Shown: positions 1 through 64,000 of the stretch, one piece after another | How the letters are laid out: every line of letters begins with the position of its first letter | Numbering within the stretch: position 1 is the stretch's first letter | From: a virus | Length of the DNA stretch: 64,000 bases | IMG/VR virus record: IMGVR_UViG_3300045988_162176 | Location: 150,143-214,142 of that record | Strand: one strand, 5' to 3' | Made by a program: the position numbers and the translations under genes | Notes under the pieces: generated by a model | Databases searched by the model: none | The model's input: the letters and a program-made list of their open reading frames with translations, nothing else | Told to the model about the DNA's origin: nothing

Positions 1-428
1 AAGTTTTCACGCTGTCTCGTACCAGCCACAGCAGTAGCAATACCAGACTTTTGAACATCACTAAAGGATGTCCATTTTTCAGAAATATCATCAATGATAT
101 CATCAACATCTCTGAAATTATCAATAGAATCTCTAACACTAATACCAACAGCTTTTAATACCTGTTCAATTTCATTCAGGTTAGAGAAATCTTCTTGGGA
201 TAACCCCTCTTGTTCAGCTTCCTCTTGGGAAACTTCAAATTTTGTTGCGGCAATTTTTTGGAATCTTGAGTACAATGTCTTGAAGCTCTCACCAACAGTT
301 TCAGGTGTCTTCTGAGAAACTTCCGAAACTGTCGTAATCATTGCCATGTATCTATCCAAACTGGAACCCGCCAATTGCGCTGAGACGTTCGCACGACTCA
401 TTGCAGCAGCTAAGTCACCAGCACTAAT
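1..428 (-). CDS. Giant virion protein, exon 2 (partial, runs off the left edge): continuation of the TP901-type tape measure core
   Basis: Minus-strand translation reads ISAGDLAAAMSRANVSAQLAGSSLDRYMAMITTVSEVSQKTPETVGESFKTLYSRFQK..., a tape-measure core pattern. It is in frame with exon 1 once 429-753 is removed. It is absent from the ORF track because it has no start codon. Confidence 0.75.
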   Translation of the reverse strand, partial: MSAGDLAAAMSRANVSAQLAGSSLDRYMAMITTVSEVSQKTPETVGESFKTLYSRFQKIAATKFEVSQEEAEQEGLSQEDFSNLNEIEQVLKAVGISVRDSIDNFRDVDDIIDDISEKWTSFSDVQKSGIATAVAGTRQREN

Positions 429-753
429 CTGTTATGTTTAAATGATTCGCTAAATCATTCGAGAAAATTCTCCTCATACTTTCATATGAGCACTGACTAT
501 ATCTTCACCCTTATTATAAGGGGCGTACTTTTTCGGAAAATCAATCGCTTATTTCCCTACTCCTTTTTAGGATAGTCGATGGACATTATTCTATTCAAAT
601 CTTCGCTGCTGATTATCTAATCTTTATATTTTTTTAGCATTCACATTTAAGTTTATTTCATCTTTATGTTGTAGCATATAAAGCTCTAAAGATTTCCCAG
701 CAATTAAATACGTTTTCACTCACATATTACTATGTTTGCGACCTATTTTATTA
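429..753 (-). ncRNA. Group I-like intron A (no ORF) interrupting the giant gene
   Basis: Non-coding insert of 325 nt. It starts with in-frame TAA TAA straight after GCT (exon ends in T) and ends in ...AACAG before ATT AGT. It shares sequence blocks with the inserts at 19245-19604 and 26310-26681: GTTGTAG, TTCCAGCAATT, GCTGCTGATTA, TAGTCGxTGxAC. Confidence 0.6.
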
Positions 754-3700
754 AGCCGCCGCCATATCAACCGCAGTTAATTTATCAACAACTTCTCCCA
801 CTTCATCAACAGAAAGTTTCCAACCTTTAAGAACAGAAATTAAATATTCCGTAGCTTTGGCGGAATCAATCATACCAAGAACGCTAAGATTCATGGAATT
901 TTCAACAAGCTGAGAAGCTTCTTGTCCTTCGTAACCAGCACGAAGCCAATCGTTAGCTGCCGTGGCAACTTCTTCTGTACTCTTACCAACTTTACGAGCT
1001 AATGTATTAAAATCAAGCATCATGCTTTGAATCTCTTTATAGCTGTAACCACTTGCAATCTGCAAGTCAACCATTACTGCATTAAGAGACTTAGCACTAT
1101 TCATGATTTGATTAAACATATTTCTAACAGTCATTGCCAATTGATTAGCAATAACATCAATACTTACTAATCTTGCAAAACTGTTAGTAAACGTCTTTCC
1201 TATAGTTTCAAGAACACCTTTTTGCTCTCTATAAGTAGCATTAATTTTAGTAAGCTTAACTTGATGTTGAGCTTGCAAATTAGCTTCCTGTTGTTCGAGC
1301 TTATTAATGGCTTCTTGACTATAGCCCATTTCTTTAAGTTCTTTAACTCTTTCTGCATATACAGTACCCTATTGCTTTAACAAATTCAATTGTTCACTTA
1401 AAGCGGTACGAATATTTTCCTGCTCAAGTTTTTCATATCCTGAAGAATTACTGACTTTTAAATCTGTTCTTTGAATCTCTTCTTGCAACTTCATCTGTTG
1501 CTTAAGATTATTAAGATAATCCTTAATATCTTTATTACCTTGAGAATTTTGGAAACCTGTATTCCTGTTCATTCTATCAGTAATAAATTGAGGTCTATTA
1601 TTTAATTTTTCACCATTCTGATAGTAACCAGTGGTAGCAAATTGAGATTCAGCAAGAATTTTATCCTGTTGAATACCTTGTCCTTTAGAGCCTCTTTCAA
1701 GACCTTCGGCAACAGTTGCCATAGAAGCAGCTTTACCCTTAGTTGTTTCAACAAAAGATTGACCATCCTTTGTAAAGCTTCTAATAATTTGCACGAAAGA
1801 ACGAGCAAAAGCTTCAACACGAGCTTCACCATCTTCAATAATAGCAGAAATATCTCCCGCCCCAGAGTCTTTATCAAAGCCTTCGAATCCGAGTTCAGCA
1901 ACTCTTGTCTTCAAATCACTTGATAAACTATCAAAAGATTTACCTTCAGATTGAGCTTGCTTTAATTTTTCAACAACCTGACTGTATTCAGATTCAGCCA
2001 TCCTAAGATAAGTACTTGCTTGTAAAACACGAGCGGCACGCATCCGTGGGTCATCTTCTCCACCACTGTTAGAGAATTTCCAGTCTGCAACAGTTACATC
2101 TGCGTATTTACCATTAACTTTTTGACCAAAAGTCAAAGCATCCGCAGTACCAGCAAAAGCACGATTACCAATAACTCCACCAAGCTTAAGCTCTTTGAGT
2201 GTGGAACTATTTAACGCACCAGATGTTCTTGCAGCATTAACAACATCACGGGCTCTACCCTGTTGGCGTTGCAAATCTTCCGCTGTTACAGATAAACCAG
2301 CGCCTCCAAGTTGAGGCGATTTTCTAACTTCATCTATTAATTGCTCCATTAACTCATCAGTCATATTGTCGATGTTTTCAACAATAGCATGAGCAAATGT
2401 ACCCAACGCAGAAGCTTTATTACCAGATTGAGTAGTATTCGGGAATTTACTGTAATCTTCATAAGGCGCAGTTGTCACTTGAGTAACAGACCTAAGATTT
2501 CCGCCCTCAGAAGAATAAGTCTTATCACCGACCTTCATAGTTCTGGAATGACCTTCACCAAGTTCACTCACAACATCAGCCGCAATAAATTTAGCCCATT
2601 CGCCACTTGCGTCTTTCAAATTAGCCGCTTTATCAATAGAATTAGTCTGAGAAGCTGTTTGATTTGCTTGAGCAACAGGAGCATTTGCTTTTACTTCAGT
2701 AGCACCATTTACATCAATGTTACCAGTATTAACAATAACTTTACCATTCTGAGCATTAACAACAACATTACCCTTAGCATTAATAACAGAACCTTCAACA
2801 GTTTCTTCTGTGCCATCTTCAGAAACTCTTACCCATTCGCCATTGTCATTAAGATAAGTCTTATCTTTTCTTAATTCACCATTAAAGGTGCGATAAGGGT
2901 CTAATGCTTTAGAATAATTAGTGGCGTCCTTAAGAGAAAGACCCATTGGTTTAAGATAAGCTTCAAAACTATTAAACGCTTCAATAAGATTTTCCATGGT
3001 CGCGCCCTTAAAGGATGCAAATTTACCATTCTCATCAACGGTAGCAATTCCCATCTTTGTAAGAGCATCAATCTAAGCTTTATCTCCACTTGCAATTATT
3101 TGAGAAGCAACAGTTTCAAACTGCTTACCGTCCATTATACTGCCAAGAACATTAAGGTCTTTAGCAATACTTAAGAAGCCCTTTTGGTCATCAGTATCAG
3201 CAAAACGTCCTTCATGAATTGCACTAACCAAATCTTTAACAGCTAATAAAGCTTGGTCTTCACTCATTCCTTCTTTGCCGATTAATCTTGCGTAAATCTT
3301 TTTAGAAGAAATCGCATCCTGTTCAAAAGATTCCATGGTGGCTCTAATAATAGCAGATTGCACAGCAGAAGTTGCACCATTATTGTCGGCAAACCCTGTT
3401 TTGTACATAGCTTCTCTTGCTTTAGTGTCAGCATCAGAGAACAATCCGACGTTTTGGAATGCCATTTTAGCCTGTTCAGATGCATCTTTATTTATCCATT
3501 TCTTAGATAAATTTTTAGCAATCGTATTCCAGCTATCATCTATATCGACTTTTTTATTTTGAGCTTTTTGCTTTTGAATCTGATTCATAATACTTGCAAC
3601 AGTATCATTGTATTTTAAGATATAATCCTCTGCAAGTTTTTCATCTTCACCATATTGTTCATATACCTTAAGAGCCATGCGGAATTTATCACCGTCAAAG

Positions 3701-6700
3701 TCTCCTCGGAACAATTCAGCCAAACCAGCACTAACTCTAATTGTATCGCCAGCAGATTCGTCCAAACCAAGTCTTGCAGTATATCCTTCCATACCTTGAG
3801 TATAAGGATAACGACCCACTTCTGTAGTAAAAGTGTTATTGCCGCTCTTTATCTCACCAATAATAGCGCCAATAATTTCTTCTTCAAATTGATTTATTTC
3901 ATCTTCCGAAAGTTTATTGGTAAACTTTCCATCTTCAAACCGAGGTCTTAAAGACATCGAAGTAATAACTCTTTGTCCACTCTCTTTAATAGATTTTGCT
4001 CTTAAAGTAGAAAAGAGTCTGTTAATATTTTCAAGCCTGTCTTGTTTAGTAGCGGAAGATGTACTGCTCATTAATTCTCTTAAACGCTTAGAAGAAATAT
4101 AAACCGTATTAGCTTGTTCATCTGTTAAATCAGCCAACTTAGAAGTACCCGCCGCAACAGAGAAAGCAGAATAAGGTACATAATTATGAGTAGCTTGTTT
4201 TACCAACTCGGAATCTTTTGTATTGCCAAGTTTATGATAAACATCAGCCGCATATTGCTTTGCTTTCTCAAAAGCTTCTTGGGATTCTGTAGCAGCTTGC
4301 AGTAATGCAGAGTTAGCACTATCAATAGCGCCAGAATAATATTCTCCATCAGGAGACATTGCTGCACCAGCATCTCCAAGCAAATATTTCTTTCCACCAA
4401 TGGCAGAATCAGAAAGATTTAATACAATATTACCACGAGCATAAGCTTCACCTTCAGACCCTTCTAAAGCAGAAAGTTCTTTTTGAAGTTGACGTGCTCT
4501 TTCCATAGCGAAGTTTTGGTATTCCTCCGCACTTATCTTACCAGAATGTCTTAAAGCATTGATGTCAGTAAGAATATCAGAATAAACCTAATCACCAGCT
4601 TGAAGAACTACTTGACCATCTTGAACTCTAAATTCAACATCTTTTGTTCCTTTGGCAGTGGTATAATCTGTAACATTATTAAGAGATTTGTTAGCTGCAA
4701 TTAAATTCTTGCGAACTTTTTGAGCCTCCAAACCTTTTTTGCCATATGTATTATCTTGTTTTTCTTGTTGAGCTTTTAAGCTCTTCAAACCAGCAATAAC
4801 TTTTTCTCTATCTTTAAGATTACTTTGACCAGCAGCAGATTTAGTAATATAATCTAAACTTCTTTGTCTTGCATTTCTTACTTTCCAGTCATCAGTAACA
4901 CGTCCATCTCTTTCAAGTGTATTTGCACTACCATAACCAGAAGCATTAGAATAAGGATAAATATTGTGCTGTCCAATGCCAAGAGAAGCTAATCCTTTAA
5001 TAGAATCATATATTGCCTATGCTTCAAAAGCACTCTTACCAATCCGTTTAAAGATTGCCAATGCAGATTGTTCGATTCCCTTAAAAGAAGCTAACGTTTC
5101 CTCTGGATTAGCAAAAACATCTTCGCCTCGCTTGTTTGTAACAACACCATTTTTCTCATCGGTAATATCAACAAGTAATTTCTTTTCTTCTCCATTCTCT
5201 CCCGTTACAGTTTGAATTTCAAACATCTTCTAAAGGAGAGGAGGTAAATTACTATAAATGTTTTCAAGAGAAGAGCCTTGTTCCAAAGCCTTATCAATAA
5301 TGGTGTTTATTTGACCCATGAACTCAGAATAATAATTACGTTCTTTTACATCATCATTCAGCAAAGTCAAATAATCAGCATCAGCAATAGCATTCTTACC
5401 TCTTGCAGCCCAAAACTGTTTAACAAAATCAGCTTTACTTACTCCATGTTGTTTTTCTGCATCAGCAGTTAAACGTCTACCACCTTCATCAACAAGCTTT
5501 ACACCTTGTTCAACTTGTCTAAGTCTGTCAACCAGTAATTTCCAACCGTTATCAGTTTTCTCAAGACCAACCAGTAAATCCCCCTCATTTACAGAGAAAT
5601 CTTTAGAGAACATCTTAAACTGGTCTTTGCCAACTGTTTGATTAATATCAATAACTGAACCAGTTTGATAATCGCCAGAAGCAAGACTATCAATATCTAC
5701 ACCAAACTGATTTAAGAAATCTAAAACAATATCTTCAGTATTGGTAGCCTTAGACACATTCCTTTGAATACTTTCAGTTTCAGCAATAATCTTGTCTGTA
5801 ACTAAAGCAACATCGGTCATATCTTTCAACATAGAATCTATTCTATGTGTATAATCTTTATCGCTTTCACCAGCCATTTGAGGATTGAAAGATTGATAGT
5901 ACGCTCTTTCAGCTTCATCAAATTCTTTTTGAGTTAAACCATAACTCTTATATCTCTTATGTGTGATATCTGTTCTATCAATACCAGCATCCAAAGCTTG
6001 CTGAGTAGTAGTAACAACTTGACTCATGGCATCAGAAGATGCTTCTCTACTTGCAAGAGCTTTTTCAGATAATCTTAAAGTATCAAAAGCCTGAGATAAA
6101 CTTCTTTGAGTTGCGTCTATACCTTGACCAAAAGGAACATATTGTCTTGAAGATACGGTGTAATTTTTACCAAGAGCAAATTTACCCTCGGATTCACCAG
6201 TATAATCGCTTGGCATCGCCGCACCAATTTCTTTAGCCGCTTTTCTATAATATTTAAAAGCATCACTGGTCATAATGAATTTAACCAGTTCATCAGCTAT
6301 AGTATCTGGGTCTAAATTTTCTTTCATAGCCAACGCCCAAGCATTAGCCATAGCGTCAGTTAATTCTTTACTTGGGTCAAAAGCATTGTAATTTGCTTTA
6401 TACCCTTCGTTATTTCCTGTAAAATAGCCACTTAATGCCTCTTTAACATCTTTTTGATTAAGAGTAGACTGAATTTCTCTAGCGATACTATATTGAGTAG
6501 AACGCATAGCTTCTAATTCGGTTAATTTACCAGAATAGCGAGTATTAGAATCTTGAATGTCTTCTCTTGCTTCAGAACCCATCGTAACAGAAGATACTTT
6601 GTTAATAGCTCTGTTTGCCCCTGATTGCAAACGACGAGAAATTTGGTCGGAAGAATATTTAGTAAAATCTGTATTTCTTAAAATAGAAGTCGCATCTTTA

Positions 6701-8160
6701 ACCTGTAAAGTTTCTGCCGTTTCCATTACTTTGACACCCTTTACTTCAGGAGTGCCATCTTCTTTCAATTTTCCAGTGGGGATAAATTCTGTTGCAACTT
6801 CAGCTTGATTGATTCTACCACCAGCAATTCTACCAGTTTCATCACCAACTGCAAAAGATACTTTTATATTATTCTCTTTTTTCCAATCTGTTGATTTGTA
6901 TTCTTTATCTAAAGGAATAAGCATAGCCTGAATTTCAGAACCATTTCTTCTAAAATAAACAGAATAACCTTTCTTTTCTGCTTCTTCAACAAATGTTGCT
7001 AAGGCATCACGAGTAGTACCATATCCCTTATTACCGCCACCCGTAATATTAGATACATCTTGTCCAGCTCTACTTTTTTGTCTGTTCCTATATTCAGCAC
7101 CAGTTAATGAAGCTTTCGCTCCTTCGTTAAAGCCATTAATTAAAGCATCTAAACTCTTATAGACTTCAACAGAATGACCTTGAATATTTTCTTTGTCAGA
7201 AGCAAAAGTACCACCAAAAGATTCAATTTGCTATTTTGACAAAGCTCCAGAAATTCCACCAGAATTTTTAGCAATTAAATTAAAACTGCTTCTGTATTTT
7301 TCTGCCTCTTTTTTAGCTGTTTCTTCAGTAACATTCCTCTAAGTTTGAATAGATTTGGAAAGCTAATTAATTATAGCCTCCACTCCATCAAAAGTATCAA
7401 AATCTTTAGAAGAAATAGCTTTTACAAAATCAGCTTTAACCGCACTATTAACCATTGTTTTTGGAGTTGTTGGCATTTTAACTGTTTTGCTTTTTGTGGC
7501 TTTTGCAACAGTTGGCTTTTTTGTTCCTATGTTGGTAATCCCCTAATTCAAAGACAAACCAACATCTACAGCCATTTTTTGAACAGCAGTAGCTAATTTG
7601 GCTTCTTCTTTAGAAGTATCAATAGGCGTAAAACCAGATTTCTTTTCTTGAAGTCTTTTTACTCTATATATAAGCTCTTGACCTCTTTCTTGTGCCTTTT
7701 GTGTCAAAGCTTGATAAATAAATTCATAAGCTTTCCTTTGCTCGTCTACACTTCCTTGAAAATTTTCAGCTTGTTTTATCATATCAATAGCCATATCAGC
7801 TTGCTAATTGATATAATCAATACCCTGTTGTTCTAACTATTGATTCTTAGCATCATTTACAGCTATTTTCTTTTTGTTCTTGTTGTTTTGCCCTTGTCTA
7901 CTAGCTTTTAAAGTCTCCGTAGACTTTTTCATATTAGAAATTTGTTGCTCTCTTTGAGCATTCAACATATCAATAACATCGTTAGTTTGAGTGCCATTAT
8001 TAATTAGACGCTTAGTAGCTTCTTGGGCTTTCTTTGTATCTATAGCCTAACCAGTACTCTTACCTTTTTCATCCAAGCCATAAGTTTTTTTTATATCCGA
8101 ATATGCTTTAGCTTGAATATCTTCTATTCTCTATTCTAAACTTTTCAGTAAATCTTCCAT
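754..8160 (-). CDS. Giant virion protein, exon 1: N-terminal two-barrel RNAP-like region (DFDGD at 3688-3702) fused to a tape measure domain; 13 in-frame TAG
   Basis: ATG at 8158-8160 has GGAGG 8 nt upstream. ORF-track fragments 7543-7794, 5230-6924, 5017-5226, 4588-4788, 3073-4506, 1369-3054 and 751-1329 share one frame and are separated only by TAG. I checked every in-frame codon in the inter-fragment gaps (6925-7542, 7795-8160) and the short junctions at 5227-5229, 4789-5016, 4507-4587, 3055-3072 and 1330-1368, and found no TAA or TGA. The C-terminal part (1329 to 754) reads ...LNAVMVDLQIASGYSYKEIQ...VDKLTAVDMAAA, matching a TP901-type tape measure core. Confidence 0.8.
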
Positions 8161-8173
8161 GTATTATTCCTCC

Positions 8174-8824
8174 TTATTTTAATTGAATTCCATATTTTTT
8201 ATAAATCATTGGCTTCAATTCAACCAAATACTATTTTTCATATTCTTGTTGAGCTCTAAAACGAGCTACTCTATAGGTTTCATCTATAGAAGGTAACGTA
8301 CTTAAATCTATTCCTTGATTAATTGGATTAAAATTGTAATAATCCAATCTAACATCTGCAAGCACATCTTCTTGAGAATCTTCGTCCATTTTACCACCTG
8401 ATGATAAAAAATCCTAATCGTCATCCTAAAAAAACTAATCAATAAATAATCCAGCAGCTTCGTCTTCACTTCTGAAATTCTTTACCGTGGATTCTGATAC
8501 TGTATTTGGATTAAATTTTTTCTTTTCCCTATAGTTCTTATTGCTAAATTTGAACTTTGCCGTATTGTAGGTGCAATAAGGTGTAGCATCGCTATTTTGT
8601 CCAAAATACAAAGAAGACATTAAAGAATCTTCGTCATATAAATCTCCATAATAGTTATCAAATACACTTTTAAACACACTTTTATATATTGCTGTATAAC
8701 TATTTAACAATTCAATTTTAATTGCCATCACTCTACTTGGCAACATCTTTTTAGTTGCATCTACAGTTTCTTTTATTTCTTTTTTTAATGCATTTGAAAC
8801 TGCATTTGGTAACACTTGTTCCAT
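8174..8824 (-). CDS. Hypothetical protein; possible tail assembly chaperone by position only. 4 in-frame TAG
   Basis: AAGGAGG RBS and ATG at 8824. ORF 8435-8824 continues through TAGs to a TAA at 8174-8176, just upstream of the giant gene's RBS. Confidence 0.6.
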
Positions 8825-8893
8825 ATATTAACCTCCTTATTTTATTTTAAAAGCTGCACCAAAAAATGATGCAGCTTTATATTTCTTTTTATA

Positions 8894-9610
8894 TTAAGAT
8901 TCTTTACTTTCCAGCTCCTTAGCACCTTCAGTATTAATTTTATCAATAACTGCCTTTTCAAGTGCGTTGGTAAGTTTTTTATTTTCTTCTGAAGTAGCTC
9001 CATAAAGCTCTTTAAGATGTTCAACCATTTCCTTGCTTTCTTTAAGAGCATCAATCATCATTCTATTTTTATCAGCGACTTTCTGCAATTCCTTATAATC
9101 AAGATTTTCAAAAATATCACTAAAATTATTAAGATTGTTAAAATTAATAGCATCTCTTAACATCTCAACAAATTCATCATAATCCTTTTTGCAAAAACCT
9201 AAAATAAATTCAGAAAACAAAGGATACAACAAATCATAAGAAGTATAAGTACACAAAGATTTTTCAGAAACATCTACCATTGCATACTGTCCAAGCAATA
9301 CATCAAAGAACAAATGTCTCTTCATAATAATACTCTTAAGAGAAGCATCTTCAACATCTTCATTCTCAATAGTAAACACTAAAATCATAATGAGCTTCAT
9401 CTTATCAAGAATTGGGAGATAACTTCTAATCGTCATCTTATCTCCAAGCTGACCAAATTCTTCTGGGGTAATTTCACCGTCCAAGAACTTTTTCGTCTGT
9501 CGAATTAACTCAGAAACGGTAATTTTCTCAACTTTTTCCTCATTCTTCTGTTCATTTTCGGTCAATTTGACCTGTTTTTCACCAGATAAAAGTTTGTTTT
9601 CATCTGCCAT
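8894..9610 (-). CDS. Hypothetical protein; possible tail assembly chaperone by position only
   Basis: Intact 238-aa ORF with AAGGAG RBS and a TAA stop. Confidence 0.6.
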   Translation of the reverse strand: MADENKLLSGEKQVKLTENEQKNEEKVEKITVSELIRQTKKFLDGEITPEEFGQLGDKMTIRSYLPILDKMKLIMILVFTIENEDVEDASLKSIIMKRHLFFDVLLGQYAMVDVSEKSLCTYTSYDLLYPLFSEFILGFCKKDYDEFVEMLRDAINFNNLNNFSDIFENLDYKELQKVADKNRMMIDALKESKEMVEHLKELYGATSEENKKLTNALEKAVIDKINTEGAKELESKES

Positions 9611-9625
9611 TTTTATTCTCTCCTT

Positions 9626-11125
9626 TTAATCCTTTTCCTTCTTTATTGGAAATTTACTTTTATTTTTAGGCTGTGATGGGTCATAACCTAAAATCGAATA
9701 ATCTATTTCTTCTCCATTTTCGAGAAGATTTTTCAGCTATATTAAATCTGTCTAGGACAAATCTCGCATCGGAATTATTTTGTAGCGATTTTGGAAAATA
9801 CGATAATCTGAAAAAACAGAGGGATTATATTTTTCCCGCATTACTTTCTTCGCTAATTCTGACCTACTATGCCAACTCCACAAATACTATTCCTAAATTA
9901 AATCGTATAAGACAATAGGCACTTCTGGTACTGCACAACTTGCACAAGGTTGTCCATGATTTATTTCAAAAAAGACGTTTTCCTTGCCATCTACATAGTA
10001 ATAAAAGAATAAAGTTATTGGACACTTTGGCTCAAGTCTTTCTTTCTTCTCATATGACCATAAATGATTTAATCGGTACAAGCTGTTATTTTTTATAGCT
10101 TCGTTTATAGTAGAAGTTTCTACCCCATATTCAACTGCTACAGCTCTATGATTTTCCCATTCTCTCTAATATTCTCCATTTAAGGAGTATTGATAAACAG
10201 GAGGCAAATCCTTATCCTTTTTTACTACTGGATAATCAAAGAAAGTAATATCTTTTGTAAGATGTTTCCAATTTCTTTTGTTCTTTATATCATGAATGGC
10301 AGCTTTGTCCACCCCATATTTTTTAGCAAGAAGAGGAATAGAAGTCCCTATTTTTAATTCTTCAATAATTTCTTTTACCTGAACTAAAGTTAATTTCGAA
10401 GAAGTACTATTTTCTCCTCTTGAGGATGTATCTCTTTCTTTTATATCACATTTTTCTCTAATTTTACTAAGCATGTACCGTTTATAAAAACGTAACGTTG
10501 TTCCCTTTTTTACCCCAACTTTGGCATCTATATCAATACAGCGCATTGGAGTGTTTAATAATTCAATTATTTCTTTTAGCTATTCTACTGTAATATTAGT
10601 ACGTTTTTCTAAAGTGTTCCATGTTACATCATTAAATCCTCCGTGGGCATGGTCAGCTTGATTAAAACCTGTATTTTTTCCTCTAGCCCCCAAAGTGTCA
10701 ATATAATACTGCTCTCTTTTTTCAATATAAGATTTATTTTCGGCTATGCTTATTTCTGGTTGCCATTTATAAAATTCAATAATCTAAAAATCAAAATTGT
10801 TTAATCCATGCTTATTATAACAACGTTGCAAATGTGAATTAAAATGAATTCCTTTTTTTAAATCGTTTAAATGACGTTTTAGCCTTCTAATTAACCGACC
10901 ATTGCTTCCAGTTGACCCAACGTATATTCTATTATCAGTCAAATCTGTAATTTTATATACCCCTTTAGCTTCTCTGTATATCTTAGCTAATTGTCTTGTT
11001 TCATCCTTTTTAGAAACAGAAGTAAAATCTTCTCTGATTATTTTATTCAAATGTTTGTTTAGTTCATTTAAATCATAATCTTCAAAATATTCTAAATCGT
11101 ATTTAATTGAATTACTATTATCCAT
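9626..11125 (-). CDS. Free-standing GIY-YIG homing endonuclease with C-terminal helix-turn-helix-like regions; about 7 in-frame TAG
   Basis: GVYKITDLTDNRIYVGST is the GIY...YIG motif. The domain continues across a TAG (NNFDF*IIEFYKW...REQYYI). Fragments 10784-11125, 10166-10546 and 9893-10081 share a frame, and the frame ends in TAA at 9626, just before the next gene's RBS. Confidence 0.7.
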
Positions 11126-11146
11126 CGTTTCAAATCTCCTTTATTT

Positions 11147-11341
11147 TCAAATCTTATTATTATTATTATTATTATTATTATTCTTCCAAATAGATAAAGC
11201 TTTTCTCACTGCGTTGGTATTATCAAAACGAACATATAAATCACCCATCTTGCCTAAACCAATGTCAAAAGAAAAATCTTGTGTCTCTTTAATAATAAAT
11301 TTTGCTTGGGCGATATTGTAAATGTAATAACTATCGTTCAC
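11147..11341 (-). CDS. Small hypothetical protein with a C-terminal poly-Asn run
   Basis: GTG start with AAGGAG RBS and a TGA stop. Confidence 0.5.
   Translation of the reverse strand: MNDSYYIYNIAQAKFIIKETQDFSFDIGLGKMGDLYVRFDNTNAVRKALSIWKNNNNNNNNNKI
11154..11182. repeat. Trinucleotide microsatellite, (TTA)9 on plus, equal to (AAT)9 codons on minus
   Basis: Nine uninterrupted TTA units counted in the sequence. They encode the N9 run. Confidence 0.9.
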
Positions 11342-11376
11342 TTTTCAAATCTCCTTTTAATTCTTTAAATGTTATT

Positions 11377-12375
11377 TTATTGCAACTTAATACCAAAAAG
11401 GTCTTCAATATCTTTATTTTCATCCTAATTAGAGTATTTTAATGTTGTATCAGAATTTTCATGATGAGCTAAAACTTTAACTTTTTCAAGAGGGACTGAC
11501 CCTAAATTAAGTTCTTTGCATAAATAATGAGTCCCCTTCAACAAATTGTCTATATAGCAATGTCTTAATGAATGACAAGTAAGCCCTCTATAGTCTTCTC
11601 CTGTTATTTCTGTTAATTCGTCTCCCCATTGTTTAATCCAATCATATATGTTATTTGCTGTCGCTGGTCGCCCCTCCGCATTAATAAATAAAGCTTCCAC
11701 ATTATCTGTTCTTGTAGCTTCATATTTCTTAAAAGCCTCTTTTGTTCTTGAGAAATAAATCACTTTAAATTTTTTAGAACGTTTACCTACGACTACCGTA
11801 TCGGTACAATTCTTATCATCGGCTATGTCAGTTCGCTTTACTTGTAAAACCTCATTTCGTCTTACACCAGAGTCATATAAAATTCCCAGTAAGGTTGCTT
11901 CTTTATATCTTTCTTCTTTCATTAACTTATCATACAACATTTTTATATGTTCATCAGAAACAAAAGTAATTTCTCTTACAGGATTCTTTGGAACACCCTT
12001 TATTTTCTCACTAGCATTTCTATCATAATCCTCATATAAATCATCATCATCTGAAGCCATTTCTAACATCATATGAACAGCAGAAAGCATTCTATTACAA
12101 CGAGCGGCGCTTAAATTCCACTCATCCTAACAATAAATCATGAATCTACGAAAATCTCTTTTATTCAAATCTAAAAAAGATTGATTGTCACAATTTTCCA
12201 AAACCCAAATTGCCACCCTACGCAAATCCGCAAAATACTATTTTTGAGTGCCTTCTGACCTACGTTTTGCCTTACACTCGGTAATGAAATCAGTTATTAA
12301 TTCTTTATTTTCTTTGTTTACTTGCTCCCATTTTTCAGGCGTGTAAATTTTATTATAAGGCTGTTTATATGCCAT
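11377..12375 (-). CDS. Tyrosine recombinase (integrase / Xer / Rci-like); 3 in-frame TAG
   Basis: SGVRRNEV, CHSLRHCY and LAHHENSDTTLKY match the R...HxxR...H...Y catalytic pattern. ATG at 12375 overlaps the upstream TAA (TAATG). TAA stop at 11377. Confidence 0.75.
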
Positions 12376-12911
12376 TACTTAATTTCCTCCTTTCTAATAT
12401 CTTCAAGCATTTTCTTTATATTATAAGTATAATGAGTCCTCTTTATTTTTTGCTCAATTATAATTGCTCCATATTGAATACAATCTAATTTATTAATAGA
12501 CTGTTTATCGTTCTCACATAGGAATCTACTAAAATTCTATATAGACAACCAGTAAGTTACATTATTTGTAATATCTTCATCGTCTCTAAAGTTGAACAAA
12601 AATCCAGCAAATACACCTTCTTGTTGTGCAAACTTTACCAAACTATTAATCTGGTGAGCCTTAATCATCTTAGAAGTCTTATCTTTAATATCTCTCTATA
12701 TAGTTAAAGATTTATAGCAAGTGCTTTTACACTCAATAGCAAATAAATTAGGAAACTCATATACCAAAAAATCGCAAGGATTTTCAGGCTGAAATCTTGA
12801 AGTCTTTTCATGCTACCAAGATAAAGAAGTATCATGCAACCTTAATACAAACAGTTCATCATTCTTAGCAGCCTCTTGAAAGTCTTTTTCGAAAGCTTTT
12901 CCTTTATTCAT
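12375..12911 (-). CDS. RecU-like PD-(D/E)xK nuclease (Holliday junction resolvase-like); 3 in-frame TAG
   Basis: NPCDFLVY...LFAIECKST fits a D...ExK nuclease core as in RecU. GAGGTG RBS, ATG at 12911. Confidence 0.5.
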
Positions 12912-12943
12912 CTTTCACCTCTTTTAAACCTTTTTTGGAATGG

Positions 12944-12987
12944 GAAAAAAAGAGATAGCCCAACCTTACTTTAGTCAAGCTATCTCC
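12944..12987 (-). terminator. Rho-independent terminator
   Basis: 8-bp stem GAGATAGC/GCTATCTC followed by T7 on the minus strand. Confidence 0.6.
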
Positions 12988-13114
12988 TTTCCATGAACGT
13001 TGATTATCCAGTTCAATCATTCAAAACTTTTTTAAACCACAAACTTTAAGTAAGGGCAATAATTTCTTCGGTTTTTTGTTACAGGTGCATCCGACAAACC
13101 CCTCTTAATTTCAA

Positions 13115-13339
13115 TCAATTCCAACCGTCATAGTAGTCATCATCTTCGTAATGCTTCTTTTTCTTTTTACGGTTTTCATATCTATTTCTATTTCGAGTCT
13201 TTTCGTAATCCTCTTCGAATTCAAAAATCTCTTCTTCTTTTTTCTTCTTCGCTATCTATTTTTTCTTGACTGGCTTTCTCTCTTCAGATTCATCATCTCT
13301 GTACTAATCAAAAGCCTAATTTTTATTTTTCTTACCCAT
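13115..13339 (-). CDS. Small, highly charged hypothetical protein; 3 in-frame TAG. Missed by the ORF track
   Basis: ATG at 13339, TGA at 13115. Translation: MGKKNKN*AFD*YRDDESEERKPVKKK*IAKKKKEEE...DDDYYDGWN. Confidence 0.4.
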
Positions 13340-13359
13340 AAATTCTCTCTTATTTTTAG

Positions 13360-14670
13360 TTAAACATAATAGAACTTGATATCACTAAGTCCTTTATCAT
13401 AATCAAAAACAAAAGCAATGCATCCAGCATCAGCCATAGTATATCCACTCTTTGTAGTCCAATTATCCATCTTTGTCATGGCGGAAAGAGTGAAAACAGA
13501 AACACCATAATTTTCTCTTAAAGCCCAATCATTATGATGCAAATGACCACAAAGCCAATAATGATAAGAAGTCTGTCCCCAATCTTCCTTAGCTTCAGTC
13601 TGCATTAGACCATTAATGCGGTCTTTTTCATCACTACCATGAGTCAAACCCAAAAGTGTCTTGCCAACTCTAATATACTTTCTTGGGAACGGACTTGCAT
13701 CAACCTTAACTTCTTCTACATTTCTATAATATGCTTCAATTATCTGCATTAACGCAAGTTCTTCAAATCTAGAGTGATTACCTGAAACAAATACAACCTC
13801 TACCTGTGCAACCCTACTAAGCATATCTATAACTTCAATCAAAGCTTCTATGCCTTTTTTGAAGATAGTATTAAAAGTTCCTTCGTTATCCTGCATGTGA
13901 GATTGACTTGTTGTGTAACCAGTAAAACTACTGTTAAGATAATCGTTACCAACCATATAAATAATCTTTCCCACATTATTCCAATGTATAGAATCTATCA
14001 TCTTCTTAGTGGTAGAAAGCATATTCTGTCTTGCAATTTCCATATTATACTCAACTCCTGTTTCATAGGGCTGAGAAATTCTACCAAAATGTACATCAAG
14101 ATGACTGAAGAAAACTACATTGGGCTTGTTACTAATATCTCCTCTAATATGTTCTGTCTTACGAGGAGATTTAAAACCTTCAAAATATTTTCTTAGCTCT
14201 TCTAAATCTAAGCCACAATCGGTAGGCTTTACAGTAATACGAGAAGAATAAAGATTCTTCAAACCACCTTTGCCATCACCTTGTTGCCAAATACTATTTT
14301 TAGCATTAAGCAATTCAAACTGAACTGGATTATACCCGTGTGCTTTTAAAAGAGCTGTTTTATCCGTAAGCTCATCTTCTGACAAAGCTACGAATTTTTC
14401 ACTTGTTCTCACACCGTTACTATCTAAAGTAGTAGTATTCTTAGTAGGAATGTTTTTATTAACAGGTTCGTTAACCCATCCTGAAGCATTAAATTCAGAA
14501 TAAAGCAACGCACCTCTACGAATTGTATCAATAGTCAAAGAAGGCAAACCATATTTTTTACGAATATCGTTTGCATTACTCCAAGTTGCGTCACCATTTG
14601 AAATATCCATCATTAATTGACGCATTTCACGAAGATAACCTTCGGGTACTTTATCTGTAACTAAAGCCAT
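13360..14670 (-). CDS. Calcineurin-like metallophosphoesterase
   Basis: Motifs LDVHFG, GNDY, GNHS and GHLHH appear in the canonical order. AAGGAG RBS. Confidence 0.7.
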   Translation of the reverse strand: MALVTDKVPEGYLREMRQLMMDISNGDATWSNANDIRKKYGLPSLTIDTIRRGALLYSEFNASGWVNEPVNKNIPTKNTTTLDSNGVRTSEKFVALSEDELTDKTALLKAHGYNPVQFELLNAKNSIWQQGDGKGGLKNLYSSRITVKPTDCGLDLEELRKYFEGFKSPRKTEHIRGDISNKPNVVFFSHLDVHFGRISQPYETGVEYNMEIARQNMLSTTKKMIDSIHWNNVGKIIYMVGNDYLNSSFTGYTTSQSHMQDNEGTFNTIFKKGIEALIEVIDMLSRVAQVEVVFVSGNHSRFEELALMQIIEAYYRNVEEVKVDASPFPRKYIRVGKTLLGLTHGSDEKDRINGLMQTEAKEDWGQTSYHYWLCGHLHHNDWALRENYGVSVFTLSAMTKMDNWTTKSGYTMADAGCIAFVFDYDKGLSDIKFYYV

Positions 14671-14681
14671 TTTAAATCTCC

Positions 14682-15338
14682 TTAATTAAGAATCTGTGAA
14701 ATGTCATCAACAATATGGTCAACCAAAGAATACTGCAACTATTGAGCGTCATCCAAATACCAATCAGTCTTAAGCTTCTTAGTTAAGGTAGACTTAGAAA
14801 TAGTAGTGTTTTCTATAATATTATTATGAACTCTGGAAATCAAATTTTTATATTGTTGATTTTGCTGCTGAACTGCATTAAAATCACCCCGTTGCATAGC
14901 ACTGCCAGAATGCAGGAGTGCCGTAGAGTTCTTTAAACAATATCTATGACCTTTATGACCATTAATAAGAATCATGGCACCGCAACTCATTGCACAAGCA
15001 AGATTAACCGTAACAATAGGAGTCTTAGAAAGTTTCATAACAGACAAAAAGCCCATCGCTGAATACAAATCTCCTCCGTAACTATGCACGTATATAAATA
15101 TCTTCTTACGGTCTTCAACAGGAATATCTTTATCAGCATCTTCTTTGTTCCAGCGAATAATTTGCTGCATTTCTTGAAACAAAGTTTCGTCGATGTCCTT
15201 GGTTATCCACAGTTCCCTATTTTTAAGTGACCTATATTTCTAAACTAAAATAGGGTCTGGAAGTTGTAAATTAGCTTCTGGACCAAGTTCTTCTAAACAA
15301 AACAAATCATCTAAAGTATCATTCTTAATTTTATCCAT
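14682..15338 (-). CDS. ClpP-family serine peptidase-like protein; 2 in-frame TAG
   Basis: IYVHSYGGDLYSAMGF...ACAMSCGAMIL...LLHSG follows the ClpP Ser/His layout. ATG at 15338. ORF 14739-15182 extends both ways through TAG, to a TAA at 14682. Confidence 0.6.
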
Positions 15339-15399
15339 TTTAATACCTTTTAATCCTTTTATTTTATTAAAAAATATATTTGAAAGAACAGTAATTGTT

Positions 15400-15850
15400 A
15401 AACAAACAAGATTTTAACAAAAGGTTAATTACTCCCTGTCCTGTTCTTCTTTGTTGCATAAAACGCTAAAACTAAACTCTAACGTCTTAAGGAACTCCTT
15501 GTACACATGGTACATGAGATATGTGGCTCAGACCCGCTTTACGGACCCGTAAATTTGGTCTTCTTTAAGTCCTCATCCTATGCTCATGGACACCACATTA
15601 AAAAGCTACAAGACTATGCCTCGTAGCTGGCCTAAATATACAACATGGTATATAAGGTGATAAGGTTTATGCCGACACCTTAAAACGCCTTTCTCTTCCA
15701 TTTGAAACCACGCATGAAAGTATGTTGGTTGGACAGTTTTAATTGCTACCCTGTGGAAACCTGACAACCCTAATAAGCCTCCATTGCATCACTGGATGGT
15801 AGCCCAATATACAACTTCTCTGGCAACCCTGACCTCTTGTATCAATAGGT
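15400..15850 (-). ncRNA. Candidate large structured non-coding RNA; class and strand uncertain
   Basis: No ORF of 60 aa or more in any frame between 15183 and 15892. By eye it is richer in G+C than other intergenic DNA here. It has many short complementary segments, for example GCTAC...GTAGC, GCTACC...GGTAGC and TTTACGG...CCGTAAA. It sits between a hairpin and the next gene. Confidence 0.35.
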
Positions 15851-15856
15851 TTATTT

Positions 15857-15878
15857 AAAAAGCTTTGTAAAGCTTTTT
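15857..15878. terminator. AT-rich palindromic hairpin after the MBL gene; weak terminator candidate
   Basis: AAAAAGCTTT-GT-AAAGCTTTTT is a perfect 10-bp palindrome. Confidence 0.35.
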
Positions 15879-15892
15879 ATACAATTATTTAA

Positions 15893-17341
15893 TTACAATA
15901 AAATTTCTGTCGATTTGTTGGCTACAACAACCTTATCCGTCCTATTTCTTTTACTAATAAGCTCCGACAAAGTTTTACTCAGTTCAACTCTGTCTTTCAT
16001 ATTACCATGCTGAAGAACAACTTTACCATAACCGCTAGTTCCAAACCCCCCACTGTAATAATCGCAAAGTTCATCTCTTTGCATATGACTTGAAAAACTA
16101 TTTAAATTAATTACTCTACAACGACTTGGAATTTGTTTACTATTAATAGCTACAGTCTTAGTCTTCTTTTGTTTAATCTTCCAAGCTAAAGAACCTTCAA
16201 CAGAATAGCCAATAAACGCAATACCATTCTTGGCACTTGGAAGAAGTTTTTCAGCAATACCCACGGAAAAACCAGCATTTAACATTCCTGCGGAACTGAT
16301 AAATATCACTGGGTCGGACTTTGCTAAAATTTCTTCTATTTCTTCATAATTACTAATAAATTTAACCTTGTCCCATGAAGAAGCTTCAATCCATCTCTTA
16401 AGTTGCTCGCCCTCTAAAATTTCATTAAAAATTTTATTAATTTTACAAGTTAAAGGAGAACCAACATAAACAGGAATATTAAAATTCTCATCATCTTTAA
16501 ACATTTCGTAAAGAATAGTTAAAATTACTTGACTCCTCATTAAAGAGAAAGAAGGGAAAAGCAACTTTCCTTTTCCATCAATGCAAACATCATACACAAA
16601 AGCTTTAATCTTTTCTAAATCTTTTTCTCTATCTTTTGCTTTAGCACTTTTTTCTTTGCTGGCATAAGTAGATTCACCCACTAACAAATTTGCGTTTTGA
16701 ATAGGTTCAAACTTATTTGCATAATAAGTTTCAGTTCTAATATTACCTAAATCACCAGTAAACGCTATTTTACGAGTAACGCTACCATTTTTGATATATA
16801 GAATCAATTGAGCAGCGCCGATAATATGTCCAGAAGGAATAAACTCAAATGTTACCTCATCGTCTAATTTAATTCTTTGCTTAAAAGGATATTCTTCAAT
16901 ATGAGCAAGCATATCTTTTACATCAGACTCTTCATAAATTGGGGAATATTCCCTTTTAAGTTTTCGAGACAAATCTTCAACATCTCTTAACATAATCTTA
17001 GCACTATCTAATTGCAATTCTCGAATTAAATCTTTATTGCCATCAGGCACAATAATTTTTCCATCAAATCCTCTTTTGGTTAAAAGGCTTAAACGACCTG
17101 AATGGTCAACGTGCGAATGAGTCACAAATACATAATCTACATTCTTCTCTTTGAATGTAAATCTTGCACTATTAGCCTGATATTCTTTCAAAAGACTTTG
17201 ATTACCTTGTACCAATCCACAATCGACAAGAATTGTTCGTTCTGGCTTTCCCCATGTAATAACTGTACAAGAACCTGTTACATCTTCTGCTGCACCAGAA
17301 TTTTTAAAACTTACTCTAATCTTGTCTTTGCTTTTACTCAT
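15893..17341 (-). CDS. Metallo-beta-lactamase fold, beta-CASP-type nuclease (RNase J / CPSF-like)
   Basis: VFVTHSHVDHSGRL is the HxHxDH motif. Intact 482-aa ORF with a GGGGG RBS. Confidence 0.65.
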   Translation of the reverse strand: MSKSKDKIRVSFKNSGAAEDVTGSCTVITWGKPERTILVDCGLVQGNQSLLKEYQANSARFTFKEKNVDYVFVTHSHVDHSGRLSLLTKRGFDGKIIVPDGNKDLIRELQLDSAKIMLRDVEDLSRKLKREYSPIYEESDVKDMLAHIEEYPFKQRIKLDDEVTFEFIPSGHIIGAAQLILYIKNGSVTRKIAFTGDLGNIRTETYYANKFEPIQNANLLVGESTYASKEKSAKAKDREKDLEKIKAFVYDVCIDGKGKLLFPSFSLMRSQVILTILYEMFKDDENFNIPVYVGSPLTCKINKIFNEILEGEQLKRWIEASSWDKVKFISNYEEIEEILAKSDPVIFISSAGMLNAGFSVGIAEKLLPSAKNGIAFIGYSVEGSLAWKIKQKKTKTVAINSKQIPSRCRVINLNSFSSHMQRDELCDYYSGGFGTSGYGKVVLQHGNMKDRVELSKTLSELISKRNRTDKVVVANKSTEILL

Positions 17342-17460
17342 ACTTTACCCCCTACGTTATTATAGGAACTTATATTATATTTCTATAATACAAATAATAC
17401 AATTTTTTTAATTGTAGATTTTTGCCTTGATATATTTATAACATTATTATTTATATACAT

Positions 17461-17489
17461 ATAATAACAAATATTAATGTTTCTGTCAA
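17461..17489 (-). promoter_or_regulatory. Sigma70-like promoter
   Basis: On minus: TTGACA, 17 nt, TATTAT. A second TTGACAAAGAT box lies about 30 nt upstream. Confidence 0.55.
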
Positions 17490-17616
17490 GGACTTTGAGA
17501 AAAATCTTTGTCAAATAAAATCTTCATCAAAAAGATGCTTTTCAAAATCCTTGATTTTACTGGGGAAAATGCGCCTGTTTTACCAAATAAAAGTATCATT
17601 TTATTCTCTTTCGCGT

Positions 17617-17648
17617 CTAAAAAGAGGATGGGATTAACCCCATCCTCA
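17617..17648 (-). terminator. Rho-independent terminator closing the tail-tube operon
   Basis: GAGGATGGG/CCCATCCTC 9-bp GC-rich stem followed by T5 on minus. Confidence 0.8.
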
Positions 17649-17664
17649 GTTTATTTGTCATTAC

Positions 17665-18033
17665 TTACTTCTGTAAATCTTTGTACCAAGAAGGTAATTC
17701 AAATTCAACAGTCTCACCAATAGAATATTTTCCAAAATCTCTCATTGTAAGACCGTTGCCATTTTCAAGAATTACCCAAGCAGAAGTCTTCCACTTACTA
17801 TGTACAACGCCTCTTGCCCAGCCTTCCTTTAATTTAGACTCTTCAACAACAGGCTTAACTTCTTCCTATTCAGTGACACTTTCTAACTCCTGTTTAACAG
17901 GTTCAACAATTCCTTCTTTTACAATTTCCTTGTTGTTCTTGTTTTTGTCATACTTTTTATATTGAATTTGCTTCTCCTTATTTTCTTTCTTAGGAGAAAC
18001 TTCAATATCAAAAGCGCTGTTCATTTCATCCAT
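17665..18033 (-). CDS. Hypothetical protein downstream of the major tail protein; 1 in-frame TAG. Missed by the ORF track
   Basis: AGGAGA RBS, ATG at 18033, TAA at 17665. Translation: MDEMNSAFDIEVSPKKENKEK...GWARGVVHSKWKTSAWVILENGNG... Confidence 0.55.
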
Positions 18034-18193
18034 TTCTTAATCTCCTCTCACAGCTCGTCATGGCAGGAGAATTTTCCCATGCACACTTCTAATGACAATA
18101 TTTTTGATAAGGACAGAGCCGATGAGGTTCTTTCCCATCGACTCTGCACATTATTCTTCCACCATTTTCTTGCTGTGCATTACTGCAAAGCAT
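18026..18193 (-). CDS. Small Cys-rich hypothetical protein; 1 in-frame TAG. Missed by the ORF track
   Basis: ATG at 18193, TGA at 18026. Translation: MLCSNAQQENGGRIMCRVDGKEPHRLCPYQKYCH*KCAWENSPAMTSCERRLRNG. Confidence 0.35.
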
Positions 18194-18216
18194 TTATTCT
18201 ATTCTCCCAGCTTAAA

Positions 18217-19244
18217 TTACCGAGCAAGAGTAATGGTCATCTTATCAGTAAGGTTCTCATTCAGATTAAAAGTAACAGTTACATCACCAGCAGCCTTAAC
18301 AGTAAGAACACCATTAGCATAATCAGCAGCGGCACCCGCAGCAACTTCATACTGGTCAGCATTCAGCTTAATAGGAGCGCCATCAACAGGGCAAGCATAA
18401 ACATTAAGTTCAATCTTATCACCAACTTTAGCAGTTTGATTCTTATCCTCGATAACAATGCTAGCAAACATATCGGCAGCCGTTTTATTTTCGAGAACCT
18501 GAACGATTTCAGCGTAAATACCGTCACCATCACAGCCAGCACAACCAGAAGCAAGAGCAGAACCTTCGATAGCAGTATTAGAAACACCTGAAGCACTCAT
18601 ACTAAGTTCCTGAGAACCGTTAAGCATGAAACGAGGAACCTTGATGATAACCTTACCAGCGAGGGTAGAGGTCTCAACATCACAAGAACCACCATTGTAA
18701 AGGTTGGCTTCAAGAATGCAAGTCAAAGTCTTGGGAATGAAGTTAGCACTAATGGTAATCTTAGAAGCGAGGTCATTGTGATACATGTAACGAACACAAA
18801 CTTCGACATTCTTCATGGCTTCGCCAAGAGACACTTCATTTACACCATCACCAGCAACAGCATAACGCTGATAACCTTCGTCAGTGCCAGACTTCTTAAC
18901 ATAAGCATAAACATTAGTATTACCAACCATAGGAACAGCCTTGTAAGATAAAGTAACCTTACCAGTAGCATCAGCAGTCAGCTTCTCATCCTTCATAGCA
19001 TCGCCACCAAGTTCAACATCAGAACCAGTGTTCATAGCGAGATACTCAAGAGAGAACATAGCATCGGTCAGCTTAAGGTCGAAAGTAGAAGTATGCGCAT
19101 AACGACCATAAAGCTTATTCCGAAGGCCCGCACGGAGGTCTTCAAACGAAATCCGAATAGTAATACTGGAATCAATCAAGGTATTTGCAGTAGCAACAAG
19201 GCGCTCGCCATCGAAAAGAGTGGCGCGGCCTACACCAGCTAAAA
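18217..19244 (-). CDS. Major tail (tube) protein, exon 2, with C-terminal Ig-like domain
   Basis: LAGVGRATLFDGERLVATANTLIDSSITIRISFEDLRAGLRNKLYG... resembles siphovirus major tail proteins. The C-terminus (KVGDKIELNVYA...VTVT) looks like a Big_2-type domain. TAA stop. Confidence 0.7.
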
Positions 19245-19604
19245 CATTTTAATTTAAAATAAGACGCTACTCTTATTTTGCTTTCGCCTTATATTTTCAT
19301 ATAAGATTAGACCATATCATTACCTTTTATTAAAAGGCAGTCTCCACTTCTACCACCAATCACTTGTGGTATACTTCCTTTCGGAATGGTCGTTGAACTT
19401 TTCTTTATTCAAGACTTAGCGGCTGATTACCCATTATTCAATACTTAGGATTTAACCATATATCATCTGTTTATTTCTTTTTACTTTCATAGCATTCACA
19501 ATTAGGCATATTTCATCCTTTTGTTGTAGCATAAACAGCTTTAGGGAATTCCAGCAATTCAAAGACTATTTTTACATACACATCACTGTATACGGTTACT
19601 CTTT
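19245..19604 (-). ncRNA. Group I-like intron B (no ORF) in the major tail protein gene
   Basis: 360-nt insert. The 5' exon ends in T and the intron ends ...AAAATG. Removal joins CT+T in frame. It shares sequence blocks with introns A and C. Confidence 0.6.
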
Positions 19605-19639
19605 AGCCAAGCAAATGCGGACTCGGCATCCGATAACAT
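19605..19639 (-). CDS. Major tail protein, exon 1 (35 nt, MLSDAESAFAW + 2 nt)
   Basis: GGAGGA RBS 8 nt upstream of ATG at 19639. The frame is restored only by splicing to 19244. Confidence 0.55.
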
Positions 19640-19709
19640 AATATATATCCTCCTTATTTATTTTAATCATTTTTTCCTGATTTAAATCAGTTGGAGAAAT
19701 TAATCCCCA

Positions 19710-20717
19710 TTATGTAACAGAAGCGAATTTCTTTTGGAAATCATTCATCGTCATAATTTCCTTAGACATATCCTTCTTGTTATCAGTAAATATCCAATGG
19801 TGAATGTCTCCATCCTTGAACTAAACTAGCCGAGACATAGCACCCTAAATCTAAGCGTAATAATACCCCTTGGCATCAATGGTTTTTAGCATTAAAGAAA
19901 GTTTTCTCAAACTTACTTGTTCTTTTAACATCTCCATGGTGTATGGAGAACTAATGGATATACAAACAAGCTATTTTTCCAAACTTGGAGATGTGTAATT
20001 CTTGTTCTGCATCCTCGCCTTTAATTCCATCTCTTCTCTTAAATTGGGGTCAATATACTTATCTCCATCATAATCTAAAATGTTTTGATGAGTAATAATA
20101 GCTATAAATTCATCAAGTTCTTTTGGTTCTAAAACTATATCGTATATATATAATTTTTTCATGCCATTAGCACCCGTTTGAATTCCATAGATATCTCTCA
20201 TTTTGCTTTTACATTCTGGACATATAGCATAATTATTAATAAACTCAAGAGCTTTAACTTTCTTTTCAGTTTCGCTTAAATTATCAGGTAATGTTTCTTG
20301 GAATTTAGCATATTCTTTGATAACTTCAAACTAAGTTCGTTTGAATCCACAATGAGGACAAAACAAACCATTTTTTTCATGGAGCACAAGTTCGAACATA
20401 TTAATTACCTAAGAAGTAACCATAGGTCCATATTCTTGGTTTTCCATATTCTATATTAAATATGCCATATAAGACATGCCAATACCTTCAGGATTAGCCA
20501 CTTTTTTAGTGGTTTCTATCCCATTTTCATCTACCACTTTTATTTCTTTAATATTTTTATCTTGAGTAAAACAAGATAAATTGGCATAAAAGTTGTAGTA
20601 ATCTTTCGTTAAAACTGGATAAATTAACAAGCCTTTAAATGGCACTGGTAAATCCAGACCAAAATAAGCTTGCTCATACATCTCCATTTTTGCTTGTAAC
20701 TCTTTAGAAATTGCCAA
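19710..20717 (-). CDS. Hypothetical protein with CxxC...CxxC zinc-ribbon; about 8 in-frame TAG
   Basis: Fragments 20451-20717 and 19971-20201 are in frame. TAA at 19710. Contains CPHCGFKRT...CPECKSKM. The start codon is uncertain (TTG at 20717 or a downstream ATG). Confidence 0.45.
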
Positions 20718-21374
20718 TTAAGACACCCCACTCATATAGCATCCTAACACAACTTTAATTCCCTCAAAATTTCTATTATTCCAAATTCCATATTGAGCTT
20801 GTTGGAATCTGCTCATCATTGTTGAAAACTCTAAATTGCCGACACCCTGTACATGAGCGCCATTAAGCAAAAACAAAACCGCTTTCACTAAAGTAGAAAC
20901 ACGACTCTTACCAGTAATGGGAATTTCAACTCCATCAACTATATCAACAGGATAAACTTTATCATCATCACTTGGATTGATATTAACACATTTATTATGA
21001 GTAATTATATCAATACCAAAATTAACAACGGCTTTATATCTATCTGTAGGAATAATTTGGTCAATATAAATCTTTAATAACGTACTTTCAACTGTCCAAG
21101 CATCTTCGAAATGAGGACTTCTAAAAATACGTTTATCGGTCTAAGTTATATCATCAGCACATATCAAAGAAGTAATCTATTGATATGTAGGCAATTCTCT
21201 ATTAAGAGCATCTGCATCATTATAATATAAAAGTTTCCAAATAATATGAGTTTGTTCTAATTCTTCAGGAGTTTTTTTATTAGGAGACAATAAATAATAA
21301 ATTATTCTATCTTCCACTCCATCTAAATTTACAAAACGGTTAAATGCAGACGGTGCATAACTACTATCTAACAT
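20718..21374 (-). CDS. Hypothetical virion/neck-region protein; 2 in-frame TAG
   Basis: ATG at 21374 overlaps the upstream TGA. Fragment 21177-21377 continues in frame to a TAA at 20718. Confidence 0.55.
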
Positions 21375-22597
21375 CAATAAAAACCTCCCAGCTTAAAACT
21401 AAAAGTCTCACTAATAGTAACCCCTGCAATATCAGGGTCGGCACAAATAGCAGTTACGTCTAATGTACCTCTATTGCAAGCTTTCAAATTTTTAATCCTA
21501 AAGGTGTTATCACCAGTTTGTTTAAATTCATAATATTTAGACCAATTTTCTTCTTTTATACCATTTAAAACAACTTTATACTCGAAGTGAGTGGGAAGTG
21601 TACCACCTTTGAAACTTAATTCAGTTTCACATTCTTTGCTATTGCCAAGAATTATTTTATAATCGTCACAATCTTTAAGAGTAATATGATACTCCTCATC
21701 GTGAAGGTCTTCCTTTTTTGGAATAAGATATAAAGGAGCATTATTAGCGACACGTGTTACAGCATCGTCATTAGCGCTCCATAAATCTTTATCCAACGCC
21801 AAGACCACGAAAGGTATATCTTCTAATCCAGTAAAACCACTTTTTGCAAAAGTTTTGGTGGATGTACTCTTTATAACAGCTTTAACTTTATATATAGCAT
21901 TATTTTCAATGTCGTTCTAATCTGTGCCACCGAGAATAACTCGGCTATTAATTTTAACAGCATTTGAAAAATAATTTAATTGCATCGTGACATACCACTC
22001 AGCTTGAGGTATTACCAAAGTTTTGTTATAATACTGGTTCATATATTTCAATTCGTTTTCCAGTACAATAGGCTCATACCTTATTTCAGTGGCATCTGTT
22101 TGACTGTTTGTTGAAGACCCAAGTAATGCAATATTAGCATTACATCTACGAATTACACAAGAATTCCGTGGATTTATAGGAGAATTATTTATAGCAATCC
22201 AAACACTCGTATTATAATGTTTTTCTTCCTCTGTCATAACGCTTAAATCCTGAAATTCCAAAGAAAAACGATATCTTTTTCCAAGAGGATTTGAATATTT
22301 CAAATCTCTAAAAGAAATTTCTGCCCAATCTGTACCTAAATCTTCACCACGTTCACCCTTAACACTTCTTATAACAACCGTTTCAAGAGGCGTATATTCA
22401 GGCATTTTAGTTGTGTATTCAATTTGTCGGTCTTTTTCTTCTTCTATGTCAACAGTATTATATCTATATTCCCAATCCTAATTGCGTTTATATTGCAGAT
22501 TTTGAATATAATAATTATCTCCAACCATATTATGTTTCAAACGAGCTTTGAGCATGATACTGCTATCAACGATATCAGTAGTATTTAAAATCGCCAT
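21374..22597 (-). CDS. Hypothetical structural protein; 2 in-frame TAG
   Basis: ATG at 22597. Fragments 21917-22405 and 21374-21808 share its frame. TGA stop. Confidence 0.55.
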
Positions 22598-22614
22598 TTT
22601 AATCCATAATCTCC

Positions 22615-22950
22615 TTAGCCTTCATTTTTGTATTTCTTTAATAAATACTCTGCATAATTGATTGATTCAAATATTAATTTCTTAATCTGTCCTTTATCTA
22701 ATTGATTCGTTAAAATAGCATTGATATTAATTATAATGCTTACTAATTCACCATCAAAAAGAATATTACTTGACGAAACATACATCATTATTCCACCACA
22801 ATACACACGGTAATTATAAGTGGAATCGGGTTCTTGAGATTTGTCATATACATAAAGAACTTTCTTCAATTTTGAAATTATTTCTTCTAAGCATATAATT
22901 TTCTCGTTAATAGATAAAACTACTTTGAAGTTCTTTGCTTCTTTATCCAT
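22615..22950 (-). CDS. Hypothetical protein
   Basis: Intact ORF with a TAA stop. Confidence 0.55.
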   Translation of the reverse strand: MDKEAKNFKVVLSINEKIICLEEIISKLKKVLYVYDKSQEPDSTYNYRVYCGGIMMYVSSSNILFDGELVSIIININAILTNQLDKGQIKKLIFESINYAEYLLKKYKNEG

Positions 22951-22952
22951 CT

Positions 22953-23660
22953 TTACCCCCTTCCTATAAACTTACTACCACCCATAAAACGGATTTGCCA
23001 CGCAAGTCTATTTTGATAATTGTATATTTCTGAATCAAGTTGGTCTATCCATTCATTTTTCGCTTTTAAGATACGGTCATTAGACATAAGTTTGAAATCG
23101 CTGTCTTGCATTAAATTGCGAATATCTAATAACAAATTGCGTTCTTCTTCTCCCCATGCCTTTACAAGCAAACGAGCAAGAATATCTTTAACATAACCTA
23201 CCACTAAACTTGTACCATTTACATTTTTGTTAGTTAAGCCTTCAAAATTGTCAGTAAATTCACCAACATAATATTGCTCAACTGCATATTGCTTGCCTTC
23301 AGGTAACACATCAGGGAATTCTACAGTGTGAGCTTCTTTATCAATCGAGCCTTGCACCAATAATTCTCCTTCAATATAATTATATATTGAATTATCCTGA
23401 ATCTCAAACTCAGGGTCAAGTTCGAATTTATTATTCTTACCATCCCCTTCAAAAACTTGCATGATACCTTTTGGTTCTTTATATTGAGATAAACGTAAAG
23501 AAACGCTTAGAGGGTTGTTAAACATAGATATTGCATTTTGCAAATAGGTGTACATTATCTTATTAAATTGCAAAGGATTAGTTTCATACGCTGTCGTAAT
23601 CCTTGGGTCATCAAATAAGGCTATTGCTTTTCGATAGACATCACTAAACAAAATGCCCAT
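22953..23660 (-). CDS. Hypothetical protein; possible head-tail connector by position
   Basis: Intact ORF with AAGGAGGG RBS. Confidence 0.55.
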   Translation of the reverse strand: MGILFSDVYRKAIALFDDPRITTAYETNPLQFNKIMYTYLQNAISMFNNPLSVSLRLSQYKEPKGIMQVFEGDGKNNKFELDPEFEIQDNSIYNYIEGELLVQGSIDKEAHTVEFPDVLPEGKQYAVEQYYVGEFTDNFEGLTNKNVNGTSLVVGYVKDILARLLVKAWGEEERNLLLDIRNLMQDSDFKLMSNDRILKAKNEWIDQLDSEIYNYQNRLAWQIRFMGGSKFIGRG

Positions 23661-23679
23661 TTAAACCCTCCTTATTTGT

Positions 23680-24528
23680 TTAATGTCTTATTGAATCAAA
23701 ATTCATTTGAGCCAACAGATTGTCAAAAACACCCTTGTTAGAAATTCTGTTCAGAAGCTCAACTTTACTTCTAACACGATATTTAGCATCATTTTCATAG
23801 CACTTTCCAAGCCAGTAAGAACAAATAAAGTCTTTATCAGCTTCAGTCAAAGAATTCATGTAATCCTCAAGTTCACGCTCACTCTTCTTGTAAATATTTA
23901 CGAGGTCTCCCTTCGTAACAACAGCATGACCCTCTCTTTTCAAACAAGATACATTATAACGTTCCGCAACATCGGCGAATTCGGGAGCCAAAAGAATAAT
24001 TTCTTTATCGAACCACTTACGATATTTGGAAACACATTCCTCGAACTGTTGCCAGCTAAGAACACGCTGTTCACCGAGAGTATGGAAATTAATAGTCAAA
24101 CCAGTAAGCTGAATAGCGGTTGAAAGCCCACCAAGCAACTCACGATTATGAACAATAACAATTTCCTTGTCACTCTTTCTATTGCCAAGAATTTCCAGAA
24201 GTCTTTCTGTTGTATTAGAAGTATTATCCTGTACTTCTTTTGCCTTAAAAGAACTTTCTGTATCGCCCTCTCTATCATTCAAAGTAGATTCTTTGATTGC
24301 TTCTGCCAACTTTTCGTTCTTTGCTTTCTCTTCCTTGAGTTCACTACTCAAAGATTCAATTGTAGACTGGAACTTTGCCATCATAGCTTGAATATCTTCT
24401 AACGAGATAGAAGACTGAGTAGCAGGAGACTCCTTAACAGAAGTCTCCGCATTCTCAGCAATTTGTTCCTTATTAGTTTCGTTTACAACTTCTTCTGTAT
24501 TTTTAATAGTTTTCTTATTTACAGCCAT
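23680..24528 (-). CDS. Hypothetical protein downstream of the capsid gene
   Basis: Intact ORF with AAGGAG RBS. Confidence 0.6.
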   Translation of the reverse strand: MAVNKKTIKNTEEVVNETNKEQIAENAETSVKESPATQSSISLEDIQAMMAKFQSTIESLSSELKEEKAKNEKLAEAIKESTLNDREGDTESSFKAKEVQDNTSNTTERLLEILGNRKSDKEIVIVHNRELLGGLSTAIQLTGLTINFHTLGEQRVLSWQQFEECVSKYRKWFDKEIILLAPEFADVAERYNVSCLKREGHAVVTKGDLVNIYKKSERELEDYMNSLTEADKDFICSYWLGKCYENDAKYRVRSKVELLNRISNKGVFDNLLAQMNFDSIRH

Positions 24529-24636
24529 TTTTTACAATCTCCTTTTAAACCTTTTAAACATATCTGGAGCAACCAGAATTTACGAAATCAACTAATTATT
24601 ATAATTAATTATTTATAATTAGATTATAATTTGATA

Positions 24637-25259
24637 TTAGTTAAGAGTAATAGCACCAATCTTGCTACCTACAATAGCGTCCATACCCATACGCATATCA
24701 ACGGTAAAACCGTAAGTATGGTCAGCAGCAAACAAGGGGTCCTTCTCAACAGAAACGGTATTACCTTCCATGACAACCTTGATAGGCTTATTCATACCAA
24801 GAGGAAGCATGTAAATAATATCATCAGGAAGAACGACTTCAGGCTCACCATTGATGGTGTTAGGAACAAGAGCGTTACCCAGTTCAATCATAGGAACATT
24901 CTTGTAATCAGGCAGGAAGCCATCTCTAACGATAGCGCTATCCTCGCCATAACGGAAGCCCTTAGCACTGTCGGGAAGGACAGAAGCGAGAGCAATAGAA
25001 GTACCGAGAGCATAAACATCAGCACCGCCATTAGCAAGTTTTACCAAACGTGCAACTTTGAGCCAGTTCTCATCAGTGAGACCGTTAGCCATATAGCCAG
25101 CGATACCATCCTGATTATTAGTAGCAACGTCAGTGTTGTTGGTAATGATAGAAGCCATTACCTTAGCAAGACGAGCTTGAATATAAGCGGCAAAGGAAGC
25201 ACCAATCTTCTGGAGGAGTTTACCCCAATCCTGCCTTCCCGATGCCACGTGGTCAGTTA
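24637..25259 (-). CDS. Major capsid protein, exon 2
   Basis: High-G+C, strongly codon-biased ORF (...AYIQARLAKVMASIITNN...GFTVDMRMGMDAIVGSKIGAITLN). It has no SD-preceded start of its own and follows the intron's 3' end. Confidence 0.65.
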
Positions 25260-26681
25260 CATTAAGAGTTATTTAGTGTTTTTAGCTTTTTGCTATTCAT
25301 AATCTTTTAAAATTATTTCAGTGTAATAATTACCATCTTTTAATAACCAATTTATTTTGTCAATTATTTCTTGCTTCTCTGGAATAGAATGGTCTCCTTT
25401 TATTCTCAAAACTTTGTAGCCCATTTTTTGAACTACTCGGTCTCTTTTAATATCTTTCTGTTGGTCTTGATGCCAATACCAACCATCATATTCCAAATCT
25501 ATTCTGATATCCCTAATAAAAATAGCTACGTCTAAATTAAGTTGACTTAAAGGGTAATTCAACTCTACTTTATATTCATCTTGAAGCATTTCATAAATTT
25601 TTAATTGTTGTGAAGAACATGGAATTAATTCTCTTTTATTAGCCAATGCTTCTTGCATCCTTTTTCGTATTTCTGGATTTTGTACAGGGTAATCACAGCC
25701 GTATTTTTCCTTGCAAGTATTGACAGCTTTAGTCCTTACTTCTTTATTCGAAAAAGGGTTTACATCTCCATATTTTTCCAAGCAAGTTTTAATAGCTTTT
25801 TCTTTTGCTTCTTTTGTTAAAAATGGATATTCAACTCCATATTTTTCCAAACAAGTCTATTTTGCTTTTTCTTGACTTTCCCTAATCTACCGAGGACTAT
25901 CCACTCCATATTTTTCCTTTAAAGTTTTCTTAATTTTTTCTTGGATTTCTTTGCTCTTAAGTGGACTATCTACACCATATTTTTCTAAATTTGTTTTTAC
26001 AGACTTGTTATTTCTTTGAGCTATTAATTCTTTATTCTTTCCCCAACAATCTTTACAACAATATTTACCATCATGCTTTTCTATTCTTTTTAAATATTTT
26101 TTATATTGAACTGTTATTTCTTTACCACAAAAATCACAAATAGCCACAACATCTCTATGGCTACCTTCTGGCAATTCTTCTGGTTTAACTTGAATAGTCT
26201 CCCCTTTAAAAAGACTATAACCTTTTTCATTGAAATATTTCTAAGCGGTTTGTGTCCAAGGAATTTCAATTAATTGATTTTCTTTTAACATACAAACCTC
26301 CTTTTTATTTTATTTAAACACTAAATTTTTCGAATCGTCAATTCGCTCTAACCCTTTCGGATTCTTATGTTTTCACATAAGCTTAGACTATATCTTCATC
26401 CCAATAGGATGTCCACCATTTCGGAATAATTTATTGACTATATTCCTACTCCTCTTATGAGGATAGTCGTTGAACCTTCTTCTTTTCGAAGCTTGGCTGC
26501 TGATTACCAATTCTAAGATACTTAGGGTTTAACCTTATATCATACAATCAATTTTTTCTGCTTTCGCAACTATCACGATTAAATCTATTTCAATTTTGCG
26601 TTGTAGTTTGATTGTCTTTATGGTATTCCAGCAATTAAATGGAAATATTTTTACGCATATTGCTATACGCCCTAGCTATTT
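25260..26681 (-). mobile_element. Group I-like intron C in the major capsid gene, carrying a homing endonuclease ORF
   Basis: The 5' portion (26681 down to 26310) shares the conserved blocks of introns A and B at the same spacing: 45 nt from the 5' splice site to AATTGCTGG, as in intron B. The ORF fills the 3' portion. The intron ends ...TTAATG. Confidence 0.6.
25269..26291 (-). CDS. Intron-encoded homing endonuclease: KYGxxxP repeat region plus a C-terminal PD-(D/E)xK (DUF559/Vsr-like, EDxHD-type) domain; 4 in-frame TAG
   Basis: AAAGGAGG RBS, ATG at 26291. Five tandem repeats end in KYGVDSP / KYGVEYP / KYGDVNP / KYGCDYP. The C-terminus DLEYDGWYWHQD...DRVVQKMGYKVLRI fits the Vsr/DUF559 pattern. 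Confidence 0.65.
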
Positions 26682-27195
26682 ATAAATTGCTTATATTTAA
26701 CCAGTCAACATAGAGAGAAATCTGCTCTCTCTTAGCAGCAATAGTATATTCAGTGTTGGAAGCAGTCTGAACGCCACCACGAGCAATACCTTCAGCAAGG
26801 CTATTCACAATGAAGAGCTCATTGCTATCGACTTCATACTTAGCGACATCACCGAAACCAACCTGAGTGACATCATAAAGCTGTTCATAACCAGCCGCAG
26901 CGACGGTAGGAACGACAGGAGTGATAGCACCAGCAAGGATGGTATCGAAGGTCTCAAGGAAGCCACTCTTCTTGTAGACCATAGGATTCTTAATCATATC
27001 GAGACCACTCCACTTCATGCCAGCGTTCTCGACACAATACTTCATAAACTCTTGGTTAAAGGTCTTATTAGCCTCAACATACTCAGGGGTGTTGTTCTTA
27101 CCCTCAATGGACTTCTGAGCCAAAGAATAGCAAGTTTCAACGAGACCATCAGCGACATCTTCGTTGAATTTGTTATAACTAAAAATTTGTTTCAT
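26682..27195 (-). CDS. Major capsid protein, exon 1
   Basis: AAGGAGG RBS, ATG at 27195. It sits directly after the scaffold and decoration-like genes and has the same compositional bias as exon 2. Confidence 0.65.
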
Positions 27196-27257
27196 AATAA
27201 CAAAATCCTCCTTAATTAATCTATAAAAATCATAAAGTAAATATCAATATTTATTTT

Positions 27258-27310
27258 AAATTATTCAAATTATTCAAATTATTCAATGATAATTATTCAA
27301 TGATAATTTA
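27258..27310. repeat. Nested short direct repeats upstream of the capsid gene (TTGAATAAT x4 on minus)
   Basis: Plus strand reads aattattcaaattattcaaattattcaatgataattattcaatgataattt. Confidence 0.8.
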
Positions 27311-27313
27311 AAA

Positions 27314-27841
27314 TTACTCGTGGATAACGGTGCAATAGAACTTCTTACCCTCGTTCTTGACACCGATAATCTTATCCTTACCAAACTCAACCTTAACGCA
27401 GAGCTTATCATCAGCAGCAGCAGCAGCGGGAGCCCACTGACCATCAGAGCCAGCAACAGCATACTGACCAGCAGTAGGAGCAGACTCAAAGTTGTCTTCG
27501 CCGAGATAGAACTCATCACCGAGCTTGAGGCAACGAACGCGAGTATGAGCACCAGCAGGGCAGGGAAGACCGCAAGTCTTAACACCTTCGCTGTAGATAA
27601 CGCCCATGATTTCGCCCTTAGAAACGCCAACATAGTCAACGATACCAACACGACCAGTGCCAGCATAGGGCTTAATTTCACGAGTATTCATATCCTTCAG
27701 ACCCTTATAAACCTCATGGTCGATAAGGTCGCCAATTTCAACCAAAGAACCATCAGCGAGTTCCTTGTCTTTGCAAACGCCAGAAACCAGATAGCTTTTA
27801 ACATCTTCAGAAGCCATCAAAATCTTCTCAATAAATTTCAT
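27314..27841 (-). CDS. Hypothetical capsid-associated protein; possible decoration protein by position
   Basis: Intact ORF with AAGGAGG RBS, between the scaffold-like and capsid genes. Confidence 0.55.
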   Translation of the reverse strand: MKFIEKILMASEDVKSYLVSGVCKDKELADGSLVEIGDLIDHEVYKGLKDMNTREIKPYAGTGRVGIVDYVGVSKGEIMGVIYSEGVKTCGLPCPAGAHTRVRCLKLGDEFYLGEDNFESAPTAGQYAVAGSDGQWAPAAAAADDKLCVKVEFGKDKIIGVKNEGKKFYCTVIHE

Positions 27842-27865
27842 AATAAAGTTATCCTCCTTTTTTAA

Positions 27866-29773
27866 TTAAATCTTGTTAAGATTTTTCATTGCATTTTTAA
27901 GGTTATTTGCGCTGTCGTTCACTTCAGTAACAACAGGTTTATCCTTAACGATATCAGCAGAGAACTCTTTCTCCTTAGCTTTTCTACTAAGTTTCTTCTG
28001 AGCATAAAGAGCATCTGCAATTTTATGGTCAACAGCCTCATTAAGTTCCTCATCGGAAGCATAAGTACTGTTATCACAATTTTCTTTCATAAATGCCTTA
28101 ATATTAGTAGCATTTTCCTCAGTCAAATCTTCTTCAGAATCAACTAAAGAGCAAGCCAAAGCATAAAGTTCAGCATTTTTCTTTGCGTTAAACTGAGCAT
28201 TAAGAGCATTATACTTTTCAGTCAGTTCAGCGAAAGAGGCATTAAGAGTATTGAATCTCTCATAAAGTTCATCGGCAGTAAGTTGTTCATCACCGACAGC
28301 ATAGTGGGTATCCTGAATAACATTACTTTCACCAGAAGGTTGACCGATTAAAATACTGCCATCATCGTGTTCTTTGAGGATATCAGTATCAACTTTAGGA
28401 GAACCAAGCTCTTCACCTTCAATCTGTCCATGGTCAGCATGAGATTCATCGACAGTTACATCAGTAGCAGCAAACTGAGCGGGGTCTTCGCAATTTTCAA
28501 CTTTCTTTTCACCATCGTTATCCTCAGCCTCGGTTTCCTTTTTGCCATCATCATCGTCGTTATCATCATTATCATCATCATGGTCATCATCATTTTTGTC
28601 ATCTTTAGACTCATTCTCTTTATGACCATCATCCTTATTACCATCGTCATCTTCGTGCGCACAAGTGCAAGGGTTGTTACCGCAGACTTCGCACTTGCCG
28701 TCTTCAGATTCACATTCCTTGGATTCAGTCTCTTTACCACTCTCATCTTCAGGATTTTCATCCTTAGAGAGTACAATCTTTTCTTTAGCGTCCATATCAA
28801 TATTAGCGACATTTTCTTCGTTGATGCTATAAGTAGCCTTAAAATTTTCATCATCAAGGCTAAAGCAAACAACATTATCGTTAATTTCCGTGACACTATA
28901 ATGAGAAGCATTCTCATCAAGACCGCTATTCAGAAAAGATTCGAGAAGTTGTCTTTTCTCTTCATAGGTCATTGTTTTTGGTTCCTCCCCTCTTTGTTCA
29001 TTATCCATTGTGATTTCGTCCACTTTTTCATTAACAACTCCGTTATCAGGAATAGTGGAATCGAAATCCTCGTTTTTATTATCTGTATCAGAGCCAGAAT
29101 TTTTATCTTTATTGTTATTATCTTCCAACTCTTTATAAGCAAAAGATAAGCATTTTTCCTGTTTCTGATAAACAGCGTCATTAATTTTATCAAGAATGGT
29201 TAAATGTGCATTAGGGATAGCTTCAGTAACAGCAGAACCAAGAATAGTAAATCCATCAAAAATGAATTTATCTATTACTTCGACTTTATTTTCATCTATA
29301 TGACTTTCAAGGACTTCTATTTCTACAGAAATTTTCTTTTTAGTATCCTTAAGCAATCTTTTAACTTGTTTATAAGCATATTTAGCCCAAAGAACGCAAG
29401 TAAAATGCACCCAAGTTTGACCGTCATGTTCGACAATTTCAACCAAATCTTCGCCACGAATTACGCCAAGTGGGACTTCACATTTACCATTAGTAAAGTC
29501 AAAGTAATCTTGTTGTAACTCATTATCCCACCTATATTCCATTTCATGAGCTTTAAAATCATCATGAGCGACATCAAAAGCGCCGAGAGCGGGTTTATTA
29601 TAAAAGGTAGGTTTAGCGTCTTGCATAGCAGACACAGGGAAATAGCTGTTATTTCTATTAGGGTAGATATCAGAAATTGCATAAACGTCGATAGCAATAA
29701 AGTCATTTTTTAACACATTCTTAATTTTCAAACTTTGCGGAGAAAGTTCAAATTTCAGAACTTTTTTATCCAA
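27866..29773 (-). CDS. Putative prohead protease/scaffold-like protein with a long acidic low-complexity linker
   Basis: 635-aa ORF, TTG start after AGGAGG. Contains a D/E/N-rich tract (DDDHDDDNDDNDDDDG) and a coiled-coil-like C-terminus. The functional call rests mainly on position. Confidence 0.45.
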   Translation of the reverse strand: MDKKVLKFELSPQSLKIKNVLKNDFIAIDVYAISDIYPNRNNSYFPVSAMQDAKPTFYNKPALGAFDVAHDDFKAHEMEYRWDNELQQDYFDFTNGKCEVPLGVIRGEDLVEIVEHDGQTWVHFTCVLWAKYAYKQVKRLLKDTKKKISVEIEVLESHIDENKVEVIDKFIFDGFTILGSAVTEAIPNAHLTILDKINDAVYQKQEKCLSFAYKELEDNNNKDKNSGSDTDNKNEDFDSTIPDNGVVNEKVDEITMDNEQRGEEPKTMTYEEKRQLLESFLNSGLDENASHYSVTEINDNVVCFSLDDENFKATYSINEENVANIDMDAKEKIVLSKDENPEDESGKETESKECESEDGKCEVCGNNPCTCAHEDDDGNKDDGHKENESKDDKNDDDHDDDNDDNDDDDGKKETEAEDNDGEKKVENCEDPAQFAATDVTVDESHADHGQIEGEELGSPKVDTDILKEHDDGSILIGQPSGESNVIQDTHYAVGDEQLTADELYERFNTLNASFAELTEKYNALNAQFNAKKNAELYALACSLVDSEEDLTEENATNIKAFMKENCDNSTYASDEELNEAVDHKIADALYAQKKLSRKAKEKEFSADIVKDKPVVTEVNDSANNLKNAMKNLNKI

Positions 29774-29795
29774 TATTTTTCTTCCTCCTTTCTCC

Positions 29796-30134
29796 TCATG
29801 ATGTAAATGACAATGACATAGAAGTCATAGCCATTACTTTGTCATTCCAAGCCTCGTTCTTCCGAACGTAGCAATTAGGAACAAGGTTAACTATATTAAT
29901 ATAGTCCAATATATCATCTGATGGCTCAAACCATTCTCCATTATTTCTAATTTTATATTGCTAAAACTTAGAATGAAGGCTTTCCTCATCAGCCATAGTG
30001 CCTTTCATATATCCTAAGATATATAATTGCTTATCACTGCCAGTATTTAATTGTTTTAATCTTTTCTGAACTGAATTTTTAGTATATCCTATTTTAATAT
30101 TTTCCCCATTGGTTATAAAATAAACATAGCCCAT
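29796..30134 (-). CDS. T5orf172 / GIY-YIG-like domain protein; 1 in-frame TAG. Missed by the ORF track
   Basis: MGYVYFITNGENIKIGYTKNSVQKRLKQLNTGS...EESLHSKF*QYKIRNNGEWF fits the T5orf172 pattern. Confidence 0.55.
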
Positions 30135-30175
30135 TGTATAATATCCTATTTTGAATAGTTAACTTATTTTACAAA

Positions 30176-30688
30176 TTAGATTTTTGTAAATCCTTCGAAT
30201 TCAGCGTCAAATAATTCAGGGGAAGTGCTGTACAGTTTAGCTTTTTGTCTCCAAATATCACATTGATGGAGAAGAGAGCTAGCAACTTCTGCCATATTTT
30301 CCAGAACAATTACAAAAACCTTACATGACTTGTTGTAATCTAAAAATTCAATAGTATCAAGAATTTTTCTCTTCAAAGAATCCATTTCTGTGTAGGTATC
30401 ATTAAACAGCAATTCGATATTTTCATAAATATCTTCATTACCATTAAGAGGTTTACGAATAGGGCGAATACCTTCTTGAATCATTACTTCGCTCAATTTA
30501 TCTGCGAAGGTATCACTTGGAAACACATGAGCGAATTTCAAGTGAAACACCTGAGAAGCGCAGGGGCAATTAAGCTCGCAATCAAGAGCATAAGCCATAT
30601 TATCAGCGATAGAATTCATTTGAAAGAAGCTTCCTAACAAATCATTTAAAGCTTCGACAATCTCTGGCGTATAATTATTACTTACCAT
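30176..30688 (-). CDS. Hypothetical protein
   Basis: Intact ORF with GAGAGGA RBS. Confidence 0.55.
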   Translation of the reverse strand: MVSNNYTPEIVEALNDLLGSFFQMNSIADNMAYALDCELNCPCASQVFHLKFAHVFPSDTFADKLSEVMIQEGIRPIRKPLNGNEDIYENIELLFNDTYTEMDSLKRKILDTIEFLDYNKSCKVFVIVLENMAEVASSLLHQCDIWRQKAKLYSTSPELFDAEFEGFTKI

Positions 30689-30712
30689 ATTATTGTCCTC
30701 TCACTTTCCTTT

Positions 30713-30973
30713 TTATAGTTTCTCCATAATTCCTTTGACATCTTTTTTGATATCTTGAATATCAGATTTATTTTCTTCAATTTTCTGGAAAACAATTCCC
30801 ATATTCTTTTCCAACTCATAGGTACGAGTAATTAGATTATTGTGAGCATCCACTTTGCGTTGCAACTGCTCGATTTTATAATTGGTTAATTTATTAGTGG
30901 TAATAATACCGCCAATAGTACCAACACAAGTTCCGATAAAGGAAATTATAGCAATTATAATTGTAGGGTCCAA
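30713..30973 (-). CDS. Small membrane protein (N-terminal TM helix plus coiled coil)
   Basis: TTG start 9 nt after AGGAGG. IIIAIISFIGTCVGTIGGIITT is a hydrophobic helix. Confidence 0.5.
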   Translation of the reverse strand: MDPTIIIAIISFIGTCVGTIGGIITTNKLTNYKIEQLQRKVDAHNNLITRTYELEKNMGIVFQKIEENKSDIQDIKKDVKGIMEKL

Positions 30974-31250
30974 TTTAATCGACCTCCTTTACGAAATACT
31001 GAAAAAAGGGAACAATCAAGCTTACTCAATTATTAATTCTCCCTTTTCGTCTGTATTAAAGACGAAACATTTTTGACATTGCGAACAAATGTAAAACTAT
31101 TTATCAGGAGAAACCATTAATTTTTTTGTGCTTTTTTGCAACGTAGTATTAGAGTCTAAGGGATTATGATTACAACAAAGTTCAGAATTTATGTAGTTTT
31201 TTTTGATATGCCACTTTTTCTCTTTAAATGTTTTAATCAAATTCACACTT

Positions 31251-33146
31251 TCAATCCTTTACTTTCTTTGGAATCGTATGAGTAAACGTATTCATATCAT
31301 TAATACGAGACTCATACATTTCTTCCAAGCATTCGTTACAAATTACATCTTCATCTTCATTCAGTTCTTTTCCGCAAATTTGGCACTTTTTGATATTATA
31401 TGAAAACTCCTTAATGTCTGAAACATTAGTTCCAGCATTGGAAGAGTTACCAGTATTATCGTTGGTAATCTCATCATCATTCAATTTTGGTCTACCAACA
31501 GGGTTGGCGATTAAATTTTCTTGGTCTAAGACTTTTTCAACTTTAATATCTAAAGCTTTAAGATAAGCTTTAGCTTGTTGATAATCATCGACAGTCATGC
31601 CATTAGCTGACAAAAGTTTAGGGATAAAGCCTTCCAAACCAGACACGACTTGTTCTCTAAGAATTTTAATATCTTCACGAATATTAAAAATATCACCCCA
31701 AAGAGAGATTTTCCATTGGAATTTCAAATCAAAATTCTTATTAATCATTTCATTTAAAAAACTTTCGTATTGTCTGGTAAGGTAATCAATTCTAGCAGCC
31801 TAAATATATTGGGAAGCCTTAACAGAAGCGATAGAGGGTTTATCAGTAATACTCATAAGAGCAGAGTTGCCAGAAGTGGCGATTAAATCTCTAGTTCTAT
31901 CATAAATGATATCCATTGCTTCGGGCTGATTTTCAAGTGTGTGCAACTCAAAATCATTAAACGGTGCGAAGAAACCTAAGATATTTCCAGAAATATTACT
32001 TTCAAAGAAATCTTGATAACCAAGAATTGTATCAGGGGTAATAATTGTAGCATCGGACCGGGCCTTGGCATCCTTCGTAAGCGGAACTTCCGCAGTTAAA
32101 ACACTATTAACACCTTTACTAAGCAAGCTAGCTTGCAACCATTTATAGTCATCCAAGTCTGTCAAATCATCAAACAGACCAATAGTATCAGGAAATGCAT
32201 TAGGATGAGCGCCATCAAAATAAAATGTATAGCATAAATCTTGAGGAAGTCTTACCCAATACATATAGTTTTCTCCATTACTTTCCAAAATGTGACCATC
32301 AGGAAGTTTAGCTTTAGGAGAAATTCTCTTTTTCTTAGTTTTCTAATCTATAATGACAACACCTGTTTCCAACATTTGATTCCAGACATCCTGAATAAAT
32401 TGAGGATACTGGCTAACATCATAAGCTGGTTGAAGGAAAATTGCCATATTAAAAGCAATAGTAAACTGTTGCTTACTACCAAAGCCAATCAATTTAACCA
32501 TATCGGTATTAAGTTTTTGCATGACAAAGAAATTAACAACATTCTTATCATAGCTTGTACGAGGCAAGTAAGAAGATTTACCTTCCAAGCTCACCTAAGT
32601 AGTAATAGTTCTTAAGGTTAAATTTGGATTAAAAGCTTTTAAAATTTTATCCACTTTTTGACTTTCTTTTTTAAAAGCCTCTGTAGACATATCTTTTGAG
32701 TCAACATATTCTGGGATATAATAATAATTAAATAAGGGAGTATCTCTATTAAGTTTTACTAAAATATTATAAACATAATTAGTATAATACAGCCACATAC
32801 TGATTCTCTAAAAAGTCATTTCAGAGTTTTCAGGGTTATTCAGAGCGCTTTGTAATTCTTCTGCCTAAACTTTTTGAGCTTTAGCATTAATTTGTTTAAT
32901 ACGTTGATTTTGTAAAAACGGATTGTTTAATTGACTCCAAGACATAGCCCAAGCGCCAGCCAAATTATCAAAACCAGTAGAAGCGTATTTACCAAAAATA
33001 GTAGCCCATCTTTGCTGAATTGCTTTTAATGAGACATCTTCTTCAAGTTTATCTTGAGTCATAGTAATCATTTTAGCTTCTTCATTTACGACAGCTTTAG
33101 GCGATTCAACCTTTTTGGGTCTTCCTCTTTTTTTGGGACTATCCAA
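31251..33146 (-). CDS. Portal protein with C-terminal zinc-ribbon; 4 in-frame TAG
   Basis: Five ORF-track fragments (32865-33146, 32595-32798, 32343-32594, 31800-32288, 31251-31748) share one frame and all are separated by CTA (TAG). TTG start after GGGAGGA. The size (631 aa) and the position in the head-gene block, downstream of the terminase and tail-fibre genes, fit a portal. Confidence 0.65.
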
Positions 33147-33561
33147 TATTATTTCCTCCCTTCTTATTAATATTATCAGTCTCTTGAGACTTTTTAGCTT
33201 TTTCTTGTTCAGCTAAAATATGTTCGAAATTATCAAGAGCTTTCATAGTATCTCTCAATTTCTGTTGCTTTTCTATTTCATATCTTTGTTTTTCAATAGC
33301 AACCAAATTGTCTCTACACCATTCGATAACGAAATCATTTTCATTCATAATATTTTTCTCATTGACTTCTCTGACAATAAAATTACGAGCTGGTTTTAAA
33401 GATTTTTTCAATGTTGCATAAGCTTCATCTCTAAATTTATATTGAGCCAAAGCAAGATAAAGATTATCATCTTGATAAATAAATTTATAATACTTCCCAA
33501 TTTTAGAAAGCATTGATTCAAAACTATCAGTATTAAAATCACCGATTATTTTATAGACCAT
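33106..33561 (-). CDS. Hypothetical protein; 1 in-frame TAG near the end
   Basis: AAGGAG RBS. ORF 33139-33561 ends in TAG and continues 10 codons to a TGA at 33106. Confidence 0.5.
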
Positions 33562-33742
33562 TTCTATGCTCCTTATATTAAAATATGTCCTCTATAATGA
33601 ATATTAACGAGATTGCTCTTATTAATATTCACTAACAAAACATATAAAAAACTATTTTAAATCTTTTTTAAATCTTTTTTAAATAAGCAAGACTAATCCA
33701 ACCTCTACCATCAGCTAACTTACCCCAAGTTATACCAGAGAT

Positions 33743-34708
33743 TTATTCCTCGTCAACAATAGTTACGACAGAATTATAAGTTACAGCTCCATTTTTATTG
33801 TAATTAATACCAGCACCAGTTCTTATGTTGACACCAGAAGATGCTGTAATTTTACCTTTGTAATTTTTAAAGGTCTTAACTGAAGTAGCACTCTTTTTAA
33901 TATAAGTTAAACTTACCCAACCACTACCATCAGCCAACTTACCCCAACCATTATCTTCAAGAATAATAGAAACAACCGTTCCCTTTTTAAGAGTTCCAGC
34001 AATAGAAGAGGAAACAGAAGGCCCCTTACGAATTCTCAAAACAGAAGCGGTAACAACGCCAGAATAAGACACAGTGATTTCGGTATTAGAAGGCGCAACA
34101 GGAATTACCTTGCCCATCTTAGCAGCAACATCTTGTCTAAAAGTATCCATACTTTTACCAAAACGAGGGAACCAATTACGGGGGTCAGCATGATTAGAAG
34201 CGATACCTCTTTGATGTCCTTCATAGTGGCCAATAATTACGCCATCTGCAAGTGGGTCAAAATTATAAAGCTGACAAAGATAAGCTGCAAATTCAACAGC
34301 TTCTTTGTAAACCTTGTTAAAATAATTTGTGTCGCTTAAGCTATCTTCGCACATTTCAAAACTGATATGCGATAAATTCCGACTTCCTTTATTTCCCTTG
34401 CCACAATGCCAACCTTTGTAATTCCAAGGCAATGTTTGCACCGTAGCAATTTCACCATTAGCAAGTTTACCAATAAAAGCGTGAACACAAACATTCGTAT
34501 TAGATTTATTCCAAGCAGTACCACCGTTATTCTTACCAAGCTGCGAAATCAAAGTATTATAATTACTATCATTAGTAGAAGGCTGTACATATCTTTTCAA
34601 ATTGGGGTTATTACAACCAGTACTATGAACCATAATCCCTTTTGGAGTAATTTTCACTCCATTTTTATAACATCTATTCTATGTAAAAAGACATTTTAAT
34701 AATTTCAT
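33743..34708 (-). CDS. Endolysin: N-acetylmuramoyl-L-alanine amidase (Amidase_2/PGRP-like) plus SH3b domains; 1 in-frame TAG
   Basis: GIMVHSTGCNNP...GHYEGHQRGIASNHADP fits an amidase. The C-terminus has SH3b-like repeats (GWGKLADGSGWVSLTYIKK). AAAGGAG RBS and ATG at 34708, upstream of the ORF-track start. Confidence 0.75.
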
Positions 34709-34729
34709 TCTTTTTCTCCTTTTAAATCT

Positions 34730-35071
34730 TTACTCCTAAATAATACTTTGAATAATAGGAGTAATGGCTTCTATACCATATTTATCTGCCAATTGATTTA
34801 TAAATGACAAACTTATCTTCATTCTATTTTCCGCACGCTCTTTAAAACAATAGCACGCATTATATACAGCGACCTCTCCCCAAGACAAACCTACAACAGT
34901 AGCAAAAGAAGCTGTATCAGCTCCAACTGGTCCAAAGAAAATAAAAATTATAAATAATGAAGAAAGGGTAATGGTGGCAATCCAAGAAATAATTCCCCAT
35001 TTTTTCATTGTTGGTGTATTCTCCATCATCCTTTTAAATTTTTCGAAAATAGAGATTTTCTGTTTACTCAT
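34730..35071 (-). CDS. Holin-like membrane protein
   Basis: AAAGGAG RBS, ATG at 35071. Two hydrophobic segments. Lies immediately upstream of the endolysin. Confidence 0.55.
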
Positions 35072-35234
35072 AATATACTCCTTTCTATAATTATAAATTA
35101 AAATCTTTTTTAAATTTCTCAACTTTTTCTAATAATAAATTAAGGAACTTAAAACAAATTTTAATTTAACACACGCTCAAAAAGCCTTTAACTAATTTGA
35201 GCGTGTGCATTTTAATAATATTTAAATTTATAAA

Positions 35235-35822
35235 TTACTCATCTAATTCATTAATTCCGTCAACTTTCAGATGGTGAACTTTATTATCTCCTTCTCCTCC
35301 GTCATTCTAAACTTGTTGTTCAGAGAAATTGCTTTCGCCACCATCCAATATAGAATTAGTATATCCACTATTCAACGATGCTAACCAAAGCTCTTGGAAT
35401 TTTTCTTCGCTCCCCTTAAATCCAGCTTTTACAGCATAAGTGTATGGACTATCACTTTGCCCTACGCTCAAACTAAGATGCTGGTCTACAGGAACTCCAC
35501 TTATTACTTTATAAACATCACCTGTAGTATATAAAATTAAATCTCCATCTGTACTACCTTCTACAGCAGACCGAGGTTTACCATCAGAAATGTACCATTG
35601 CGAAGATTTACCTTCTAACCCCCTAGGAATGTAAAAATCAAGTTGTACATCTTTTTCTGTACCTACGTTTTCTACTCGCGCTTCTTCTGTTGCGTCTATG
35701 GTGTAAGTAGCATGAACTTTTACAGATACAGTTCCACTACTTCCACCACCTGAACTTCCTTCACCAGATAGCGCCGCCATACTATACAGTAAAGCAATAT
35801 TAGAGATAGCTTCATTTGCCAT
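35235..35822 (-). CDS. Tail fibre/receptor-binding-like protein; 1 in-frame TAG
   Basis: GGGAGGG RBS. Gly/Ser linker, then a beta-rich region. Extends past the TAG at 35307 to a TAA at 35235. Confidence 0.45.
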
Positions 35823-35836
35823 AATTCAGCCCTCCC

Positions 35837-36121
35837 TTATAACATTACGCTAATTACTGGGTCAGTACCGCTATAAGATAAACGTATTTGATAATACCGA
35901 GCAACTTCAAAAGAAGTAATTCCTTGGGGAGCGACTGCCGACTTAGTTAAATCTGCTTTAACACCTGAAATTTGAACATAATCACTTTCTTTTGTTAAAC
36001 GTCCTTCTACTTTTACACTTCCAGACTTAACCTCAAGTTTGACCATGTTAACTGAAGCAGGAACATGGAATTCACGCTCGCCGCCAGCGGTAAAGACTAC
36101 TTTTTCTTTCCTAACTATCAT
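35837..36121 (-). CDS. Hypothetical protein
   Basis: Intact ORF with AAAGGAG RBS. Confidence 0.5.
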   Translation of the reverse strand: MIVRKEKVVFTAGGEREFHVPASVNMVKLEVKSGSVKVEGRLTKESDYVQISGVKADLTKSAVAPQGITSFEVARYYQIRLSYSGTDPVISVML

Positions 36122-36232
36122 TAAAAGCTGTCACTCCTTTCTCTATAAATAAATATAACTTCATGTAAACAATTAATTATATAATTGAAAGTAGAATTAC
36201 ATTTAATTATAGTAATGTCTTTTTAATTTGTA

Positions 36233-36835
36233 TCAAACTATTTGATACCAAAAATCTCCAGATTTCAGTCCACTTGGTTCATTTTTCGAGACAACAACAT
36301 CAACTCCTGAACTAATAGAAACTGCTCCAGTCATTCCATTTACAGAAGTAACTGGATAAGGAGGCGGATTTGAAGAACTGTATTGTCTTTCGTTTGCGAC
36401 ACTTCCTAAACCAATATCCGACTTGATTTGAGCTGGAGTTCTACTATAAATCCAGCCATTGTTAATGACAGCAATTTTGTCAGATGTTGAACTTAGGTCT
36501 GTATTTGCAGTTGTCCTTAACCATGTCCCTATAACATAACCATTCGTCTGAATTTCTGCGCTACCAACAGTAAGTGTACCGCTCATTGTATCGCCAGACT
36601 TAGATACCGCACCCACATCAGACGCATTTAAGGTAACATTTCCATCTTTTGAATTTACTGAAGTTACTGGATAATTTACGCTAATAGTTCCATCATTAGT
36701 CACAGATATATTATTGCCTACTTTTACTATTCCTTTTTTAGTTTTAGTGGCGACATCTTCTTCGTGTATGGCACTAGAATCTACTATATCGTATATAGAC
36801 TAATTCGGAAGTTTAATCTTTTTTATGTTAGCCAC
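36233..36835 (-). CDS. Tail fibre protein; 1 in-frame TAG
   Basis: GTG start after GGAGG. (M)ANIKKIKLPN*SIYDIVD... followed by VTSVNSKDGNVTLNASDVG / VTSVNGMTGAVSI fibre-type repeats. Confidence 0.6.
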
Positions 36836-37018
36836 AATTTACCTCCTTTTTATCATAATGTTTTATTTTGCTTTTTATTTTTATTCTTTTATTTTAAACA
36901 CACTCCGAACTTCCACTTCCTGTTGCAATCTTAAAACGAATTGCTAATTCACCATTGAATAAAAATTCTAAATTTGTTTGTCTCTTAACTTAATTTATAA
37001 AAACAAAATATTTTTAAA

Positions 37019-37059
37019 ACATACCAAAGAGTCATTTTTTATTTAACTCTTTGGTATGT
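37019..37059 (-). terminator. Hairpin terminator next to the invertible segment
   Basis: 14-bp perfect stem ACATACCAAAGAGT/ACTCTTTGGTATGT with a 13-nt loop. T-rich tail on the minus strand. Confidence 0.6.
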
Positions 37060-37069
37060 TAATAATAAA

Positions 37070-37085
37070 AAATTTAGAATTTATT
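37070..37085. repeat. Left inverted repeat (IR-L) of the candidate invertible segment
   Basis: AAATTTAGAATTTATT on plus. Its exact reverse complement lies at 38428-38443. Confidence 0.7.
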
Positions 37086-37521
37086 CGATAGTGAAATAAC
37101 AAAACGCTCTTTGATTGCAACAGGAAGTTATATGGGAAATGGTCAATACGGGTCAACTCATCCCGTTGTAATTACATGTGGATTTAGACCGAAGGTATTT
37201 TGGGTATCTATCGAGTATGCACCAGCAGAAACTTATTATCCAAATCAATATTTTTCGTTTTCGGGTTTGTGTACGTTTCCTACAGGTTCTAGCACCATGG
37301 AGTCAAACGGCTCATTTTTGTTTATTGATAGTATGTCAATAACCGAATTTTTAGCGTTTCGCGGTCAATCTTCTTCTGAGCTATATTATTTTAATATTAA
37401 ATCAATCGACACAGGGATATCCATATATTGCAACGCTCCTTCAAATTCTGATACGGCTACCGCAGCGGGGATACAATTTAACTCCCAAAATGCGAAGTTT
37501 TATTACTATGCCATTGGCTAA
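37075..37521 (+). other. Silent, inverted alternative C-terminal cassette of the tail-fibre paralog family (no RBS, no conserved N-terminus)
   Basis: The plus-strand frame *NLFDSEITKRSLIATGSYMGNGQYGSTHPVVITCGFRP...IQFNSQNAKFYYYAIG is homologous to the C-terminal parts of 38824-39285 and 39495-40156 (GSYVGNGKYGVSNPNVITCGFTP...MQFNDMGKTYSYIIFG). This is the only plus-strand coding-like segment within the minus-strand block. Confidence 0.65.
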
Positions 37522-37655
37522 TCACATTCATAACTTTTTTGTCCTTACTCCAAGCCCCTTTTAGTCATCACTTCAATTTCTAGGATGAAGCGAAAATATT
37601 ATAACAGATTACAATATGAAAAATAAAAAAATTAACAATGAGAATGAATTAAACA

Positions 37656-38561
37656 TTAAGTGCCAAGGTATTTAATGTAGACAGCGCCGCGCCGTCCGAT
37701 ACCACCCCCACCGGCTCCGTACATTTTTGAAAGAACTCCTTTTCCGTAATTTATTACATAATCACCGCTGCTTGATGCAACTCCGTCAGCGCCAAGATTT
37801 CCAGTGCCTTTTCCAGGTGTTGTTGCGTTTGTAGCATTTCCCCCATTATCTACCGATTTTGACCCAAAAGATGTTTTTGAAGATGAGTTCGAACCAATTA
37901 CAACAGCAATAGAACTGCCCTTTGTCATTTGTACGTTGTCATAACTTTGACAAGAACTTCCTCCAGAAGCAAAATTACTATAATAATATTGACCGATTCC
38001 ACCCATACCATACAATTCAATATAGTATCTGCCAGTATGAGGTGCAGTCCATGTTCCAGAGGAAGTAATTATCCATTCAGCCCCCCCGCCCATATCATAT
38101 CCACCAATAGCAGCAAAGTAATATATTTCACTCTCCTTATTATACTGACTGGATACAGAATCTGAGGAAAATAACGAAAACGTTTTTCTATCAGTGGAAC
38201 TTGTTATAAAGCACACCCCAGAAGCAAATGTATTATAAAATACACCCTATGATTCCGTAACCATATTAGCTTGAATAATGTCCCAACCACGATTCTAACT
38301 CGTCATATAAGCTGGCATAAAAATAATTATTGGCTTAAACGGAAACGTCAATGTCGTCGGATGACTTGCTCCATACGTTCCTGTTCCCCTATATGTCCCA
38401 GTATATAAATATAAATCAGTACTGGTTAATAAATTCTAAATTTCATCATATGTTTTGCCACCAAGCTGTTGACTATTAAGAGCATTATAAGCAAGAGGCA
38501 ACAGACCATCATAATCTGTGCCATTGAATTTCTTCATGTTTATGTTGTAATTTTGTGACAT
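37656..38561 (-). CDS. Tail-fibre/receptor-binding paralog P3 (constant N-terminus plus variable C-terminus); 3 in-frame TAG
   Basis: ATG at 38561. MSQNYNINMKKFNGTDYDGLLPLAYNALNSQQLGGKTYDEI*NLLTSTDLY...; fragment 37656-38216 is in the same frame. Gly-rich C-terminus. Confidence 0.6.
38428..38443. repeat. Right inverted repeat (IR-R) of the candidate invertible segment, inside P3
   Basis: AATAAATTCTAAATTT on plus. On minus it reads gAA ATT TAG AAT TTA TT, at the exact end of the conserved N-terminal block. Confidence 0.7.
38439..38551. repeat. 113-bp perfect direct repeat, copy 1 (P3 N-terminus)
   Basis: Base-for-base identical to 39187-39299 in my hand alignment. Confidence 0.85.
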
Positions 38562-38823
38562 ATTTATCTTTTACTAAATCTAGAGTACAAGATAGAGTTA
38601 CGTCTGATTAAATTTAATTTTTTTAATTTAATAAAAAAGTAAAAGTAAAAACAAAAGTAAAAATATTTTTTAAGAGCAAAATATTTTAAAAAGTAAATAA
38701 AAATGCATTTTAAAATTTTGAATTAATAAATTGAATTAATAAAAGAGAATCTGATTACGCCATCTCATCCGCTGCTCTAATAGTTGACATAATATTAACT
38801 CCTTTTACATAATTAATATACAA

Positions 38824-39285
38824 TTAAGATTCTTGATATCCGAAAATGATATATGAATAAGTTTTACCCATATCGTTAAATTGCATCTCGGCTGTGTTAT
38901 ACGATGTGTTGCTATTGACATTATACCAACTAATATATGTATCTCCCCAAGTCGTTTTGTTGTAACGTACTTGGTCAACAAAACTCATTTTATCTGATAT
39001 AATAGCGCCATTTTGTGAGTAGTAATTCGAATAGCTGTCGTAAACATTCATGATATAAACTGGTGTAAAGCCACACGTAATAACATTTGGATTCGACACA
39101 CCGTATTTACCATTACCAACATAACTTCCCCATTTTGTTATAACATTTTTGCCACCAGTTCCAATTAAAGATTGCACATACTGGACAATTTCATCATATG
39201 TTTTGCCACCAAGCTGTTGACTATTAAGAGCATTATAAGCAAGAGGCAACAGACCATCATAATCTGTGCCATTGAATTTCTTCAT
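38824..39285 (-). CDS. Tail-fibre/receptor-binding paralog P2
   Basis: MKKFNGTDYDGLLPLAYNALNSQQLGGKTYDEIVQYVQSLIGTGGKNVITKWGSYVGNGKYG... The start is taken as ATG at 39285. No clear SD site. Confidence 0.55.
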   Translation of the reverse strand: MKKFNGTDYDGLLPLAYNALNSQQLGGKTYDEIVQYVQSLIGTGGKNVITKWGSYVGNGKYGVSNPNVITCGFTPVYIMNVYDSYSNYYSQNGAIISDKMSFVDQVRYNKTTWGDTYISWYNVNSNTSYNTAEMQFNDMGKTYSYIIFGYQES

Positions 39286-39299
39286 GTTTATGTTGTAAT
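39187..39299. repeat. 113-bp perfect direct repeat, copy 2 (P2 N-terminus)
   Basis: Identical to 38439-38551. Confidence 0.85.
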
Positions 39300-39494
39300 A
39301 AAAATGGAATTTTATTTGGCAATATATATAATACAATATAACATTCGAAATTCGTGCAAATTCGATACGAATTTTCGGAAATTGGCTCTAAATAAATGAA
39401 CGATTTTATCAGGCAATTTTATCAATTTTTTCTTTTTTATTTGCTTTTATTCTTTTTTTTACTTTTAATAATTTATTTTTTTGTTTTTTTGTAG

Positions 39495-40156
39495 TTACGT
39501 TGTTGCTTCCGTTAAAGCATACCACTAATATGTAATACCAGATTCGTTAAATTGATAAGATGCATCGCGTCTGTCATACTAGCTATAAGCATTGGTATTA
39601 TTAAACGATTCATACTGTGTCTGTGTTATAATAACACTTCCATTATTATAACTTAATGTTATACTAACATATTCGTCAAACTAGCCATAATCACCACTGT
39701 TTTTGTTAGCAAAAACTAAAAAAGTCTAATCTGGAATTAAATTAATAGCTATAAAACCTATATCATTATATGGTGAAAATGTTGTATTCGAACTCATTTG
39801 GGTTGAACGCATACAAGTGACATTAAATTTAGACCAGTTCTAAACTGTCCTGTTTACAAATTTTTTACCTGAATACGTTGGACTTACTGTAAAAAGTCCA
39901 TAAAAAAGCACTAATTTAGGTTTGGCTCCAACGTAAAAAGTGGTAGGACTTGTGTATACTCCGTTACCAACATAACTACCTGTAGCAATCCGACATAACC
40001 CTTCTCTAGCTTGGGTTATAATGTCAGATTTGCCCCCCCCCCTAGTTTTTCAGCGTTATTTGCATTTGTAGCAATATCCGCTAAATAAGCATGAGGGAGG
40101 ATATTATCATAATCAGTTCCATTGAACTGTTTAATATTAACATTATAATCACTCAT
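39495..40156 (-). pseudogene. Tail-fibre paralog P1, frameshifted at a G10 tract (off state, or assembly error)
   Basis: AGGAGG RBS, ATG at 40156. With 10 G the frame stops after 46 aa (TAA at 40016). One extra G restores ...KLGGGGKSDIITQAREGLCRIATGSYVGNGVYTSP... through to a TAA at 39495. Confidence 0.6.
40033..40042. repeat. Homopolymer C10 (G10 on the coding strand)
   Basis: Counted directly: tg + 10 c + tag. Confidence 0.95.
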
Positions 40157-40176
40157 AATTTAGTTATTAACCTCCT

Positions 40177-40818
40177 TTATTCAGTGATTTCTTTCCAACC
40201 AGCGGGATAAGCATCTGGACTATAAACATTAGAAGCAATTACGCTTTCATAAATTTTTCCGTTATAGCGTACCTTATCACCAATGGCATAAGCATCATGA
40301 GCCCCAGAGGGCTGCACAAAATCTTTTATTTCTTCGGTGGGAGTTGCAGGAGGAGTTTCTGGTTCAACTACCTCAGTACCACCGCTTTCAGTACTACCAC
40401 CTGTATAAACTTCCCAACCATGTACGTCAGGAGCCCAAACATTAGCATCAATCGTACTAATGTATTTCTTTCCATTGTATTCAACAATATCGCCTTTGTT
40501 ATATGCGTCAGTAGCACCAACAGGCTGTACCCACTTTGGAGTGCCATCTGCACTTACACCAACACGTTTGTAAAGACTGGTAGCTGAATCTGGAGTCCAA
40601 TTCGTTTGACTAGTATGGTCTTGAAGTACTTGATATAAACAAACATCTCCAACACTATCATATCCATATCTAAGCCATGTCCCTGTTTTGTAACTAATTC
40701 CGTTACCATTCCATTCAGGGTAAACACTCGCAATTATTAAAGCTTCTTCTTCAGTTAAATTGGCAGCATACATCTGAATAGCTCTTCTCATTTGTTCTGC
40801 GGCTTGCATACGGTTCAT
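40177..40818 (-). CDS. Protein with two CBM5/12-like carbohydrate-binding repeats
   Basis: AYNKGDIVEYNGKKYISTIDANVWAPD and AYAIGDKVRYNGKIYESVIASNVYSPD match the Y..GD.V.YNGK.Y...N.W.P pattern. Confidence 0.6.
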   Translation of the reverse strand: MNRMQAAEQMRRAIQMYAANLTEEEALIIASVYPEWNGNGISYKTGTWLRYGYDSVGDVCLYQVLQDHTSQTNWTPDSATSLYKRVGVSADGTPKWVQPVGATDAYNKGDIVEYNGKKYISTIDANVWAPDVHGWEVYTGGSTESGGTEVVEPETPPATPTEEIKDFVQPSGAHDAYAIGDKVRYNGKIYESVIASNVYSPDAYPAGWKEITE

Positions 40819-41160
40819 TTATTTGCCCTCCTCTTCCTTTGCAACATTTGATTGGTCACTATAGCCAATAAGAGCATTAAGAACATCGTCAGTAGTAGGT
40901 TCTGGTTCTTGAGGGTCAGGGTCAACTGGGTCAGGATGTTCCTTCTTCCATTTATCAAGTAATTCTTGATTACCTGTCATCTTTGTAGCTGTGTCCCCAT
41001 CAATCTCAAGATTTACGAACCCCATGAAAGGAACATAAACATTCATAATATCTTCTTCGGTGGTCCAAACATAACCATCAGGGGGGAATAATCCACTCCA
41101 AGTTTGATTACTACGAGAACCAGTTTCATTGGCATCACGCTGAATAATCCATCTATTCAT
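40819..41160 (-). CDS. Hypothetical protein with a Pro/Asp/Glu-rich linker (tail-fibre locus)
   Basis: Start taken at ATG 41160 after AAGGAAG. The ORF track begins at 41196, which has no RBS. Confidence 0.5.
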   Translation of the reverse strand: MNRWIIQRDANETGSRSNQTWSGLFPPDGYVWTTEEDIMNVYVPFMGFVNLEIDGDTATKMTGNQELLDKWKKEHPDPVDPDPQEPEPTTDDVLNALIGYSDQSNVAKEEEGK

Positions 41161-41560
41161 ACTTTTTTCTTCCTTTTTAAATTGTTTAAACAACATAATT
41201 ACAAAATAAATTATAAATCGAATAAATAATTACGTTGTGATGAATAAGAATCTTAGCCAGTAATAGCTATTTATTTGTAAACTCGTCCATTGTCTGCAAA
41301 TAATTAATTTGGACGCTATCAATTATTCGCTCTCTTATTCAAATTTTTTATGCTTTTTTCATGCTATAATTGTATCTGTATATCACATTTTTCGTATTAT
41401 AATTATACAAGTATAACACAAAAAGAGCATATTTATAAAATTTAATAATAATTTAATAACAATATAATAATAGTTAGATTTCATAAATACAGCTCTTTTT
41501 GCTTTTTAGATTATTAAGTTATAACAACAAAAATTATTTTTTGTTCGGAAGAAGTTGTTT

Positions 41561-41598
41561 TAAAAAACCGAGAGAAAGACATTATATCTCTCTCTCGG
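41561..41598 (-). terminator. Rho-independent terminator after the tail fibre gene
   Basis: CCGAGAGA/TCTCTCGG stem followed by T6 on minus. Confidence 0.65.
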
Positions 41599-41649
41599 TG
41601 TCGTATTAATTAAACTACTTTACAATAATTAATCTTATTCAGATTTAAA

Positions 41650-42867
41650 TTACTGAACAGTAACTTCCTTAGCGGCAACAGCGATATCACCAACAGCAAG
41701 CTCAACAGCGTCAGCAGTAAACTTGGTACCAGCAGCATTAACAGTAGCCTTATCATAAGTAACACCAGAAACGACCTGAACTTCAGTACCCGTAAAGGCA
41801 GCATTGACAGTGTTCTTGTCACCAGTAAAGGTAGCAGTAAACTTATCACCAGTAAACACAGGAGCCGTAGCGGTAGCACTGGTAATACCAGTAACAACGG
41901 AAGTACCCTCAGCAGCAAGAGTAGGCAGAGAACCAGCATCGAAAGTACCCTCAGTATAAGAAGCTTTAGCACCCTGCTTAAAGGTAGGCAAGTCGTTAGC
42001 AGTAAAGGAGAAGCTCAGAGTCTCGCTTGTCTCATCAACATTGGCGCTCCATGCAGCCTTAGAACCAGCGGTAAAGGTATCATCGCCATTAGCAGTAAAG
42101 GTGTCAGCAGCCTTAGTGGGAAGAGTACCAACAGAAGTAACCTTCTGAATAGTATCAGTAGCGGGGGTAACAGTCACAGTAGGAGCAGACACAGAACCAG
42201 AAATCTGAACACCATTCTCAGCATCCTTAGCGATAGAAACCTTACCAGTAGCAGTCACATCAGCCGCAATGTTGCCCGCTGGAGTGTATGCGCTCTTGGC
42301 AAGAGTAGCAGCCGTAGCAGTCTGATTCAGAGCAACAGCAATAGAACCAGTAACATTACCAGTAGCCTTCACGCCAGAGATGGTCTGACCAGCAACAGTA
42401 CCAGTGGCAGAGTCCTTCTTAGCAAGCTTGCCAAGCCCCATATCGGTAGCAAGAGTATCAAGGTTGATATTAGCAGAAAGATTCTGAGTACCAATAGTGA
42501 CAGTCTTCAAAGCATAAATACTCTCGTCACCAAGCTCATGCCAAGTCGCGGGCTCACCACCATACACATATTCCTTAACGCCAATAATAATTACATCGCC
42601 AGCAACGGGGTCGGTAATATCGTCAAAAGAAGTAACCACACCACGGAAGTGCATGGAGCCAGAAATGCCAGCAATAGCAGCCTGAACCTGAGCACCAGTA
42701 ACAAGACCCTGCTCATCAGCACCAACACCAGCGGCAACATCCTTCTTAGCAGCAGTGCCAAGGGTAGCAAGCAGCTCACGAGCCTCAGCATCCTTCAGAT
42801 AATAAGTCTTTTCACCAATTGTCAGCTTACTAATAACAGGGAGATTTTTGGGGTCAAAAATAGCCAT
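41650..42867 (-). CDS. Tail fibre protein (Ala/Thr/Gly-rich shaft)
   Basis: GGAGGA RBS. The N-terminus ...ISKLTIGEKTYYLKDAEAR is typical of fibre attachment regions. Confidence 0.65.
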   Translation of the reverse strand: MAIFDPKNLPVISKLTIGEKTYYLKDAEARELLATLGTAAKKDVAAGVGADEQGLVTGAQVQAAIAGISGSMHFRGVVTSFDDITDPVAGDVIIIGVKEYVYGGEPATWHELGDESIYALKTVTIGTQNLSANINLDTLATDMGLGKLAKKDSATGTVAGQTISGVKATGNVTGSIAVALNQTATAATLAKSAYTPAGNIAADVTATGKVSIAKDAENGVQISGSVSAPTVTVTPATDTIQKVTSVGTLPTKAADTFTANGDDTFTAGSKAAWSANVDETSETLSFSFTANDLPTFKQGAKASYTEGTFDAGSLPTLAAEGTSVVTGITSATATAPVFTGDKFTATFTGDKNTVNAAFTGTEVQVVSGVTYDKATVNAAGTKFTADAVELAVGDIAVAAKEVTVQ

Positions 42868-42904
42868 AATTTAATTCCTCCATATATTTAAAAATAAAAA
42901 TCTT

Positions 42905-43429
42905 TTACAGATTATTTGCAAAAATAAGAGATTCATCGTCTTGATTAACTTTCATCTCGAATTTTTGATTCAATTCATCAGTGATGGCTTTTTGCGTCAT
43001 AGTACCATCAACATTATTACCAGCGACATCATATAATTTCATGACACCAGCAATTGTAGCAGAAGCAGTAGGGAGAATCCCTGCACCAACTACCACATAT
43101 TGTTCACCATTAAAATAATAAATGGTGTTTCCATTGTTTAAATCAATGTAAATTCTATTTGTGTTACCACTTAAAAGTTCTGAAAATTCTGCATCTTTGT
43201 AAAACTTTTCATCTTCTTTATTAAAATAAGCTTTTACAAAAATATCATCAGCGTACTCAAGATTATTATAATTACTCTTACCATCACCAACTCTAACTCT
43301 CAACCCATTTCTCGCGGTATCTACTAAACAAACTTCACCAAAAGCAGGAATAAAACTATTGCCAACCTTTTCATAGTTGTAATCATTATCCCTTCTTAAA
43401 CGAAGTGTTGCATTAATCACTTTTGCCAT
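42905..43429 (-). CDS. Tail fibre protein with an Mtd_N-like N-terminal domain
   Basis: LRLRRDNDYNY...IPAFGEVCLVDT...RVGDGKSNYNNLEY parallels the N-terminus of 43839-45215. Confidence 0.55.
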   Translation of the reverse strand: MAKVINATLRLRRDNDYNYEKVGNSFIPAFGEVCLVDTARNGLRVRVGDGKSNYNNLEYADDIFVKAYFNKEDEKFYKDAEFSELLSGNTNRIYIDLNNGNTIYYFNGEQYVVVGAGILPTASATIAGVMKLYDVAGNNVDGTMTQKAITDELNQKFEMKVNQDDESLIFANNL

Positions 43430-43453
43430 TGGTAGTCCTCCCTTCCTCAGTCA

Positions 43454-43822
43454 TTAGGCTTCAGGAGCACCGCCACCATCAATAATTAAATCGTCCAACA
43501 GAGAAACCATATCCTGTTGATAAACTATCTGATTCATGTCACTATCTTTATTGACAGTGTATGTGTTCCATTTACCATTCTCAAGTACAGATATGGTCTC
43601 ACCTTCGTAGTTACCATATTTAGCAATCCAGTATTGAGCCTCTGCAAAACTCTCAAATTGAGTCTTCTTTACAATGCTCTTTAAATTACCTTTTTCATCA
43701 TAATAGCTCAGTTCAGCATTCTTCGCCTCACTGTTTGTCACAATCAAGCTCTCTTCGGGGATGACTTGCTGTGCAATACTGTTTTCAATCTTGTTCTTGT
43801 CTACATACGCTAACTTAAACAT
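43454..43822 (-). CDS. Hypothetical small protein ending ...IIDGGGAPEA
   Basis: AGGAGG RBS, intact ORF. Confidence 0.5.
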   Translation of the reverse strand: MFKLAYVDKNKIENSIAQQVIPEESLIVTNSEAKNAELSYYDEKGNLKSIVKKTQFESFAEAQYWIAKYGNYEGETISVLENGKWNTYTVNKDSDMNQIVYQQDMVSLLDDLIIDGGGAPEA

Positions 43823-43838
43823 TAGTCATCCTCCTTTC

Positions 43839-45215
43839 TTAAGCTTTCGCACTTACGACATAGTAGCCATCAACATGCTTTTGTTCATAACCTTCTGCAA
43901 GGTATTTCTCAGGCACAACAGCACTGAATTTACCACCCTTAATAACAACTTCGGGCTCTTCGCCTCCGCCATTGTGCTTAAAGTTAACTTCACCGTTGCT
44001 GTCAAAAGTACCACCCTCAATAAGCAACTTACCAGCGTTCATTACATCGTTCAGTTTACGCATACCAATGTTGTAAGTACCGTCAGTAACCTTGAAGTTA
44101 CCACCTTTAACAACCATCTCGTAACCATTATTGAAAATAGTACCATAGAAGTTACCACCATTAATGTAAAGCTTACCATTGTCATCATTCTTGATAACAT
44201 AGAAAGCATTAATAAATGTACCACCATTAATGGTCAACTCAGGATATTCAGCCATTTCACCAGCTTTATAATCCTGTGCGTAATCCCAATAACCATTAGA
44301 AATCATGCTCGAAATAATCCGAGGAGCTTGGAAAATACCATCATTAATTACGATGTTACCATGGTTAACCATGGTGTAATAAGAATTACCCTTTTCATCA
44401 ACACTGCGAGTATAACTACCATTCTCAATAATCAAGTTACCATTATTGTTAATAGCGGGTTTGCCATTCTTGTTACATTCAACACTACCGTTACCAGTGA
44501 GAGTTAAAGCACCATTAATACCAACATTAACAGGAGTCTTCTCATTGTCAACAATAACAGCGTTGTTCATATCAAGAGTAAACTTCTTGTCAGCGTTAAT
44601 AACTTCATCTGTACCAAGACCACCACTCAACTTAATCGTGCCACCATCACTTACAGCCGCAATAGCTTCACTAGCAGTATTATATTTTTGTCCATTAACT
44701 TCCATAGAAGTATCAGATACAGTATCACCATAAACTTTAATAACATCAAGGTCAGCCTTCAGAGCGTAATCTTTAGCAAGCTCTGTTCCAAGATTTTCAA
44801 TCTTAGTATTAACCTTACCAATCTCAACAGTTACAAGATTAGTAGTCTCTTCTTTGGTGTAATAATTACTCAGGTCAACAGCATGAAAAATCTCCCAGCT
44901 ATCGCCATCCCAAATATACAATTTGCTATCTTCAGTTACTTGATAAATGTCACCAGTTTCAGCACTTTCGGGAAGTTCTGCTTTCGTAGCAACAGTACCA
45001 ACAAAATGCATAGCGCCTTCGTTGACACCGACATACTTAAGCTCTCCCCATGTGGAAGTGCCATCACCAATCTTAATTTGACCCTTGTTCTTACCATCAA
45101 GAGTTACACAAGGTTCACCAGCTTTAGGAACATAGGTGTTAGCCACTGCATCCCACTGTGCCTGAAAACCACGACGCAGTTGAATGAGCGTTTGCAGCTT
45201 ATTAATATCAGCCAT
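43839..45215 (-). CDS. Tail fibre/spike with an Mtd_N-like N-terminus and beta-helix-like repeats
   Basis: IQLRRGFQAQWDAVANTYVPKAGEPCVTLDGKNKGQIKIGDGTSTWGELKY, then repeated NNG.L.I.NG / G.F motifs. Confidence 0.6.
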   Translation of the reverse strand: MADINKLQTLIQLRRGFQAQWDAVANTYVPKAGEPCVTLDGKNKGQIKIGDGTSTWGELKYVGVNEGAMHFVGTVATKAELPESAETGDIYQVTEDSKLYIWDGDSWEIFHAVDLSNYYTKEETTNLVTVEIGKVNTKIENLGTELAKDYALKADLDVIKVYGDTVSDTSMEVNGQKYNTASEAIAAVSDGGTIKLSGGLGTDEVINADKKFTLDMNNAVIVDNEKTPVNVGINGALTLTGNGSVECNKNGKPAINNNGNLIIENGSYTRSVDEKGNSYYTMVNHGNIVINDGIFQAPRIISSMISNGYWDYAQDYKAGEMAEYPELTINGGTFINAFYVIKNDDNGKLYINGGNFYGTIFNNGYEMVVKGGNFKVTDGTYNIGMRKLNDVMNAGKLLIEGGTFDSNGEVNFKHNGGGEEPEVVIKGGKFSAVVPEKYLAEGYEQKHVDGYYVVSAKA

Positions 45216-45310
45216 TCTTGTCGTTACACCTCCTATTTACTTAATTAAAATGTTTTGCAAAATATTTTAATTCGCTATAATTAAATAGCTATCTATTTGA
45301 AAAAGACCAC

Positions 45311-45589
45311 TTAGAACCGTGGGACTCCACCACCGTCTACCAAGTTATCTTCCAAATACTTATCCATATTCTTATTTTCCCATGCTTTATTCTCTTTGTT
45401 ATACATGAGAATATCTTTGTCTTCTACTCCGCTTTCAGATATCTTTACATCTTTTAAATCTTCAAGCTTCATATCTTTCGCAGGAACTTCTTCAATTCCA
45501 GCATTTAATACACCATATAATACTCCTCTATTATAATTAGGAGAATCAGGCGTTATCAGTGTCATTCCATTATAATCTCTTCTTACCAT
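45311..45589 (-). CDS. Hypothetical small protein ending ...LVDGGGVPRF
   Basis: ATG at 45589, 11 nt after AGGAGAG. Confidence 0.5.
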   Translation of the reverse strand: MVRRDYNGMTLITPDSPNYNRGVLYGVLNAGIEEVPAKDMKLEDLKDVKISESGVEDKDILMYNKENKAWENKNMDKYLEDNLVDGGGVPRF

Positions 45590-45630
45590 CGTAAACAAAA
45601 CTCTCCTTTCATTTCTTTTAATAAGGAGTA

Positions 45631-46014
45631 TTACCCAATTTCATATGTCAATATAAATTTGCCTTTGCAAACAGTGGTTATATTTCCTTTTATATCACAA
45701 AACTATACGTCGTACAAATATCCTCCGTATGTTAGAAATTTCGTATCAATTCCTTTAATTTTAATTCGCCAAACTTTCATCTTTTCTTCATCTTTTTCAT
45801 TCTTAGAAGTGCTTTCAAGCTCAACAAATTCAAAATCTTTTTCGATTAAAGGAGGAGTAGCGTTATTGTACAAAGGATGCTTTCTAACTGTAAACCTTGC
45901 TTTTTCTCCTTCTCTTGGACTGTATTCCTAATTATCAGGAGTATAAATCTGTAAATCTATTGTGCAATCATCTCCACGAGTTAATGAAATTACCCCGTTA
46001 TTTATTTTTAACAA
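45631..46014 (-). CDS. Hypothetical protein; 2 in-frame TAG. Entirely missed by the ORF track
   Basis: TTG start after AGGAGG. (M)LKINNGVISLTRGDDCTIDLQIYTPDN*EYSPREGEKARFTVRK...YLYDV*FCDIKGNITTVCKGKFILTYEIG, TAA stop. Confidence 0.5.
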
Positions 46015-46053
46015 AATCCTACTCCTCCTTTCTTCTTATATTAATCATTAATA

Positions 46054-47460
46054 TCAACCAAACCTTCCACCTCTTCTATATTTAGTGGAAAGTGGATTTA
46101 CCTGTCCTAATCCGTTGAAAGGATTAGAACTATTACTTTTGTTTGCACTCTTTTGTTTTGCAAACATTTCTTTAAATTCTGTCTTAGGTTTTTCTTCCAA
46201 CTCCAACACTTCTTTGGCACGCAACTCCATCAAATGATTACACATCATTGCTACACAGTCAACTCGGTCATCATGCATATTTTTTTGCTTGGCATCAGGA
46301 GAAAGTTCAAAAACAATCGTACCATTTGGCCTTTTTTGCTTTTGCATACCAACTAACTCTTCTTTAGTTAAATCAATCTATATCAAAGAGTTCATTTCAT
46401 CAAACGAAACCTTTTCATATCTTATTGAAGTTGTTCCATCGGAAGCAACCTCTTCAATTTCCATCTCGTTACGAGCATTTAAACTCTTTGGAAACATTAC
46501 TAATCCTTGGTTAATTGCAGCTTGAGTTCTTTCATAAGCTTGAACTTTATCACGTTTAAAATTGAACAACTGCAATTTTCTTATATTTGCAGGATAATCA
46601 TCTGCGCGTAATTTCATATATGGGTCTTCTTCATCTATAAGACCTAAATGACGTTTACCATCAGAACCGACCCAATCATTTAAAAGGAACTGAGAAATAT
46701 CAAATCCTCCACCGCCAGCACCAGCATCAATACAGACAAGCTCAATATTATCATAATCTAAAGCACCTCTATTATAATTTATAATAAGGTCTTTTATCAT
46801 TTCAATTTGCTGAGGCTTTTGAATTATTGCCTTATCACCATTAGGCAAAAGCTCAATCAAATTCTCACAATTGACTATTTTTAACATTAAACCCTTTTCT
46901 TTGTCTCTGAACAATTCTCCTATTAAAACAATAGAATTATCTAATTTCGATGCAGGGTCATAACAGACGATATATTTCTTCTCACCATCGTTTTCATATA
47001 CTGGATAGTATGCAAAACTGTTTCGCAAAATCGTTGAGCGTTTTACAAAAACATCTTCACCACCGTCTCTGTCAAAACGATTTTTGTATTCTCGTTCTGC
47101 TTTGTATGGATTAGTAGCAAATGCGTTGTCAACTTCATCCTAAGTAATCAGTGGTTTCATAGGCTTACCATTCATAAAAGGATGTAATGAAAACTCACAA
47201 CTAATATCACACACAAAATAATTGGGGTCTCCTAATAACATTTTTTCAAATGCCATTTTATATTGGTCAAAAAGTTCGCTGTCAATACCTTCAGCAGAAC
47301 TTAACAATAACTTTTTATTCGGTAATTGTCTTGGATATATATCTGTATTAATACCATCACCAGTAATAAAGTTTGTATCCTGTGCCGTAAAAGGACGAGA
47401 CAGAGCAAAGAATGTTCTGTCGATTTTTCCAGCTTCATCGTAAACTGAGAAACTTGCGAC
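46054..47460 (-). CDS. terL: Terminase large subunit, exon 2 (Walker B plus nuclease domain); 2 in-frame TAG
   Basis: ...ASFSVYDEAGKIDRTFF... is the Walker B region. Fragments 46378-47028 and 46054-46347 are in frame. The exon start is approximate (within about 5 nt). Confidence 0.7.
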
Positions 47461-48658
47461 TTGTTATCGTGAAGTTTTTTATCTTCACTTCTTATAATTT
47501 CTTATAAGTCCAGCATAAATTTTCACGCATTTGGCTTACGTGGAGGACACTCGTGGCGAGATTATATTTATTCACTCACTATGCGTTACATTATTTATTA
47601 GCCTTTCGCAATCTAATAAATTAACTCGGTATTATCATATTTAACAACTTAGACTCCACCGATTTTGCCCTCTAATTATTTCAAAATGTCATTGTTTTAT
47701 TTCTTTTACCCAGTGAAAACCACCAGCAGTATTTTGTTTTCCACTAACAACCCTTTGTATAGAAGCTTTGTCTACACCTTTTTGTCTTCCTGCTTCAGCG
47801 AACGAAGGAAATTTTTCTCCTGTCTCAACACAAATGCAATAATAAGGAGCATGACCTTCTCCAATTTTTCGTTTCCAGTCCTCATCCATTTCTCTGCCAA
47901 GCATTGCTTGCCTCATTTTTTCTTTGTATTCTTCTGTTCTTTCAGGTCTTTTGTAATCAGGATGATTTTTATACCATTCTTTTCTTACTTCGCTCATCTT
48001 TTTCTTAGACTCTTCTGAATGGTGTTTCCCTTTTTGAGCTTCGCTACGCTTTTTTATTTCTTCCGCTGTTAATTTTCTTCCATACATGGGATTATTTTCA
48101 CCAGATATATCTCTATTTGATGCATGAATTTTATTTTTCTTCCGAATGACTTCTTTGGTCTCTTCAGAATGTTTTCTCCCATAAAAAGGATTTTTTTCAC
48201 CATCATAGCGTCCTTCCATAGTTTCCTTAAGTTTCTGCTTGGTCTCTTCACTTAAAGGTCCGTTAGAACCGCCTTCTCTTGTGTTATATCCTTTTTGTGG
48301 ATTTCTTGAATCATAAAAATCAATCATTTCTTTCTCTTTTTTATCTGCTTCTTCTTTTGTTAAATTAGCAAATAAAATTTCATGGTCGAAATTATCCCAA
48401 CCATATTTTATAATTGCACGAGCAATCTGAGGCTGAACCCAATCTCCATTTTTCTTTTTATGAAGATATCCTTCTCCATTATTACCCGTTCTTTCTATTA
48501 AAGACATGCCTGTTAATCCGATATAAACTTTTCCATTATCTTTACAAGTATGTTTATAAACTATATAATTATTTTCCATTTTATCTCCTTGAGAATAGCC
48601 TTTAGCCAAATATTCTCAAAATAAAACTTGGCTTCATTTTGAAACGGCAGTTTTCCTA
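47461..48658 (-). mobile_element. Group I-like intron in terL carrying a GIY-YIG homing endonuclease
   Basis: An insert of about 1.2 kb separates the Walker A exon (GRNSGKS ... LYNGSTINTLNS) from the Walker B exon. Non-coding flanks of about 80 and 230 nt surround the endonuclease ORF. Boundaries are approximate. Confidence 0.55.
47689..48579 (-). CDS. Intron-encoded GIY-YIG homing endonuclease with NUMOD3-like repeats
   Basis: AAGGAG RBS. MENNYIVYKHTCKDNGKVYIGLT is the GIY...YIG motif. Repeats NPFYGRKHSEETK / NPMYGRKLTAEEIK / GKHHSEESKKKMS. Confidence 0.8.
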   Translation of the reverse strand: MENNYIVYKHTCKDNGKVYIGLTGMSLIERTGNNGEGYLHKKKNGDWVQPQIARAIIKYGWDNFDHEILFANLTKEEADKKEKEMIDFYDSRNPQKGYNTREGGSNGPLSEETKQKLKETMEGRYDGEKNPFYGRKHSEETKEVIRKKNKIHASNRDISGENNPMYGRKLTAEEIKKRSEAQKGKHHSEESKKKMSEVRKEWYKNHPDYKRPERTEEYKEKMRQAMLGREMDEDWKRKIGEGHAPYYCICVETGEKFPSFAEAGRQKGVDKASIQRVVSGKQNTAGGFHWVKEIKQ

Positions 48659-49180
48659 CCTGATACCTACGATGTTCTTTATTACGCTGTTTAATGTATT
48701 AATTGTACTACCATTATATAAACTAACTGTATATCCACTCTTGGGATGAACAAATGGGTCAGCCTAAGTATTTGCTCTAACACATTCATCCAAGAACACA
48801 GAAGACGTTCCCAACAAAGAAGCAATATTACCCTTAGCCATATCTTCCATCTTCTGAAAAGTTTCTTGAGACTGGCCTCCACTCGGAGCCATAATATATG
48901 TATTAGTGTTTGGAAGTAAAAGTGCTCTTGACATCATAAAAGGGGCAGCTAAAAACGACTTACCACTGTTACGACCCATAAGCCACACACAGTTTGCAGG
49001 ACACCAACTACTCAGCAAAACATATTTTTGCATATCAGTTAACTATATTTTAAAAAAATCTTCAATAAATCTTGTTGGGTTTGCTCTTCCCCACTAAATT
49101 ATCTTAGTATATTTTTCAAAAATTTCTTTTCTTTTTGGAAGCAGTTCGTAACTAAAGTCATTAAAAATAACATTAATCAT
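48659..49180 (-). CDS. terL: Terminase large subunit, exon 1 (Walker A); 3 in-frame TAG
   Basis: ATG at 49180 overlaps the upstream TAA (TAATG). Contains LMGRNSGKSFLAAPF. In frame with ORF 48764-49033. Confidence 0.7.
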
Positions 49181-50823
49181 TAATAACCACCCCAATTATC
49201 GCCATCATCACCATTTTCTTTGTCGTACTGACGTTTTTCTTCTTCCAATTTTTTCTCAGCTAATTCACGTTTAGCCAATCTTAAATTTTCAGTAAGGGTG
49301 GCGTTTTCTCTCTGCAACGAAAGCAATTTTTTAAGCTAATCTTGACAAGTTTTGTATACTTCCGCTTCACTCATGCTAAGTTGATTGAAAATAGCTGCAA
49401 AACTTGCATCAGCAGCTTGATTAATACTCTTGCTAGTCTCAACATCATACATATTAAGAATAGCATTTTCATACTTCATCTCATTCATCTTAGCCATAAT
49501 ACCAGAGAAAGTATTTTCACCTTTGGCTTTACTAATAGCGTAACGCTCGCCAAAGCCATTATCTCTACTAAAGCTTGTAATTGTTTCGAGTTCTTTTTTC
49601 TTTAATTCAGATAACGCTTTTAATTCTGAAACGGGAGCATCTTCGTCACTTTTCTTTCTATATTTTTCATTTAATTCACGAATATTTTTAAAAGAAAGAA
49701 CAATCTAAATAGCAGCTTGGACTTTAAGTCCATCAAGCTCCATACCCTGTTCCATCATACCAAGTAAATCTTTATAAAGAATTTTTCTATCTTTTTCAAT
49801 TTCAAAATAAAACGGGTCATAACCAACCATCTTGATAACTTGTCTTTTTGCTTCGAGGTCAGCTTTACTCCATTCTTCTTCTAAATCTTCAGGCACATTG
49901 CCTGTATTGCTGTTAATTATTTTATCAGCCTTTGAATCCCCTTTATTTTGATTCACATCAACATCGGGCGATTCCAAAAAAACTTTTCCTTTTAAAGTAG
50001 CACTGCGAGAAATAACACTCATATATTCTTCAACTATATGAGTTTTTCTATCTTTCTCCTCCATTGTTTTTTTAGCCTTAAAATAACTAACATCATCATA
50101 ATATATATTAAGATAACTACAAAGCCATTTCATTGCTTTTTCGCCATCTTTGTCTGCTTTTTCATAGAACAAATATTCGTACAAATTTTTACAACAATCC
50201 ATACAAATATGTGTGTGCATTTTTCCATTAGCTTCTATTCTACCTAAATTCCCCTCATTGTATGCAAGGAAATATTTATCTTGTGGCAATGCTTTTCCAC
50301 AACATGAACATACATATTTATCATACAATGGAACAAACCTATTAAAATATTTTGTCCAATTCTAATAAAGTTTTTGTAAGTATTCGGGTATCTTAGGCTT
50401 GCTCTTTTTCTTTTCTGTCTTTTTAGTAAGATGGGTGCTTAATTGCTCTTTAGCTGAATCGTTAGAAGTATCTATTTCATCATTTATAATTTTATCACAA
50501 TCATCAATAACTTCTTGATACGCTTCTTCATATTCCAAGTATTTCTTATAATCAAGCTATCTTACACTTCCATCTTCTTCTTTATAAAAATTAATAGGGT
50601 CAAAAAAACTATTATAATCAACAGAATCTACAAGATTTGGTGTACCAAAGTCCCCAACAATTTCTTTTAGAGCCTGTTTATGCTCATCTTTTAAAGAATA
50701 TTTCCAAGATTCTCCAAATTCCTCTTTTTTCCTTTGTGTCTCCATTTTCTTTTGAATGGCATCTAATCTTTTCTATTCTTTAGCAATGGCAGCTTTGGCC
50801 CTATTGTTTGTTAATTTAGCCAT
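49180..50823 (-). CDS. Hypothetical DNA-packaging-region protein (possible small terminase subunit by position) with a Cys cluster; 5 in-frame TAG
   Basis: ATG at 50823. Fragments 50557-50745 and 49705-50328 share one frame. I checked the 49180-49704 extension and the gaps between fragments for TAA/TGA and found none. TAA stop at 49180. Confidence 0.5.
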
Positions 50824-50864
50824 TTAACACACCTTCTAAACCTTTTAATTCCAAAAAAATTTAA

Positions 50865-51068
50865 TTAATCTACAATTTGAAACCAGAAATCTCCTGCTTT
50901 CTAATCAACTGGTTGTTCTTTACTGATAGCAATATCAGGCAAATTATCCACTGTTTCCGCAATATTCTTATTATTTTCATTAATATTATTACGGAAAGTG
51001 TTGGCTAATCCAACTGTCACTTCCTTGATTAGAGTTTTAAGAGACTTTCTGCGAGCAGGTCCAGCCAT
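50865..51068 (-). CDS. Small hypothetical protein; 1 in-frame TAG. Missed by the ORF track
   Basis: ATG at 51068 after AGAAGGA. ...ISKEQPVD*KAGDFWFQIVD. Confidence 0.4.
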
Positions 51069-51098
51069 AAAATTCACCATCCTTCTCTTAATAATTAA

Positions 51099-51857
51099 TT
51101 ACTTCTTAGGTTTTCCCTAAAGCAATAACAACCAAACATCTCTGTTAATTACACCGTTCTATCTCAAACCATACATCTTTTGGTATTGTTTTACTACATT
51201 TTCCAGCTATTCATCGAAAATTGTGTCTGTCCCAGCATTAAACCCTAAAGTATTAAAAAGAATCTTAGCCATTTTAACAGCTTCATTATTATTGTCTATG
51301 TTTAAATAAGGTACTTGACCAGCCATAGTTCTAATATTGGTTTTGTCAACTGGAACTTTATAACCGATTGCAGCTTTAGCATAATTTGGTAAACCAAAAC
51401 CTCTAATATATTTACCATCAATTTGCATTGTGCGACTCTTAACTTCACTGGAATAATTTCCTTCTAAAACTTTAAAGGTGTTTCCACTTACGTCACAAAC
51501 CATGCCAACATGGTCAGCTTCTCCAGTACATTCTCCAACTCCACTGTCTTGCCAATCGTAAAAACACAAATCTCCAATTTGAGGTTTATAATTATCTCCC
51601 TCTTCCCATCTTCCATTCTTTTGGTAGAGAGCTATCATTCTATTACAACTACATTCAGGATAGATATATTCCGTCAAATTTAATCTCTCTCCAAGAGCAG
51701 AAACGGTAGCTGCGCACCAAGGTTCTGTATACAGCATCATATGGTTTGCTGGTAAGGGAGTTATTCTATTATAAATATCAATAATCCATTTATGTTTGCC
51801 ATTAGCCACACTAAAACCAACCCAGCGATAAAACCATTCAACTGTCGTTTTTCTCAA
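51099..51857 (-). CDS. CHAP-domain peptidoglycan hydrolase with a C-terminal PG_binding_1-like domain; 3 in-frame TAG
   Basis: EPWCAATVS...EADHVGMV gives the CHAP Cys/His pair. The C-terminal AVKMAKILFNTLGFNAG...FDE*LENVVKQYQKMYGLR*NGVINRDVWLLLL is complete only with TAG read-through. Confidence 0.65.
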
Positions 51858-52683
51858 CTGCTATTCCGTCATCGTTAATTTCTCCTTGCCAAGCTTCGTT
51901 TCTCTTATTTTTGAGTTCAGCTTGTCGTTTCATCCACTCTTTATGCTCTTTTGCATGTTGCAAACGAGCAGCTTGCCTTTCCTTGACTTTTTCAGGGTCG
52001 GCTAAATATGGTTTCCAGTTTTTTTGAAAATCTTCATGAGTTTGCCACCATTCAGCTTTCATGTCTTCCAAAATATCTTCAAATGGTCGCTCAATCAAAT
52101 CTTCTTCAGCAACTCCATTTTCTCTTTGTTTTTCTAGGTCCATTTGCCTCATTAAAGCATGACGAGCTTCTTGATGTTTAATCCTTTTTCTTTCATTGCT
52201 CGCCTCTCTTGCTTTTTGATGAGGAGACTGAGGACCTTTTTTTTCTTCATCCGCTTTTTGACACAACTCTTGAATTTTTTCTTCAGACAAGCCTTCGTAT
52301 TCTGGAATTTCAGGGTCTCCAACATCTTGTCTATACTTCCTAGCTAACGAAGTATATCTATTTTCAGGCCAAGCAAAGAATTCATTTGCATAAACTCTAT
52401 CACAGTTTTTAGCCTCTCTACTAAATTTAATCATTGGATATCCTAAAAATGCAGAAGACCAAGCTTTTTGTTTTCTAATTTCAGGAAGCATTGAAACATA
52501 TCCTGTAATTTTATGAGATGGTTTGGTAGTTCCATAAATAGAACCAAACACAAAATCAAGCTAATCTTCCATTGCAATGGTATCAAGAATTTTGTATTCT
52601 AAAGATTCAATTACATTAGAAACAGTTTCTTTATCATACCCTGTTTCCTCCATAATTGCTTTAATCAATCTAAATCTTGTCAT
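51838..52683 (-). CDS. Protein with an HU/IHF-like N-terminal region and a long charged C-terminus; 1 in-frame TAG
   Basis: MTRFRLIKAIMEETGYDKETVSNVIESLEYKILDTIAMED*LDFVFGSIYG parallels the HU N-terminus (...ELIKAIAE.TGLSK..V..V......I...). Confidence 0.45.
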
Positions 52684-52705
52684 TGTATCACCTATATACA
52701 TGATT

Positions 52706-52824
52706 TTAGCTCCAAGTCATCAAAAGACAACTTGGAGCTAACATTCATTCTGTACAAACTTCTTTATCCAAAAGAAGTCTACTTTGTCGTTCACTTTATA
52801 CAAGTTTCTTTATCCGAAAGAAAC
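52706..52824 (-). promoter_or_regulatory. Three consecutive hairpins between the two HU-like genes
   Basis: GTTTCTTT/AAAGAAAC (52804-52824), ACTTCTTT/AAAGAAGT (52758-52778) and a 12-bp stem TTAGCTCCAAGT/ACTTGGAGCTAA (52706-52741). The first two belong to a duplicated unit of about 45 nt. Confidence 0.55.
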
Positions 52825-52848
52825 CTACTTTGTAAATTATTCCTTCTA

Positions 52849-53124
52849 TTAAGCCTTTGCTACAGAAGAAAACTTAGCATAAGGAACACCGTCACGAGCG
52901 GGAATATCAATAGCCTCACCCGTTGCAGGATTGTGACCCTTGCGAGCATCACGATGTTTACCACCCACAGTCAAAACCGAACCAACCTTAACCGCATCGT
53001 TCTTAGCAATAACATCGAGGAGAACCTCGCTCATGCCCTTGATAACAGCGTCAATATCCTTCTTGGAAACATCCGCACAAGCCTCAGTGTCCTTAATAGC
53101 AGCAATAAATTCATTCTTAACCAT
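52849..53124 (-). CDS. HU-family DNA-binding protein
   Basis: MVKNEFIAAIKDTEACADVSKKDIDAVIKGMSEVLLDVI...GHNPATGEAIDIPARDGVPYAKFS fits the HU pattern. AAAGGAG RBS. Confidence 0.8.
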   Translation of the reverse strand: MVKNEFIAAIKDTEACADVSKKDIDAVIKGMSEVLLDVIAKNDAVKVGSVLTVGGKHRDARKGHNPATGEAIDIPARDGVPYAKFSSVAKA

Positions 53125-53218
53125 AATATTAAATACTCCTTTAAATCTTTTAAATTTTAATTTTTAAAATTACCTTTTAAAACCTTTATTTATCAAGGTT
53201 TCCCCTTGACTCGCTTTA

Positions 53219-53247
53219 TATATAACACAATTTTATATCTTTGTCAA
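53219..53247 (-). promoter_or_regulatory. Sigma70-like promoter for the HU gene
   Basis: On minus: cTTGACAAAGAT..., a 17-nt spacer, then TATATA. Confidence 0.55.
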
Positions 53248-53292
53248 GAGTTTTTCGAAAAATTTTTCCAAAAATTTTAGAAACAGTTTCTA

Positions 53293-53727
53293 TCAATCTT
53301 CAGTATAAGCTTCAACAACCTTATGGGGCTTATACCCACCCTTAGATTTGTTATTGCTCCAAATACCGAGCTCAAGCATAATCTTAGAAATCTTCTTGCA
53401 ACGATAAACGCCGTATGAATCTTGGAAACAAACAGCATTGACCTTATATTCACCCCAACGCTGAGTATTCGAATCATTCAAAATCTTCTTTTCAACAAGC
53501 TTGTTATACTGATTAACACTAATTCTCTGAAGATTCAAATCATCATACTTACCCAAGAAGAGCATAATTTCAGGTTCTTCAGCAACATAAATTGTCTTAT
53601 CACGACCTACATGTTCTCTATTAGTAACAGTATAATTCGCATCCTGTGGATTCAAACCAACCTGTCTATTCTTAAGAAGACCAACTCTCTCTAATTCTTT
53701 ACGCTCGTATTTAGAAACCTTAATCAT
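53293..53727 (-). CDS. Hypothetical protein
   Basis: Intact ORF with a TGA stop. Confidence 0.55.
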   Translation of the reverse strand: MIKVSKYERKELERVGLLKNRQVGLNPQDANYTVTNREHVGRDKTIYVAEEPEIMLFLGKYDDLNLQRISVNQYNKLVEKKILNDSNTQRWGEYKVNAVCFQDSYGVYRCKKISKIMLELGIWSNNKSKGGYKPHKVVEAYTED

Positions 53728-53872
53728 AAATTAATCAATCCTTTTTTATTTTTAAATTTGGAGAAATTTTATTCCTCTCTCCTTTTATTTTTTTACTGTT
53801 TTTTGAAAAATTGTCATTTTCGCCATATAAAATATGGGCTTATTTTTTATATTTTTTCGGAGGATACCCTTT

Positions 53873-54595
53873 TTAATTATTTAATAATAAACCGCCTTCG
53901 GTTGCATTGTAACCGTTATAATAACTGTTAAATTCTTTAATATAATACTTTTCCCAATAAGAAGCAGCTTCTTCACATATGTTTTCTTTTAATATATTAT
54001 GTTGAAAATTTTTCCATCCATATTTCTTAATAGCATTGTAAAATTTCTTTTGTTTGTAATAACCGCTGCCATTTTTCCAGCATTTAAAAGGGTCTTGTTG
54101 AGTTATACCAATATAACTTTTACCATTGGGAGAAATGTGTTGATAAACTATCCAATTACCTTTTTCATTGTTCCAATCTATACTGTTTTTAAACTTCAAA
54201 AGTTCTTTTGTTAAATTTACGCCCACTTTTGTAAAAGTGGAAGTAATAGTATGATATTCTCTAATGAAAAAATCTTTTTCTTCTTTTAATTCTTCTTCTG
54301 AAAATGGTTCGCTCTTTAAAAATGTTGTTTCTTTATAAATAAAAGAATTATACAGTTTAACATTATTAACAAAACCTCTTTTATATAGCGCTTCACAAAA
54401 AGCAGAATAACATTTTTCTTTTATTAAGTACAACTGCTTTTCAGATAAAGAATTATCATTCATTTTTAACATAAAAGATTTTGTTATTTTTAGCGACCCT
54501 ATCCATTTATACTGTATTATACATTCTTTTCTTTTAATGTCATCATATTCTTTTAATTTACCGATACATAAAAATAATAAATAATTATTTTTCAT
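53873..54595 (-). CDS. Protein with a C-terminal GIY-YIG nuclease domain
   Basis: NWIVYQHISPNGKSYIGIT...YNAIKKYGWKNFQHNIL...EKYYIKEF...GYNATEGG. Confidence 0.6.
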   Translation of the reverse strand: MKNNYLLFLCIGKLKEYDDIKRKECIIQYKWIGSLKITKSFMLKMNDNSLSEKQLYLIKEKCYSAFCEALYKRGFVNNVKLYNSFIYKETTFLKSEPFSEEELKEEKDFFIREYHTITSTFTKVGVNLTKELLKFKNSIDWNNEKGNWIVYQHISPNGKSYIGITQQDPFKCWKNGSGYYKQKKFYNAIKKYGWKNFQHNILKENICEEAASYWEKYYIKEFNSYYNGYNATEGGLLLNN

Positions 54596-55562
54596 CTTCT
54601 TTAATTTGATTGAAGCAATCTCGACATATAATGTCTGTTAATTTAGTATACTTGTTGATTTCTATTTCTTTTCCGCATTTTGAACATTTAACTTTTCTTA
54701 AATTTTCTCCCTCTTTAAAGATTTTCTTCTTACCAAGTAATTTTGCACAATCTTTACAATATTTAGGAGGTCTTCCTCTTTTTTCAGGGGCGTTCTTTTT
54801 TGTAAAAAATACTGTTTTCCCGCAATTCTTGCACTTGTAGCTCGGATATTTTTGACTTTTTATCCAATTTCCGCAATTATATAAATCGTCACCGCTTAAT
54901 AAAATTCTGTTTTTATCCGTAACAGGAATTTTAAATACATCATTGTCCATAAATTTAGGTATAATTCCTAAACCATGATTTATATCAATATATCCCATAT
55001 CATACAGCAAATTCCTTTCATTTTTTAAGGAAAAGCTAGCTGTTAAACCAGCATCTTGCTTAAATCTTTTTCGGTCTCTATCAGTCCAATAAATTCTATC
55101 TGGCTTTTCTAAATAATTTTCTTGAACTTTTACCCATACAAAAATAGTAAAAAGAAATTGTATTCTTCTTATATTCATGGGTTTCTTAGAAATCTTTACA
55201 TTTGACCTTCTGTTTTTTAAAGATTCCAACTCTTCTTGTGTTAGACTGGTTTCACTTAAATTTAAAAACCAGTCTAACACTTCTTCGGAAAATTCTATTT
55301 GCTTAATTTGTCTTAAGGGGTCTTCTTTTTTCCAAGCTTTTTCAAAAATGTTGTTAAAAGTCGCATAATGAACATTTTTGTTCCACCCTACAACATAGCG
55401 TTCACATTTTTCTTTGGCTTTTAATTTGGCTTCTGCTTTTTTATCCCCTTCAAGCTTATAATATCTAATAAGAAGAATTAAATCTCTTTTCCATTCTTTC
55501 TAAGAGAGACCTGACTATAATACATTTTTAATATAACCAACTTCATCATATATATCAATCAT
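54585..55562 (-). CDS. Hypothetical protein with C-terminal multi-CxxC zinc-ribbons; 2 in-frame TAG
   Basis: ATG at 55562 after GAAGGAG, overlapping the upstream TGA. CKNCGK...CKDCAK...CSKCGK...CRDC. Confidence 0.5.
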
Positions 55563-58416
55563 CTGTTATTTCTTCTCCTTCTAAATCGCTAACTAAATAT
55601 CTCTCTATAGAAAAATTATCATATAAAAATTTTAAAGAACCATTATCATTCTTTAAAGGATAATAAAAGCTAGTTGTTTTTTCTTTTAAATTTTCGTAAA
55701 TTTGTTTACCAGCAACAGCCCATAAAATATTCTTATTATAAGAGGGTTTATCGACATAAAATAAATATACTAAATGATTAGCCAATTGCTCAGAATTTGA
55801 ACAAATATCTTCTAATTCATTTTTTAGATTTTGATATAAAATTTCTCTATCAAGATTTTCTTGAAAACCTACTCTTGTAACCATATTTGAGTAAATTTGC
55901 TTTCTTTTTTCTTCCCAGCTCTTAACTGTGTTGACAACTTTTTCTAGAATTTGCTGATATAAAGCTCTGTTTAAAACAAAGTCTTTACTCTGTAAAGATT
56001 TATAATCAAAATCTCCATTTGACTTTATCTTTTTCTTAATTTGAAAATCTATACTTTCTATATATTTACAAATTTTATTCATTACACAAGGAGAATCTAT
56101 AACTGGGTAATAATAATGATAGTAATTTATAAAGTATTTTTGCTCTTGAGTTAATTCGTCTTCTTTTTTAATTAAAAGTTCATCCAATGTCATTGCAAAT
56201 CTAATTTGACAATCCTCATTGCTCTTGTTAATAAAATCTCTTAACTCTTTATTGGTTTTATTATATTTATATTTAAAGAAATAAGGCTTTTTCTCGGCTA
56301 AGATTCTATTGTAAAAATCTTTCTTTTCTTTTTCTTCTAAACTTTCGTCTTTAGTGTGATGCTGATATTGTTTCCAAATAGTTGCTTCAGCCTTAACATT
56401 TTCGCCAATCTTCGTCTTATCAATCTAGCGGCTCTAGCTGCCACAGCACATTTTAACTCTGTCTTCGAGCAAATTTCTTTCAGGTGTTCCCTTTTCAAAA
56501 TTTGCGATTAAAGCGCAAAATGTTGTTGAAACATTAGTAATTTGACCAATTCTTGTACCAAAACTAAAAGTGTCAGTAAAAAATAAATCATCTTCTGTAA
56601 ATATTTTCTTATGAGGCTTTTTAGGCTGATAGGTAACTACTCTTTGATTAGGAAATTTACCATTGATAACTTCTGGCCTCACCAAATTTGCTGCAATATC
56701 CATGTCAAAATCGCTCCCAGAGAAATTCATTGTGTAAATACCATGAATATTAGTTATCATACCAGTATAAGAAAACTTAAAATATTTTTCTATTTTTCTA
56801 ACAACTTCTTCATCAGACATTCCCATATTTCTGTCAATTACTTCCTCAGAAGAAAAATTGTAACGATAATCTTTATCAAGTTTATATTTATTCTTTGCTA
56901 TATACCATTCACTAAAATGAGTCATTGGACTTCTTGCACAGGCAATTCTTTCCTCATCCTTTTTAGCCCAATAATTCATATAAAATTCCCGTTCTTTAAG
57001 TAAGCCTGTTACTTTTTGACCAGTAATCCATTGCATTAAACCGTAAGAATCTGGCACAATAACACTAAAATTTCCTTCGCAATTTATTTTACCTAAACAA
57101 GCAAGCTGAATTCTTTTTGCAATTAAATCTCTAATTTTTTCTTTAGAGTATTTATCGTTAATTAAAGTTTGATTGAGAATTAAACTTTTCAGCCAATAAT
57201 CTTCACTATTGCTCATAAATTTAGAAATTCGCTCTTTATCATAGCTATCTCCCATTAAATATAAAAGTGTATAGTAAACATTATCTCCGCTTACGCCAGA
57301 AATATAGTCTACCGTGTCTTGGCATAAAGTTTTAATATCTTCGTCAGATAAATTTAATGTCTGCAAGAATTGATAGTTCATGGTAAGAACTTTTTTATCT
57401 TCTCTTGGAGTGTATTTAGTTACTCCAAAATAAATTCCGTTCTTATCTCCATTTTCTTCCAAACTTTCCTGAGAATCCCAACTATCCCATAGTTTAACTT
57501 GACCTTCTGTAAGAATAACATCTATTTCTCTCAGGTCTCGAATTTTACCGTAAACATCTTTGATTAAATAATTACCATTATTTTCTTCTTTACACCATTC
57601 TATAAAATCAAATTCGTTTACCATTCCTTTAGTAAACGCATATCTAATACAGAATTGACAAGGAGTGTAATCTTCACCAAGGTCTTTTCCCCATTGTTCA
57701 GCCATTTGAGGACTGATTAAACCAGAACCATCAAATCTATTAAATTCAATGTCAATTGTCCTTGGTTCTATAATGTCATCTTGGTCTATTGGTTGTTCAA
57801 TAATAAAGTCAACATCAACCATTTTATTTTCTAAATAATCAGGAACAACACAAAAACGGGGTTTTGTTACTTCTTTAGTCGCACTTGAATATAAACCAAA
57901 ATATGCATTATATTTACTAGGAGCTAATGGATGATTTAAATCCCTTCCATTATCAAGTCTTCTCTTTAATTCTGTTTTTATGGTTTCTTCACAAAAAACA
58001 ACCGTGCTAACTCTTGCTTGAGAAGCAGAGCAAGAAAGCCTTTTGTAAGTTTTTCCATTGAATACAAAACCTTTTTTATAAATCTTTTCATATTCCTTTA
58101 CACTATCCATTGTAACAGTAATATACTCAGGAATATACATCATATTATAAATTTTGCTTTGTAATTCTTTTACTTTTTCACGATTTGTTTTGCTATTTTT
58201 CTTTCTCTTTAATCTATCTCTTTCAGAGTACCATTCTTCAAGCTGTACTCTATCAATCTTCTAACCAGTTATATCACGAATACTCTTTAGCATTTGACTA
58301 TCTGCTAAAGAAACAATTAGATTGCTCTTTAAACAATCTTGAAAACTAATGTCTAAATTATAGCCGTTTTCTTTAATTAATGCACTGTTAAGCTTAACGG
58401 TGTAAAATAAACGCAC
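55555..58416 (-). CDS. YonO / eukaryotic-RdRP-like single-subunit two-barrel RNA polymerase; 3 in-frame TAG
   Basis: GTG at 58416 after GAAGGAAGG. Fragments 56434-58143 and 55555-56193 are in frame. DFDMD at 56698-56712 within NFSGSDFDMDIA. Upstream lie ARSPMTHFSEW and QFCIRYAFTKGMV (57619-57657). Confidence 0.65.
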
Positions 58417-58441
58417 TTAGTTACCTTCCTTCGCTGGAATT

Positions 58442-59158
58442 TTAAATAATTTGACTAACCTCGGTAATCATATCCATAATATCAAAACCATCAAGGTCAA
58501 TATCTTCAATATCTAATTTTGTTATAAATTCTAAAATTTCAAAAACTTGCGAAATATTATCTACAATATATAAATTTTCAAGGTTCTCCGTTTCAACTTT
58601 AGGTCGATTAAATCTTGTCTCTTTTCCATTCCTTACAAGAATCTTTAAATCTGCATCAGTTCTATTAAGAAAACTATAATTATCATCAATTTGAATCCGT
58701 CCTAACATATGGACATCTTCTTTCTTCTCTCCATGACCTAATCCAAAATACCGCCATTTCGATTCGTTGCGTTTAAAAAACGGAATCTTATTTAAGTAAT
58801 CAAGTTTTTTCTTTAATGATTCTTTTGAGCCTTTTGTAAGTAATATCCAATTATATTGTTGCCAAATTCCTCTTTCATCATTTTCAGAATCTTCTAAAAC
58901 TTTCATTAGTGCTTCATTTGGTTTGACTGATGACCAAAACTCTTCTGATTCATAGATTTCACTAACTTGTTCTTTAGTTAAATTTCTATAAATACTTTTA
59001 TATCCCCAGTCAACCAAATCATCTAAAGTCTTATTTAAACCATATCGCTAATTTAAAATAGCTACTACTGCTACTGAACTATCTAACAAAACATCATCTA
59101 CATCTAAAAAAATTGTCCTCTTATTAAGGTCTATATCTATATTTTTTACAATCTCCAT
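58442..59158 (-). CDS. HAD-superfamily hydrolase (5'-nucleotidase-like); 1 in-frame TAG
   Basis: IFLDVDDVLLDS is the DxDxV motif. The start is uncertain: the frame stays open through a TAG up to an ATG near 59271. Confidence 0.5.
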
Positions 59159-59300
59159 CGGTTGCTTTAATGTATTCATCTATGCTTTTGCATTGCTTTT
59201 TTGCTTAAGAATTATACATTGTTGTACCTCTCTTTCTATATTTTTATCGGATAAATTCACAATTCTCATTGGTATTAATCCGCTTTTCTTTTATGTCTGA

Positions 59301-59329
59301 ATTGTAACACATGTTTCTATTTCTGTCAA
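59301..59329 (-). promoter_or_regulatory. Sigma70-like promoter heading the minus-strand block
   Basis: On minus: TTGACA, 17 nt, TACAAT. Confidence 0.6.
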
Positions 59330-59367
59330 CTATTTCTGAAAATTTTTTAATAGCGTTCATAAAACCC

Positions 59368-59397
59368 TTGACTTTTCTATGTTTATTATGTTATACT
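59368..59397 (+). promoter_or_regulatory. Sigma70-like promoter (plus strand)
   Basis: TTGACT, 18 nt, TATACT. Confidence 0.45.
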
Positions 59398-59403
59398 CTT
59401 GCA

Positions 59404-59646
59404 AGGAAGGATACTCAAAATTAAAAAAGTCAATTCTACTCATACAGAATTTTTTCGATGTCGTTAGTTTTGTAAAAAGTACTCATACATTTCCATATTT
59501 TTAAAAAATACTTCAGACACCAGTGATTTTAAGGGTTTTTTCGCCGTCCTTAGTGACTTACAGAATATAGACTAAATAATATAAAAGAAAGACTATACAC
59601 CCGCGCATTATCATGCTTGGGTGTGCAATGCACCTTTTTTCTTTAT
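59404..59646 (+). ncRNA. Candidate small RNA between a promoter and a terminator-like hairpin
   Basis: No ORF. The 3' end has CACCCGCGCAT-TATC-ATGCTTGGGTG, a small GGTGT/GCACC stem and T6. Contains repeated TACTCATACA boxes. Confidence 0.3.
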
Positions 59647-59684
59647 TTTTTCTATATTTTTAAAGAATTTTTGAGAGAAAAGAC

Positions 59685-59713
59685 TTGACAAAATTAAAAA
59701 TATATGCTACATT
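59685..59713 (+). promoter_or_regulatory. Sigma70-like promoter of the plus-strand module
   Basis: cTTGACAAAATT..., a 17-nt spacer, then TACATT. Confidence 0.55.
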
Positions 59714-59756
59714 ATTTTTGAAAAATTGAATTGACCTATAAAGGTGTGAATATAAT

Positions 59757-60536
59757 TTGGAAGAGACTAATCAAAATCAAATCAGTTCTCCTTTTGTTAA
59801 AATTCCAAATGGTGTAATTGAACTTTCTAATACTGTTAATTCATATACTTGTCTTACTTATTTGTTTTTAGCTATTAATAAGAATATGCTTGGAAAAGTA
59901 AATAGTAGTGTTTTATTTTTAGAAGAATGTTATATAGATGATAGTATAGAAAATCAAAAAACTAAAGCTTCTAAAATTAGTAAAATACTTTCTTGTTTGT
60001 ATTTACTTTCTAATACTGTAATAAATAGCAAAAAAGAAATTATATGCGATTCCATTATTGATATTCCTAAATATGGAGATTACTTTAATCATTGTGAATT
60101 TCAAGTAGAAGAAGCTATAGAATTAATAGAAAAAGAAAAACAAAAACTCTTAACAAAATATCAAAGATTTCCTCAATATATGCTTTCTATTAAAGTAGAT
60201 AATGATGATATTAATGGTAAATTTACTATTCTTACTATTGAAGATTATTTGGCTATTATGTCTTATTGTTTAAAAGAAAACCATAAGGAAAAATTAAAAA
60301 TTGATAGCTTACTTAACACTTATCTTTTAATTAAAATGAAAGTAAATAGAAATCAGGCTCTTAACAAAGCTTTCCCTCATGGTTGGGAAAACAAAGAATA
60401 TATTGCTTTAACCAAACTTGAACAATTAAGTTCTTTATCTTCTGTTACCCTAAGAAAATATCTTAATGCTTTATTAGAATTGAATCTTATTGAGAAATGT
60501 ATTGTTAAGAAAAAAGTCGTTTTTAGGCTTAAATGA
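59757..60536 (+). CDS. Hypothetical protein with a winged-helix-like C-terminus
   Basis: TTG start 11 nt after AAAGGTG. ...SSVTLRKYLNALLELNLIEK. TGA stop. No in-frame TAG. Confidence 0.55.
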   Translation: MEETNQNQISSPFVKIPNGVIELSNTVNSYTCLTYLFLAINKNMLGKVNSSVLFLEECYIDDSIENQKTKASKISKILSCLYLLSNTVINSKKEIICDSIIDIPKYGDYFNHCEFQVEEAIELIEKEKQKLLTKYQRFPQYMLSIKVDNDDINGKFTILTIEDYLAIMSYCLKENHKEKLKIDSLLNTYLLIKMKVNRNQALNKAFPHGWENKEYIALTKLEQLSSLSSVTLRKYLNALLELNLIEKCIVKKKVVFRLK

Positions 60537-60598
60537 TATGCTAATTATTGAATTTTAAATCAAATTAAAAAATACTTGAATAGAGGTAAAAATTAATT

Positions 60599-61240
60599 AT
60601 GACCTGTATCGTTGGTTTTACTGATAAGAAAAACAATATTACTTGGATTGGTGCTGATAGCCTTGGTAGTAATGGCTATACTCAAGATGTTGAATCTAAT
60701 CCTAAAGTATTTAGAAACACCACTTTGAAAAATGTTGTTATGGGTAGTACTTCTACTTTTAGACATATTGATTTGCTTAAATATAGTAAGACATTATTTC
60801 CTGAGATTGATAAGTACAAAATTCCTTCTGGTGAAACTAAGGTGAACCATGAATATATGGTTACTACTTTTGTTCCTAATATTATTACCCTTTTTGAAAA
60901 TGGTATTAAAGATAGTGGAGACAAAGGGGGTAATTTTTTAGTAGGTATTGATGGAAAACTTTATGAAATCCAGAATGACTATTCTGTACTTGAACCTTTA
61001 GCTGGTTATTCTGCTGTTGGTTGTGGTGAAGTAACTGCTAAAGGTAGTCTTTATGCTACTACTAAATATATGAAAGATTTTACTCCTGAACAGCATATTC
61101 TTACTGCTCTTGAAGCTGCTGAAAAGAATTGTTGCGGTGTCCAAAGACCCTTTGTTATTCTTAATACTAAGAATGAAGATATTGTTATTGTTGGATTAGA
61201 TGGTAAAAGAGAAGTTATTAAGAAAGGTAAAAAGTTATGA
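60599..61240 (+). CDS. Proteasome/HslV-like Ntn-hydrolase
   Basis: MTCIVGFTDKKNNITWIGADSLGSNG parallels HslV MTTIVSVRRNG..VIAGDGQ. AVGCGEVTAKGSLYA parallels AIGSGG..A..AA. Confidence 0.55.
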   Translation: MTCIVGFTDKKNNITWIGADSLGSNGYTQDVESNPKVFRNTTLKNVVMGSTSTFRHIDLLKYSKTLFPEIDKYKIPSGETKVNHEYMVTTFVPNIITLFENGIKDSGDKGGNFLVGIDGKLYEIQNDYSVLEPLAGYSAVGCGEVTAKGSLYATTKYMKDFTPEQHILTALEAAEKNCCGVQRPFVILNTKNEDIVIVGLDGKREVIKKGKKL

Positions 61241-61575
61241 TGAATTATTTAGATTTTTGTGAAGAACTTTTTGATAAATTAACTCAAAATATTAGTCAAG
61301 ATTATTCTGATTCTTACCTTTTTGGTTTTAATAATTTAATTGACTGTAATTGGACAAGGGGAGATGGATTTACTTTTACTTTTAAGATTCCTACTCTTAA
61401 TGGTTTGATTTTTCATGAACATTTAGATGAATCCTTTATTTATGAAAAGTTGTTTATTCCTTGTGTTTACAATCTTAGTCAGCCAGCTTGGAAAACAATT
61501 TCTTATTTTATTTCTAATACAATAAAACAAGATTTTCTTAAACATTTAACAAAAGATTGGGTGTTTCCATTATAA
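61237..61575 (+). CDS. Hypothetical protein
   Basis: Intact ORF overlapping the upstream stop (ATGA). Confidence 0.5.
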   Translation: MMNYLDFCEELFDKLTQNISQDYSDSYLFGFNNLIDCNWTRGDGFTFTFKIPTLNGLIFHEHLDESFIYEKLFIPCVYNLSQPAWKTISYFISNTIKQDFLKHLTKDWVFPL

Positions 61576-61623
61576 ATAACAGTTTAAAATTTTTATCTGT
61601 GAATTTTACAAGGAGAGAAAATT

Positions 61624-62190
61624 ATGTCTTATTTTAAAGTTTATATTATAAATGGTTCGGGTGGGTCTGGCAAAGATACTTTTTGTAATTTGGTTTGGAC
61701 AGCTATGAATAATTTTGACCCTCATTGTCTTGTTCATACATACCATACTTCTGCTCCTGCTAAAAAGTGGGCTTCTTTAATGGGTTGGGATGAAGAAACT
61801 AAGCGACCTATGGATAGACGATTCCTTTGTGAATTAAAAGATATGCTTGATTATTGGGATAATGTAACTTATAAATATCTCAAAGAAAAAATTGAAGGAG
61901 TATTATACAATTATACCACCTTTGATAGAAAAATTTTATTTTTACATGCAAGAGAAGATAAAGATATTACATGGATTAAAGAATATTGTTGTAAAAAAGG
62001 AATTTATTGTAAAACAATTAAAGTCAATAGAAAAGTTTTAAATGAAAATAGTAAATATGGTAATCATGCTGATGATGATGTAAGTAAGTCAGGAATTGCT
62101 TATGATTACGTTATTGACAATAATGGAACAAAAGTTGATTTGACAAAAGAAGTCTATAATTTTATATATAAAGAGGATTTATTTAGATGA
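61624..62190 (+). CDS. P-loop kinase, dNMP-kinase-like
   Basis: YIINGSGGSGKDTF is a Walker A motif of the phage dNMP kinase type. AAGGAGAG RBS. Confidence 0.5.
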   Translation: MSYFKVYIINGSGGSGKDTFCNLVWTAMNNFDPHCLVHTYHTSAPAKKWASLMGWDEETKRPMDRRFLCELKDMLDYWDNVTYKYLKEKIEGVLYNYTTFDRKILFLHAREDKDITWIKEYCCKKGIYCKTIKVNRKVLNENSKYGNHADDDVSKSGIAYDYVIDNNGTKVDLTKEVYNFIYKEDLFR

Positions 62191-63014
62191 AAAATAAGCA
62201 TGAAAGTAAAATTAAATATGAAGCTAAAGGTAATCCTTATTTAGTTATGTCCAAAAAGGACGAATTTGGTCAAAAACATCAATATTTTTATAAATTAGAA
62301 AATCTTGAACAATTATATAATATTCCAACAGATAATCTGAAAAATGGTGATATTGCTGTTGTTAAAAAGAATAATAGTTTTGTTAAATTTATGTGGATAG
62401 TTGATGATGATTGGAATTATGAAAACTGGGTTTCTTGCGGAAAACTTAATTGGAAATCTAAAGAAAAAATTAAAAGTGAGACTGAAAATATGAATGAAAA
62501 AAATATGACTGATGAAAAACTTGTTCCTTTCCGTGAAATGACTTGTGAACAAATAAAGAAACAGTATCCTAATCTTAATATGTTATATGAACATTGTTGG
62601 GTAAAAGAATTAAATTTGATTTTGGATTATTGTGATATCAAGTTTACTTCCAAAAGTGAAACTAATCGTGAAGCAACAATTATTATTAAATTAAAAAGTA
62701 ATCTTATTAATCGCAATGAAAGTGTAACTATTTCAGCTAATATTTGGGGAAATTATGATAGAGAAGTTGGTAAAAAAGTTTATTATACCGATATCTTTGT
62801 AGAAGAAATTCATGGTAGTTGTACTTTAGCAATGCTTAGATTAATTGATGCTACTTGTGATACTCTTGAAAAAATGTTTGAAAATCTTAACTTGGATAAT
62901 ACCTATGGTGGAGATTACGCTAGAATTTACCACATCTTTGATAGTTTTAAGTTGTATCAGAATAGTGAATGCAGTGATGATAATGATTGTGATTGCGATG
63001 ATGAAGGTATGTAA
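62187..63014 (+). CDS. Hypothetical protein with an acidic Cys-rich tail
   Basis: Intact ORF overlapping the upstream stop. Confidence 0.5.
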   Translation: MKNKHESKIKYEAKGNPYLVMSKKDEFGQKHQYFYKLENLEQLYNIPTDNLKNGDIAVVKKNNSFVKFMWIVDDDWNYENWVSCGKLNWKSKEKIKSETENMNEKNMTDEKLVPFREMTCEQIKKQYPNLNMLYEHCWVKELNLILDYCDIKFTSKSETNREATIIIKLKSNLINRNESVTISANIWGNYDREVGKKVYYTDIFVEEIHGSCTLAMLRLIDATCDTLEKMFENLNLDNTYGGDYARIYHIFDSFKLYQNSECSDDNDCDCDDEGM

Positions 63015-63016
63015 AA

Positions 63017-63214
63017 ATGAATATTATTAAGAAATATTTAAATTTACTTAAAATGTTATTAGCGAAGGTCATTGAAACTAAGAATTTTAATAGTACCAAA
63101 AATGCTAATGATGTTAAGAATGTAAATGTCAAGTGTTACAGAGATAATGGTGATGGTACTATGGATTGGGTTGATTGTCCTGTTATTTTTATTGAAGGGA
63201 CAACTAAAGAATAA
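63017..63214 (+). CDS. Small hypothetical protein
   Basis: Intact ORF, tightly packed after the previous gene. Confidence 0.4.
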   Translation: MNIIKKYLNLLKMLLAKVIETKNFNSTKNANDVKNVNVKCYRDNGDGTMDWVDCPVIFIEGTTKE

Positions 63215-63374
63215 TTTGGGTTGAATTATAAATAAATATAATTAAAATTTCTCCCTATTTTTGATTTTAGATACTATGATGAGTAATTTGATGGGTAAAT
63301 GATGAAATTAAAATTAGAAAGAAATCTTATTATAATTTATTTATAATTGTGTAATAGTGAGGAGAATATGAATT

Positions 63375-63767
63375 ATGAATGATACTATTAAAAGATATTT
63401 TGAATTTAAAGCCAAGAATGATAATAAACCTTTTATGCAGATTTTGAATTATGCTTATCAGAATGGTAAGATTACTGATGATGAAGCTTTGTTGTTCTGT
63501 AGTAACGGTTGGAAAAAGATGCATGGTTTTAATATGAGACGTGTTGGAAAGATTGAATATAGGGGAAAGGGTACAAGATATAAGCACTTTTTATGGAGCG
63601 ACAAAGTAAGTTTTGTTATTAATGAAAAAGTGTTGCGTGTGATGAAAGAATATGTTGAAAAGAAAAGAAATGGTGTTGGACTGAGTGAAAAAGATATTGG
63701 AAGTAAGAGATGGGATTGGGCATTTTGGAGTGATTTACTGAATGTTATGGATGATGGACATATTTGA
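63375..63767 (+). CDS. Hypothetical protein
   Basis: GAGGAG RBS, intact ORF. Confidence 0.55.
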   Translation: MNDTIKRYFEFKAKNDNKPFMQILNYAYQNGKITDDEALLFCSNGWKKMHGFNMRRVGKIEYRGKGTRYKHFLWSDKVSFVINEKVLRVMKEYVEKKRNGVGLSEKDIGSKRWDWAFWSDLLNVMDDGHI

Positions 63768-63800
63768 GTGATAGAATGAATAAATGAGGATATGATTTAA

Positions 63801-63834
63801 GGATAGAGGCTGTGAGGGCTTCTATCCTTTTTTT
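63801..63834 (+). terminator. Rho-independent terminator
   Basis: GGATAGAGGC/GCTTCTATCC 10-bp stem (one G-T pair) followed by T7. Confidence 0.8.
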
Positions 63835-63906
63835 GTCGGGGATGAGGAATTTACATTTTAATGATTAAAAATTTTTTTGTTTTTTAAAAAATTTTTAAAA
63901 AAGTAC

Positions 63907-63935
63907 TTGACAAGATTTAAAAAGTATGCTATAAT
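63907..63935 (+). promoter_or_regulatory. Consensus sigma70-like promoter
   Basis: TTGACA, 17 nt, TATAAT. Confidence 0.7.
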
Positions 63936-63940
63936 GTAAA

Positions 63941-64000
63941 TTGAGAAAAGATATATTGAGAAAAGATATATTGAGAAAAGATATATTGAGAAAAGATATA
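63941..64000 (+). repeat. Four perfect tandem 15-nt repeats (TTGAGAAAAGATATA), truncated by the window edge
   Basis: Read directly. The array starts 5 nt after the -10 box. Confidence 0.9.

What the first reader, a model, noticed from the sequence alone, without database searches (positions are those of the whole stretch)
1..59158. TAG is read as a sense codon across the minus-strand block (stop-codon recoding)
Seen directly:
- Adjacent ORF-track fragments on the minus strand share a frame and are separated by a single CTA (= TAG). Examples: 3073, 4588, 5017, 5230, 1369, 32865, 32595, 32343, 31800, 25887, 25857, 14739.
- Only the first fragment of each chain has an SD site.
- Conserved domains span the TAGs: the GIY-YIG core at 10784, the PG_binding domain at 51207, the KYG repeat SPR*IRESQEKAK*TCLEKYG at 25857-25889, and the ClpP-like N-terminus.
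- Every gene end I checked (more than 35) is TAA or TGA, usually followed by the next RBS. No gene end I checked is TAG.

My hand count gives roughly 90 in-frame TAGs. In the KYG repeats the TAG positions align with K/L/S/Q and K/N/E. That fits a polar residue such as Gln, as in known TAG-to-Gln phages, but the amino acid is not established. TAG recoding itself is already described in gut phages. Its value here is that all other annotation depends on it.
Basis: partly seen in the sequence, partly recalled or inferred. Interest (0 to 1): 0.7.

Follow-up and report, generated by a model that had tools for sequence, protein, structure and literature searches.

The report
TAG-to-glutamine recoding in gut phage
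This window comes from a roughly 210-kb human-gut phage whose minus-strand genes (RNA polymerase, recombinase, virion and lysis genes) read the stop codon TAG as glutamine, while its presumed early genes avoid TAG entirely; this is a real and well-supported example of a phenomenon already described in gut phages.

Summary
No gene ends at TAG.

- **ORF length:** treating TAG as sense raises minus-strand ORFs of at least 600 nt from 28.1 to 42.8 kb. The controls barely move.
- **Domains:** five Pfam domains run across TAGs.
- **Amino acid:** In relatives, window TAGs align mainly with TAG, CAA and CAG. Gln beats every other residue by 40 log-likelihood units. Two portal TAGs sit at Gln positions invariant in 19 homologues, and these are CAA in a relative with no in-frame TAG.
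- **Scope:** recoding is module-specific. The adjoining plus-strand block has 52 genes. It has no TAG stops and 8 in-frame TAGs, 7 of them in one HNH endonuclease. This fits a mid-infection code switch.
- **Agent not found:** I saw no CUA tRNA and no release-factor gene in about 80% of the genome. A tRNA array in close relatives runs off the retrievable sequence.

This is a new member of a known kind (code 15 phages), and interest is modest.

The parts
1..59290 (-). Minus-strand gene block read with TAG as Gln. It holds 56 complete ORF models plus a partial one at 1-431, with 96 in-frame TAGs; ends are 45 TAA, 11 TGA and no TAG.
59757..63767 (+). First 7 genes of a divergently transcribed, code-neutral block with no in-frame TAG and no TAG stop. 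In relatives the block continues for about 32 kb: 52 genes, with 8 in-frame TAGs of which 7 lie in one HNH endonuclease.
751..8163 (-). First exon of a giant virion protein (2,469 codons, 13 TAGs, including 1369, 3073, 4588, 5017 and 5230). It is a single 4,328-codon ORF with 28 TAGs in relative L014.
9626..11125 (-). GIY-YIG homing-endonuclease-like gene with 7 TAGs. The TAG at 10784 lies inside the GIY-YIG domain.
11377..12375 (-). Tyrosine-recombinase-like gene with 3 TAGs. The TAG at codon 46 is conserved as TAG in all 10 relatives.
14682..15338 (-). ClpP-like protease with TAGs at 15240 and 14739. The second lies inside the CLP_protease domain and is CAG or CAA in 9 of 10 relatives.
19710..20717 (-). 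Gene with 7 TAGs. Three of these sites are CAA or CAG in all three of the more distant relatives, and a fourth is CAA in one of them.
25269..26291 (-). DUF7487/DUF559 homing endonuclease (the 'KYG repeat' protein) inside a group I intron. TAGs are at 26241, 25887, 25857 and 25293.
31251..33236 (-). Portal-like gene with 6 TAGs. The TAGs at 32595 and 31800 fall on Gln positions that are invariant in 19 of 19 homologues.
51099..51872 (-). CHAP + PG_binding_1 endolysin with 4 TAGs. The TAGs at 51207 and 51159 lie inside the PG_binding_1 domain.
55555..58416 (-). YonO-type (PF05183) single-subunit RNA polymerase-like gene with 3 TAGs.
40177..45640 (-). TAG-free run of 7 genes inside the recoded block (1,592 codons, 8.9 TAGs expected, P(0)=1.4e-4, GC 0.38). 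It contains tail-fibre-like genes with an Mtd_N domain.

Best explanation
The window is part of a roughly 206-220 kb SPbeta-like phage from the human gut. The lineage carries a YonO-type RNA polymerase, and its relatives carry YonB, YonD and YorF homologues.

Its minus-strand block (RNA polymerase, recombinase, ClpP, virion, packaging and lysis genes, and homing endonucleases) is written in genetic code 15. TAG encodes glutamine, and only TAA and TGA terminate.

The divergently transcribed plus-strand block of small genes, presumed early, contains neither sense TAGs nor TAG stops. It gives the same proteins under the host's standard code and under code 15.

The most likely mechanism is the published code-switch model:
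1. Early genes are translated by the unmodified host.
2. A phage-supplied amber-suppressor tRNA, charged as Gln by host enzymes and possibly helped by interference with RF1, then makes TAG readable.
3. Only then can TAG-containing genes yield full-length proteins.

Shown here: TAG is sense, it means Gln, recoding is module-specific, and it is ancestral to the whole family with rapid TAG/CAR turnover. Inferred, not shown: the suppressor tRNA, any release-factor manipulation, the timing of expression, and that the host uses the standard code.
For: **ORF length.** TAG-as-sense gives a large ORF gain on the minus strand only; both controls are flat.

**Counts.** 96 in-frame TAGs, and no TAG among 56 gene ends.

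**Domains.** Five Pfam domains run through TAGs.

**Translation starts.** Shine-Dalgarno motifs occur at gene starts but not after TAGs.

**Codons in relatives.** Opposite 46 window TAG sites in 10 related loci the codons are TAG 171, CAA 36, CAG 22, GAA 11, with the rest rare. In reverse, relatives' TAGs face window CAA 42, CAG 24, AAA 18, GAA 15. CAA is two mutations away from TAG yet is the commonest partner, so the signal reflects amino-acid identity and not mutational proximity.

**Likelihood.** An empirical substitution table built from the same alignments gives Gln -180.6, Lys -221.4, Glu -227.4. Gln makes up only 3.5% of residues.

**Portal.** TAGs at 32595 and 31800 sit on Gln positions invariant in 19 of 19 homologues (52-95% identity). 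In locus L061, 17 genes have no in-frame TAG, and both positions there are CAA.

**Ancestry.** Relatives down to 54% amino-acid identity carry the same TAG density but share only 5-6 sites with the window.

**Plus-strand block.** 52 genes and 8,279 codons have 8 in-frame TAGs, against about 46 expected at the minus-block rate. Seven of the 8 are in one HNH endonuclease. There are no TAG stops.

**Independent gene calls.** The public protein collection already reads through these TAGs, for example 275-aa and 912-aa products.

**Literature.** The model and the TAG-to-Gln assignment match published work on recoded gut phages.
Against: **No suppressor found.**
- No tRNA with a CUA anticodon turned up in the window with ARAGORN, or with Rfam at E up to 5.
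- None turned up in about 170 kb of the 206-214 kb genome walked in up to 18 relatives.
- The first 8 kb or so of a tRNA array in close relatives holds at least 13 tRNAs, none of them CUA.

**No release factor found.** No GGQ-motif release-factor gene appears in the same sequence.

**Site-level and distribution limits.**
- Not all TAG sites align with Gln. Lys, Glu and Ala are also seen, as expected for variable Gln positions, but this limits certainty at single sites.
- TAG use is uneven (chi-square p = 6e-8). Long TAG-free runs fall in capsid-module and tail-fibre genes, so 'late genes are recoded' is only roughly true.
- Five TAGs lie within 12 codons of an ORF end. ORF length alone cannot separate these from terminators; one of them is CAG or CAA in relatives.

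**No direct evidence.** There are no peptide data.
Confidence: 0.9

Rival explanations
1. Standard code with broken genes. Under this view the in-frame TAGs are real stops, from pseudogenes, assembly or sequencing errors, or naturally split genes, and the fragments are separate or dead products.
For: Under code 11 the block still has 66 ORFs of at least 300 nt. Some genes really are split, but by introns.
Against: - Only TAG interrupts frames; TAA and TGA never do, at 0 versus 96.
- The same TAGs recur in independent assemblies from many samples.
- Protein conservation continues across them, and domains span them.
- Fragments after a TAG lack Shine-Dalgarno sites.
- TAG alternates specifically with CAA and CAG.
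Confidence: 0.01
2. TAG is sense but encodes an amino acid other than Gln, such as pyrrolysine, Lys, Glu, Tyr or Trp, or is decoded ambiguously.
For: Some TAG sites align with Lys, Glu or Ala in relatives. No charged tRNA has been identified.
Against: - Gln is favoured by 40 log-likelihood units over the next residue.
- TAGs sit at invariant-Gln portal positions that are CAA in a relative with no in-frame TAG.
- No pyl genes were seen in the sequence covered.
- TAT/TAC, one mutation from TAG, are almost never the partner codon, at 2 of 300.
Confidence: 0.03
3. The host itself reads TAG as Gln, so the phage simply matches its host. There would be no code switch and no regulatory role.
For: No phage suppressor tRNA or RF2 was found in about 80% of the genome.
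Against: - The presumed early block avoids TAG both as sense and as stop, with 1 TAG outside a mobile HNH gene in about 7,900 codons. That pattern is expected only if these genes must be read correctly under a code where TAG is a stop.
- As far as I know, no bacterium with TAG as Gln has been described.
- Published surveys place such phages on standard-code Firmicutes and Bacteroidetes.
Confidence: 0.04
4. Partial, context-dependent readthrough. TAG would remain a (leaky) stop, so each recoded gene makes mostly truncated product plus some full-length protein, and the phage encodes no dedicated suppressor.
For: No suppressor was found. TAG is a minority Gln codon: 96 TAG against 602 CAA plus CAG. 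It is absent from the capsid-module run that contains the intron-split capsid-like gene, and from the tail-fibre run.
Against: - Genes with 7 to 28 TAGs would give essentially no full-length product under leaky readthrough.
- These include a giant virion protein, the portal-like gene, the terminase-like gene and the endolysin.
- TAG is never used as a terminator in any of more than 100 genes, which argues that it has lost its stop meaning.
Confidence: 0.02

Closest known systems
Code 15 (TAG to Gln) recoded gut phages: crAss-like and Lak phages, and the large recoded clades named Jade, Sapphire and Agate (Borges et al., bioRxiv 10.1101/2021.08.26.457843; Peters et al. 2022, PMC9523058)
   Same: - In-frame TAG aligns with Gln.
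- TAG is not used as a terminator.
- Recoding is concentrated in structural and lysis modules spread over a large genome, while other modules stay compatible with the standard code.
- Homing endonucleases carry the recoded codon.
   Different: - Membership of a particular named clade could not be tested, because no reference sequences were available.
- No suppressor tRNA or RF2 was seen in the roughly 80% of the genome examined. The paper itself detects suppressors in only about 40% of TAG-recoded genomes.
- The RNA polymerase and recombinase-type genes are recoded here too, not only structural and lysis genes.
SPbeta-like phages of Bacillota (YonO RNA polymerase lineage)
   Same: - A PF05183 YonO-type RNA polymerase.
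- Relatives carry YonB, YonD_N and YorF Pfam families.
- Many small early genes, and many intron or homing-endonuclease insertions.
- A Gram-positive-type endolysin with CHAP, PG_binding_1 and SH3-like domains.
   Different: - SPbeta itself is about 134 kb, temperate and uses the standard code (from my own knowledge).
- No DNA-level match, and almost no protein-level match, to any deposited phage record.
- The nearest deposited relative, MT835469, shares 38% amino-acid identity with the beta-CASP nuclease gene at 15893-17341 and shows no gain from reading TAG as sense.
Recoded jumbo phages surveyed in PMC13037316 (2026)
   Same: - Hallmark genes are fragmented under code 11 and restored under code 15.
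- tRNA arrays contain intron-bearing tRNAs.
- Not every recoded genome has a detectable suppressor.
   Different: That survey is a catalogue. This particular lineage and its code-neutral early block are not singled out there, as far as I could read.

Membership tests
Code 15 (TAG to Gln) stop-codon-recoded phages | Many in-frame TAGs in conserved genes, and ORFs that lengthen specifically when TAG is read as sense | tested here: met
   96 in-frame TAGs. Minus-strand ORFs of at least 600 nt rise from 28.1 to 42.8 kb, with flat controls. Pfam domains span TAGs.
Code 15 (TAG to Gln) stop-codon-recoded phages | TAG is not used as a terminator | tested here: met
   0 of 56 minus-strand and 0 of 52 plus-strand gene ends are TAG. 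Five TAGs near ORF ends cannot be resolved individually.
Code 15 (TAG to Gln) stop-codon-recoded phages | TAG aligns with glutamine in homologues | tested here: met
   CAA and CAG are the main non-TAG partner codons. Likelihood favours Gln by 40 log units. Invariant-Gln portal positions are CAA in a relative with no in-frame TAG.
Code 15 (TAG to Gln) stop-codon-recoded phages | Phage-encoded suppressor tRNA with a CUA anticodon | tested here: inconclusive
   None in the window, and none in about 170 kb of relatives. The tRNA array next to a Thg1-like gene is only partly readable; at least 13 tRNAs were seen, none CUA. About 36 kb remains unseen.
Code 15 (TAG to Gln) stop-codon-recoded phages | Recoded late modules alongside modules that are compatible with the standard code | tested here: met
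   The minus block has 5.6 TAGs per 1,000 codons. The plus block has 1 TAG outside a mobile HNH gene in about 7,900 codons. Timing of expression was not tested.
Code 15 (TAG to Gln) stop-codon-recoded phages | Accessory code-change genes (RF2, aminoacyl-tRNA synthetase); present in some members only | tested here: not met
   A GGQ-motif scan of all fetched family loci found no release factor. This is not a universal feature of the group.
Code 15 (TAG to Gln) stop-codon-recoded phages | Peptides with Gln at TAG positions | not testable with these tools
   Needs metaproteomics, as done in PMC9523058.
Pyrrolysine decoding of TAG | pylT/pylS genes, with TAG at a few specific sites in methyltransferase-type genes | tested here: not met
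   There are 96 sites across unrelated genes, aligned with Gln. No tRNA with CUA was seen.
SPbeta-like phages | YonO-type RNA polymerase and SPbeta-specific structural and replication families | tested here: met
   PF05183 on the 912/953-aa product. YonB and YonD_N lie next to the portal homologue of a relative. YorF is present in L092. The resemblance is at family level only, and there is no close sequence relative.

The most novel reading that the evidence does not exclude
This phage family may decode about 14% of its glutamine codons as TAG without a canonical phage-encoded CUA suppressor tRNA or release factor. It could rely on a host factor, on a co-infecting element, or on an unconventional tRNA. 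One candidate is the conserved Gln-type tRNA gene, which carries an insertion of about 50 nt next to its anticodon and lies in the array beside a Thg1-like tRNA-repair enzyme.
Probability: 0.12. Interest if true: 0.65.

Novelty: new member of a known kind. Interest (0 to 1): 0.3.

Why it matters
**Practical.** Every annotation of this window depends on the code. Under code 11 the portal-like gene, terminase-like gene, endolysin, RNA polymerase and a giant virion protein of roughly 4,300 residues all fall apart into fragments. Under code 15 they are intact, and the amino acid to insert at TAG is Gln.

**Biological.** The window is a clean example of module-specific recoding in an SPbeta-like phage of gut Firmicutes: a recoded block lies next to a strictly TAG-free block, and homing endonucleases carry TAG even inside the TAG-free block. 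This supports the idea that the code switch gates expression.

It adds no new principle. The agent of the switch is the only open point.

Tried and rejected
**Searches of deposited phages**
- Megablast of 49 kb of the window against deposited phage genomes found nothing.
- tblastn with the terminase C-terminal part found nothing.
- The beta-CASP nuclease found only a distant relative, MT835469, which shows no gain from reading TAG as sense. I downloaded it whole; it carries 4 ordinary tRNAs.

**Hunt for the suppressor tRNA**
- I used all 8 viral-collection scans, the metagenome scan and the genome scan to walk outward from both ends of the window.
- ARAGORN found nothing in any family locus until a tRNA array was reached indirectly, through Thg1 homologues.
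- ARAGORN with introns allowed and a lowered threshold gave only noise.
- Rfam at E up to 5 found no tRNA-like hit in the window.

**Attempted shortcuts**
- Using homing-endonuclease paralogues to jump to unseen parts of the genome led to unrelated phages.
- Looking up Thg1 homologues of more distant phages did the same.

**Other checks**
- The drum RNA hit at 15729-15825 was checked as a possible odd tRNA and is not one.
- The Gln-type tRNA with the insertion has anticodon UUG, and there is no CUA anywhere in the insertion.
- PHROGs and Pfam gave little functional annotation for the TAG-free structural genes.
Full report
**What the window is.** The window is 64 kb at 33% GC. One long minus-strand gene block runs from the window start to 59290, and a divergent plus-strand block starts at 59757. 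GC skew flips at about 60 kb.

- A window protein is encoded on a 214,176-bp ENA metagenome contig. That contig is 99.8% identical to the window over 10.6 kb.
- More than 15 related contigs of 206-220 kb exist in IMG/VR and in human-gut assemblies.
- One of these contigs is binned with an 'uncultured Clostridium sp.' MAG.
- The lineage is SPbeta-like. It has a PF05183 YonO-type RNA polymerase, and relatives carry YonB, YonD_N and YorF families.
- It has no close relative among deposited phage genomes.

**Checking the observation.**

- With TAA and TGA as the only stops, the minus strand resolves into 56 ORF models carrying 96 in-frame TAGs.
- Reading TAG as sense raises minus-strand ORFs of at least 600 nt from 28.1 to 42.8 kb, and the longest ORF from 2.0 to 7.4 kb.
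- The same change on the plus strand adds 0.7 kb. Making TGA sense on the minus strand adds 2.5 kb, although TGA is more frequent there.
- Inside the ORF models the in-frame counts are TAG 96, TAA 0 and TGA 0.
- Five Pfam domains run across TAGs: GIY-YIG, PG_binding_1, DUF7487, CLP_protease and Phage_integrase.
- A GGAG/GAGG Shine-Dalgarno core precedes 35 of 56 gene starts, but only 1 of 82 first start codons after a TAG.

The observation and its chance controls hold.

**Which amino acid.** I aligned window proteins to code-15 ORFs of ten related loci covering 5.9-27.3 kb of the window.

- Codons opposite 46 window TAGs are TAG 171, CAA 36, CAG 22 and GAA 11, with the rest rare. In reverse, relatives' TAGs face window CAA 42, CAG 24, AAA 18 and GAA 15.
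- CAA is two mutations from TAG, so the pattern reflects the amino acid and not mutational proximity.
- A likelihood test with a substitution table built from the same alignments gives Gln -180.6, Lys -221.4 and Glu -227.4. Gln makes up only 3.5% of residues.
- Independently, 19 portal homologues (52-95% identity) all have Gln at two of the five portal TAG positions tested, window 32595 and 31800.
- In locus L061, where 17 genes have no in-frame TAG, both of those positions are CAA.

TAG therefore encodes Gln, and it makes up about 14% of Gln codons in the block.

**Extent and evolution.**

- Relatives down to 54% amino-acid identity carry the same TAG density but share only 5-6 of about 30 sites with the window. 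The recoding is therefore ancestral to the family, and TAG and CAR interchange quickly.
- TAG use inside the block is uneven (chi-square p = 6e-8). TAG-free runs fall at 40177-45640 (tail-fibre-like genes with an Mtd_N domain and higher GC), at 26680-29773 and at 22615-25248 (capsid module).
- The plus-strand block is different in kind. Over about 32 kb, 52 genes and 8,279 codons, there are no TAG stops and only 8 in-frame TAGs. Seven of these are in one HNH homing endonuclease.
- These genes read identically under both codes. That is the published signature of phages that start infection under the host's standard code and switch later.

**Mechanism: what is shown and what is inferred.** Shown: TAG is sense, it means Gln, and recoding is module-specific. 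Inferred: a suppressor tRNA charged as Gln, possibly with RF1 interference.

- The window has no tRNA by ARAGORN, or by Rfam even at E up to 5.
- I walked about 170 kb of the genome in relatives, using all available scans. No tRNA appeared.
- A tRNA array then turned up just downstream of a Thg1-like gene.
- In two close relatives its first 8 kb or so holds Leu-UAA, Pro-UGG, Arg-CCU, Val-UAC, Ser-GCU, Ile-GAU, Glu-UUC, Tyr-GUA, Leu-CAA, Leu-UAG and Ala-UGC.
- It also holds a Gln-type tRNA with an insertion of about 50 nt after UUG. None of these has a CUA anticodon.
- The array runs off both loci, and about 36 kb of the genome stayed out of reach.
- No GGQ-motif release factor occurs in the family sequence covered.
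- Published surveys detect suppressors in only 40-60% of recoded phage genomes. The gap is therefore unremarkable, but it is real.

**Rivals.**

- *Broken genes under the standard code.* Excluded by the TAG-only interruptions, their recurrence in independent assemblies, conservation across them and the CAR alternation.
- *Another amino acid.* Disfavoured by 40 log units and by the invariant-Gln sites.
- *A TAG=Gln host.* Hard to reconcile with the strict avoidance of TAG in the early block.
- *Leaky readthrough.* It cannot deliver proteins carrying 7 to 28 TAGs.

**Comparison and verdict.** This is genetic code 15 as described for crAss-like phages, Lak phages and the large recoded clades Jade, Sapphire and Agate. 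Genome size and the share of recoded genes resemble Jade or Sapphire, but membership of a named clade could not be tested. It is a new member of a known kind. It is not surprising to a specialist, so interest is 0.3. The only reading with real novelty is decoding without a canonical phage suppressor, which I put at about 12%.

Noticed in passing
window 26364-26723 (-), with 25269-26291 and exons 26680-27195 / 24637-25248: A group I intron (Rfam, 60 bits) carrying a DUF7487/DUF559 homing endonuclease splits a capsid-module gene (phrog_4088). The two exons form one uninterrupted ORF of 384-386 aa in relatives L005, L007, L008 and L012.
   Followed up: yes
window 473-763 (-): A group I intron without an ORF splits a giant virion protein. 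Relative L014 has it as a single 4,328-codon ORF. So the TAA at 751 is not a true gene end.
   Followed up: partly
window 19288-19599 (-): A third group I intron sits just upstream of the ORF at 18217-19248. Relatives without it have only a 57-nt spacer between the two flanking genes, so the intron seems to interrupt the very 5' end of that gene or its leader.
   Followed up: partly
window 46054-49195 (-): A terminase-like gene appears split into an N-terminal ATPase part (48602-49195) and a C-terminal part (46054-47307) by a GIY-YIG/NUMOD3 endonuclease gene (47689-48609). Rfam reports no intron there.
   Followed up: no
window 15729-15825 (-): A 'drum' RNA motif (RF02958, 44.7 bits against a gathering score of 43) lies in the 480-nt gap between the beta-CASP nuclease gene and the ClpP-like gene.
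   Followed up: partly
window 751-8163 (-), near residue 1500 of the product: The giant protein contains an 'RGDFDGDKF' motif, reminiscent of the catalytic aspartate loop of multisubunit-type RNA polymerases. Its C-terminus looks like a tape-measure protein. Neither feature was tested.
   Followed up: no
L001 10648-11874 (equivalent to about 22-1,250 nt past the window end, + strand): An HNH endonuclease gene with 7 in-frame TAGs sits inside the otherwise TAG-free plus-strand block. It would be translatable only after the code switch. Borges et al. report the analogous case for a TGA-recoded phage.
   Followed up: partly
window 40177-45640 (-): Seven consecutive TAG-free genes with higher GC (0.38). 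Several start with Mtd_N-like (major tropism determinant) N-termini. Two independent assemblies end at positions equivalent to about 43.6-44.5 kb of the window, which suggests either a hypervariable region or a genome end there.
   Followed up: partly
L132 12421-20141 and L130 12091-20026 (close relatives, outside the window): A tRNA array of at least 13 genes lies next to Thg1-like, PARP/WGR, UvrD and cysteine-desulfurase-like genes. It includes weak YrlA (Y RNA-like) hits.
   Followed up: partly
L132 18363-18484; L130 19172-19293: A Gln-type tRNA gene (Rfam, 55 bits) has an insertion of about 50 nt forming an 8-bp hairpin directly after the UUG anticodon. It is 97% conserved between the two relatives while the flanks diverge. 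ARAGORN misses it.
   Followed up: partly
L092 3402-3479 (124-kb SPbeta-like contig, distant relative): A tRNA with an 8-nt anticodon loop, UGUCUAGC, which contains CUA. In the same locus 0 of 31 genes end in TAG. It may be an amber suppressor in a sister lineage.
   Followed up: partly
L091 8652-9026 (211-kb contig, not this family): A 124-aa protein with a release-factor GGQ domain (PF00472, ArfB-like) sits among small early-type phage genes.
   Followed up: no

What the first reader, a model, noticed from the sequence alone, without database searches (positions are those of the whole stretch)
1..8160. Giant ORF (at least 2,611 codons) fusing a two-barrel RNA polymerase catalytic motif to a tape measure domain
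With TAG as sense, one frame runs from ATG 8160 to 754, skips the 325-nt intron and continues off the window. No internal SD site precedes any TAG-delimited fragment.

Codons 3688-3815 encode GRYPYTQGMEGYTARLGLDESAGDTIRVSAGLAELFRGDFDGDKFRMAL. This parallels the beta-prime double-psi beta-barrel active site NRAPTLHRLGIQAF...I.LHPLVC.AFNADFDGDQMAVH: an RxPT motif, similar spacing, and the Mg-binding DFDGD.

The last roughly 330 residues seen in the window are a clear TP901/PhageMin_Tail-type tape measure core.

Virion-delivered RNAPs are known as separate cargo proteins (T7-like in N4; two-barrel gp66 in crAss-like podoviruses). I do not know of one fused to the tape measure of a long-tailed phage. 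Tape measure proteins are thought to leave the tail lumen ahead of or with the DNA at infection. A fusion could therefore deliver a polymerase to transcribe the incoming DNA. That function is inference.
Basis: partly seen in the sequence, partly recalled or inferred. Interest (0 to 1): 0.9.

Follow-up and report, generated by a model that had tools for sequence, protein, structure and literature searches.

The report
Tape measure protein carrying RNA polymerase module
A gut-type giant phage that reads TAG as an amino acid encodes a huge tail tape measure protein with an RNA-polymerase-like catalytic domain and a nuclease domain in front of it; a similar fusion was shown to be an injected polymerase in Thermus phage P23-45 in 2024, so this is a new, unrelated family of a known kind.

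Summary
On the minus strand, 8160..754 is one frame with 13 TAG and no TAA or TGA. It has a strong ribosome-binding site only at its start. A 325-nt group I intron (753..429) splices it to 428..1, giving at least 2,611 codons. The end is a PhageMin_Tail tape measure core (E=2.6e-27).

The RYP…DFDGD segment is a real beta-prime-type catalytic barrel. It is invariant in 14 relatives that share only 13-36% identity. A profile of the segment hits only RNA polymerase largest subunits in the PDB (best E=9e-5). An AlphaFold model matches only beta-prime chains (E about 4e-6).

Two relatives with no TAG codons in this gene have the polymerase motif and the tape measure core in one ORF. The fusion therefore does not depend on recoding.

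The second, beta-like barrel was not found.

A PD-(D/E)XK nuclease domain lies between the polymerase and tape measure parts. A separate QDE-1/YonO-like polymerase gene lies at 58293..55555.

The novelty claim fails. Thermus phage P23-45 gp96 is a published tape-measure-fused virion RNA polymerase (Chaban 2024). This family shares only the DxDGD motif with it, so it is a new variant of a known kind.

The parts
754..8160 (-). Exon 1 of the giant ORF. 2,469 codons with 13 in-frame TAG read as sense.
   Evidence: A 93%-identical protein, P0001, is on record with Q at every one of these positions.
8169..8175 (-). Shine-Dalgarno AAGGAGG in front of the ATG at 8160. It is the only strong ribosome-binding site in the 7.4-kb frame.
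429..753 (-). Group I intron, 325 nt, with no ORF inside. It splits the tape measure core between ...AVDMAAA and ISAGDL...
   Evidence: Rfam RF00028, 57.7 bits. Splice sites were read from the sequence: U before the 5' site and G at the intron 3' end. The junction restores the sequence of uninterrupted homologs.
1..428 (-). Exon 2, partial. 142 codons that run off the window.
   Evidence: In a 92-96% identical scaffold (L023) this exon continues for about 2,273 codons, so the complete protein is about 4,750 residues there.
3667..3828 (-). Beta-prime-type catalytic barrel (DPBB-A), residues about 1445-1498. R1450-Y-P1452 is at 3813-3805. The Mg-binding D1487-F-D-G-D1491 is at 3702-3688.
   Evidence: R, P, D, D, G and D are invariant in 14 relatives. 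In a profile search of the PDB, all 21 hits are RNA polymerase largest subunits; the best is vaccinia Rpo147, E=9e-5, aligned from RxP through DFDGD. Foldseek also supports it. The predicted strand-strand-strand-helix-loop-strand order fits.
3283..3468 (-). Two conserved helical blocks after the barrel, residues about 1565-1626: VG.FS(N/D)..T..R and EQDAISSKK..R. They are candidate bridge-helix and trigger-loop equivalents.
   Evidence: G1573, Q1615, I1618, S1619, K1621, K1622 and R1626 are invariant, and the region is predicted helical. The functional assignment is by position and by eye against Supplementary Fig. 9 of PMC10770324. It is an inference.
5461..5610 (-). Conserved beta-rich block, residues 851-900: FSKDFSVNEGDLLVGLEKTDNGW...GVKLVDEGGRR. 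It has a nearly invariant K888 and an invariant R896. It is a possible second barrel or a small SH3-like barrel.
   Evidence: Conservation is shown. A PDB profile search gave only non-significant SH3 hits (E about 0.1) and no RNA polymerase second subunits. The nature of this block is unresolved.
1975..2427 (-). PD-(D/E)XK nuclease domain, residues about 1912-2062, with the motifs G.AD...V.DWKFS...QAS.Y.
   Evidence: Pfam PF12705, E=3.6e-5, 24.3 bits against a cut-off of 22. The equivalent domain in standard-code relative L011 scores E=2.4e-9. The motifs are conserved in 7 homologs.
754..1005 (-). Tape measure core (PhageMin_Tail), the part in exon 1, residues 2386-2469.
   Evidence: Pfam PF10145, E=2.6e-27. 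phrog_4211, E=1.1e-28.
21..428 (-). Tape measure core (PhageMin_Tail), the part in exon 2, residues 2470-2605.
55555..58293 (-). Separate 912-residue polymerase gene of the QDE-1/YonO (RdRP) two-barrel family, with ARSPMTH...SGSDFDMD. It has TAG at codons 11, 620 and 623. It is the candidate non-virion polymerase.
   Evidence: Pfam PF05183 RdRP, E=1.2e-14, 54.4 bits against a cut-off of 23.8. phrog_8308, E=2e-127.

Best explanation
This is the 5' 60% or so of the tape measure gene of a roughly 215-kb long-tailed phage that reads TAG as a sense codon. The phage is probably a siphophage of gut Firmicutes.

The gene is translated from a single ribosome-binding site at 8160. It is spliced at a group I intron inside the tape measure core.

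The product is about 4,750 residues in close relatives. Its order is: (i) a conserved N-terminal region of about 1,750 residues that contains a beta-prime-type Mg-binding catalytic barrel (RYP...DFDGD) followed by conserved helices; (ii) a PD-(D/E)XK nuclease domain; (iii) a coiled-coil linker; (iv) a conventional tape measure.

By analogy with Thermus phage P23-45 gp96, the polymerase module would be built into the tail with the tape measure. It would leave the tail with it at infection and transcribe the first genes of the entering DNA.

Shown here: one ORF, the intron, the tape measure core, the beta-prime-like barrel, the nuclease domain, conservation of the fusion, and a second stand-alone polymerase gene in the same genome.

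Inferred: polymerase activity, presence in the virion, delivery, and which genes it transcribes.
For: One ORF:
- 13 TAG and no TAA or TGA in 2,469 codons.
- A strong ribosome-binding site only at the start.
- TAG occurs inside most long ORFs of the window.
- Relatives L012 (3,701 residues) and L011 (2,378 residues), which have no TAG in this ORF, carry R.P...DYDGD and PhageMin_Tail (E=3.8e-32 and 3.2e-31) in one ORF.

Intron: Rfam hit. The splice restores the conserved sequence.

Catalytic barrel:
- Exhaustive HMMER found 16 relatives, eight of them 2,166-4,071 residues long.
- R, P and D.DGD are invariant in 14 sequences that share 13-36% identity with the window protein.
- The protein fits the [RK]xPx{20,100}DxDxD filter that Chaban et al. 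used.
- In a profile search of the PDB, all 21 hits are beta-prime, Rpb1, Rpo147 or Rpo1N. The best are E=9e-5, 0.003 and 0.007.
- With the AlphaFold model (8-sequence alignment, pLDDT 56, barrel region 50-84), 263 PDB hits have E<=1e-3 and the 50 listed are all beta-prime chains.
- In BFVD, apart from the phage's own relatives and a few unnamed entries, the named matches with high probability are RNA polymerase largest subunits of jumbo phages and giant viruses.
- L012 gives a weak LEF-9 hit (E=6.6e-4) at the motif.

Precedent: P23-45 gp96.

Parallel with P23-45: a separate RdRP-family polymerase gene lies in the same window.

Long non-contractile tail: the gene in close relative L023 that aligns with window 19244-18217 carries Pfam YomU_Tube, and no sheath was found.
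Against: - No second, beta-like barrel was detected. Profiles of two candidate regions found no RNA polymerase second subunits.
- Profile comparison with P23-45 gp96 and gp64 aligns only the DxDGD motif.
- The AlphaFold model has low overall confidence (mean pLDDT 56, pTM 0.37). Global TM-scores to beta-prime are about 0.1.
- Pfam, NCBI-style names and PHROGs give no polymerase annotation for this region.
- The stand-alone polymerase gene contains three TAG codons. It cannot be translated before TAG decoding is available, which weakens a strict P23-45-like cascade in which the virion polymerase first makes the non-virion polymerase.
- No suppressor tRNA lies in the window.
- There are no virion or activity data.
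Confidence: 0.6

Rival explanations
1. The barrel is a real nucleotidyl-transferase site, but the module is not an early-gene transcriptase. Together with the adjacent PD-(D/E)XK nuclease it acts on nucleic acid in another way after injection. Examples are priming, RNA-templated synthesis as in QDE-1, processing of the entering genome end, or attack on host DNA or defence systems.
For: A nuclease domain is fused next to the polymerase-like region and is conserved in most relatives. P23-45 gp96 is not reported to have one. Two-barrel enzymes include RNA-dependent (QDE-1) and DNA-synthesising (PolD) members. The stand-alone polymerase gene needs TAG decoding.
Against: The nearest profile and fold matches are DNA-dependent RNA polymerase largest subunits. 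The only characterised tape measure fusion is a transcriptase (PMC10770324).
Confidence: 0.2
2. The fused module has only the beta-prime-like half of an active centre. It works only with a separate beta-like partner, either a phage or a host protein, or it is a non-catalytic relic that now serves as tail-lumen or ejection cargo.
For: The second barrel was not found. The best matches are beta-prime subunits of multisubunit enzymes, including the split enzymes of phiKZ and AR9. Only 64 kb of about 215 kb is visible.
Against: About 1,000 residues upstream of the barrel are conserved across the family, which leaves room for a divergent second barrel. Strict invariance of R.P and D.DGD at 13-36% identity argues for catalysis. 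Second barrels of single-subunit enzymes are known to be undetectable by sequence.
Confidence: 0.12
3. The polymerase-like and tape measure parts are separate proteins. Either TAG terminates translation, or the sequence is a misassembly, or the DFDGD is a chance motif in a non-polymerase barrel such as a cell-wall-lytic one.
For: Under the standard code the frame breaks into 14 pieces. No suppressor tRNA is in the window. DxDxD alone is a short motif.
Against: No fragment has its own strong ribosome-binding site. Relatives with no TAG in the gene have the same fusion in one ORF. Eight independent contigs agree. All PDB profile hits are polymerase largest subunits aligned over more than 50 residues. 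Post-translational cleavage between the parts is not excluded, but it would not make them separate genes.
Confidence: 0.04

Closest known systems
Thermus phage P23-45 gp96, a tape-measure-fused virion RNA polymerase (Chaban et al. 2024, Nat Commun 15:317, PMC10770324)
   Same: A giant tape measure ORF (5,002 residues against about 4,750 in close relatives here). A polymerase module with an [RK]xP...DFDGD site lies N-terminal to the tape measure. The phage is long-tailed. The same genome holds a second, stand-alone two-barrel polymerase gene.
   Different: - There is no detectable sequence relationship beyond the DxDGD motif.
- DFDGD is at residue 1487 rather than 779.
- A PD-(D/E)XK nuclease domain is inserted between the polymerase and the tape measure.
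- The gene is TAG-recoded and split by a group I intron.
- The phage is a mesophilic, roughly 215-kb phage known only from metagenomes.
- The second barrel, activity and virion location are not shown here.
- The stand-alone polymerase is of the RdRP/YonO type, not gp64-like.
Beta-prime, Rpb1 and Rpo147 largest subunits of multisubunit RNA polymerases, including phiKZ and AR9 non-virion enzymes
   Same: The RxP...NADFDGD barrel aligns by profile (E=9e-5 to 0.007) and by fold.
   Different: No other Pfam polymerase domain is recognised. No beta-like partner was identified. The module is embedded in a structural tail protein.
crAss-like phage phi14:2 gp66 and phage N4 virion RNA polymerases
   Same: Very large virion proteins that carry a polymerase to be injected for early transcription (known from the literature).
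   Different: Those are podovirus cargo proteins, not tape measures. N4's enzyme is T7-like, not a barrel enzyme. They were not compared directly here because Foldseek lists only the top 50 hits.
Bacillus phage SPbeta: YonO polymerase, YomU tail tube and YomI tape measure
   Same: The window phage has an RdRP/YonO-family stand-alone polymerase. The tail tube gene of a close relative carries Pfam YomU_Tube.
   Different: From my own knowledge, not tested here: the SPbeta tape measure is not known to carry a polymerase domain. The relationship of the rest of the genome was not tested.

Membership tests
Two-barrel (double-psi beta-barrel) RNA polymerase | DPBB-A with the signature [RK]xP-x(20-100)-DxDxD (metal A site) | tested here: met
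   R1450-x-P1452, then 34 residues, then D1487-F-D-G-D1491. It is invariant in 14 relatives. All 21 PDB profile hits are largest subunits, best E=9e-5.
Two-barrel (double-psi beta-barrel) RNA polymerase | Beta-prime-like fold around the motif | tested here: met
   Foldseek against the PDB gave 263 hits at E<=1e-3, and the 50 listed are all beta-prime chains. BFVD hits include RNA polymerase largest subunits of jumbo phages and giant viruses. Caveat: model pLDDT is 56 overall and 50-84 around the barrel.
Two-barrel (double-psi beta-barrel) RNA polymerase | Second barrel (DPBB-B, beta-like) with conserved basic residues facing the active site | tested here: inconclusive
   Conserved blocks at residues 851-900 (K888, R896) and 1245-1360 are candidates. 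PDB profile searches gave only weak SH3 hits for one and nothing for the other. No further structure predictions were available.
Two-barrel (double-psi beta-barrel) RNA polymerase | Bridge helix and trigger loop after DPBB-A | tested here: inconclusive
   Conserved helical blocks lie 82 and 125 residues after DFDGD. The resemblance to the gp96 and gp64 motifs (GQ...; D..K(K/R)) is by eye only.
Two-barrel (double-psi beta-barrel) RNA polymerase | Template-dependent RNA synthesis | not testable with these tools
   Needs biochemistry.
Phage tail tape measure protein (PhageMin_Tail / TP901 type) | Pfam PF10145 above the gathering score | tested here: met
   96.5 bits against 33.2, E=2.6e-27, residues 2386-2605 of the spliced protein. 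Four PHROG tape measure families also match.
Phage tail tape measure protein (PhageMin_Tail / TP901 type) | Encoded in a tail module of a long-tailed phage | tested here: inconclusive
   A YomU_Tube-type tail tube gene lies about 10 kb upstream in close relative L023 and aligns with window 19244-18217. Recombinase, nuclease and protease genes lie in between. The genes downstream of the tape measure are outside the window.
P23-45 gp96-type tape-measure-fused virion RNA polymerase | Polymerase module and tape measure in one ORF, with the polymerase N-terminal | tested here: met
   The same holds in standard-code relatives L011 and L012.
P23-45 gp96-type tape-measure-fused virion RNA polymerase | Sequence or profile homology to gp96 beyond the metal motif | tested here: not met
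   hhalign of the family profile against gp96 residues 1-1200 gave probability 0.5%. The core against gp96 680-1060 and against gp64 aligned only the DxDGD stretch.
P23-45 gp96-type tape-measure-fused virion RNA polymerase | Second, non-virion two-barrel polymerase in the same genome | tested here: met
   ORF 58293..55555 matches Pfam RdRP, E=1.2e-14. It belongs to a different family from gp64.
P23-45 gp96-type tape-measure-fused virion RNA polymerase | Present in virions and transcribes pre-early genes | not testable with these tools
   The phage is uncultured. No match was found in GenBank phage genomes.
Group I intron | Rfam RF00028 above the gathering score, and splicing that restores a conserved ORF | tested here: met
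   57.7 bits against 50. U precedes the 5' splice site and G ends the intron. The junction AVDMAAA|ISAGDL equals the uninterrupted homolog sequence.
TAG-recoded phage (TAG read as an amino acid) | Long ORFs free of TAA and TGA but with in-frame TAG, genome-wide | tested here: met
   27 of 44 minus-strand ORFs of at least 150 codons contain TAG. The giant ORF has 13.
TAG-recoded phage (TAG read as an amino acid) | Suppressor tRNA(CUA) or other recoding machinery | tested here: inconclusive
   No tRNA was found in the 64-kb window. About 150 kb of the genome was not seen. The amino acid inserted is not established; Q and K dominate at aligned positions.

The most novel reading that the evidence does not exclude
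This would be a second family of tape-measure-fused injected polymerases, with no sequence similarity to the Thermus phage one beyond the catalytic motif. It has a PD-(D/E)XK nuclease built into the same polypeptide. It is spread across roughly 200-kb long-tailed phages of gut Firmicutes, both TAG-recoded and standard-code. If true, tape measure proteins would be a general vehicle for delivering nucleic-acid enzymes, and polymerase-tape measure fusion would have arisen more than once.
Probability: 0.5. Interest if true: 0.65.

Novelty: new variant of a known kind. Interest (0 to 1): 0.55.

Why it matters
In the literature I could search, P23-45 and its close Thermus relatives are the only reported case of a polymerase fused to a tape measure.

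This finding suggests the arrangement is not a thermophile oddity. Fourteen distinct relatives were collected. They are giant ORFs of 2,166 to more than 5,500 residues from metagenomes and metagenome-assembled genome bins of Bacilli, Lachnospiraceae, Christensenellaceae and Bacteroidaceae. None has a match in GenBank phage genomes, and the five checked carry no name in their source databases.

The added nuclease domain and the beta-prime-like character of the barrel offer a new system for three questions:
- How a folded enzyme travels through a tail tube.
- How the first transcripts are made in phages that also switch genetic code.
- How two-barrel polymerases diversified.

On the practical side, standard gene callers shred this gene into 14 fragments, so the family is invisible in routine annotation.

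Tried and rejected
**Searches that found nothing**
- Pfam and PHROGs on the whole protein recognise only the tape measure part.
- phmmer of residues 1244-1760 against PDB sequences gave no meaningful hit.
- tblastn and megablast against GenBank phage genomes gave no match.
- The search for homologous proteins, with a single sequence and with an alignment, gave 0 hits. It even missed the 93%-identical P0001, so its word index failed here.

**Structure prediction**
- Single-sequence AlphaFold of residues 1192-1695 gave pLDDT 39 and was unusable.

**Comparison with other polymerases**
- hhalign of the family against P23-45 gp96 and gp64 aligned only the DxDGD motif. Against the window's own 912-residue polymerase it aligned nothing meaningful.
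- A per-member Pfam scan at E<=10 gave one weak RNA_pol_Rpb1_2 hit (E=0.09) in one of 8 members.

**Search for the second barrel**
- Profiles of residues 780-960 and 1225-1400 against the PDB gave only SH3-like noise and nothing, respectively.
- I noticed by eye a resemblance of 'GDLLVG..KT' and 'G.K......GGR' to the beta-subunit motifs 'GDILVGK' and 'GDK..GRHGNKG'. I do not rely on it, because the order and spacing differ and no search supports it.

**Other**
- A co-occurrence test for the stand-alone polymerase in relatives' contigs retrieved only near-identical copies on other contigs, so it was uninformative.
- Identity of the amino acid at TAG: aligned positions are poorly conserved, with K 19 and Q 12 of 68, so this is not decisive.

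Full report
**1. The observation**

The window is AT-rich (27-41% G+C). Its genes lie on the minus strand up to about 59.3 kb.

The minus-strand frame that starts at ATG 8160 runs 2,469 codons to TAA-TAA at 753-748. It has 13 in-frame stops, and every one is TAG.

TAG as sense is a property of the whole window. With TAG allowed, 44 minus-strand ORFs of at least 150 codons appear, and 27 of them contain TAG.

The ATG at 8160 follows AAGGAGG. None of the 13 TAG-delimited fragments has a Shine-Dalgarno match of 5 or more bases before its first start codon. By the same scan, 39 of 57 ORF starts on that strand have a match of 4 or more bases.

Rfam places a group I intron at 473..763(-), 57.7 bits. 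Reading the sequence, exon 1 ends at T754 and the intron ends at G429, which makes it 325 nt. The join gives ...LTAVDMAAA|ISAGDLAAAMSRAN... Relatives that lack the intron read straight through the same sequence, for example P0006 (AVDMSAAISAGDLALAMSRAN), P0007 and L008.

The spliced ORF has 2,611 codons and leaves the window. Every factual point in the finding is correct. Only the nucleotide range quoted for the peptide is slightly off.

**2. The tape measure part**

Pfam PhageMin_Tail matches residues 2386-2605 (E=2.6e-27). PHROG tape measure families match residues 2197-2608.

A 218-kb ENA scaffold (L023) is 92-96% identical across this region. It has the same gene order. In it, exon 2 continues for about 2,273 codons, so the complete protein there is about 4,750 residues.

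In that relative, the gene that aligns with window 19244-18217 carries Pfam YomU_Tube, the SPbeta tail tube family. No sheath protein was seen among 30 window ORFs scanned. Together with the size of the tape measure, this points to a long non-contractile tail.

Related contigs are 180-220 kb long.

**3. The polymerase-like part**

Routine searches saw nothing here.

An exhaustive HMMER scan with residues 1192-1695 found 16 proteins. Eight of them are giants of 2,166-4,071 residues. Translating IMG/VR loci added further members, up to more than 5,500 residues.

A 14-sequence alignment was built from members that share 13-36% identity with the window protein. These features are invariant or nearly so:
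- the R and P of RYP;
- a glycine in the helix before the motif;
- D-x-D-G-D;
- the downstream blocks VG.FSN..T..R and EQD.IS.KK...R.

The spacing (RxP, 34 residues, DFDGD) fits the [RK]xPx{20,100}DxDxD filter that Chaban et al. used to define two-barrel polymerases.

A profile of residues 1425-1640 was searched against 177,635 PDB sequences. It returned 21 hits at E<=10. All 21 are largest subunits of multisubunit RNA polymerases, and the four printed alignments lie across the catalytic barrel:

| Hit | E-value | Aligned span |
|---|---|---|
| Vaccinia Rpo147 | 9e-5 | 53 residues, from RxP through DFDGD |
| phiKZ non-virion enzyme | 0.003 | |
| AR9 beta-prime | 0.007 | |
| ASFV, Pol II and archaeal Rpo1N | weaker | |

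An AlphaFold model of residues 640-1760 of the 93%-identical P0001 was built from an 8-sequence alignment. Its mean pLDDT is 56, with 340 residues at 70-90. It predicts strand, strand, strand, helix, the DFDGD loop, then strand, which is the order in beta-prime.

Foldseek with this model gave 263 PDB hits at E<=1e-3. The 50 listed are all beta-prime chains, including AR9. In BFVD, apart from the phage's own relatives and a few unnamed entries, the named high-probability matches are largest subunits from jumbo phages, poxviruses, ASFV and giant viruses.

I conclude that the beta-prime-type barrel is real and under selection.

**4. What was not shown**

The second, beta-like barrel was not found. 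Two conserved regions upstream are candidates: residues 851-900 and 1245-1360. Their profiles hit only SH3 domains at non-significant E-values, or nothing.

The family aligns with P23-45 gp96 and gp64 only at DxDGD. That is expected to some extent. Chaban et al. state that polymerase families share no significant similarity beyond that motif. Even so, 'two-barrel' is an inference here.

**5. The fusion is real**

Two relatives have no TAG in this ORF, so the fusion can be read in them under the standard code:
- L012 is one ORF of 3,701 residues. It has RYP...DYDGD at 1109-1151, a weak LEF-9 match at that site, and PhageMin_Tail at 2172-2389.
- L011 has DYDGD at 1060, PD-(D/E)XK at 1585-1719 (E=2.4e-9) and PhageMin_Tail at 2144-2354.

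The fusion therefore depends neither on recoding nor on one assembly.

**6. Extra anatomy**

Residues about 1912-2062 are a PD-(D/E)XK nuclease (PF12705, above its cut-off). The motifs G.AD...V.DWKFS...QAS.Y are conserved in the relatives.

The tape measure core is a hotspot for insertions:
- The window has one ORF-less intron.
- L023 and L004 have that intron plus a 1.3-kb insertion with a 327-residue ORF, 12 nt further on. L004 also has another 365-nt insertion.
- L011 has two adjacent group I introns.

**7. Context relevant to the mechanism**

ORF 58293..55555 (912 residues) matches Pfam RdRP, the QDE-1/YonO two-barrel family (E=1.2e-14). It carries ARSPMTH...SGSDFDMD. The genome thus has a fused polymerase and a free one, as P23-45 does.

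The free polymerase gene contains TAG at codons 11, 620 and 623. The six plus-strand ORFs at 59886-63767 have none. If TAG decoding is switched on only after infection starts, the first targets of an injected polymerase are more likely the TAG-free genes than the free polymerase gene. This is an inference.

**8. Comparison with known systems, and novelty**

Chaban et al. (Nat Commun 2024, PMC10770324) showed the following for P23-45 gp96, a 5,002-residue tape measure:
- it has an N-terminal two-barrel polymerase with 779-DFDGD-783;
- it is present in virions;
- it transcribes pre-early genes, including the gene for the non-virion polymerase gp64.

This family differs from gp96 in these ways:
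- no sequence relationship beyond the motif;
- closest matches are multisubunit beta-prime subunits;
- a nuclease domain;
- recoding and introns;
- host range and genome size.

I found no other report of such fusions in the searchable literature. I found no homolog in GenBank phage genomes.

Verdict: a real feature. It is a new variant of a known kind, with function inferred by analogy.

Noticed in passing
window 55555-58293 (-): A stand-alone 912-residue polymerase of the RdRP (QDE-1/YonO) two-barrel family. Pfam PF05183 E=1.2e-14; phrog_8308 E=2e-127. Motifs are ARSPMTH and SGSDFDMD. It has TAG at codons 11, 620 and 623.
   Followed up: partly
window 1975-2427 (-), inside the giant ORF: A PD-(D/E)XK nuclease domain between the polymerase-like region and the tape measure. 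It is conserved in relatives (E=2.4e-9 in L011).
   Followed up: partly
window 19245-19632 (-): A second group I intron (Rfam 19288-19599). By alignment with the intron-less relative L023, it sits only 7 nt after the ATG of the YomU-type tail tube gene, whose exon 2 is 19244-18217.
   Followed up: partly
window 26364-26723 (-): A third group I intron (60.1 bits). A homing-endonuclease-like ORF follows directly at 26291..25269. The interrupted gene was not identified.
   Followed up: no
window 9626-11125, 47689-48579, 53873-54595 (-): Three GIY-YIG-type homing endonuclease ORFs. The one at 48579..47689 lies just upstream of an ORF (47256..46054) that matches only the C-terminal part of large terminase, so the terminase gene may be split.
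   Followed up: no
window 15729-15825 (-); also L004 1014-1110: A match to the Rfam 'drum' small RNA (RF02958; 44.7 bits against a gathering score of 43). It is conserved at the same place in a relative.
   Followed up: no
window 59300-64000: A strand switch with a reversal of GC skew. Six plus-strand ORFs (59886-63767) contain no TAG at all, unlike their neighbours. They are possibly early genes that can be translated before TAG decoding is available.
   Followed up: no
L023 17760-19081; L004 15480-15844 and 16207-17527; L011 14026-14691: Relatives carry extra insertions in the same tape measure core. L023 and L004 have a 1.3-kb element with a 327-residue ORF 12 nt into exon 2. L004 has a 365-nt insertion. 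L011 has two adjacent group I introns. This site is an intron hotspot.
   Followed up: partly
P0004 and P0007 N-termini (relatives, not the window): By eye, these homologs begin with DnaQ-like 3'-5' exonuclease motifs (for example SLYFDTETTGL, and H.A..D). The window protein lacks them. This was not tested.
   Followed up: no
window 33743-34708 and 51099-51872 (-): Two endolysin genes. The first matches amidase and endolysin PHROGs (E=3.8e-51). Together with the genome bins in which relatives were found, they suggest a Gram-positive gut host.
   Followed up: no
window 11377-12375, 12375-12911, 13360-14670, 14682-15338, 15893-17341 (-): Genes for a tyrosine recombinase, a Holliday junction resolvase, an SbcD-like exonuclease, a ClpP-like protease and a beta-CASP/metallo-beta-lactamase nuclease lie between the tail tube gene and the tape measure gene. 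This is an unusual content for a tail module.
   Followed up: no

What the first reader, a model, noticed from the sequence alone, without database searches (positions are those of the whole stretch)
37070..38443. Mu G-segment-like invertible DNA switch for the tail-fibre C-terminus
Seen directly:
- The only plus-strand coding-like segment inside the minus-strand block (37075-37521) is a paralog of the C-terminal receptor-binding parts of the neighbouring fibre genes. It lacks their conserved N-terminus, a start codon and an RBS.
- It lies tail-to-tail with the variable part of P3.
- An exact 16-bp inverted repeat, AAATTTAGAATTTATT, sits at 37070-37085 and at 38428-38443. The second copy is exactly where the conserved N-terminal block of P3 ends.
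- In both copies the repeat is in the same codon phase (TAG AAT TTA TT).

Inverting 37086-38427 would therefore fuse MSQNYNINMKKFNGTDYDGLLPLAYNALNSQQLGGKTYDEI in frame to (Q)NLFDSEITKRSLIATGSYMGNGQYG.... This matches the architecture of the Mu Gin/G and P1 Cin/C host-range switches. The crossover site contains a recoded TAG codon. No serine invertase is adjacent. The only recombinase in the window is the tyrosine recombinase at 11377-12375.
Basis: partly seen in the sequence, partly recalled or inferred. Interest (0 to 1): 0.85.

Follow-up and report, generated by a model that had tools for sequence, protein, structure and literature searches.

The report
Invertase-less tail-fibre inversion cassette remnant
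The 16-bp inverted repeat marks real recombination sites of a tail-fibre cassette-shuffling system found across this family of ~210-220 kb gut phages, but this genome keeps only a two-cassette remnant, lacks the invertase gene its relatives carry at the matching position, and so is probably locked in one orientation.

Summary
AAATTTAGAATTTATT lies at 37070-37085 (+) and 38428-38443 (-), in the same codon phase. Inverting 37086-38427 in silico fuses the 41-aa constant N-terminus of P3 in frame to the silent plus-strand cassette.

The repeat alone is weak evidence: a 16-bp inverted repeat arises by chance in about 20% of simulated windows. Relatives settle it. The same 16-mer precedes every fibre C-terminal cassette in related ~210-220 kb phage contigs (4, 5 and 7 copies). 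Two of them, L003 and L011, differ by inversion and exchange of whole cassette modules, with breakpoints exactly at the sites.

This is therefore a Min/shufflon-like multiple-inversion system rather than a simple Mu G segment. Both relatives whose sequence reaches that position (L003, L011) carry a 235-aa Mpi-family serine invertase just after the endolysin gene.

In this genome that gene is missing: 61 bp replace 941 bp. The 64-kb window has no serine recombinase. The distal half of the array is reduced to a degenerate third site and a stub. All nine contigs of this invertase-less clade show the same orientation.

Best reading: a genuine but probably frozen switch. It is a new member of a known kind, of moderate interest.

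The parts
38428..38443 (-). Proximal crossover site (sR), AAATTTAGAATTTATT. It lies inside P3 at the boundary between the constant and variable parts and is read as I-q(TAG)-N-L.
   Evidence: Exact match. Same phase as the other copy. Homologous to site s1 of L003, L011 and L109.
37070..37085 (+). Distal crossover site (sM), an exact inverted copy at the start of the silent cassette.
   Evidence: Equals s2 of L003 and L011, next to the conserved hairpin.
37086..38427 (.). Invertible segment of 1342 bp holding two tail-to-tail C-terminal cassettes.
   Evidence: In-silico inversion gives an in-frame N-X fusion. The homologous [C/X><D] module sits inverted at another pair of sites in L003.
38444..38561 (-). 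Constant N-terminal part of P3 (MSQNYNINMKKFNGTDYDGLLPLAYNALNSQQLGGKTYDE; ATG at 38561).
   Evidence: 113 nt (38439-38551) are 100% identical to the P2 N-terminus. These residues are conserved across 46 homologs.
37656..38427 (-). Cassette D, the currently expressed C-terminus of P3: a glycine-rich fibre domain with two extra in-frame TAG codons.
   Evidence: Translation. 187 homologs. Model of an 81%-identical homolog with pLDDT 81.5; best PDB match is the cyanophage Pam3 fiber. A homolog follows Baseplate_J/Phage_Wedge1 in L018.
37086..37521 (+). Cassette X, a silent short-type C-terminus with an intact ORF and no start codon of its own before an internal ATG at 37132.
   Evidence: Paralogy to P2, P1 and D. 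92% amino-acid identity to X of L011; dN/dS about 0.4-0.5 from small counts.
37018..37060 (-). Terminator-like hairpin (17-bp stem) followed by a U-rich tract on the minus strand. It closes the P3 transcription unit whichever cassette is fused.
   Evidence: Fold: -23.7 kcal/mol, z -5.4. Conserved and collinear between s2 and s3 in L003, L011, L012 and L024.
36915..36975 (-). Degenerate third site (36960-36975, AAATTTAGAATTTTTA, 2-nt insertion) plus a roughly 20-codon cassette stub. This is the remnant of the second expression site; the leader ATG is mutated to ATT.
   Evidence: In L003 and L011 the intact equivalent (s3) is preceded by the in-frame leader ATG AAG TTG AGA GAC AAA CAA and followed by a full cassette.
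33607..33668 (.). Empty position after the endolysin gene, where L003, L011, L014, L015 and L020-L023 carry the 233-235-aa serine invertase gene.
   Evidence: Window 33668->33607 (61 bp) corresponds to L011 16356-17297 (941 bp). The invertase gene sits directly after the endolysin gene in those loci.
38824..39285 (-). P2, a non-switching paralog: the same N-terminus fused directly to a short-type C-terminus, with no crossover site.
39495..40156 (-). P1, a third paralog, interrupted by a poly-G(10) tract at 40033-40042 that puts the C-terminal 184 codons out of frame.
11377..12375 (-). Xer-like tyrosine recombinase, the only recombinase found in the window and the alternative candidate catalyst, 25 kb from the switch.
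   Evidence: PF00589 E 3.8e-14 and phrog_1 integrase. Below all NCBIfam equivalog cutoffs.

Best explanation
**What the segment is**
- 37070-38443 is the surviving first module of a site-specific, multi-cassette inversion system (a shufflon) that diversifies the C-terminus of a tail-fibre-like protein.
- The system occurs across a lineage of ~210-220 kb gut phages that read TAG as a sense codon.

**How the complete system works (relatives L003, L011, L109)**
- A 41-aa constant N-terminus ends in the 16-bp site AAATTTAGAATTTATT.
- The same site, in either orientation, precedes each of 4-7 promoterless C-terminal cassettes.
- A recombinase inverts the DNA between oppositely oriented sites. Any cassette can therefore be spliced in frame (I-TAG-N-L) to the constant part.
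- A terminator hairpin follows the first module. After it, a second site carries its own 7-codon leader.
- The catalyst is most likely the 235-aa Mpi-family serine invertase encoded just after the endolysin gene, about 3.3 kb downstream.

**State of this genome**
- Only cassettes D (expressed) and X (silent) remain between two exact sites.
- The third site, its leader ATG and its cassette have decayed.
- The invertase gene is absent.
- The switch is therefore most likely locked with D expressed.

**Shown versus inferred**
- Shown: the sites, the reading phase, the in-frame fusion, the rearrangements among relatives with breakpoints at the sites, the presence or absence of the invertase gene, and the uniform orientation of assemblies.
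- Inferred: that the serine invertase is the catalyst, that the protein is a receptor-binding fibre, and that no flipping occurs in this genome.
For: **Sites and phase**
-.
- Cassette-linked 16-mers number 5 in L003, 4 in L011 and 7 in L109. Each precedes a long TAG-read-through ORF beginning IqNL.

**Rearrangements with breakpoints at the sites**
- Window 38443->37579 matches L003 8555->7689 in inverted orientation, starting at the outer base of the site.
- L003 5230-7043 matches L011 13145-11328, inverted, 94.6% identity.
- L003 7692-8555 matches L011 10725-9864, inverted.
- The hairpin unit and both flanks remain collinear.

**Invertase in relatives**
- PF00239 (E 3e-35) and phrog_125 'DNA invertase'.
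- NF009949 Mpi family, 299 bits against a cutoff of 272. The closest solved structure is Gin.
- It is the only recombinase family flagged within 10 kb of the arrays in L003 and L011.
- Mpi acts on many distant sites (PMC4747536).

**Loss in this genome**
- A 61 bp versus 941 bp indel at the syntenic position.
- No serine recombinase in the 64 kb.
- Degenerate third site, stub and lost leader ATG.
- The invertase-less relative L012 has also lost s1 and has a truncated cassette.

**Orientation**
- L001, L002, L004, L019 and L024-L027, from several samples, together with L005 (which covers only the flank), make up the 9 contigs at 96-100% identity.
- Every contig that crosses a junction shows N-D and hairpin-X. 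7 cross sR and 7 cross sM.
- Logan contigs run straight through both sites.

**Fibre identity**
- Neighbouring Mtd_N protein, baseplate context in L018, and Foldseek matches to the Pam3 fiber and to glycine-rich or tail-fibre proteins.
Against: - Both remaining sites are still exact and X is an intact 150-codon ORF with dN/dS below 1. That fits continued use, although the counts are small and part of that branch belongs to invertase-bearing L011.
- About 150 kb of the 214-kb genome lies outside the window and could encode another recombinase.
- Assemblies report only the majority orientation. No reads were available.
- The link between the serine invertase and the 16-mer is correlative, resting on two genomes.
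- Contigs L014 and L015 carry a 99%-identical invertase but lack the 16-mer array. They have a different inverted-repeat-flanked module instead.
- The core of the site is a 5-3-5 dyad (AAATT-TAG-AATTT). That is not the classic 2-bp-core dyad of serine invertases.
- Pfam and PHROGs give no family for P3 or X. The Foldseek matches have low TM-scores (about 0.3).
Confidence: 0.6

Rival explanations
1. The switch is still active in this genome. The 1342-bp segment flips between N-D and N-X, driven by a recombinase that is not adjacent. Candidates are the Xer-like tyrosine recombinase at 11377-12375 (as in the tyrosine-invertase Rin shufflon), a recombinase in the unseen ~150 kb, or an Mpi-type master invertase supplied in trans by the host or a co-infecting relative.
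For: - Two exact sites and an intact, in-phase silent cassette, with X dN/dS below 1.
- A tyrosine recombinase is present in the window.
- There is precedent for a phage-encoded tyrosine invertase acting on short asymmetric repeats (PMC6109161).
- Mpi-type enzymes act on distant loci (PMC4747536).
- The site can also be read as short arms around a 7-bp asymmetric spacer, TTTAGAA.
Against: - Nine contigs of the clade show one orientation only, and Logan contigs do not break at the sites.
- The cognate invertase position is empty.
- The rest of the array is decaying here and in invertase-less L012.
- The tyrosine recombinase is 25 kb away, is generically Xer-like, and shows no association with the arrays. 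No PF00589 gene is flagged in the 20-kb array loci L003, L011 and L109.
Confidence: 0.3
2. The rearrangements among relatives arose by homologous recombination or gene conversion between paralogous cassette starts, not by a dedicated site-specific recombinase. On this reading the 16-mer is merely the most conserved coding stretch.
For: - The cassettes are paralogs that share IQNL and a downstream TGSYxGxG motif.
- P2 and P3 show a 113-nt, 100%-identical tract typical of gene conversion.
- The hairpin unit is collinear in all genomes. Under a pure inversion model that requires an extra inversion of the 94-bp unit.
Against: - Sixteen bp is shorter than the homology usually needed for RecA-type exchange (own knowledge).
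- Identity falls sharply on both sides of the 16-mer, even between cassettes only 25-30% identical in protein sequence. This points to a DNA-level constraint rather than a coding one.
- Breakpoints coincide with the sites in every comparison.
- Arrays co-occur with a DNA invertase gene.
Confidence: 0.06
3. The inverted repeat is a chance match in AT-rich DNA, and the plus-strand cassette is only a decaying duplicate with no history of inversion.
For: A 16-bp inverted repeat within 3 kb appears in 21.5% of simulated windows. No flipped version of this exact genome was found.
Against: - The same 16-mer sits in phase at the start of every cassette in L003, L011 and L109, reached by 0 of 200 shuffles.
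- Whole modules are inverted between relatives exactly at the sites.
Confidence: 0.02

Closest known systems
Min multiple-inversion system of plasmid-prophage p15B (serine invertase, six crossover sites, tail-fibre C-termini)
   Same: - Several short crossover sites in both orientations.
- Each precedes a promoterless fibre C-terminal cassette.
- A single constant N-terminal part.
- A small serine invertase in the intact relatives.
- Cassette modules are exchanged by nested inversions (Min is described in PMC6109161).
   Different: - The invertase is of the Mpi family, not Gin/Cin/Min/Pin, and lies about 3.3 kb away behind five genes.
- The site is a 16-bp AT-rich sequence containing a recoded TAG.
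- There is a second expression site with a 7-codon leader after a terminator.
- The copy in this window has only two cassettes and no invertase.
Mu G segment/Gin and P1 C segment/Cin
   Same: In the window the layout has two cassettes: constant part, site, two tail-to-tail variable parts, inverted site. Inversion would give in-frame splicing.
   Different: - No adjacent invertase in the window, and none at the syntenic position.
- No U/U' assembly genes inside the segment.
- I saw no resemblance of the site to gix/cix (compared from memory, not with a tool).
- The Fis-dependent enhancer could not be assessed.
- The relatives' enzyme matches Gin at only E 3e-14.
Rin shufflon of Bifidobacterium prophages (PMC6109161) and the BV01-like phage tail-fibre shufflon (PMC13596623)
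   Same: These are gut-phage receptor-binding-protein shufflons. Short directional repeats (11 bp and 10 bp) lie upstream of each variable cassette, and configurations differ between genomes with breakpoints at the repeats.
   Different: - Rin uses an adjacent tyrosine recombinase.
- Here the associated enzyme is a serine invertase, and the window copy has none.
- The phage lineage (~210-220 kb, TAG-recoded) and the cassette family are different.
Mpi master DNA invertase of Bacteroides fragilis
   Same: The relatives' recombinase passes the NCBIfam Mpi-family equivalog cutoff. Like Mpi (PMC4747536), it is not adjacent to its presumed targets and may serve more than one locus.
   Different: Mpi flips promoters of polysaccharide loci in a bacterial chromosome. 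Here the targets are coding cassettes of a phage fibre gene. The sites do not resemble the Mpi repeat as I recall it from memory; this was not tested.

Membership tests
Gin/Cin-type invertible tail-fibre segment (Mu G, P1 C) | Serine invertase gene of the Gin/Hin/Cin/Pin group directly adjacent to the segment | tested here: not met
   No serine recombinase in the 64-kb window (tblastn; HMM of 120 homologs, best E 0.36). Relatives carry an Mpi-family enzyme about 3.3 kb away.
Gin/Cin-type invertible tail-fibre segment (Mu G, P1 C) | Constant N-terminal part spliced in frame to alternative C-terminal parts by inversion between two inverted sites | tested here: met
   Same codon phase at both sites. 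In-silico inversion gives a 189-codon ORF.
Gin/Cin-type invertible tail-fibre segment (Mu G, P1 C) | Crossover sites of the gix/cix/hix type: about 26 bp, two 12-bp half-sites around a 2-bp core | tested here: not met
   The conserved core is 16 bp (AAaTTTAGAaTTTATT) and the flanks are not conserved. The internal dyad is 5-3-5. The gix/hix consensus used for comparison was recalled from memory.
Gin/Cin-type invertible tail-fibre segment (Mu G, P1 C) | Both orientations coexist in a population | not testable with these tools
   No reads were available. As a surrogate, nine contigs of the clade all show one orientation.
Gin/Cin-type invertible tail-fibre segment (Mu G, P1 C) | Recombinational enhancer (Fis-bound) in cis | not testable with these tools
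   No model or assay is available.
Multiple-inversion system / shufflon (Min, R64, Rin) | Three or more crossover sites in both orientations, each preceding a cassette | tested here: inconclusive
   Met in relatives: L003 has 5 sites, L011 has 4, L109 has 7. The window has 2 exact sites and 1 degenerate site with a stub.
Multiple-inversion system / shufflon (Min, R64, Rin) | Different genomes show different cassette permutations with breakpoints at the sites | tested here: met
   Window against L003 and L003 against L011.
Multiple-inversion system / shufflon (Min, R64, Rin) | Dedicated recombinase encoded with the array | tested here: not met
   Present in L003 and L011. Absent from the window and from its syntenic position.
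Mpi-family serine invertase (applies to the relatives' enzyme, not to a window gene) | Score above the NCBIfam NF009949 equivalog cutoff, with the catalytic serine motif | tested here: met
   299 bits against a cutoff of 272. N-terminal YIRVSTDQQ motif. PF00239 E 3e-35.
Phage tail fibre / receptor-binding protein (P3 and its cassettes) | Sequence or fold similarity to known fibres, and a position among tail or baseplate genes | tested here: inconclusive
   No Pfam or PHROG hit. A model of an 81%-identical homolog (pLDDT 81.5) matches the cyanophage Pam3 fiber at E 1.5e-3 but with TM about 0.3, and matches BFVD glycine-rich and tail-fibre proteins. A homolog directly follows Baseplate_J/Phage_Wedge1 in L018, and the window neighbour has an Mtd_N domain.
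TAG-recoded phage | In-frame TAG codons in conserved long genes; a suppressor tRNA | tested here: inconclusive
   The portal-like ORF has 6 in-frame TAGs, the terminase 2 and P3 3. ORF coverage rises from 62 to 77 kb when TAG is read through. The public gene calls also read through TAG. No tRNA lies in the window.

The most novel reading that the evidence does not exclude
Invertase-less members of this phage lineage may keep two exact sites and an intact silent cassette because they are still flipped in trans. The enzyme would be an Mpi-type 'master' invertase supplied by a co-infecting invertase-bearing relative or by the host, so host-range switching would be a shared good within a phage population. 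In addition, every fibre isoform must read through a TAG embedded in the crossover site itself. Production of any receptor-binding variant would then depend on the phage's late stop-codon recoding.
Probability: 0.12. Interest if true: 0.7.

Novelty: new member of a known kind. Interest (0 to 1): 0.42.

Why it matters
- Invertible fibre genes are the classic way for a phage to hedge its host range. This case extends them to an uncultivated lineage of ~210-220 kb gut phages that read TAG as a sense codon, with arrays of 2 to 7 receptor-binding cassettes.
- The lineage contains natural 'switching' genomes (invertase present, full array) and 'locked' genomes (invertase lost, array decaying). This gives a ready comparative system for asking when host-range switching pays off.
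- It also defines a short 16-bp site and a small invertase that could be tested as a recombination tool.
- For annotation: the plus-strand ORF is a silent cassette, not a gene. The in-frame TAG at the junction should not be read as a stop.

Tried and rejected
**Searches that found nothing useful**
- BLAST of 35000-42000 against the 50,697 GenBank phage records: no match.
- Exact-pattern scans for the N-terminus/site junction in IMG/VR and JGI metagenomes. There were 0 hits for the window-specific 22-mer. The 19-mer gave 3 and 78 hits, none encoding the fibre family, so all are chance matches.
- The search for related loci with P3 and with X in viral contigs: nothing.
- Pfam and PHROGs for P3, the N-X fusion and P2, and Pfam also for two neighbouring ORFs: no family. 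The 36233-36838 ORF has no Pfam hit and only four weak PHROG hits of unknown function.

**Searches for the flipped state**
- Looking for a flipped copy through the orientation-independent 129-aa X product returned only contigs in the window's orientation.
- Homologs of the predicted N-X fusion were either orphan X fragments or distant N+short-type proteins. No close N-X fusion was found.
- The Logan contig L019 ends 28 nt inside X, not at a site, so it says nothing about heterogeneity.

**Attempts to define the invertase's target**
- I tried to unify the 16-mer with the perfect 7-2-7 dyad TGCAAGA-AA-TCTTGCA, which flanks another module next to the 99%-identical invertase in L014 and L015. There was no convincing similarity by eye.
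- Breakpoints inside that module showed no shared motif.
- L020-L022 differ by an insertion, not an inversion.

**Technical limits**
Full report
**1. The observation**

The exact 16-mer AAATTTAGAATTTATT is at 37070-37085 (+) and 38428-38443 (-). The window belongs to a phage in which TAG is read through. The portal-like ORF carries 6 in-frame TAGs, the terminase 2 and P3 3. Public gene calls on the same contig also read through TAG.

Three paralogous fibre-like genes lie on the minus strand:
- P1, 40156->39495, interrupted by a poly-G tract.
- P2, 39285->38824.
- P3, 38561->37656.

P3 has a 41-aa constant N-terminus ending in ...KTYDE-I-q-N-L. The I-q-N-L codons are the right-hand repeat.

The only plus-strand coding segment (37069-37521) starts with the other copy in the same phase. 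It continues for 150 codons with no start codon before codon 21. It is a paralog of the P2, P1 and P3 C-termini (E 3e-12, 1e-7 and 7e-8).

Inverting 37086-38427 in silico gives an uninterrupted N-X fusion of 189 codons and leaves cassette D as the silent partner.

**2. Is it more than chance?**

Not on the repeat alone. In order-3 Markov simulations, 21.5% of 64-kb windows contain an exact inverted repeat of at least 16 bp within 3 kb. The position, the reading phase and above all the comparative data carry the case.

**3. Source and relatives**

A neighbouring protein places the window on ~214-kb metagenomic contigs: ERZ28621211 scaffold_4 (214,257 bp) and ERZ27296301 k119_55060 (214,176 bp). 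These are 100% identical and in the same orientation.

Related contigs carry the same 16-mer in phase at the start of every fibre C-terminal cassette:

| Contig | Length | Sites |
|---|---|---|
| L003 | 15.7 kb | 5 |
| L011 | 218,876 bp | 4 |
| L109 | 211,236 bp | 7 |

In L003, 9 matches with up to 3 mismatches compare with 1.83 expected, reached by 0 of 200 shuffles. Each site is followed by a long ORF beginning IqNL. Sequence immediately outside the 16 bp is not conserved.

**4. Evidence for inversion at the sites**

- The homolog of the window's expressed cassette D lies inverted and distal in L003. Window 38443->37579 matches L003 8555->7689, starting at the outer base of the site.
- L003 and L011 share about 94% identity. 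Their two cassette modules have exchanged places and orientation: L003 5230-7043 matches L011 13145-11328, and L003 7692-8555 matches L011 10725-9864.
- The constant part, the central hairpin unit and the downstream flank stay collinear.
- One large inversion between the first and last sites, plus re-inversion of the short central unit, converts one arrangement into the other.

This is the signature of a multiple-inversion system such as Min of p15B, the Rin shufflon or the BV01-like shufflon (PMC6109161, PMC13596623). It is not a simple two-state G segment.

In L003 and L011 the site after the hairpin has its own in-frame leader, ATG AAG TTG AGA GAC AAA CAA. This suggests a second expression site. 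The hairpin itself folds strongly (-23.7 kcal/mol, z -5.4) and is followed by a U-rich tract on the minus strand.

**5. The recombinase**

L003 and L011 encode a 235-aa serine recombinase directly after the endolysin gene, about 3.3 kb from the array. The two copies are 232/235 identical.
- PF00239, E 3e-35, and phrog_125 'DNA invertase'.
- It passes the NCBIfam equivalog cutoff for the Mpi master-invertase family, 299 bits against 272.
- Gin is its closest solved structure, E 3e-14.
- Mpi is known to act on many distant sites (PMC4747536), so the 3.3-kb distance is not an objection.

The assignment is nevertheless correlative. Contigs L014 and L015 carry a 99%-identical invertase but lack the P1-P3 locus. 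They hold another rearranging module flanked by inverted copies of a different, perfect 7-2-7 dyad.

**6. State of the system in this window**

- At the syntenic position, 61 bp (33607-33668) replace the 941 bp that hold the invertase gene in L011.
- Neither tblastn nor an HMM built from 120 invertase homologs finds a serine recombinase in the 64 kb.
- The distal half of the array is gone. The third site (36960-36975) has two mismatches and a 2-nt insertion. Its leader ATG is now ATT. Only about 20 codons of a cassette remain.
- The same decayed state is shared by the other invertase-less contigs (L024-L027 and L012). L012 has also lost the first site and has a truncated cassette.
- All nine contigs of this clade, from several samples and 96-100% identical, have N-D expressed and X silent. 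Logan contigs run through both sites without branching.

Against a fully dead switch:
- Both remaining sites are exact.
- X is intact, with dN/dS about 0.4-0.5 from small counts.
- About 150 kb of the genome was not visible.
- A Xer-like tyrosine recombinase lies at 11377-12375.

**7. What the protein is**

Pfam and PHROGs give nothing for P3 or X. The family has 187 detectable homologs in phage contigs.
- In L018 a homolog directly follows Baseplate_J and Phage_Wedge1.
- The window neighbour carries an Mtd_N domain.
- A model of an 81%-identical homolog (pLDDT 81.5) matches the cyanophage Pam3 fiber best among solved structures. Among predicted viral structures it matches glycine-rich and tail-fibre proteins, with low TM-scores.

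'Tail fibre or receptor-binding protein' is therefore well supported by context and moderately by fold.

**8. Verdict**

The Mu/P1 label is only an analogy. The system is a shufflon-like array served, in relatives, by an Mpi-family serine invertase. The copy in this window is a two-cassette remnant without that enzyme and is probably locked.

Phage fibre inversion systems are well known (Gin, Cin, Min, Rin, BV01-like; PMC9881135 for the bacterial survey). This is a new member of a known kind. Its less ordinary features are:
- the host lineage, large gut phages that read TAG as sense;
- a recoded TAG inside the crossover site;
- arrays of up to seven cassettes;
- naturally occurring switching and locked versions.

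Noticed in passing
window 40033-40042 (- strand), within P1 (40156->39495): A poly-G tract of 10 puts the 184-codon C-terminal ORF of fibre paralog P1 out of frame; 8 or 11 G would restore it. Relatives have 10 G (L003, L006) or 9 G (L007, L011), and all of these are also out of frame. This could be slipped-strand phase variation, programmed frameshifting or homopolymer miscalling.
   Followed up: partly
window 38439-38551 and 39187-39299: The N-terminal coding parts of P2 and P3 are 100% identical over 113 nt in this genome, against about 88-95% between the window's blocks and the corresponding blocks of relatives. This suggests recent gene conversion. Several public contigs end inside this repeat.
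   Followed up: partly
window 38295-38297 and 38247-38249 (- strand, cassette D): Two in-frame TAG codons in the expressed cassette are specific to this genome. L011 and L024 have GAG (Glu) and TAC (Tyr) at those positions. This is tolerable only if TAG is decoded; otherwise P3 would be truncated.
   Followed up: partly
L014 11517-11532 / 16713-16728; L015 12243-12258 / 18492-18507: Contigs with a 99%-identical invertase lack the P1-P3 locus. They carry a 5.2-6.2 kb module flanked by inverted copies of a perfect 7-2-7 dyad, TGCAAGA-AA-TCTTGCA. One copy overlaps an RBS and ATG. A 584-bp gene segment is inverted and relocated between L014 and L015. This is possibly a second target of the same invertase.
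   Followed up: partly
L020 15307-16791, L021 15966-17450, L022 9099-10583: Relatives with an 87%-identical invertase carry a 494-aa reverse transcriptase (RVT_1) next to a variable region. Together with the Mtd_N-domain proteins in this lineage, this hints at a diversity-generating retroelement. The three samples differ by a roughly 0.6-kb insertion near 13,026.
   Followed up: no
whole window: ARAGORN finds no tRNA gene in the 64 kb despite pervasive in-frame TAG. Any suppressor tRNA must lie elsewhere in the ~214-kb genome. Several Pfam hits on the neighbouring contigs are to Bacillus SPbeta-type proteins (YonB, YonD, YonG), and many genes have GGAGG-type ribosome-binding sites.
   Followed up: no
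L016 10001-10897 and L018 7617-8840: Close homologs (75-82% identity) of the D-type fibre protein occur as single, non-switching genes in unrelated 45-56 kb phages that have no 16-mer site. The receptor-binding module therefore appears to be exchanged horizontally between phage lineages.
   Followed up: partly

What the first reader, a model, noticed from the sequence alone, without database searches (positions are those of the whole stretch)
55555..58416. Second, YonO/RdRP-like RNA polymerase: a two-polymerase phage
This 953-codon ORF has three in-frame TAGs and carries:
- NFSGSDFDMDIA (DxDxD at 56698-56712);
- IACARSPMTHFSEW upstream, comparable to V.V.R.P..HPGD in cellular RdRPs;
- QFCIRYAFTKGMV (57619-57657), which as I recall resembles the FQIRYGGYKGVV motif of eukaryotic RDRs.

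Its size and motifs fit the YonO-type phage RNAPs of Bacillota prophages. Together with the DFDGD giant protein, the phage would have a virion-associated and a non-virion two-barrel RNAP. That arrangement is analogous to N4 and jumbo phages but built from this fold. The sigma70-like promoters also present suggest a three-way division of transcription.
Basis: partly seen in the sequence, partly recalled or inferred. Interest (0 to 1): 0.65.

Follow-up and report, generated by a model that had tools for sequence, protein, structure and literature searches.

The report
YonO-type phage RNA polymerase, TAG-recoded
This gene encodes a single-chain RNA polymerase of the known YonO/RDR type that probably switches on a large gut-type phage's late genes. 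The same phage also carries a second, polymerase-like module fused to its tail tape-measure protein, an arrangement previously shown only in one Thermus phage group.

Summary
On the minus strand, 55555-58416 is one 953-codon frame (GTG start with a strong Shine-Dalgarno, TGA stop). It is interrupted only by three TAGs, and the three motifs sit exactly where stated. TAG is a sense codon (Gln) throughout this phage's late block.

The protein is a genuine YonO/RDR-type two-barrel RNA polymerase:
- It matches Pfam RdRP PF05183 at 53.7 bits (cut-off 23.8).
- tblastn hits SPbeta-group yonO directly.
- The DxDxD triad and the R...KG and RSP motifs are invariant in 34 homologues and in YonO.
- A confident AlphaFold model (pLDDT 86) matches only RDR2 and QDE-1 in the PDB (E down to 4e-16).

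It sits in a three-gene operon behind a near-consensus sigma70-type promoter, upstream of an HU-like gene and the packaging, structural and lysis genes, as yonO does in SPbeta. It most likely transcribes the late genes.

The "two-polymerase" idea also holds up. The giant tape-measure gene carries a conserved hRYPSTSG...NAD[YF]DGD module whose model matches only RNAP beta' subunits, and it co-occurs with the YonO-like gene in divergent ~200 kb phages. A second barrel and any activity remain unshown. P23-45 is the precedent.

An early in-frame TAG in the polymerase gene is unusually conserved.

The parts
55555..58416 (-). YonO/RDR-type single-chain two-barrel RNA polymerase gene: 953 codons, GTG start, TGA stop, three in-frame TAG (=Gln).
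57619..57657 (-). QFCIRYAFTKGMV: beta-hairpin of the first (beta-like) barrel. F255, C256, R258, K263 and G264 are invariant. It aligns with FMVRLPWVKGLL of YonO.
   Evidence: In the model these residues are strands E213-218/E221-227 at pLDDT >90.
56905..56946 (-). IACARSPMTHFSEW: R495-S-P497 motif preceding the catalytic barrel. R495 and P497 are conserved through to YonO (ILRSPHLY).
56698..56712 (-). DFDMD: the catalytic DxDxD metal-binding triad (D569, D571, D573).
   Evidence: Invariant in 34 homologues and in BUCT082, PMBT24 and phi3T YonO. The equivalent triad is essential in YonO (3D>3N mutant inactive, PMC5467207).
58261..58263 (-). In-frame TAG, codon 52. Retained as TAG in 10 of 11 distinct orthologues at 60-98% identity; the remaining lineage has a TAG at codon 41 instead.
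56425..56436 (-). Two in-frame TAGs (codons 661 and 664) inside the conserved QSRQIDKTKIG motif. Both are Gln in standard-code relatives. As TAG they are found only in the window's nearest relatives.
58424..58432 (-). Shine-Dalgarno GAAGGAAGG, 7 nt upstream of the GTG start.
   Evidence: read directly from the sequence.
59301..59329 (-). Near-consensus extended -10 sigma70-type promoter (TTGACA-17-TG-TACAAT, 11/12), ~30 nt upstream of the first gene of the operon.
   Evidence: It is the best-scoring site in the 10-kb scan, but promoter-like sites overall are at chance level.
58442..59269 (-). First gene of the operon: NT5C-like 5'-deoxynucleotidase-type protein (275 aa, 2 TAG).
54585..55562 (-). 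Conserved partner gene (325 aa, 2 TAG, C-terminal CxxC zinc ribbons). Its start overlaps the polymerase stop by 8 nt. Candidate DNA-binding or specificity factor.
   Evidence: Homologous abutting genes in relatives: L012 323 aa (45% id, E 3e-81), L011 204 aa (E 8e-11), BUCT082 278 aa (E 7e-7). The Zn-ribbon resembles the YonO C-terminus. Weak NCBIfam hits to CxxC/RpoP-type ribbons.
51838..52701 (-). HU-like DNA-binding protein gene (N-terminal HU domain). An HU gene follows yonO-type genes in SPbeta/phi3T, BUCT082, PMBT24 and metagenomic relatives.
751..8160 (-). Giant ORF (2,469 aa in the window, 13 TAG) ending in a tape-measure (PhageMin_Tail) domain. It continues beyond a group I intron and off the window's left edge. 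Candidate tape-measure-fused virion RNA polymerase.
3076..4506 (-). Conserved RNAP beta'-like module of the giant (aa 1219-1695): hRYPSTSG...NAD[YF]DGDK, K.YVGqFSNvST..R, LEQDaISAKKV.
   Evidence: Model pLDDT 57. Foldseek top 50 hits are all bacterial RNAP beta' (E ~1e-6). hhalign places the triad block in register with E. coli beta' (E 1e-3, prob 19%).
3688..3702 (-). DFDGD of the giant protein (aa 1487-1491).
473..763 (-). Group I intron interrupting the tape-measure domain of the giant gene.
   Evidence: RF00028, 57.7 bits. The TMP reading frame resumes downstream.

Best explanation
Identity. The ORF encodes a single-chain, two-double-psi-beta-barrel RNA polymerase of the YonO / eukaryotic-RDR lineage (Pfam RdRP).

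Proposed mechanism:
1. The gene is the second of a three-gene operon (NT5C-like, polymerase, Zn-ribbon partner). The operon is probably transcribed by the host sigma-A holoenzyme from a near-consensus promoter at 59329-59301.
2. A full-length enzyme is made only when TAG is decoded as Gln. The gene has an unusually conserved TAG at codon 52 and two more at codons 661 and 664.
3. The enzyme then acts as a DNA-dependent RNA polymerase. D569/D571/D573 bind the catalytic Mg2+ and R258/K263 come from the other barrel.
4. It transcribes the co-oriented downstream late block (HU-like, endolysin, terminase, portal, tail, tape measure), as YonO does for the SPbeta late operon.
5. The translationally coupled Zn-ribbon protein is a candidate DNA-binding or specificity factor.

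Shown: family membership, fold, motif conservation, recoding, synteny.
Inferred: template preference, target genes, promoter use, role of the partner.

Second polymerase. The phage probably has one more: a beta'-like catalytic module embedded in the N-terminal ~1,350-aa conserved block of the tape-measure protein. By analogy with P23-45 gp96, it would enter the cell with the DNA and transcribe the first genes.
For: Sequence family:
- Pfam PF05183 RdRP, E 1.9e-14, 53.7 bits against a cut-off of 23.8, covering aa 106-701 and profile positions 55-555 of 582.
- phrog_8308, E 4e-129.
- tblastn: Spbetavirus BUCT082 42% identity over 98% of the query; c-st; PMBT24, Perkons and TR-TP1 annotated 'RNA-dependent RNA polymerase'; phi3T/SPbeta yonO E 2e-17.

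Motifs:
- D569, D571, D573, R495, S496, P497, F255, C256, R258, K263 and G264 are invariant in 34 homologues at 48-74% identity.
- R258, K263, G264, R495, P497 and the triad are also kept in BUCT082, PMBT24 and YonO.

Fold:
- AF2 model has pLDDT 86.3 and pTM 0.82.
- The top 21 PDB matches are all RDR2 or QDE-1, E 4e-16 to 8e-12, ~900 or more aligned columns. The next hit has E 0.086.
- BFVD top hits are phage 'RNA-dependent RNA polymerase' entries.

Function by homology: YonO is a processive DNA-dependent RNAP, its triad mutant is dead, and it transcribes the SPbeta late operon (PMC5467207).

Context:
- Promoter.
- Partner gene conserved and overlapping.
- HU-like gene and the late genes (endolysin, terminase, portal, TMP) lie downstream on the same strand.

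Recoding.

Giant module. Precedent: PMC10770324.
Against: - No biochemical or expression data exist for this protein.
- The best structural matches are RNA-dependent enzymes, so template preference is not settled by the fold.
- The family profile does not reach any PDB sequence, and NCBIfam has no model for it.
- No YonO promoter consensus is known, and none emerged from the intergenic regions, so the target genes are assigned only by analogy and synteny.
- Promoter-like hexamers are no more frequent than in shuffles.
- No suppressor tRNA lies in the window.
- For the giant: the model is low confidence (pLDDT 57), only the beta'-like barrel is seen, and there is no profile similarity to the YonO family.
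Confidence: 0.8

Rival explanations
1. It is a true RNA-dependent RNA polymerase, as relatives are annotated in GenBank and as the Pfam name says. It would copy or amplify RNA, for example for regulatory or anti-defence small RNAs, rather than transcribe phage DNA.
For: Pfam family RdRP. The closest solved structures are RDR2 and QDE-1. Homologues in PMBT24, Perkons and TR-TP1 are annotated 'RNA-dependent RNA polymerase'.
Against: The only characterised phage member, YonO, is DNA-dependent and transcribes late genes (PMC5467207). This is a dsDNA phage, and the gene keeps the yonO-HU-late-block synteny. Those annotations are transferred from the Pfam name and were not tested.
Confidence: 0.1
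2. The gene is a decayed pseudogene. The three TAGs are genuine stops, and only fragments (for example the 569-aa ORF 56434-58143) or nothing are made.
For: Under the standard code the frame is broken three times. Public databases mostly hold the 569-aa fragment. No suppressor tRNA is in the window.
Against: TAG is in frame in most genes of the block and never terminates one. TAG positions 661 and 664 align with Gln in standard-code relatives. Conservation runs through all three TAGs. TAG is strongly depleted relative to chance, 3 against ~21, as expected of a rare sense codon. Orthologues keep the frame intact over 60-98% identity.
Confidence: 0.03
3. For the 'second polymerase': the giant protein's DFDGD module is not an active RNA polymerase. 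It would be a structural or other enzymatic double-psi-barrel domain of the tape-measure protein (for example cell-wall-degrading or DNA-handling), so the phage has only one phage-encoded RNAP.
For: The model is low confidence (pLDDT 57). Only one barrel is seen. There are no Pfam, PHROG, PDB-sequence or NCBIfam hits. There is no profile similarity to the YonO family. hhalign to beta' is weak (prob 19%). Tape-measure proteins commonly carry lytic domains (general knowledge).
Against: The invariant RxP...NAD[YF]DGD signature across 24-36% identical proteins is that of beta'/Rpb1. There are 462 PDB hits at E<=1e-3, with the top 50 all RNAP beta' over ~270-290 columns, far more than a bare barrel. 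The conserved block is ~1,350 aa, the size of a single-chain RNAP. P23-45 gp96 was proven active on the same kind of evidence.
Confidence: 0.2
4. The enzyme primes DNA replication or makes a specific non-coding RNA rather than transcribing the late block.
For: Two-barrel enzymes include a DNA polymerase (PolD) and enzymes with mixed activities (PMC10770324). In SPbeta the YonO start site also precedes an unannotated non-coding RNA. A 590-bp gene-free gap lies downstream at 52702-53292.
Against: No replication genes are adjacent. The synteny is with packaging, structural and lysis genes, and YonO deletion silences 37 late genes.
Confidence: 0.05

Closest known systems
YonO of Bacillus subtilis prophage SPbeta (single-chain two-barrel DNA-dependent RNAP; Forrest et al. 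2017, PMC5467207)
   Same: - Direct sequence homology (tblastn E 2e-17 to phi3T yonO; 42% identity to the orthologue in Spbetavirus BUCT082).
- Same three motifs, including the DxDxD triad.
- Similar size.
- Same position upstream of an HU gene and the late block.
   Different: - Only ~25% identical to YonO proper.
- Triad is DFDMD rather than DNDGD.
- A ~27-aa disordered insertion before the triad.
- The Zn-ribbon that ends YonO is here, apparently, on a separate translationally coupled protein.
- The gene carries in-frame TAG codons in a TAG-recoded, ~200 kb uncultured phage.
Eukaryotic RNA-dependent RNA polymerases QDE-1 / RDR2 (Pfam PF05183; PDB 2J7N, 5FSW, 7W82, 7RQS)
   Same: Pfam family hit above the gathering score. 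Only these structures match the model (E to 4e-16, prob 1.0, ~900 or more columns). Same order of barrels and a DxDxD triad.
   Different: 11-14% identity and TM only 0.4-0.5. Phage-encoded, and expected to be DNA-dependent and promoter-directed. No RNAi context.
Thermus phage P23-45 gp96 (tape-measure-fused virion RNAP) plus gp64 (non-virion RNAP), Chaban et al. 2024, PMC10770324
   Same: A giant tape-measure protein with a conserved DFDGD-type triad N-terminal to the TMP part and no other detectable RNAP similarity, together with a separate single-chain two-barrel RNAP in the same genome.
   Different: - No sequence match to gp96 in the PDB search.
- The non-virion enzyme here is YonO/RDR-type and likely late-acting, whereas gp64 transcribes early and middle genes and late genes use host RNAP.
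- The two enzymes here show no profile similarity.
- Activity and virion location are untested.
crAss-like phage phi14:2 gp66 virion RNAP (PDB 6VR4) and phage N4 vRNAP
   Same: Large virion-delivered polymerases fused to big proteins. gp66 is also a QDE-1-like two-barrel enzyme (as described in PMC10770324).
   Different: gp66 did not appear among significant fold matches of the target. N4 vRNAP has a different, T7-like fold (general knowledge). Neither is fused to a tape measure.

Membership tests
YonO-type phage single-chain two-barrel RNAP | Detectable sequence homology to YonO itself | tested here: met
   tblastn to phi3T/SPbeta-group genomes at E 1e-16 to 3e-18 over aa 112-497. The hit lies in phi3T_60, annotated 'similar to SPbeta yonO'. 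42% identity over 98% of the query to the orthologue in Spbetavirus BUCT082.
YonO-type phage single-chain two-barrel RNAP | Catalytic DxDxD aspartate triad conserved | tested here: met
   D569, D571 and D573 are invariant in 34 homologues and align with FDNDGD of YonO.
YonO-type phage single-chain two-barrel RNAP | Both double-psi beta-barrels in one polypeptide, with conserved basic residues in the beta-like barrel | tested here: met
   The full-length model matches QDE-1/RDR2 over ~900 or more columns. R258, K263 and G264 are invariant through to YonO. Barrel assignment of these residues is by homology; coordinates were not inspected.
YonO-type phage single-chain two-barrel RNAP | DNA-dependent RNA synthesis and transcription of the phage late operon | not testable with these tools
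   Supported only by synteny: yonO-type gene, HU, then the late block on the same strand.
Pfam RdRP (PF05183; eukaryotic RDR/QDE-1 family) | Score above the family's curated gathering threshold | tested here: met
   53.7 bits against 23.8, E 1.9e-14, profile positions 55-555 of 582. Most database homologues carry precomputed PF05183.
Pfam RdRP (PF05183; eukaryotic RDR/QDE-1 family) | Fold of solved members | tested here: met
   Top 21 Foldseek PDB hits are RDR2/QDE-1, prob 1.00, E 4e-16 to 8e-12, TM 0.39-0.49.
Pfam RdRP (PF05183; eukaryotic RDR/QDE-1 family) | RNA-templated synthesis | not testable with these tools
YonO, the nearest characterised relative, prefers DNA templates.
Tape-measure-fused virion RNAP (P23-45 gp96 type): the giant ORF 751-8160 | RNAP-type DxDxD motif conserved among homologues of a tape-measure protein | tested here: met
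   NAD[YF]DGD and RYPSTSG are invariant or nearly so in 12 family members at 24-36% identity. PhageMin_Tail lies at the C-terminal end in the window's protein and in 4 distant members.
Tape-measure-fused virion RNAP (P23-45 gp96 type): the giant ORF 751-8160 | Two-barrel RNAP fold | tested here: inconclusive
   The model of aa 1219-1695 has pLDDT 57. Foldseek top 50 hits are all RNAP beta' (E ~1e-6), which supports the beta'-like barrel. No beta-like barrel was identified. One further conserved block lies at aa ~1056-1106.
Tape-measure-fused virion RNAP (P23-45 gp96 type): the giant ORF 751-8160 | Presence in virions and polymerase activity | not testable with these tools
   Inferred only from the tape-measure fusion.
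Tape-measure-fused virion RNAP (P23-45 gp96 type): the giant ORF 751-8160 | Virion and non-virion enzymes are paralogues (as proposed for gp96/gp64) | tested here: not met
   hhalign of the two family profiles gives prob 0.15%, E 0.4.

The most novel reading that the evidence does not exclude
This lineage of ~200 kb TAG-recoded phages runs a largely self-sufficient, two-polymerase transcription programme:
- A tape-measure-fused, beta'-like RNAP is injected with the DNA.
- A YonO-type RNAP handles the late genes.
- The selectively retained in-frame TAG within the first ~52 codons of the late-polymerase gene is a genetic-code checkpoint. Full-length late polymerase, and therefore late transcription, cannot appear until the phage has switched the cell to reading TAG as Gln.
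Probability: 0.3. Interest if true: 0.75.

Novelty: new variant of a known kind. Interest (0 to 1): 0.55.

Why it matters
On its own the gene is another member of the YonO/RDR-type polymerases, which are already recognised in Bacillota phages, so the basic identification is not surprising. Three things add value.

1. It appears to be paired with a tape-measure-fused beta'-like module. That would make this the second, evolutionarily unrelated phage lineage, after Thermus phage P23-45, to combine an injected tail-fused RNAP with a separate single-chain RNAP. Such fusions may therefore be a recurrent solution rather than an oddity.

2. A stop-type codon is retained near the 5' end of the late-polymerase gene across deep divergence. 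This gives a concrete, testable handle on the long-standing proposal that stop-codon recoding times late gene expression.

3. A conserved, translationally coupled Zn-ribbon partner is a candidate for the still-unknown factor or promoter-recognition mechanism of YonO-type enzymes.

Tried and rejected
Searches and tests that gave nothing:
- PDB sequence searches with the protein and with the 34-sequence profile found nothing. The link to solved structures is by fold only.
- NCBIfam has no model for the target or the giant.
I modelled the 95%-identical P0001 instead.
- Giant protein: Pfam and PHROGs gave only the C-terminal tape-measure hit. The PDB sequence search was null. Both word-indexed protein searches were nearly empty. 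tblastn against 50,697 phage records was null. Only the exhaustive HMMER search found the family.
- Paralogy test of the giant module against the YonO family was negative. The by-eye resemblance of IGQITNVST / VGqFSNvST and QIDKTKIG / EQDaISAKK is therefore not claimed as homology.
- The target family profile against E. coli beta' gave no meaningful alignment.
- A search for shared non-sigma70 motifs in 28 intergenic regions returned only AT-rich low-complexity words.
- No tRNA, and so no suppressor, lies in the window.
- Group I introns in relatives' polymerase genes were confirmed for only one of eight loci at Rfam gathering score.

Readings considered and rejected:
- crAss-like phage. The context is SPbeta-like or Bacillota-type instead.
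- Primase or helicase fold. No such matches appeared.
- Chance DxDxD in the giant. About 0.74 is expected by chance, but conservation rules this out.
Full report
**1. Observation.**
The feature is on the minus strand. Translating window:55555-58416:- gives one 953-codon frame ending in TGA. It has exactly three internal stops, all TAG, at codons 52, 661 and 664 (58261-58263, 56434-56436, 56425-56427).

With this strand's composition, a 953-codon stretch free of TAA/TGA has P ~2e-31. Shuffled windows never exceed 233 codons. TAG is depleted, at 3 observed against ~21 expected.

The GTG start at 58416 has a strong Shine-Dalgarno (GAAGGAAGG, 7-nt spacer), and homologues align from residue 4-5.

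**2. TAG is a sense codon here.**
- Reading TAG as sense lengthens ORFs across the whole minus-strand block. One ORF reaches 2,469 aa with 13 TAGs.
- No gene ends in TAG.
- Genes on both sides of the polymerase gene contain in-frame TAGs.
- At codons 661 and 664 the standard-code Bacillus phage BUCT082 has Gln and Gln (QSAQIDK), and Q661 is invariant in 34 homologues.
- A 95%-identical database protein (P0001) has Q at all three sites.
- No tRNA lies in the window, so the suppressor, if phage-encoded, is elsewhere in a genome of roughly 180-220 kb (contig lengths).

**3. What the protein is.**

*Sequence.*
- Pfam RdRP (PF05183) matches at 53.7 bits (cut-off 23.8, E 1.9e-14) over aa 106-701 and profile positions 55-555 of 582.
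- PHROGs gives phrog_8308, of unknown function, at E 4e-129.
- tblastn against 50,697 phage records finds 40 genomes. These include Spbetavirus BUCT082 (42% identity, 98% coverage), Clostridium phage c-st, and Enterocloster, Thomasclavelia and Psychrobacillus phages, some annotated 'RNA-dependent RNA polymerase'. They also include SPbeta, phi3T and their hybrids (E ~1e-17).
- The phi3T hit lies in the gene annotated as the yonO orthologue.

*Motifs.*
- In a four-way alignment with BUCT082, PMBT24 and phi3T YonO, these residues remain identical: R258, K263, G264, R495, P497 and the triad.

*Fold.*
- An AlphaFold2 model of P0001 (target residues 42-953) is confident, with mean pLDDT 86.3 and pTM 0.82.
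- Foldseek against the PDB returns 21 significant hits, all RDR2 or QDE-1 (E 4e-16 to 8e-12, prob 1.00, about 900 or more aligned columns, TM 0.39-0.49). The next hit is P23-45 gp96 at E 0.086.
- The viral predicted-structure library agrees.

**4. How it most likely works.**
YonO is the only characterised phage member. It is a processive DNA-dependent RNAP, its 3D>3N triad mutant is dead, and its deletion silences 37 SPbeta late genes, which are transcribed as one operon from a start site upstream of yonK. Its promoter and any cofactors are unknown (PMC5467207).

The window reproduces the SPbeta layout:
- The polymerase gene is followed on the same strand by an HU-like gene (51838-52701), a CHAP endolysin (51099-51872), a split large terminase (48602-49180 and 46054-47256), a portal (31251-33071) and finally the tape-measure gene.
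- The arrangement of a yonO-type gene followed by HU recurs in phi3T, BUCT082, PMBT24 and two metagenomic relatives.

The polymerase is the second gene of an operon, NT5C-like (58442-59269), polymerase, then a 325-aa Zn-ribbon protein (54585-55562). The operon is headed by the best sigma70-type site in the region (TTGACA-17-TG-TACAAT, 59329-59301). Promoter-like sites as a class are at chance level (53 against 49 +/- 6.3).

I therefore infer host-RNAP expression of the operon, TAG-suppression-dependent translation, and then transcription of the late block by the phage enzyme.

The Zn-ribbon gene overlaps the polymerase stop by 8 nt, and abutting homologues exist in relatives:
- 45% identity, E 3e-81 (L012).
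- E 8e-11 in a relative whose polymerase is 46% identical (L011).
- E 7e-7 in BUCT082.

Its CxxC ribbon resembles the C-terminus of YonO proper. It is a candidate DNA-binding or specificity factor, which is inference only.

**5. The 'two-polymerase' claim.**
The giant ORF (751-8160, 2,469 aa) matches only a tape-measure domain at its extreme C-terminus. That domain is cut by a group I intron (473-763), so the gene continues beyond the window.

One DxDxD is what chance predicts in a protein of this size (0.74 expected). Standard searches were also blank. An exhaustive HMMER search with the TAG-free sub-ORF 3076-4506 nevertheless found 17 representatives. The distant ones (28-36% identity) lie inside giant proteins of 2,166-4,071 aa.

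- Conserved motifs: across the family the triad sits in an invariant block, hRYPSTSG...(25-30 aa)...NAD[YF]DGDK. This is followed by K.YVGqFSNvST..R and LEQDaISAKKV. That is the beta'/Rpb1-type signature.
- Register with beta': hhalign places the block in register with E. coli beta' ([25 protein letters not shown]), though only weakly (E 1e-3, prob 19%).
- Fusion architecture: four distant members also end in PhageMin_Tail, two with a PD-(D/E)XK nuclease in between.
- Extent of homology: homology among the giants spans ~1,350 aa, from about residue 300-360 to about 1650-1760.
- Fold: the AlphaFold model of the 477-aa module is poor (pLDDT 57). Even so, Foldseek gives 462 PDB hits at E<=1e-3, and the top 50 are all bacterial RNAP beta' chains (E ~1e-6, ~270-290 columns).
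- Co-occurrence: at least four IMG/VR contigs carry both this module and a YonO-like gene. In one of them the module is 29% identical and the polymerase 60% identical to the window's (both lists were capped).

What is missing:
- A beta-like second barrel. Only one extra conserved block was found, at aa ~1056-1106.
- Any similarity to the YonO family (hhalign prob 0.15%).
- Activity and virion data.

The precedent is exact in kind. P23-45 gp96 was recognised as a tape-measure-fused virion RNAP from a conserved DFDGD with no other similarity, and it works alongside the non-virion gp64 (PMC10770324). That paper's survey of two-RNAP viruses does not mention tape-measure fusions paired with YonO-type enzymes.

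**6. An unexpected regularity.**
- Among IMG/VR orthologues, an in-frame TAG at codon 52 is present in 10 of 11 distinct sequences at 60-98% identity. The exception has a TAG at codon 41.
- Most of these genes have no other TAG.
- TAG is only 6% of Gln codons in these genes (26 of 432). Other invariant-Gln columns show 0-2 TAGs, and column 661 turns over freely among CAA, CAG and TAG.
- Codons flanking TAG-52 vary synonymously.
- Standard-code relatives (L011, L012, BUCT082) have no TAG.

The sequences are not independent, so this is suggestive rather than proven. It fits a gate that ties synthesis of the late polymerase to the onset of TAG-to-Gln decoding. The TAGs at 661 and 664 are confined to the window's nearest kin and look like recent synonymous changes.

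**7. Comparison and novelty.**
The gene is a member of the YonO/RDR (Pfam RdRP) family on every testable criterion, and only its activity is untestable here. That part is a new member of a known kind.

The system-level picture is a new variant of the P23-45-type arrangement. It comprises a YonO-type late polymerase, a tape-measure-fused beta'-like module from a family absent from cultured phages, a conserved Zn-ribbon partner, and a conserved early TAG, all in a TAG-recoded ~200 kb phage.

**8. Verdict.**
The caveats are that paralogy, virion location and the three-way division of transcription remain inference. Interest is moderate (0.55). Identifying a YonO homologue is ordinary. The second tail-fused polymerase lineage and the conserved TAG are what merit follow-up.

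Noticed in passing
window 58261-58263 (codon 52 of the polymerase gene); loci L027-L097: The in-frame TAG near the 5' end is retained as TAG in 10 of 11 distinct orthologues (60-98% identity). The exception has a TAG at codon 41. TAG is only 6% of Gln codons in these genes, and flanking codons vary synonymously. This may be a code-switch checkpoint on late-polymerase synthesis.
   Followed up: partly
window 473-763, 19288-19599, 26364-26723 (all minus strand): Three group I introns at Rfam gathering score. The first interrupts the tape-measure domain of the giant gene. Four distant family members also end at about the same point of the TMP profile, which suggests an old, conserved insertion site.
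   Followed up: partly
window 46054-49180: The large terminase appears split into an N-part (48602-49180) and a C-part (46054-47256) by a TAG-free GIY-YIG/NUMOD homing endonuclease gene (47689-48579). Further GIY-YIG endonuclease genes lie at 53873-54595 and 9626-11125.
   Followed up: no
L001 2617-5524 (phi3T); loci L035-L038, L043, L064, L071, L099: phi3T yonO is split into two ORFs exactly at the conserved Q..QID site where the window has its two adjacent TAGs. Eight metagenomic orthologues carry 1-1.5 kb insertions around codons 585-680. Only L064 gave a group I intron hit (70 bits).
   Followed up: partly
window 54585-55562: A 325-aa protein with three C-terminal CxxC zinc ribbons is translationally coupled to the polymerase and conserved next to it in relatives down to BUCT082. 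Its ribbon resembles the C-terminus of SPbeta-type YonO, as if one module were fused in one lineage and separate in another.
   Followed up: partly
window 22953-30688 and 40177-45215; 59886-63767 (+ strand): Runs of genes with no in-frame TAG lie inside the recoded block, including repeat-rich, Ala/Thr-rich proteins at 41650-45215. The divergently transcribed plus-strand genes right of ~59.9 kb are TAG-free and mostly end in TGA. GC skew flips sign at ~60 kb. This is probably the early/late boundary.
   Followed up: no
window 15729-15825 (minus strand): Rfam 'drum' sRNA match just above the gathering score (44.7 against 43 bits) in the gap between two late-block genes.
   Followed up: no
window 11377-12375 and 13360-14670: A tyrosine-recombinase/integrase-like gene (phrog_1, E 6e-31) and a metallophosphoesterase/DNA-repair exonuclease gene sit inside the block between the tail genes. 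A metallophosphoesterase also follows yonK in BUCT082.
   Followed up: no
giant ORF aa ~1056-1106 (window ~4843-4995) and relatives P0124, P0128: A second strongly conserved block (iN.A...PY....G.GN....E..GRVKF..rER.A) lies ~400 aa upstream of the DFDGD triad. Two distant giants have a PD-(D/E)XK nuclease domain between the polymerase-like block and the tape-measure domain.
   Followed up: partly
polymerase aa ~515-541 (window ~56794-56874): A lineage-specific ~27-residue insertion (RYNFSSEEVIDRNMGMSDEEVVRKIEKY) just before the catalytic triad is absent from BUCT082, PMBT24 and YonO. It is predicted disordered (pLDDT <50).
   Followed up: no
window 50500-60500: Terminator-like hairpins are enriched (10 found against 2.8 +/- 1.6 in shuffles). 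One is at 59619-59635 (+) in the divergent intergenic region. A 590-bp gene-free gap at 52702-53292 lies between the polymerase operon and the HU-like gene.
   Followed up: no
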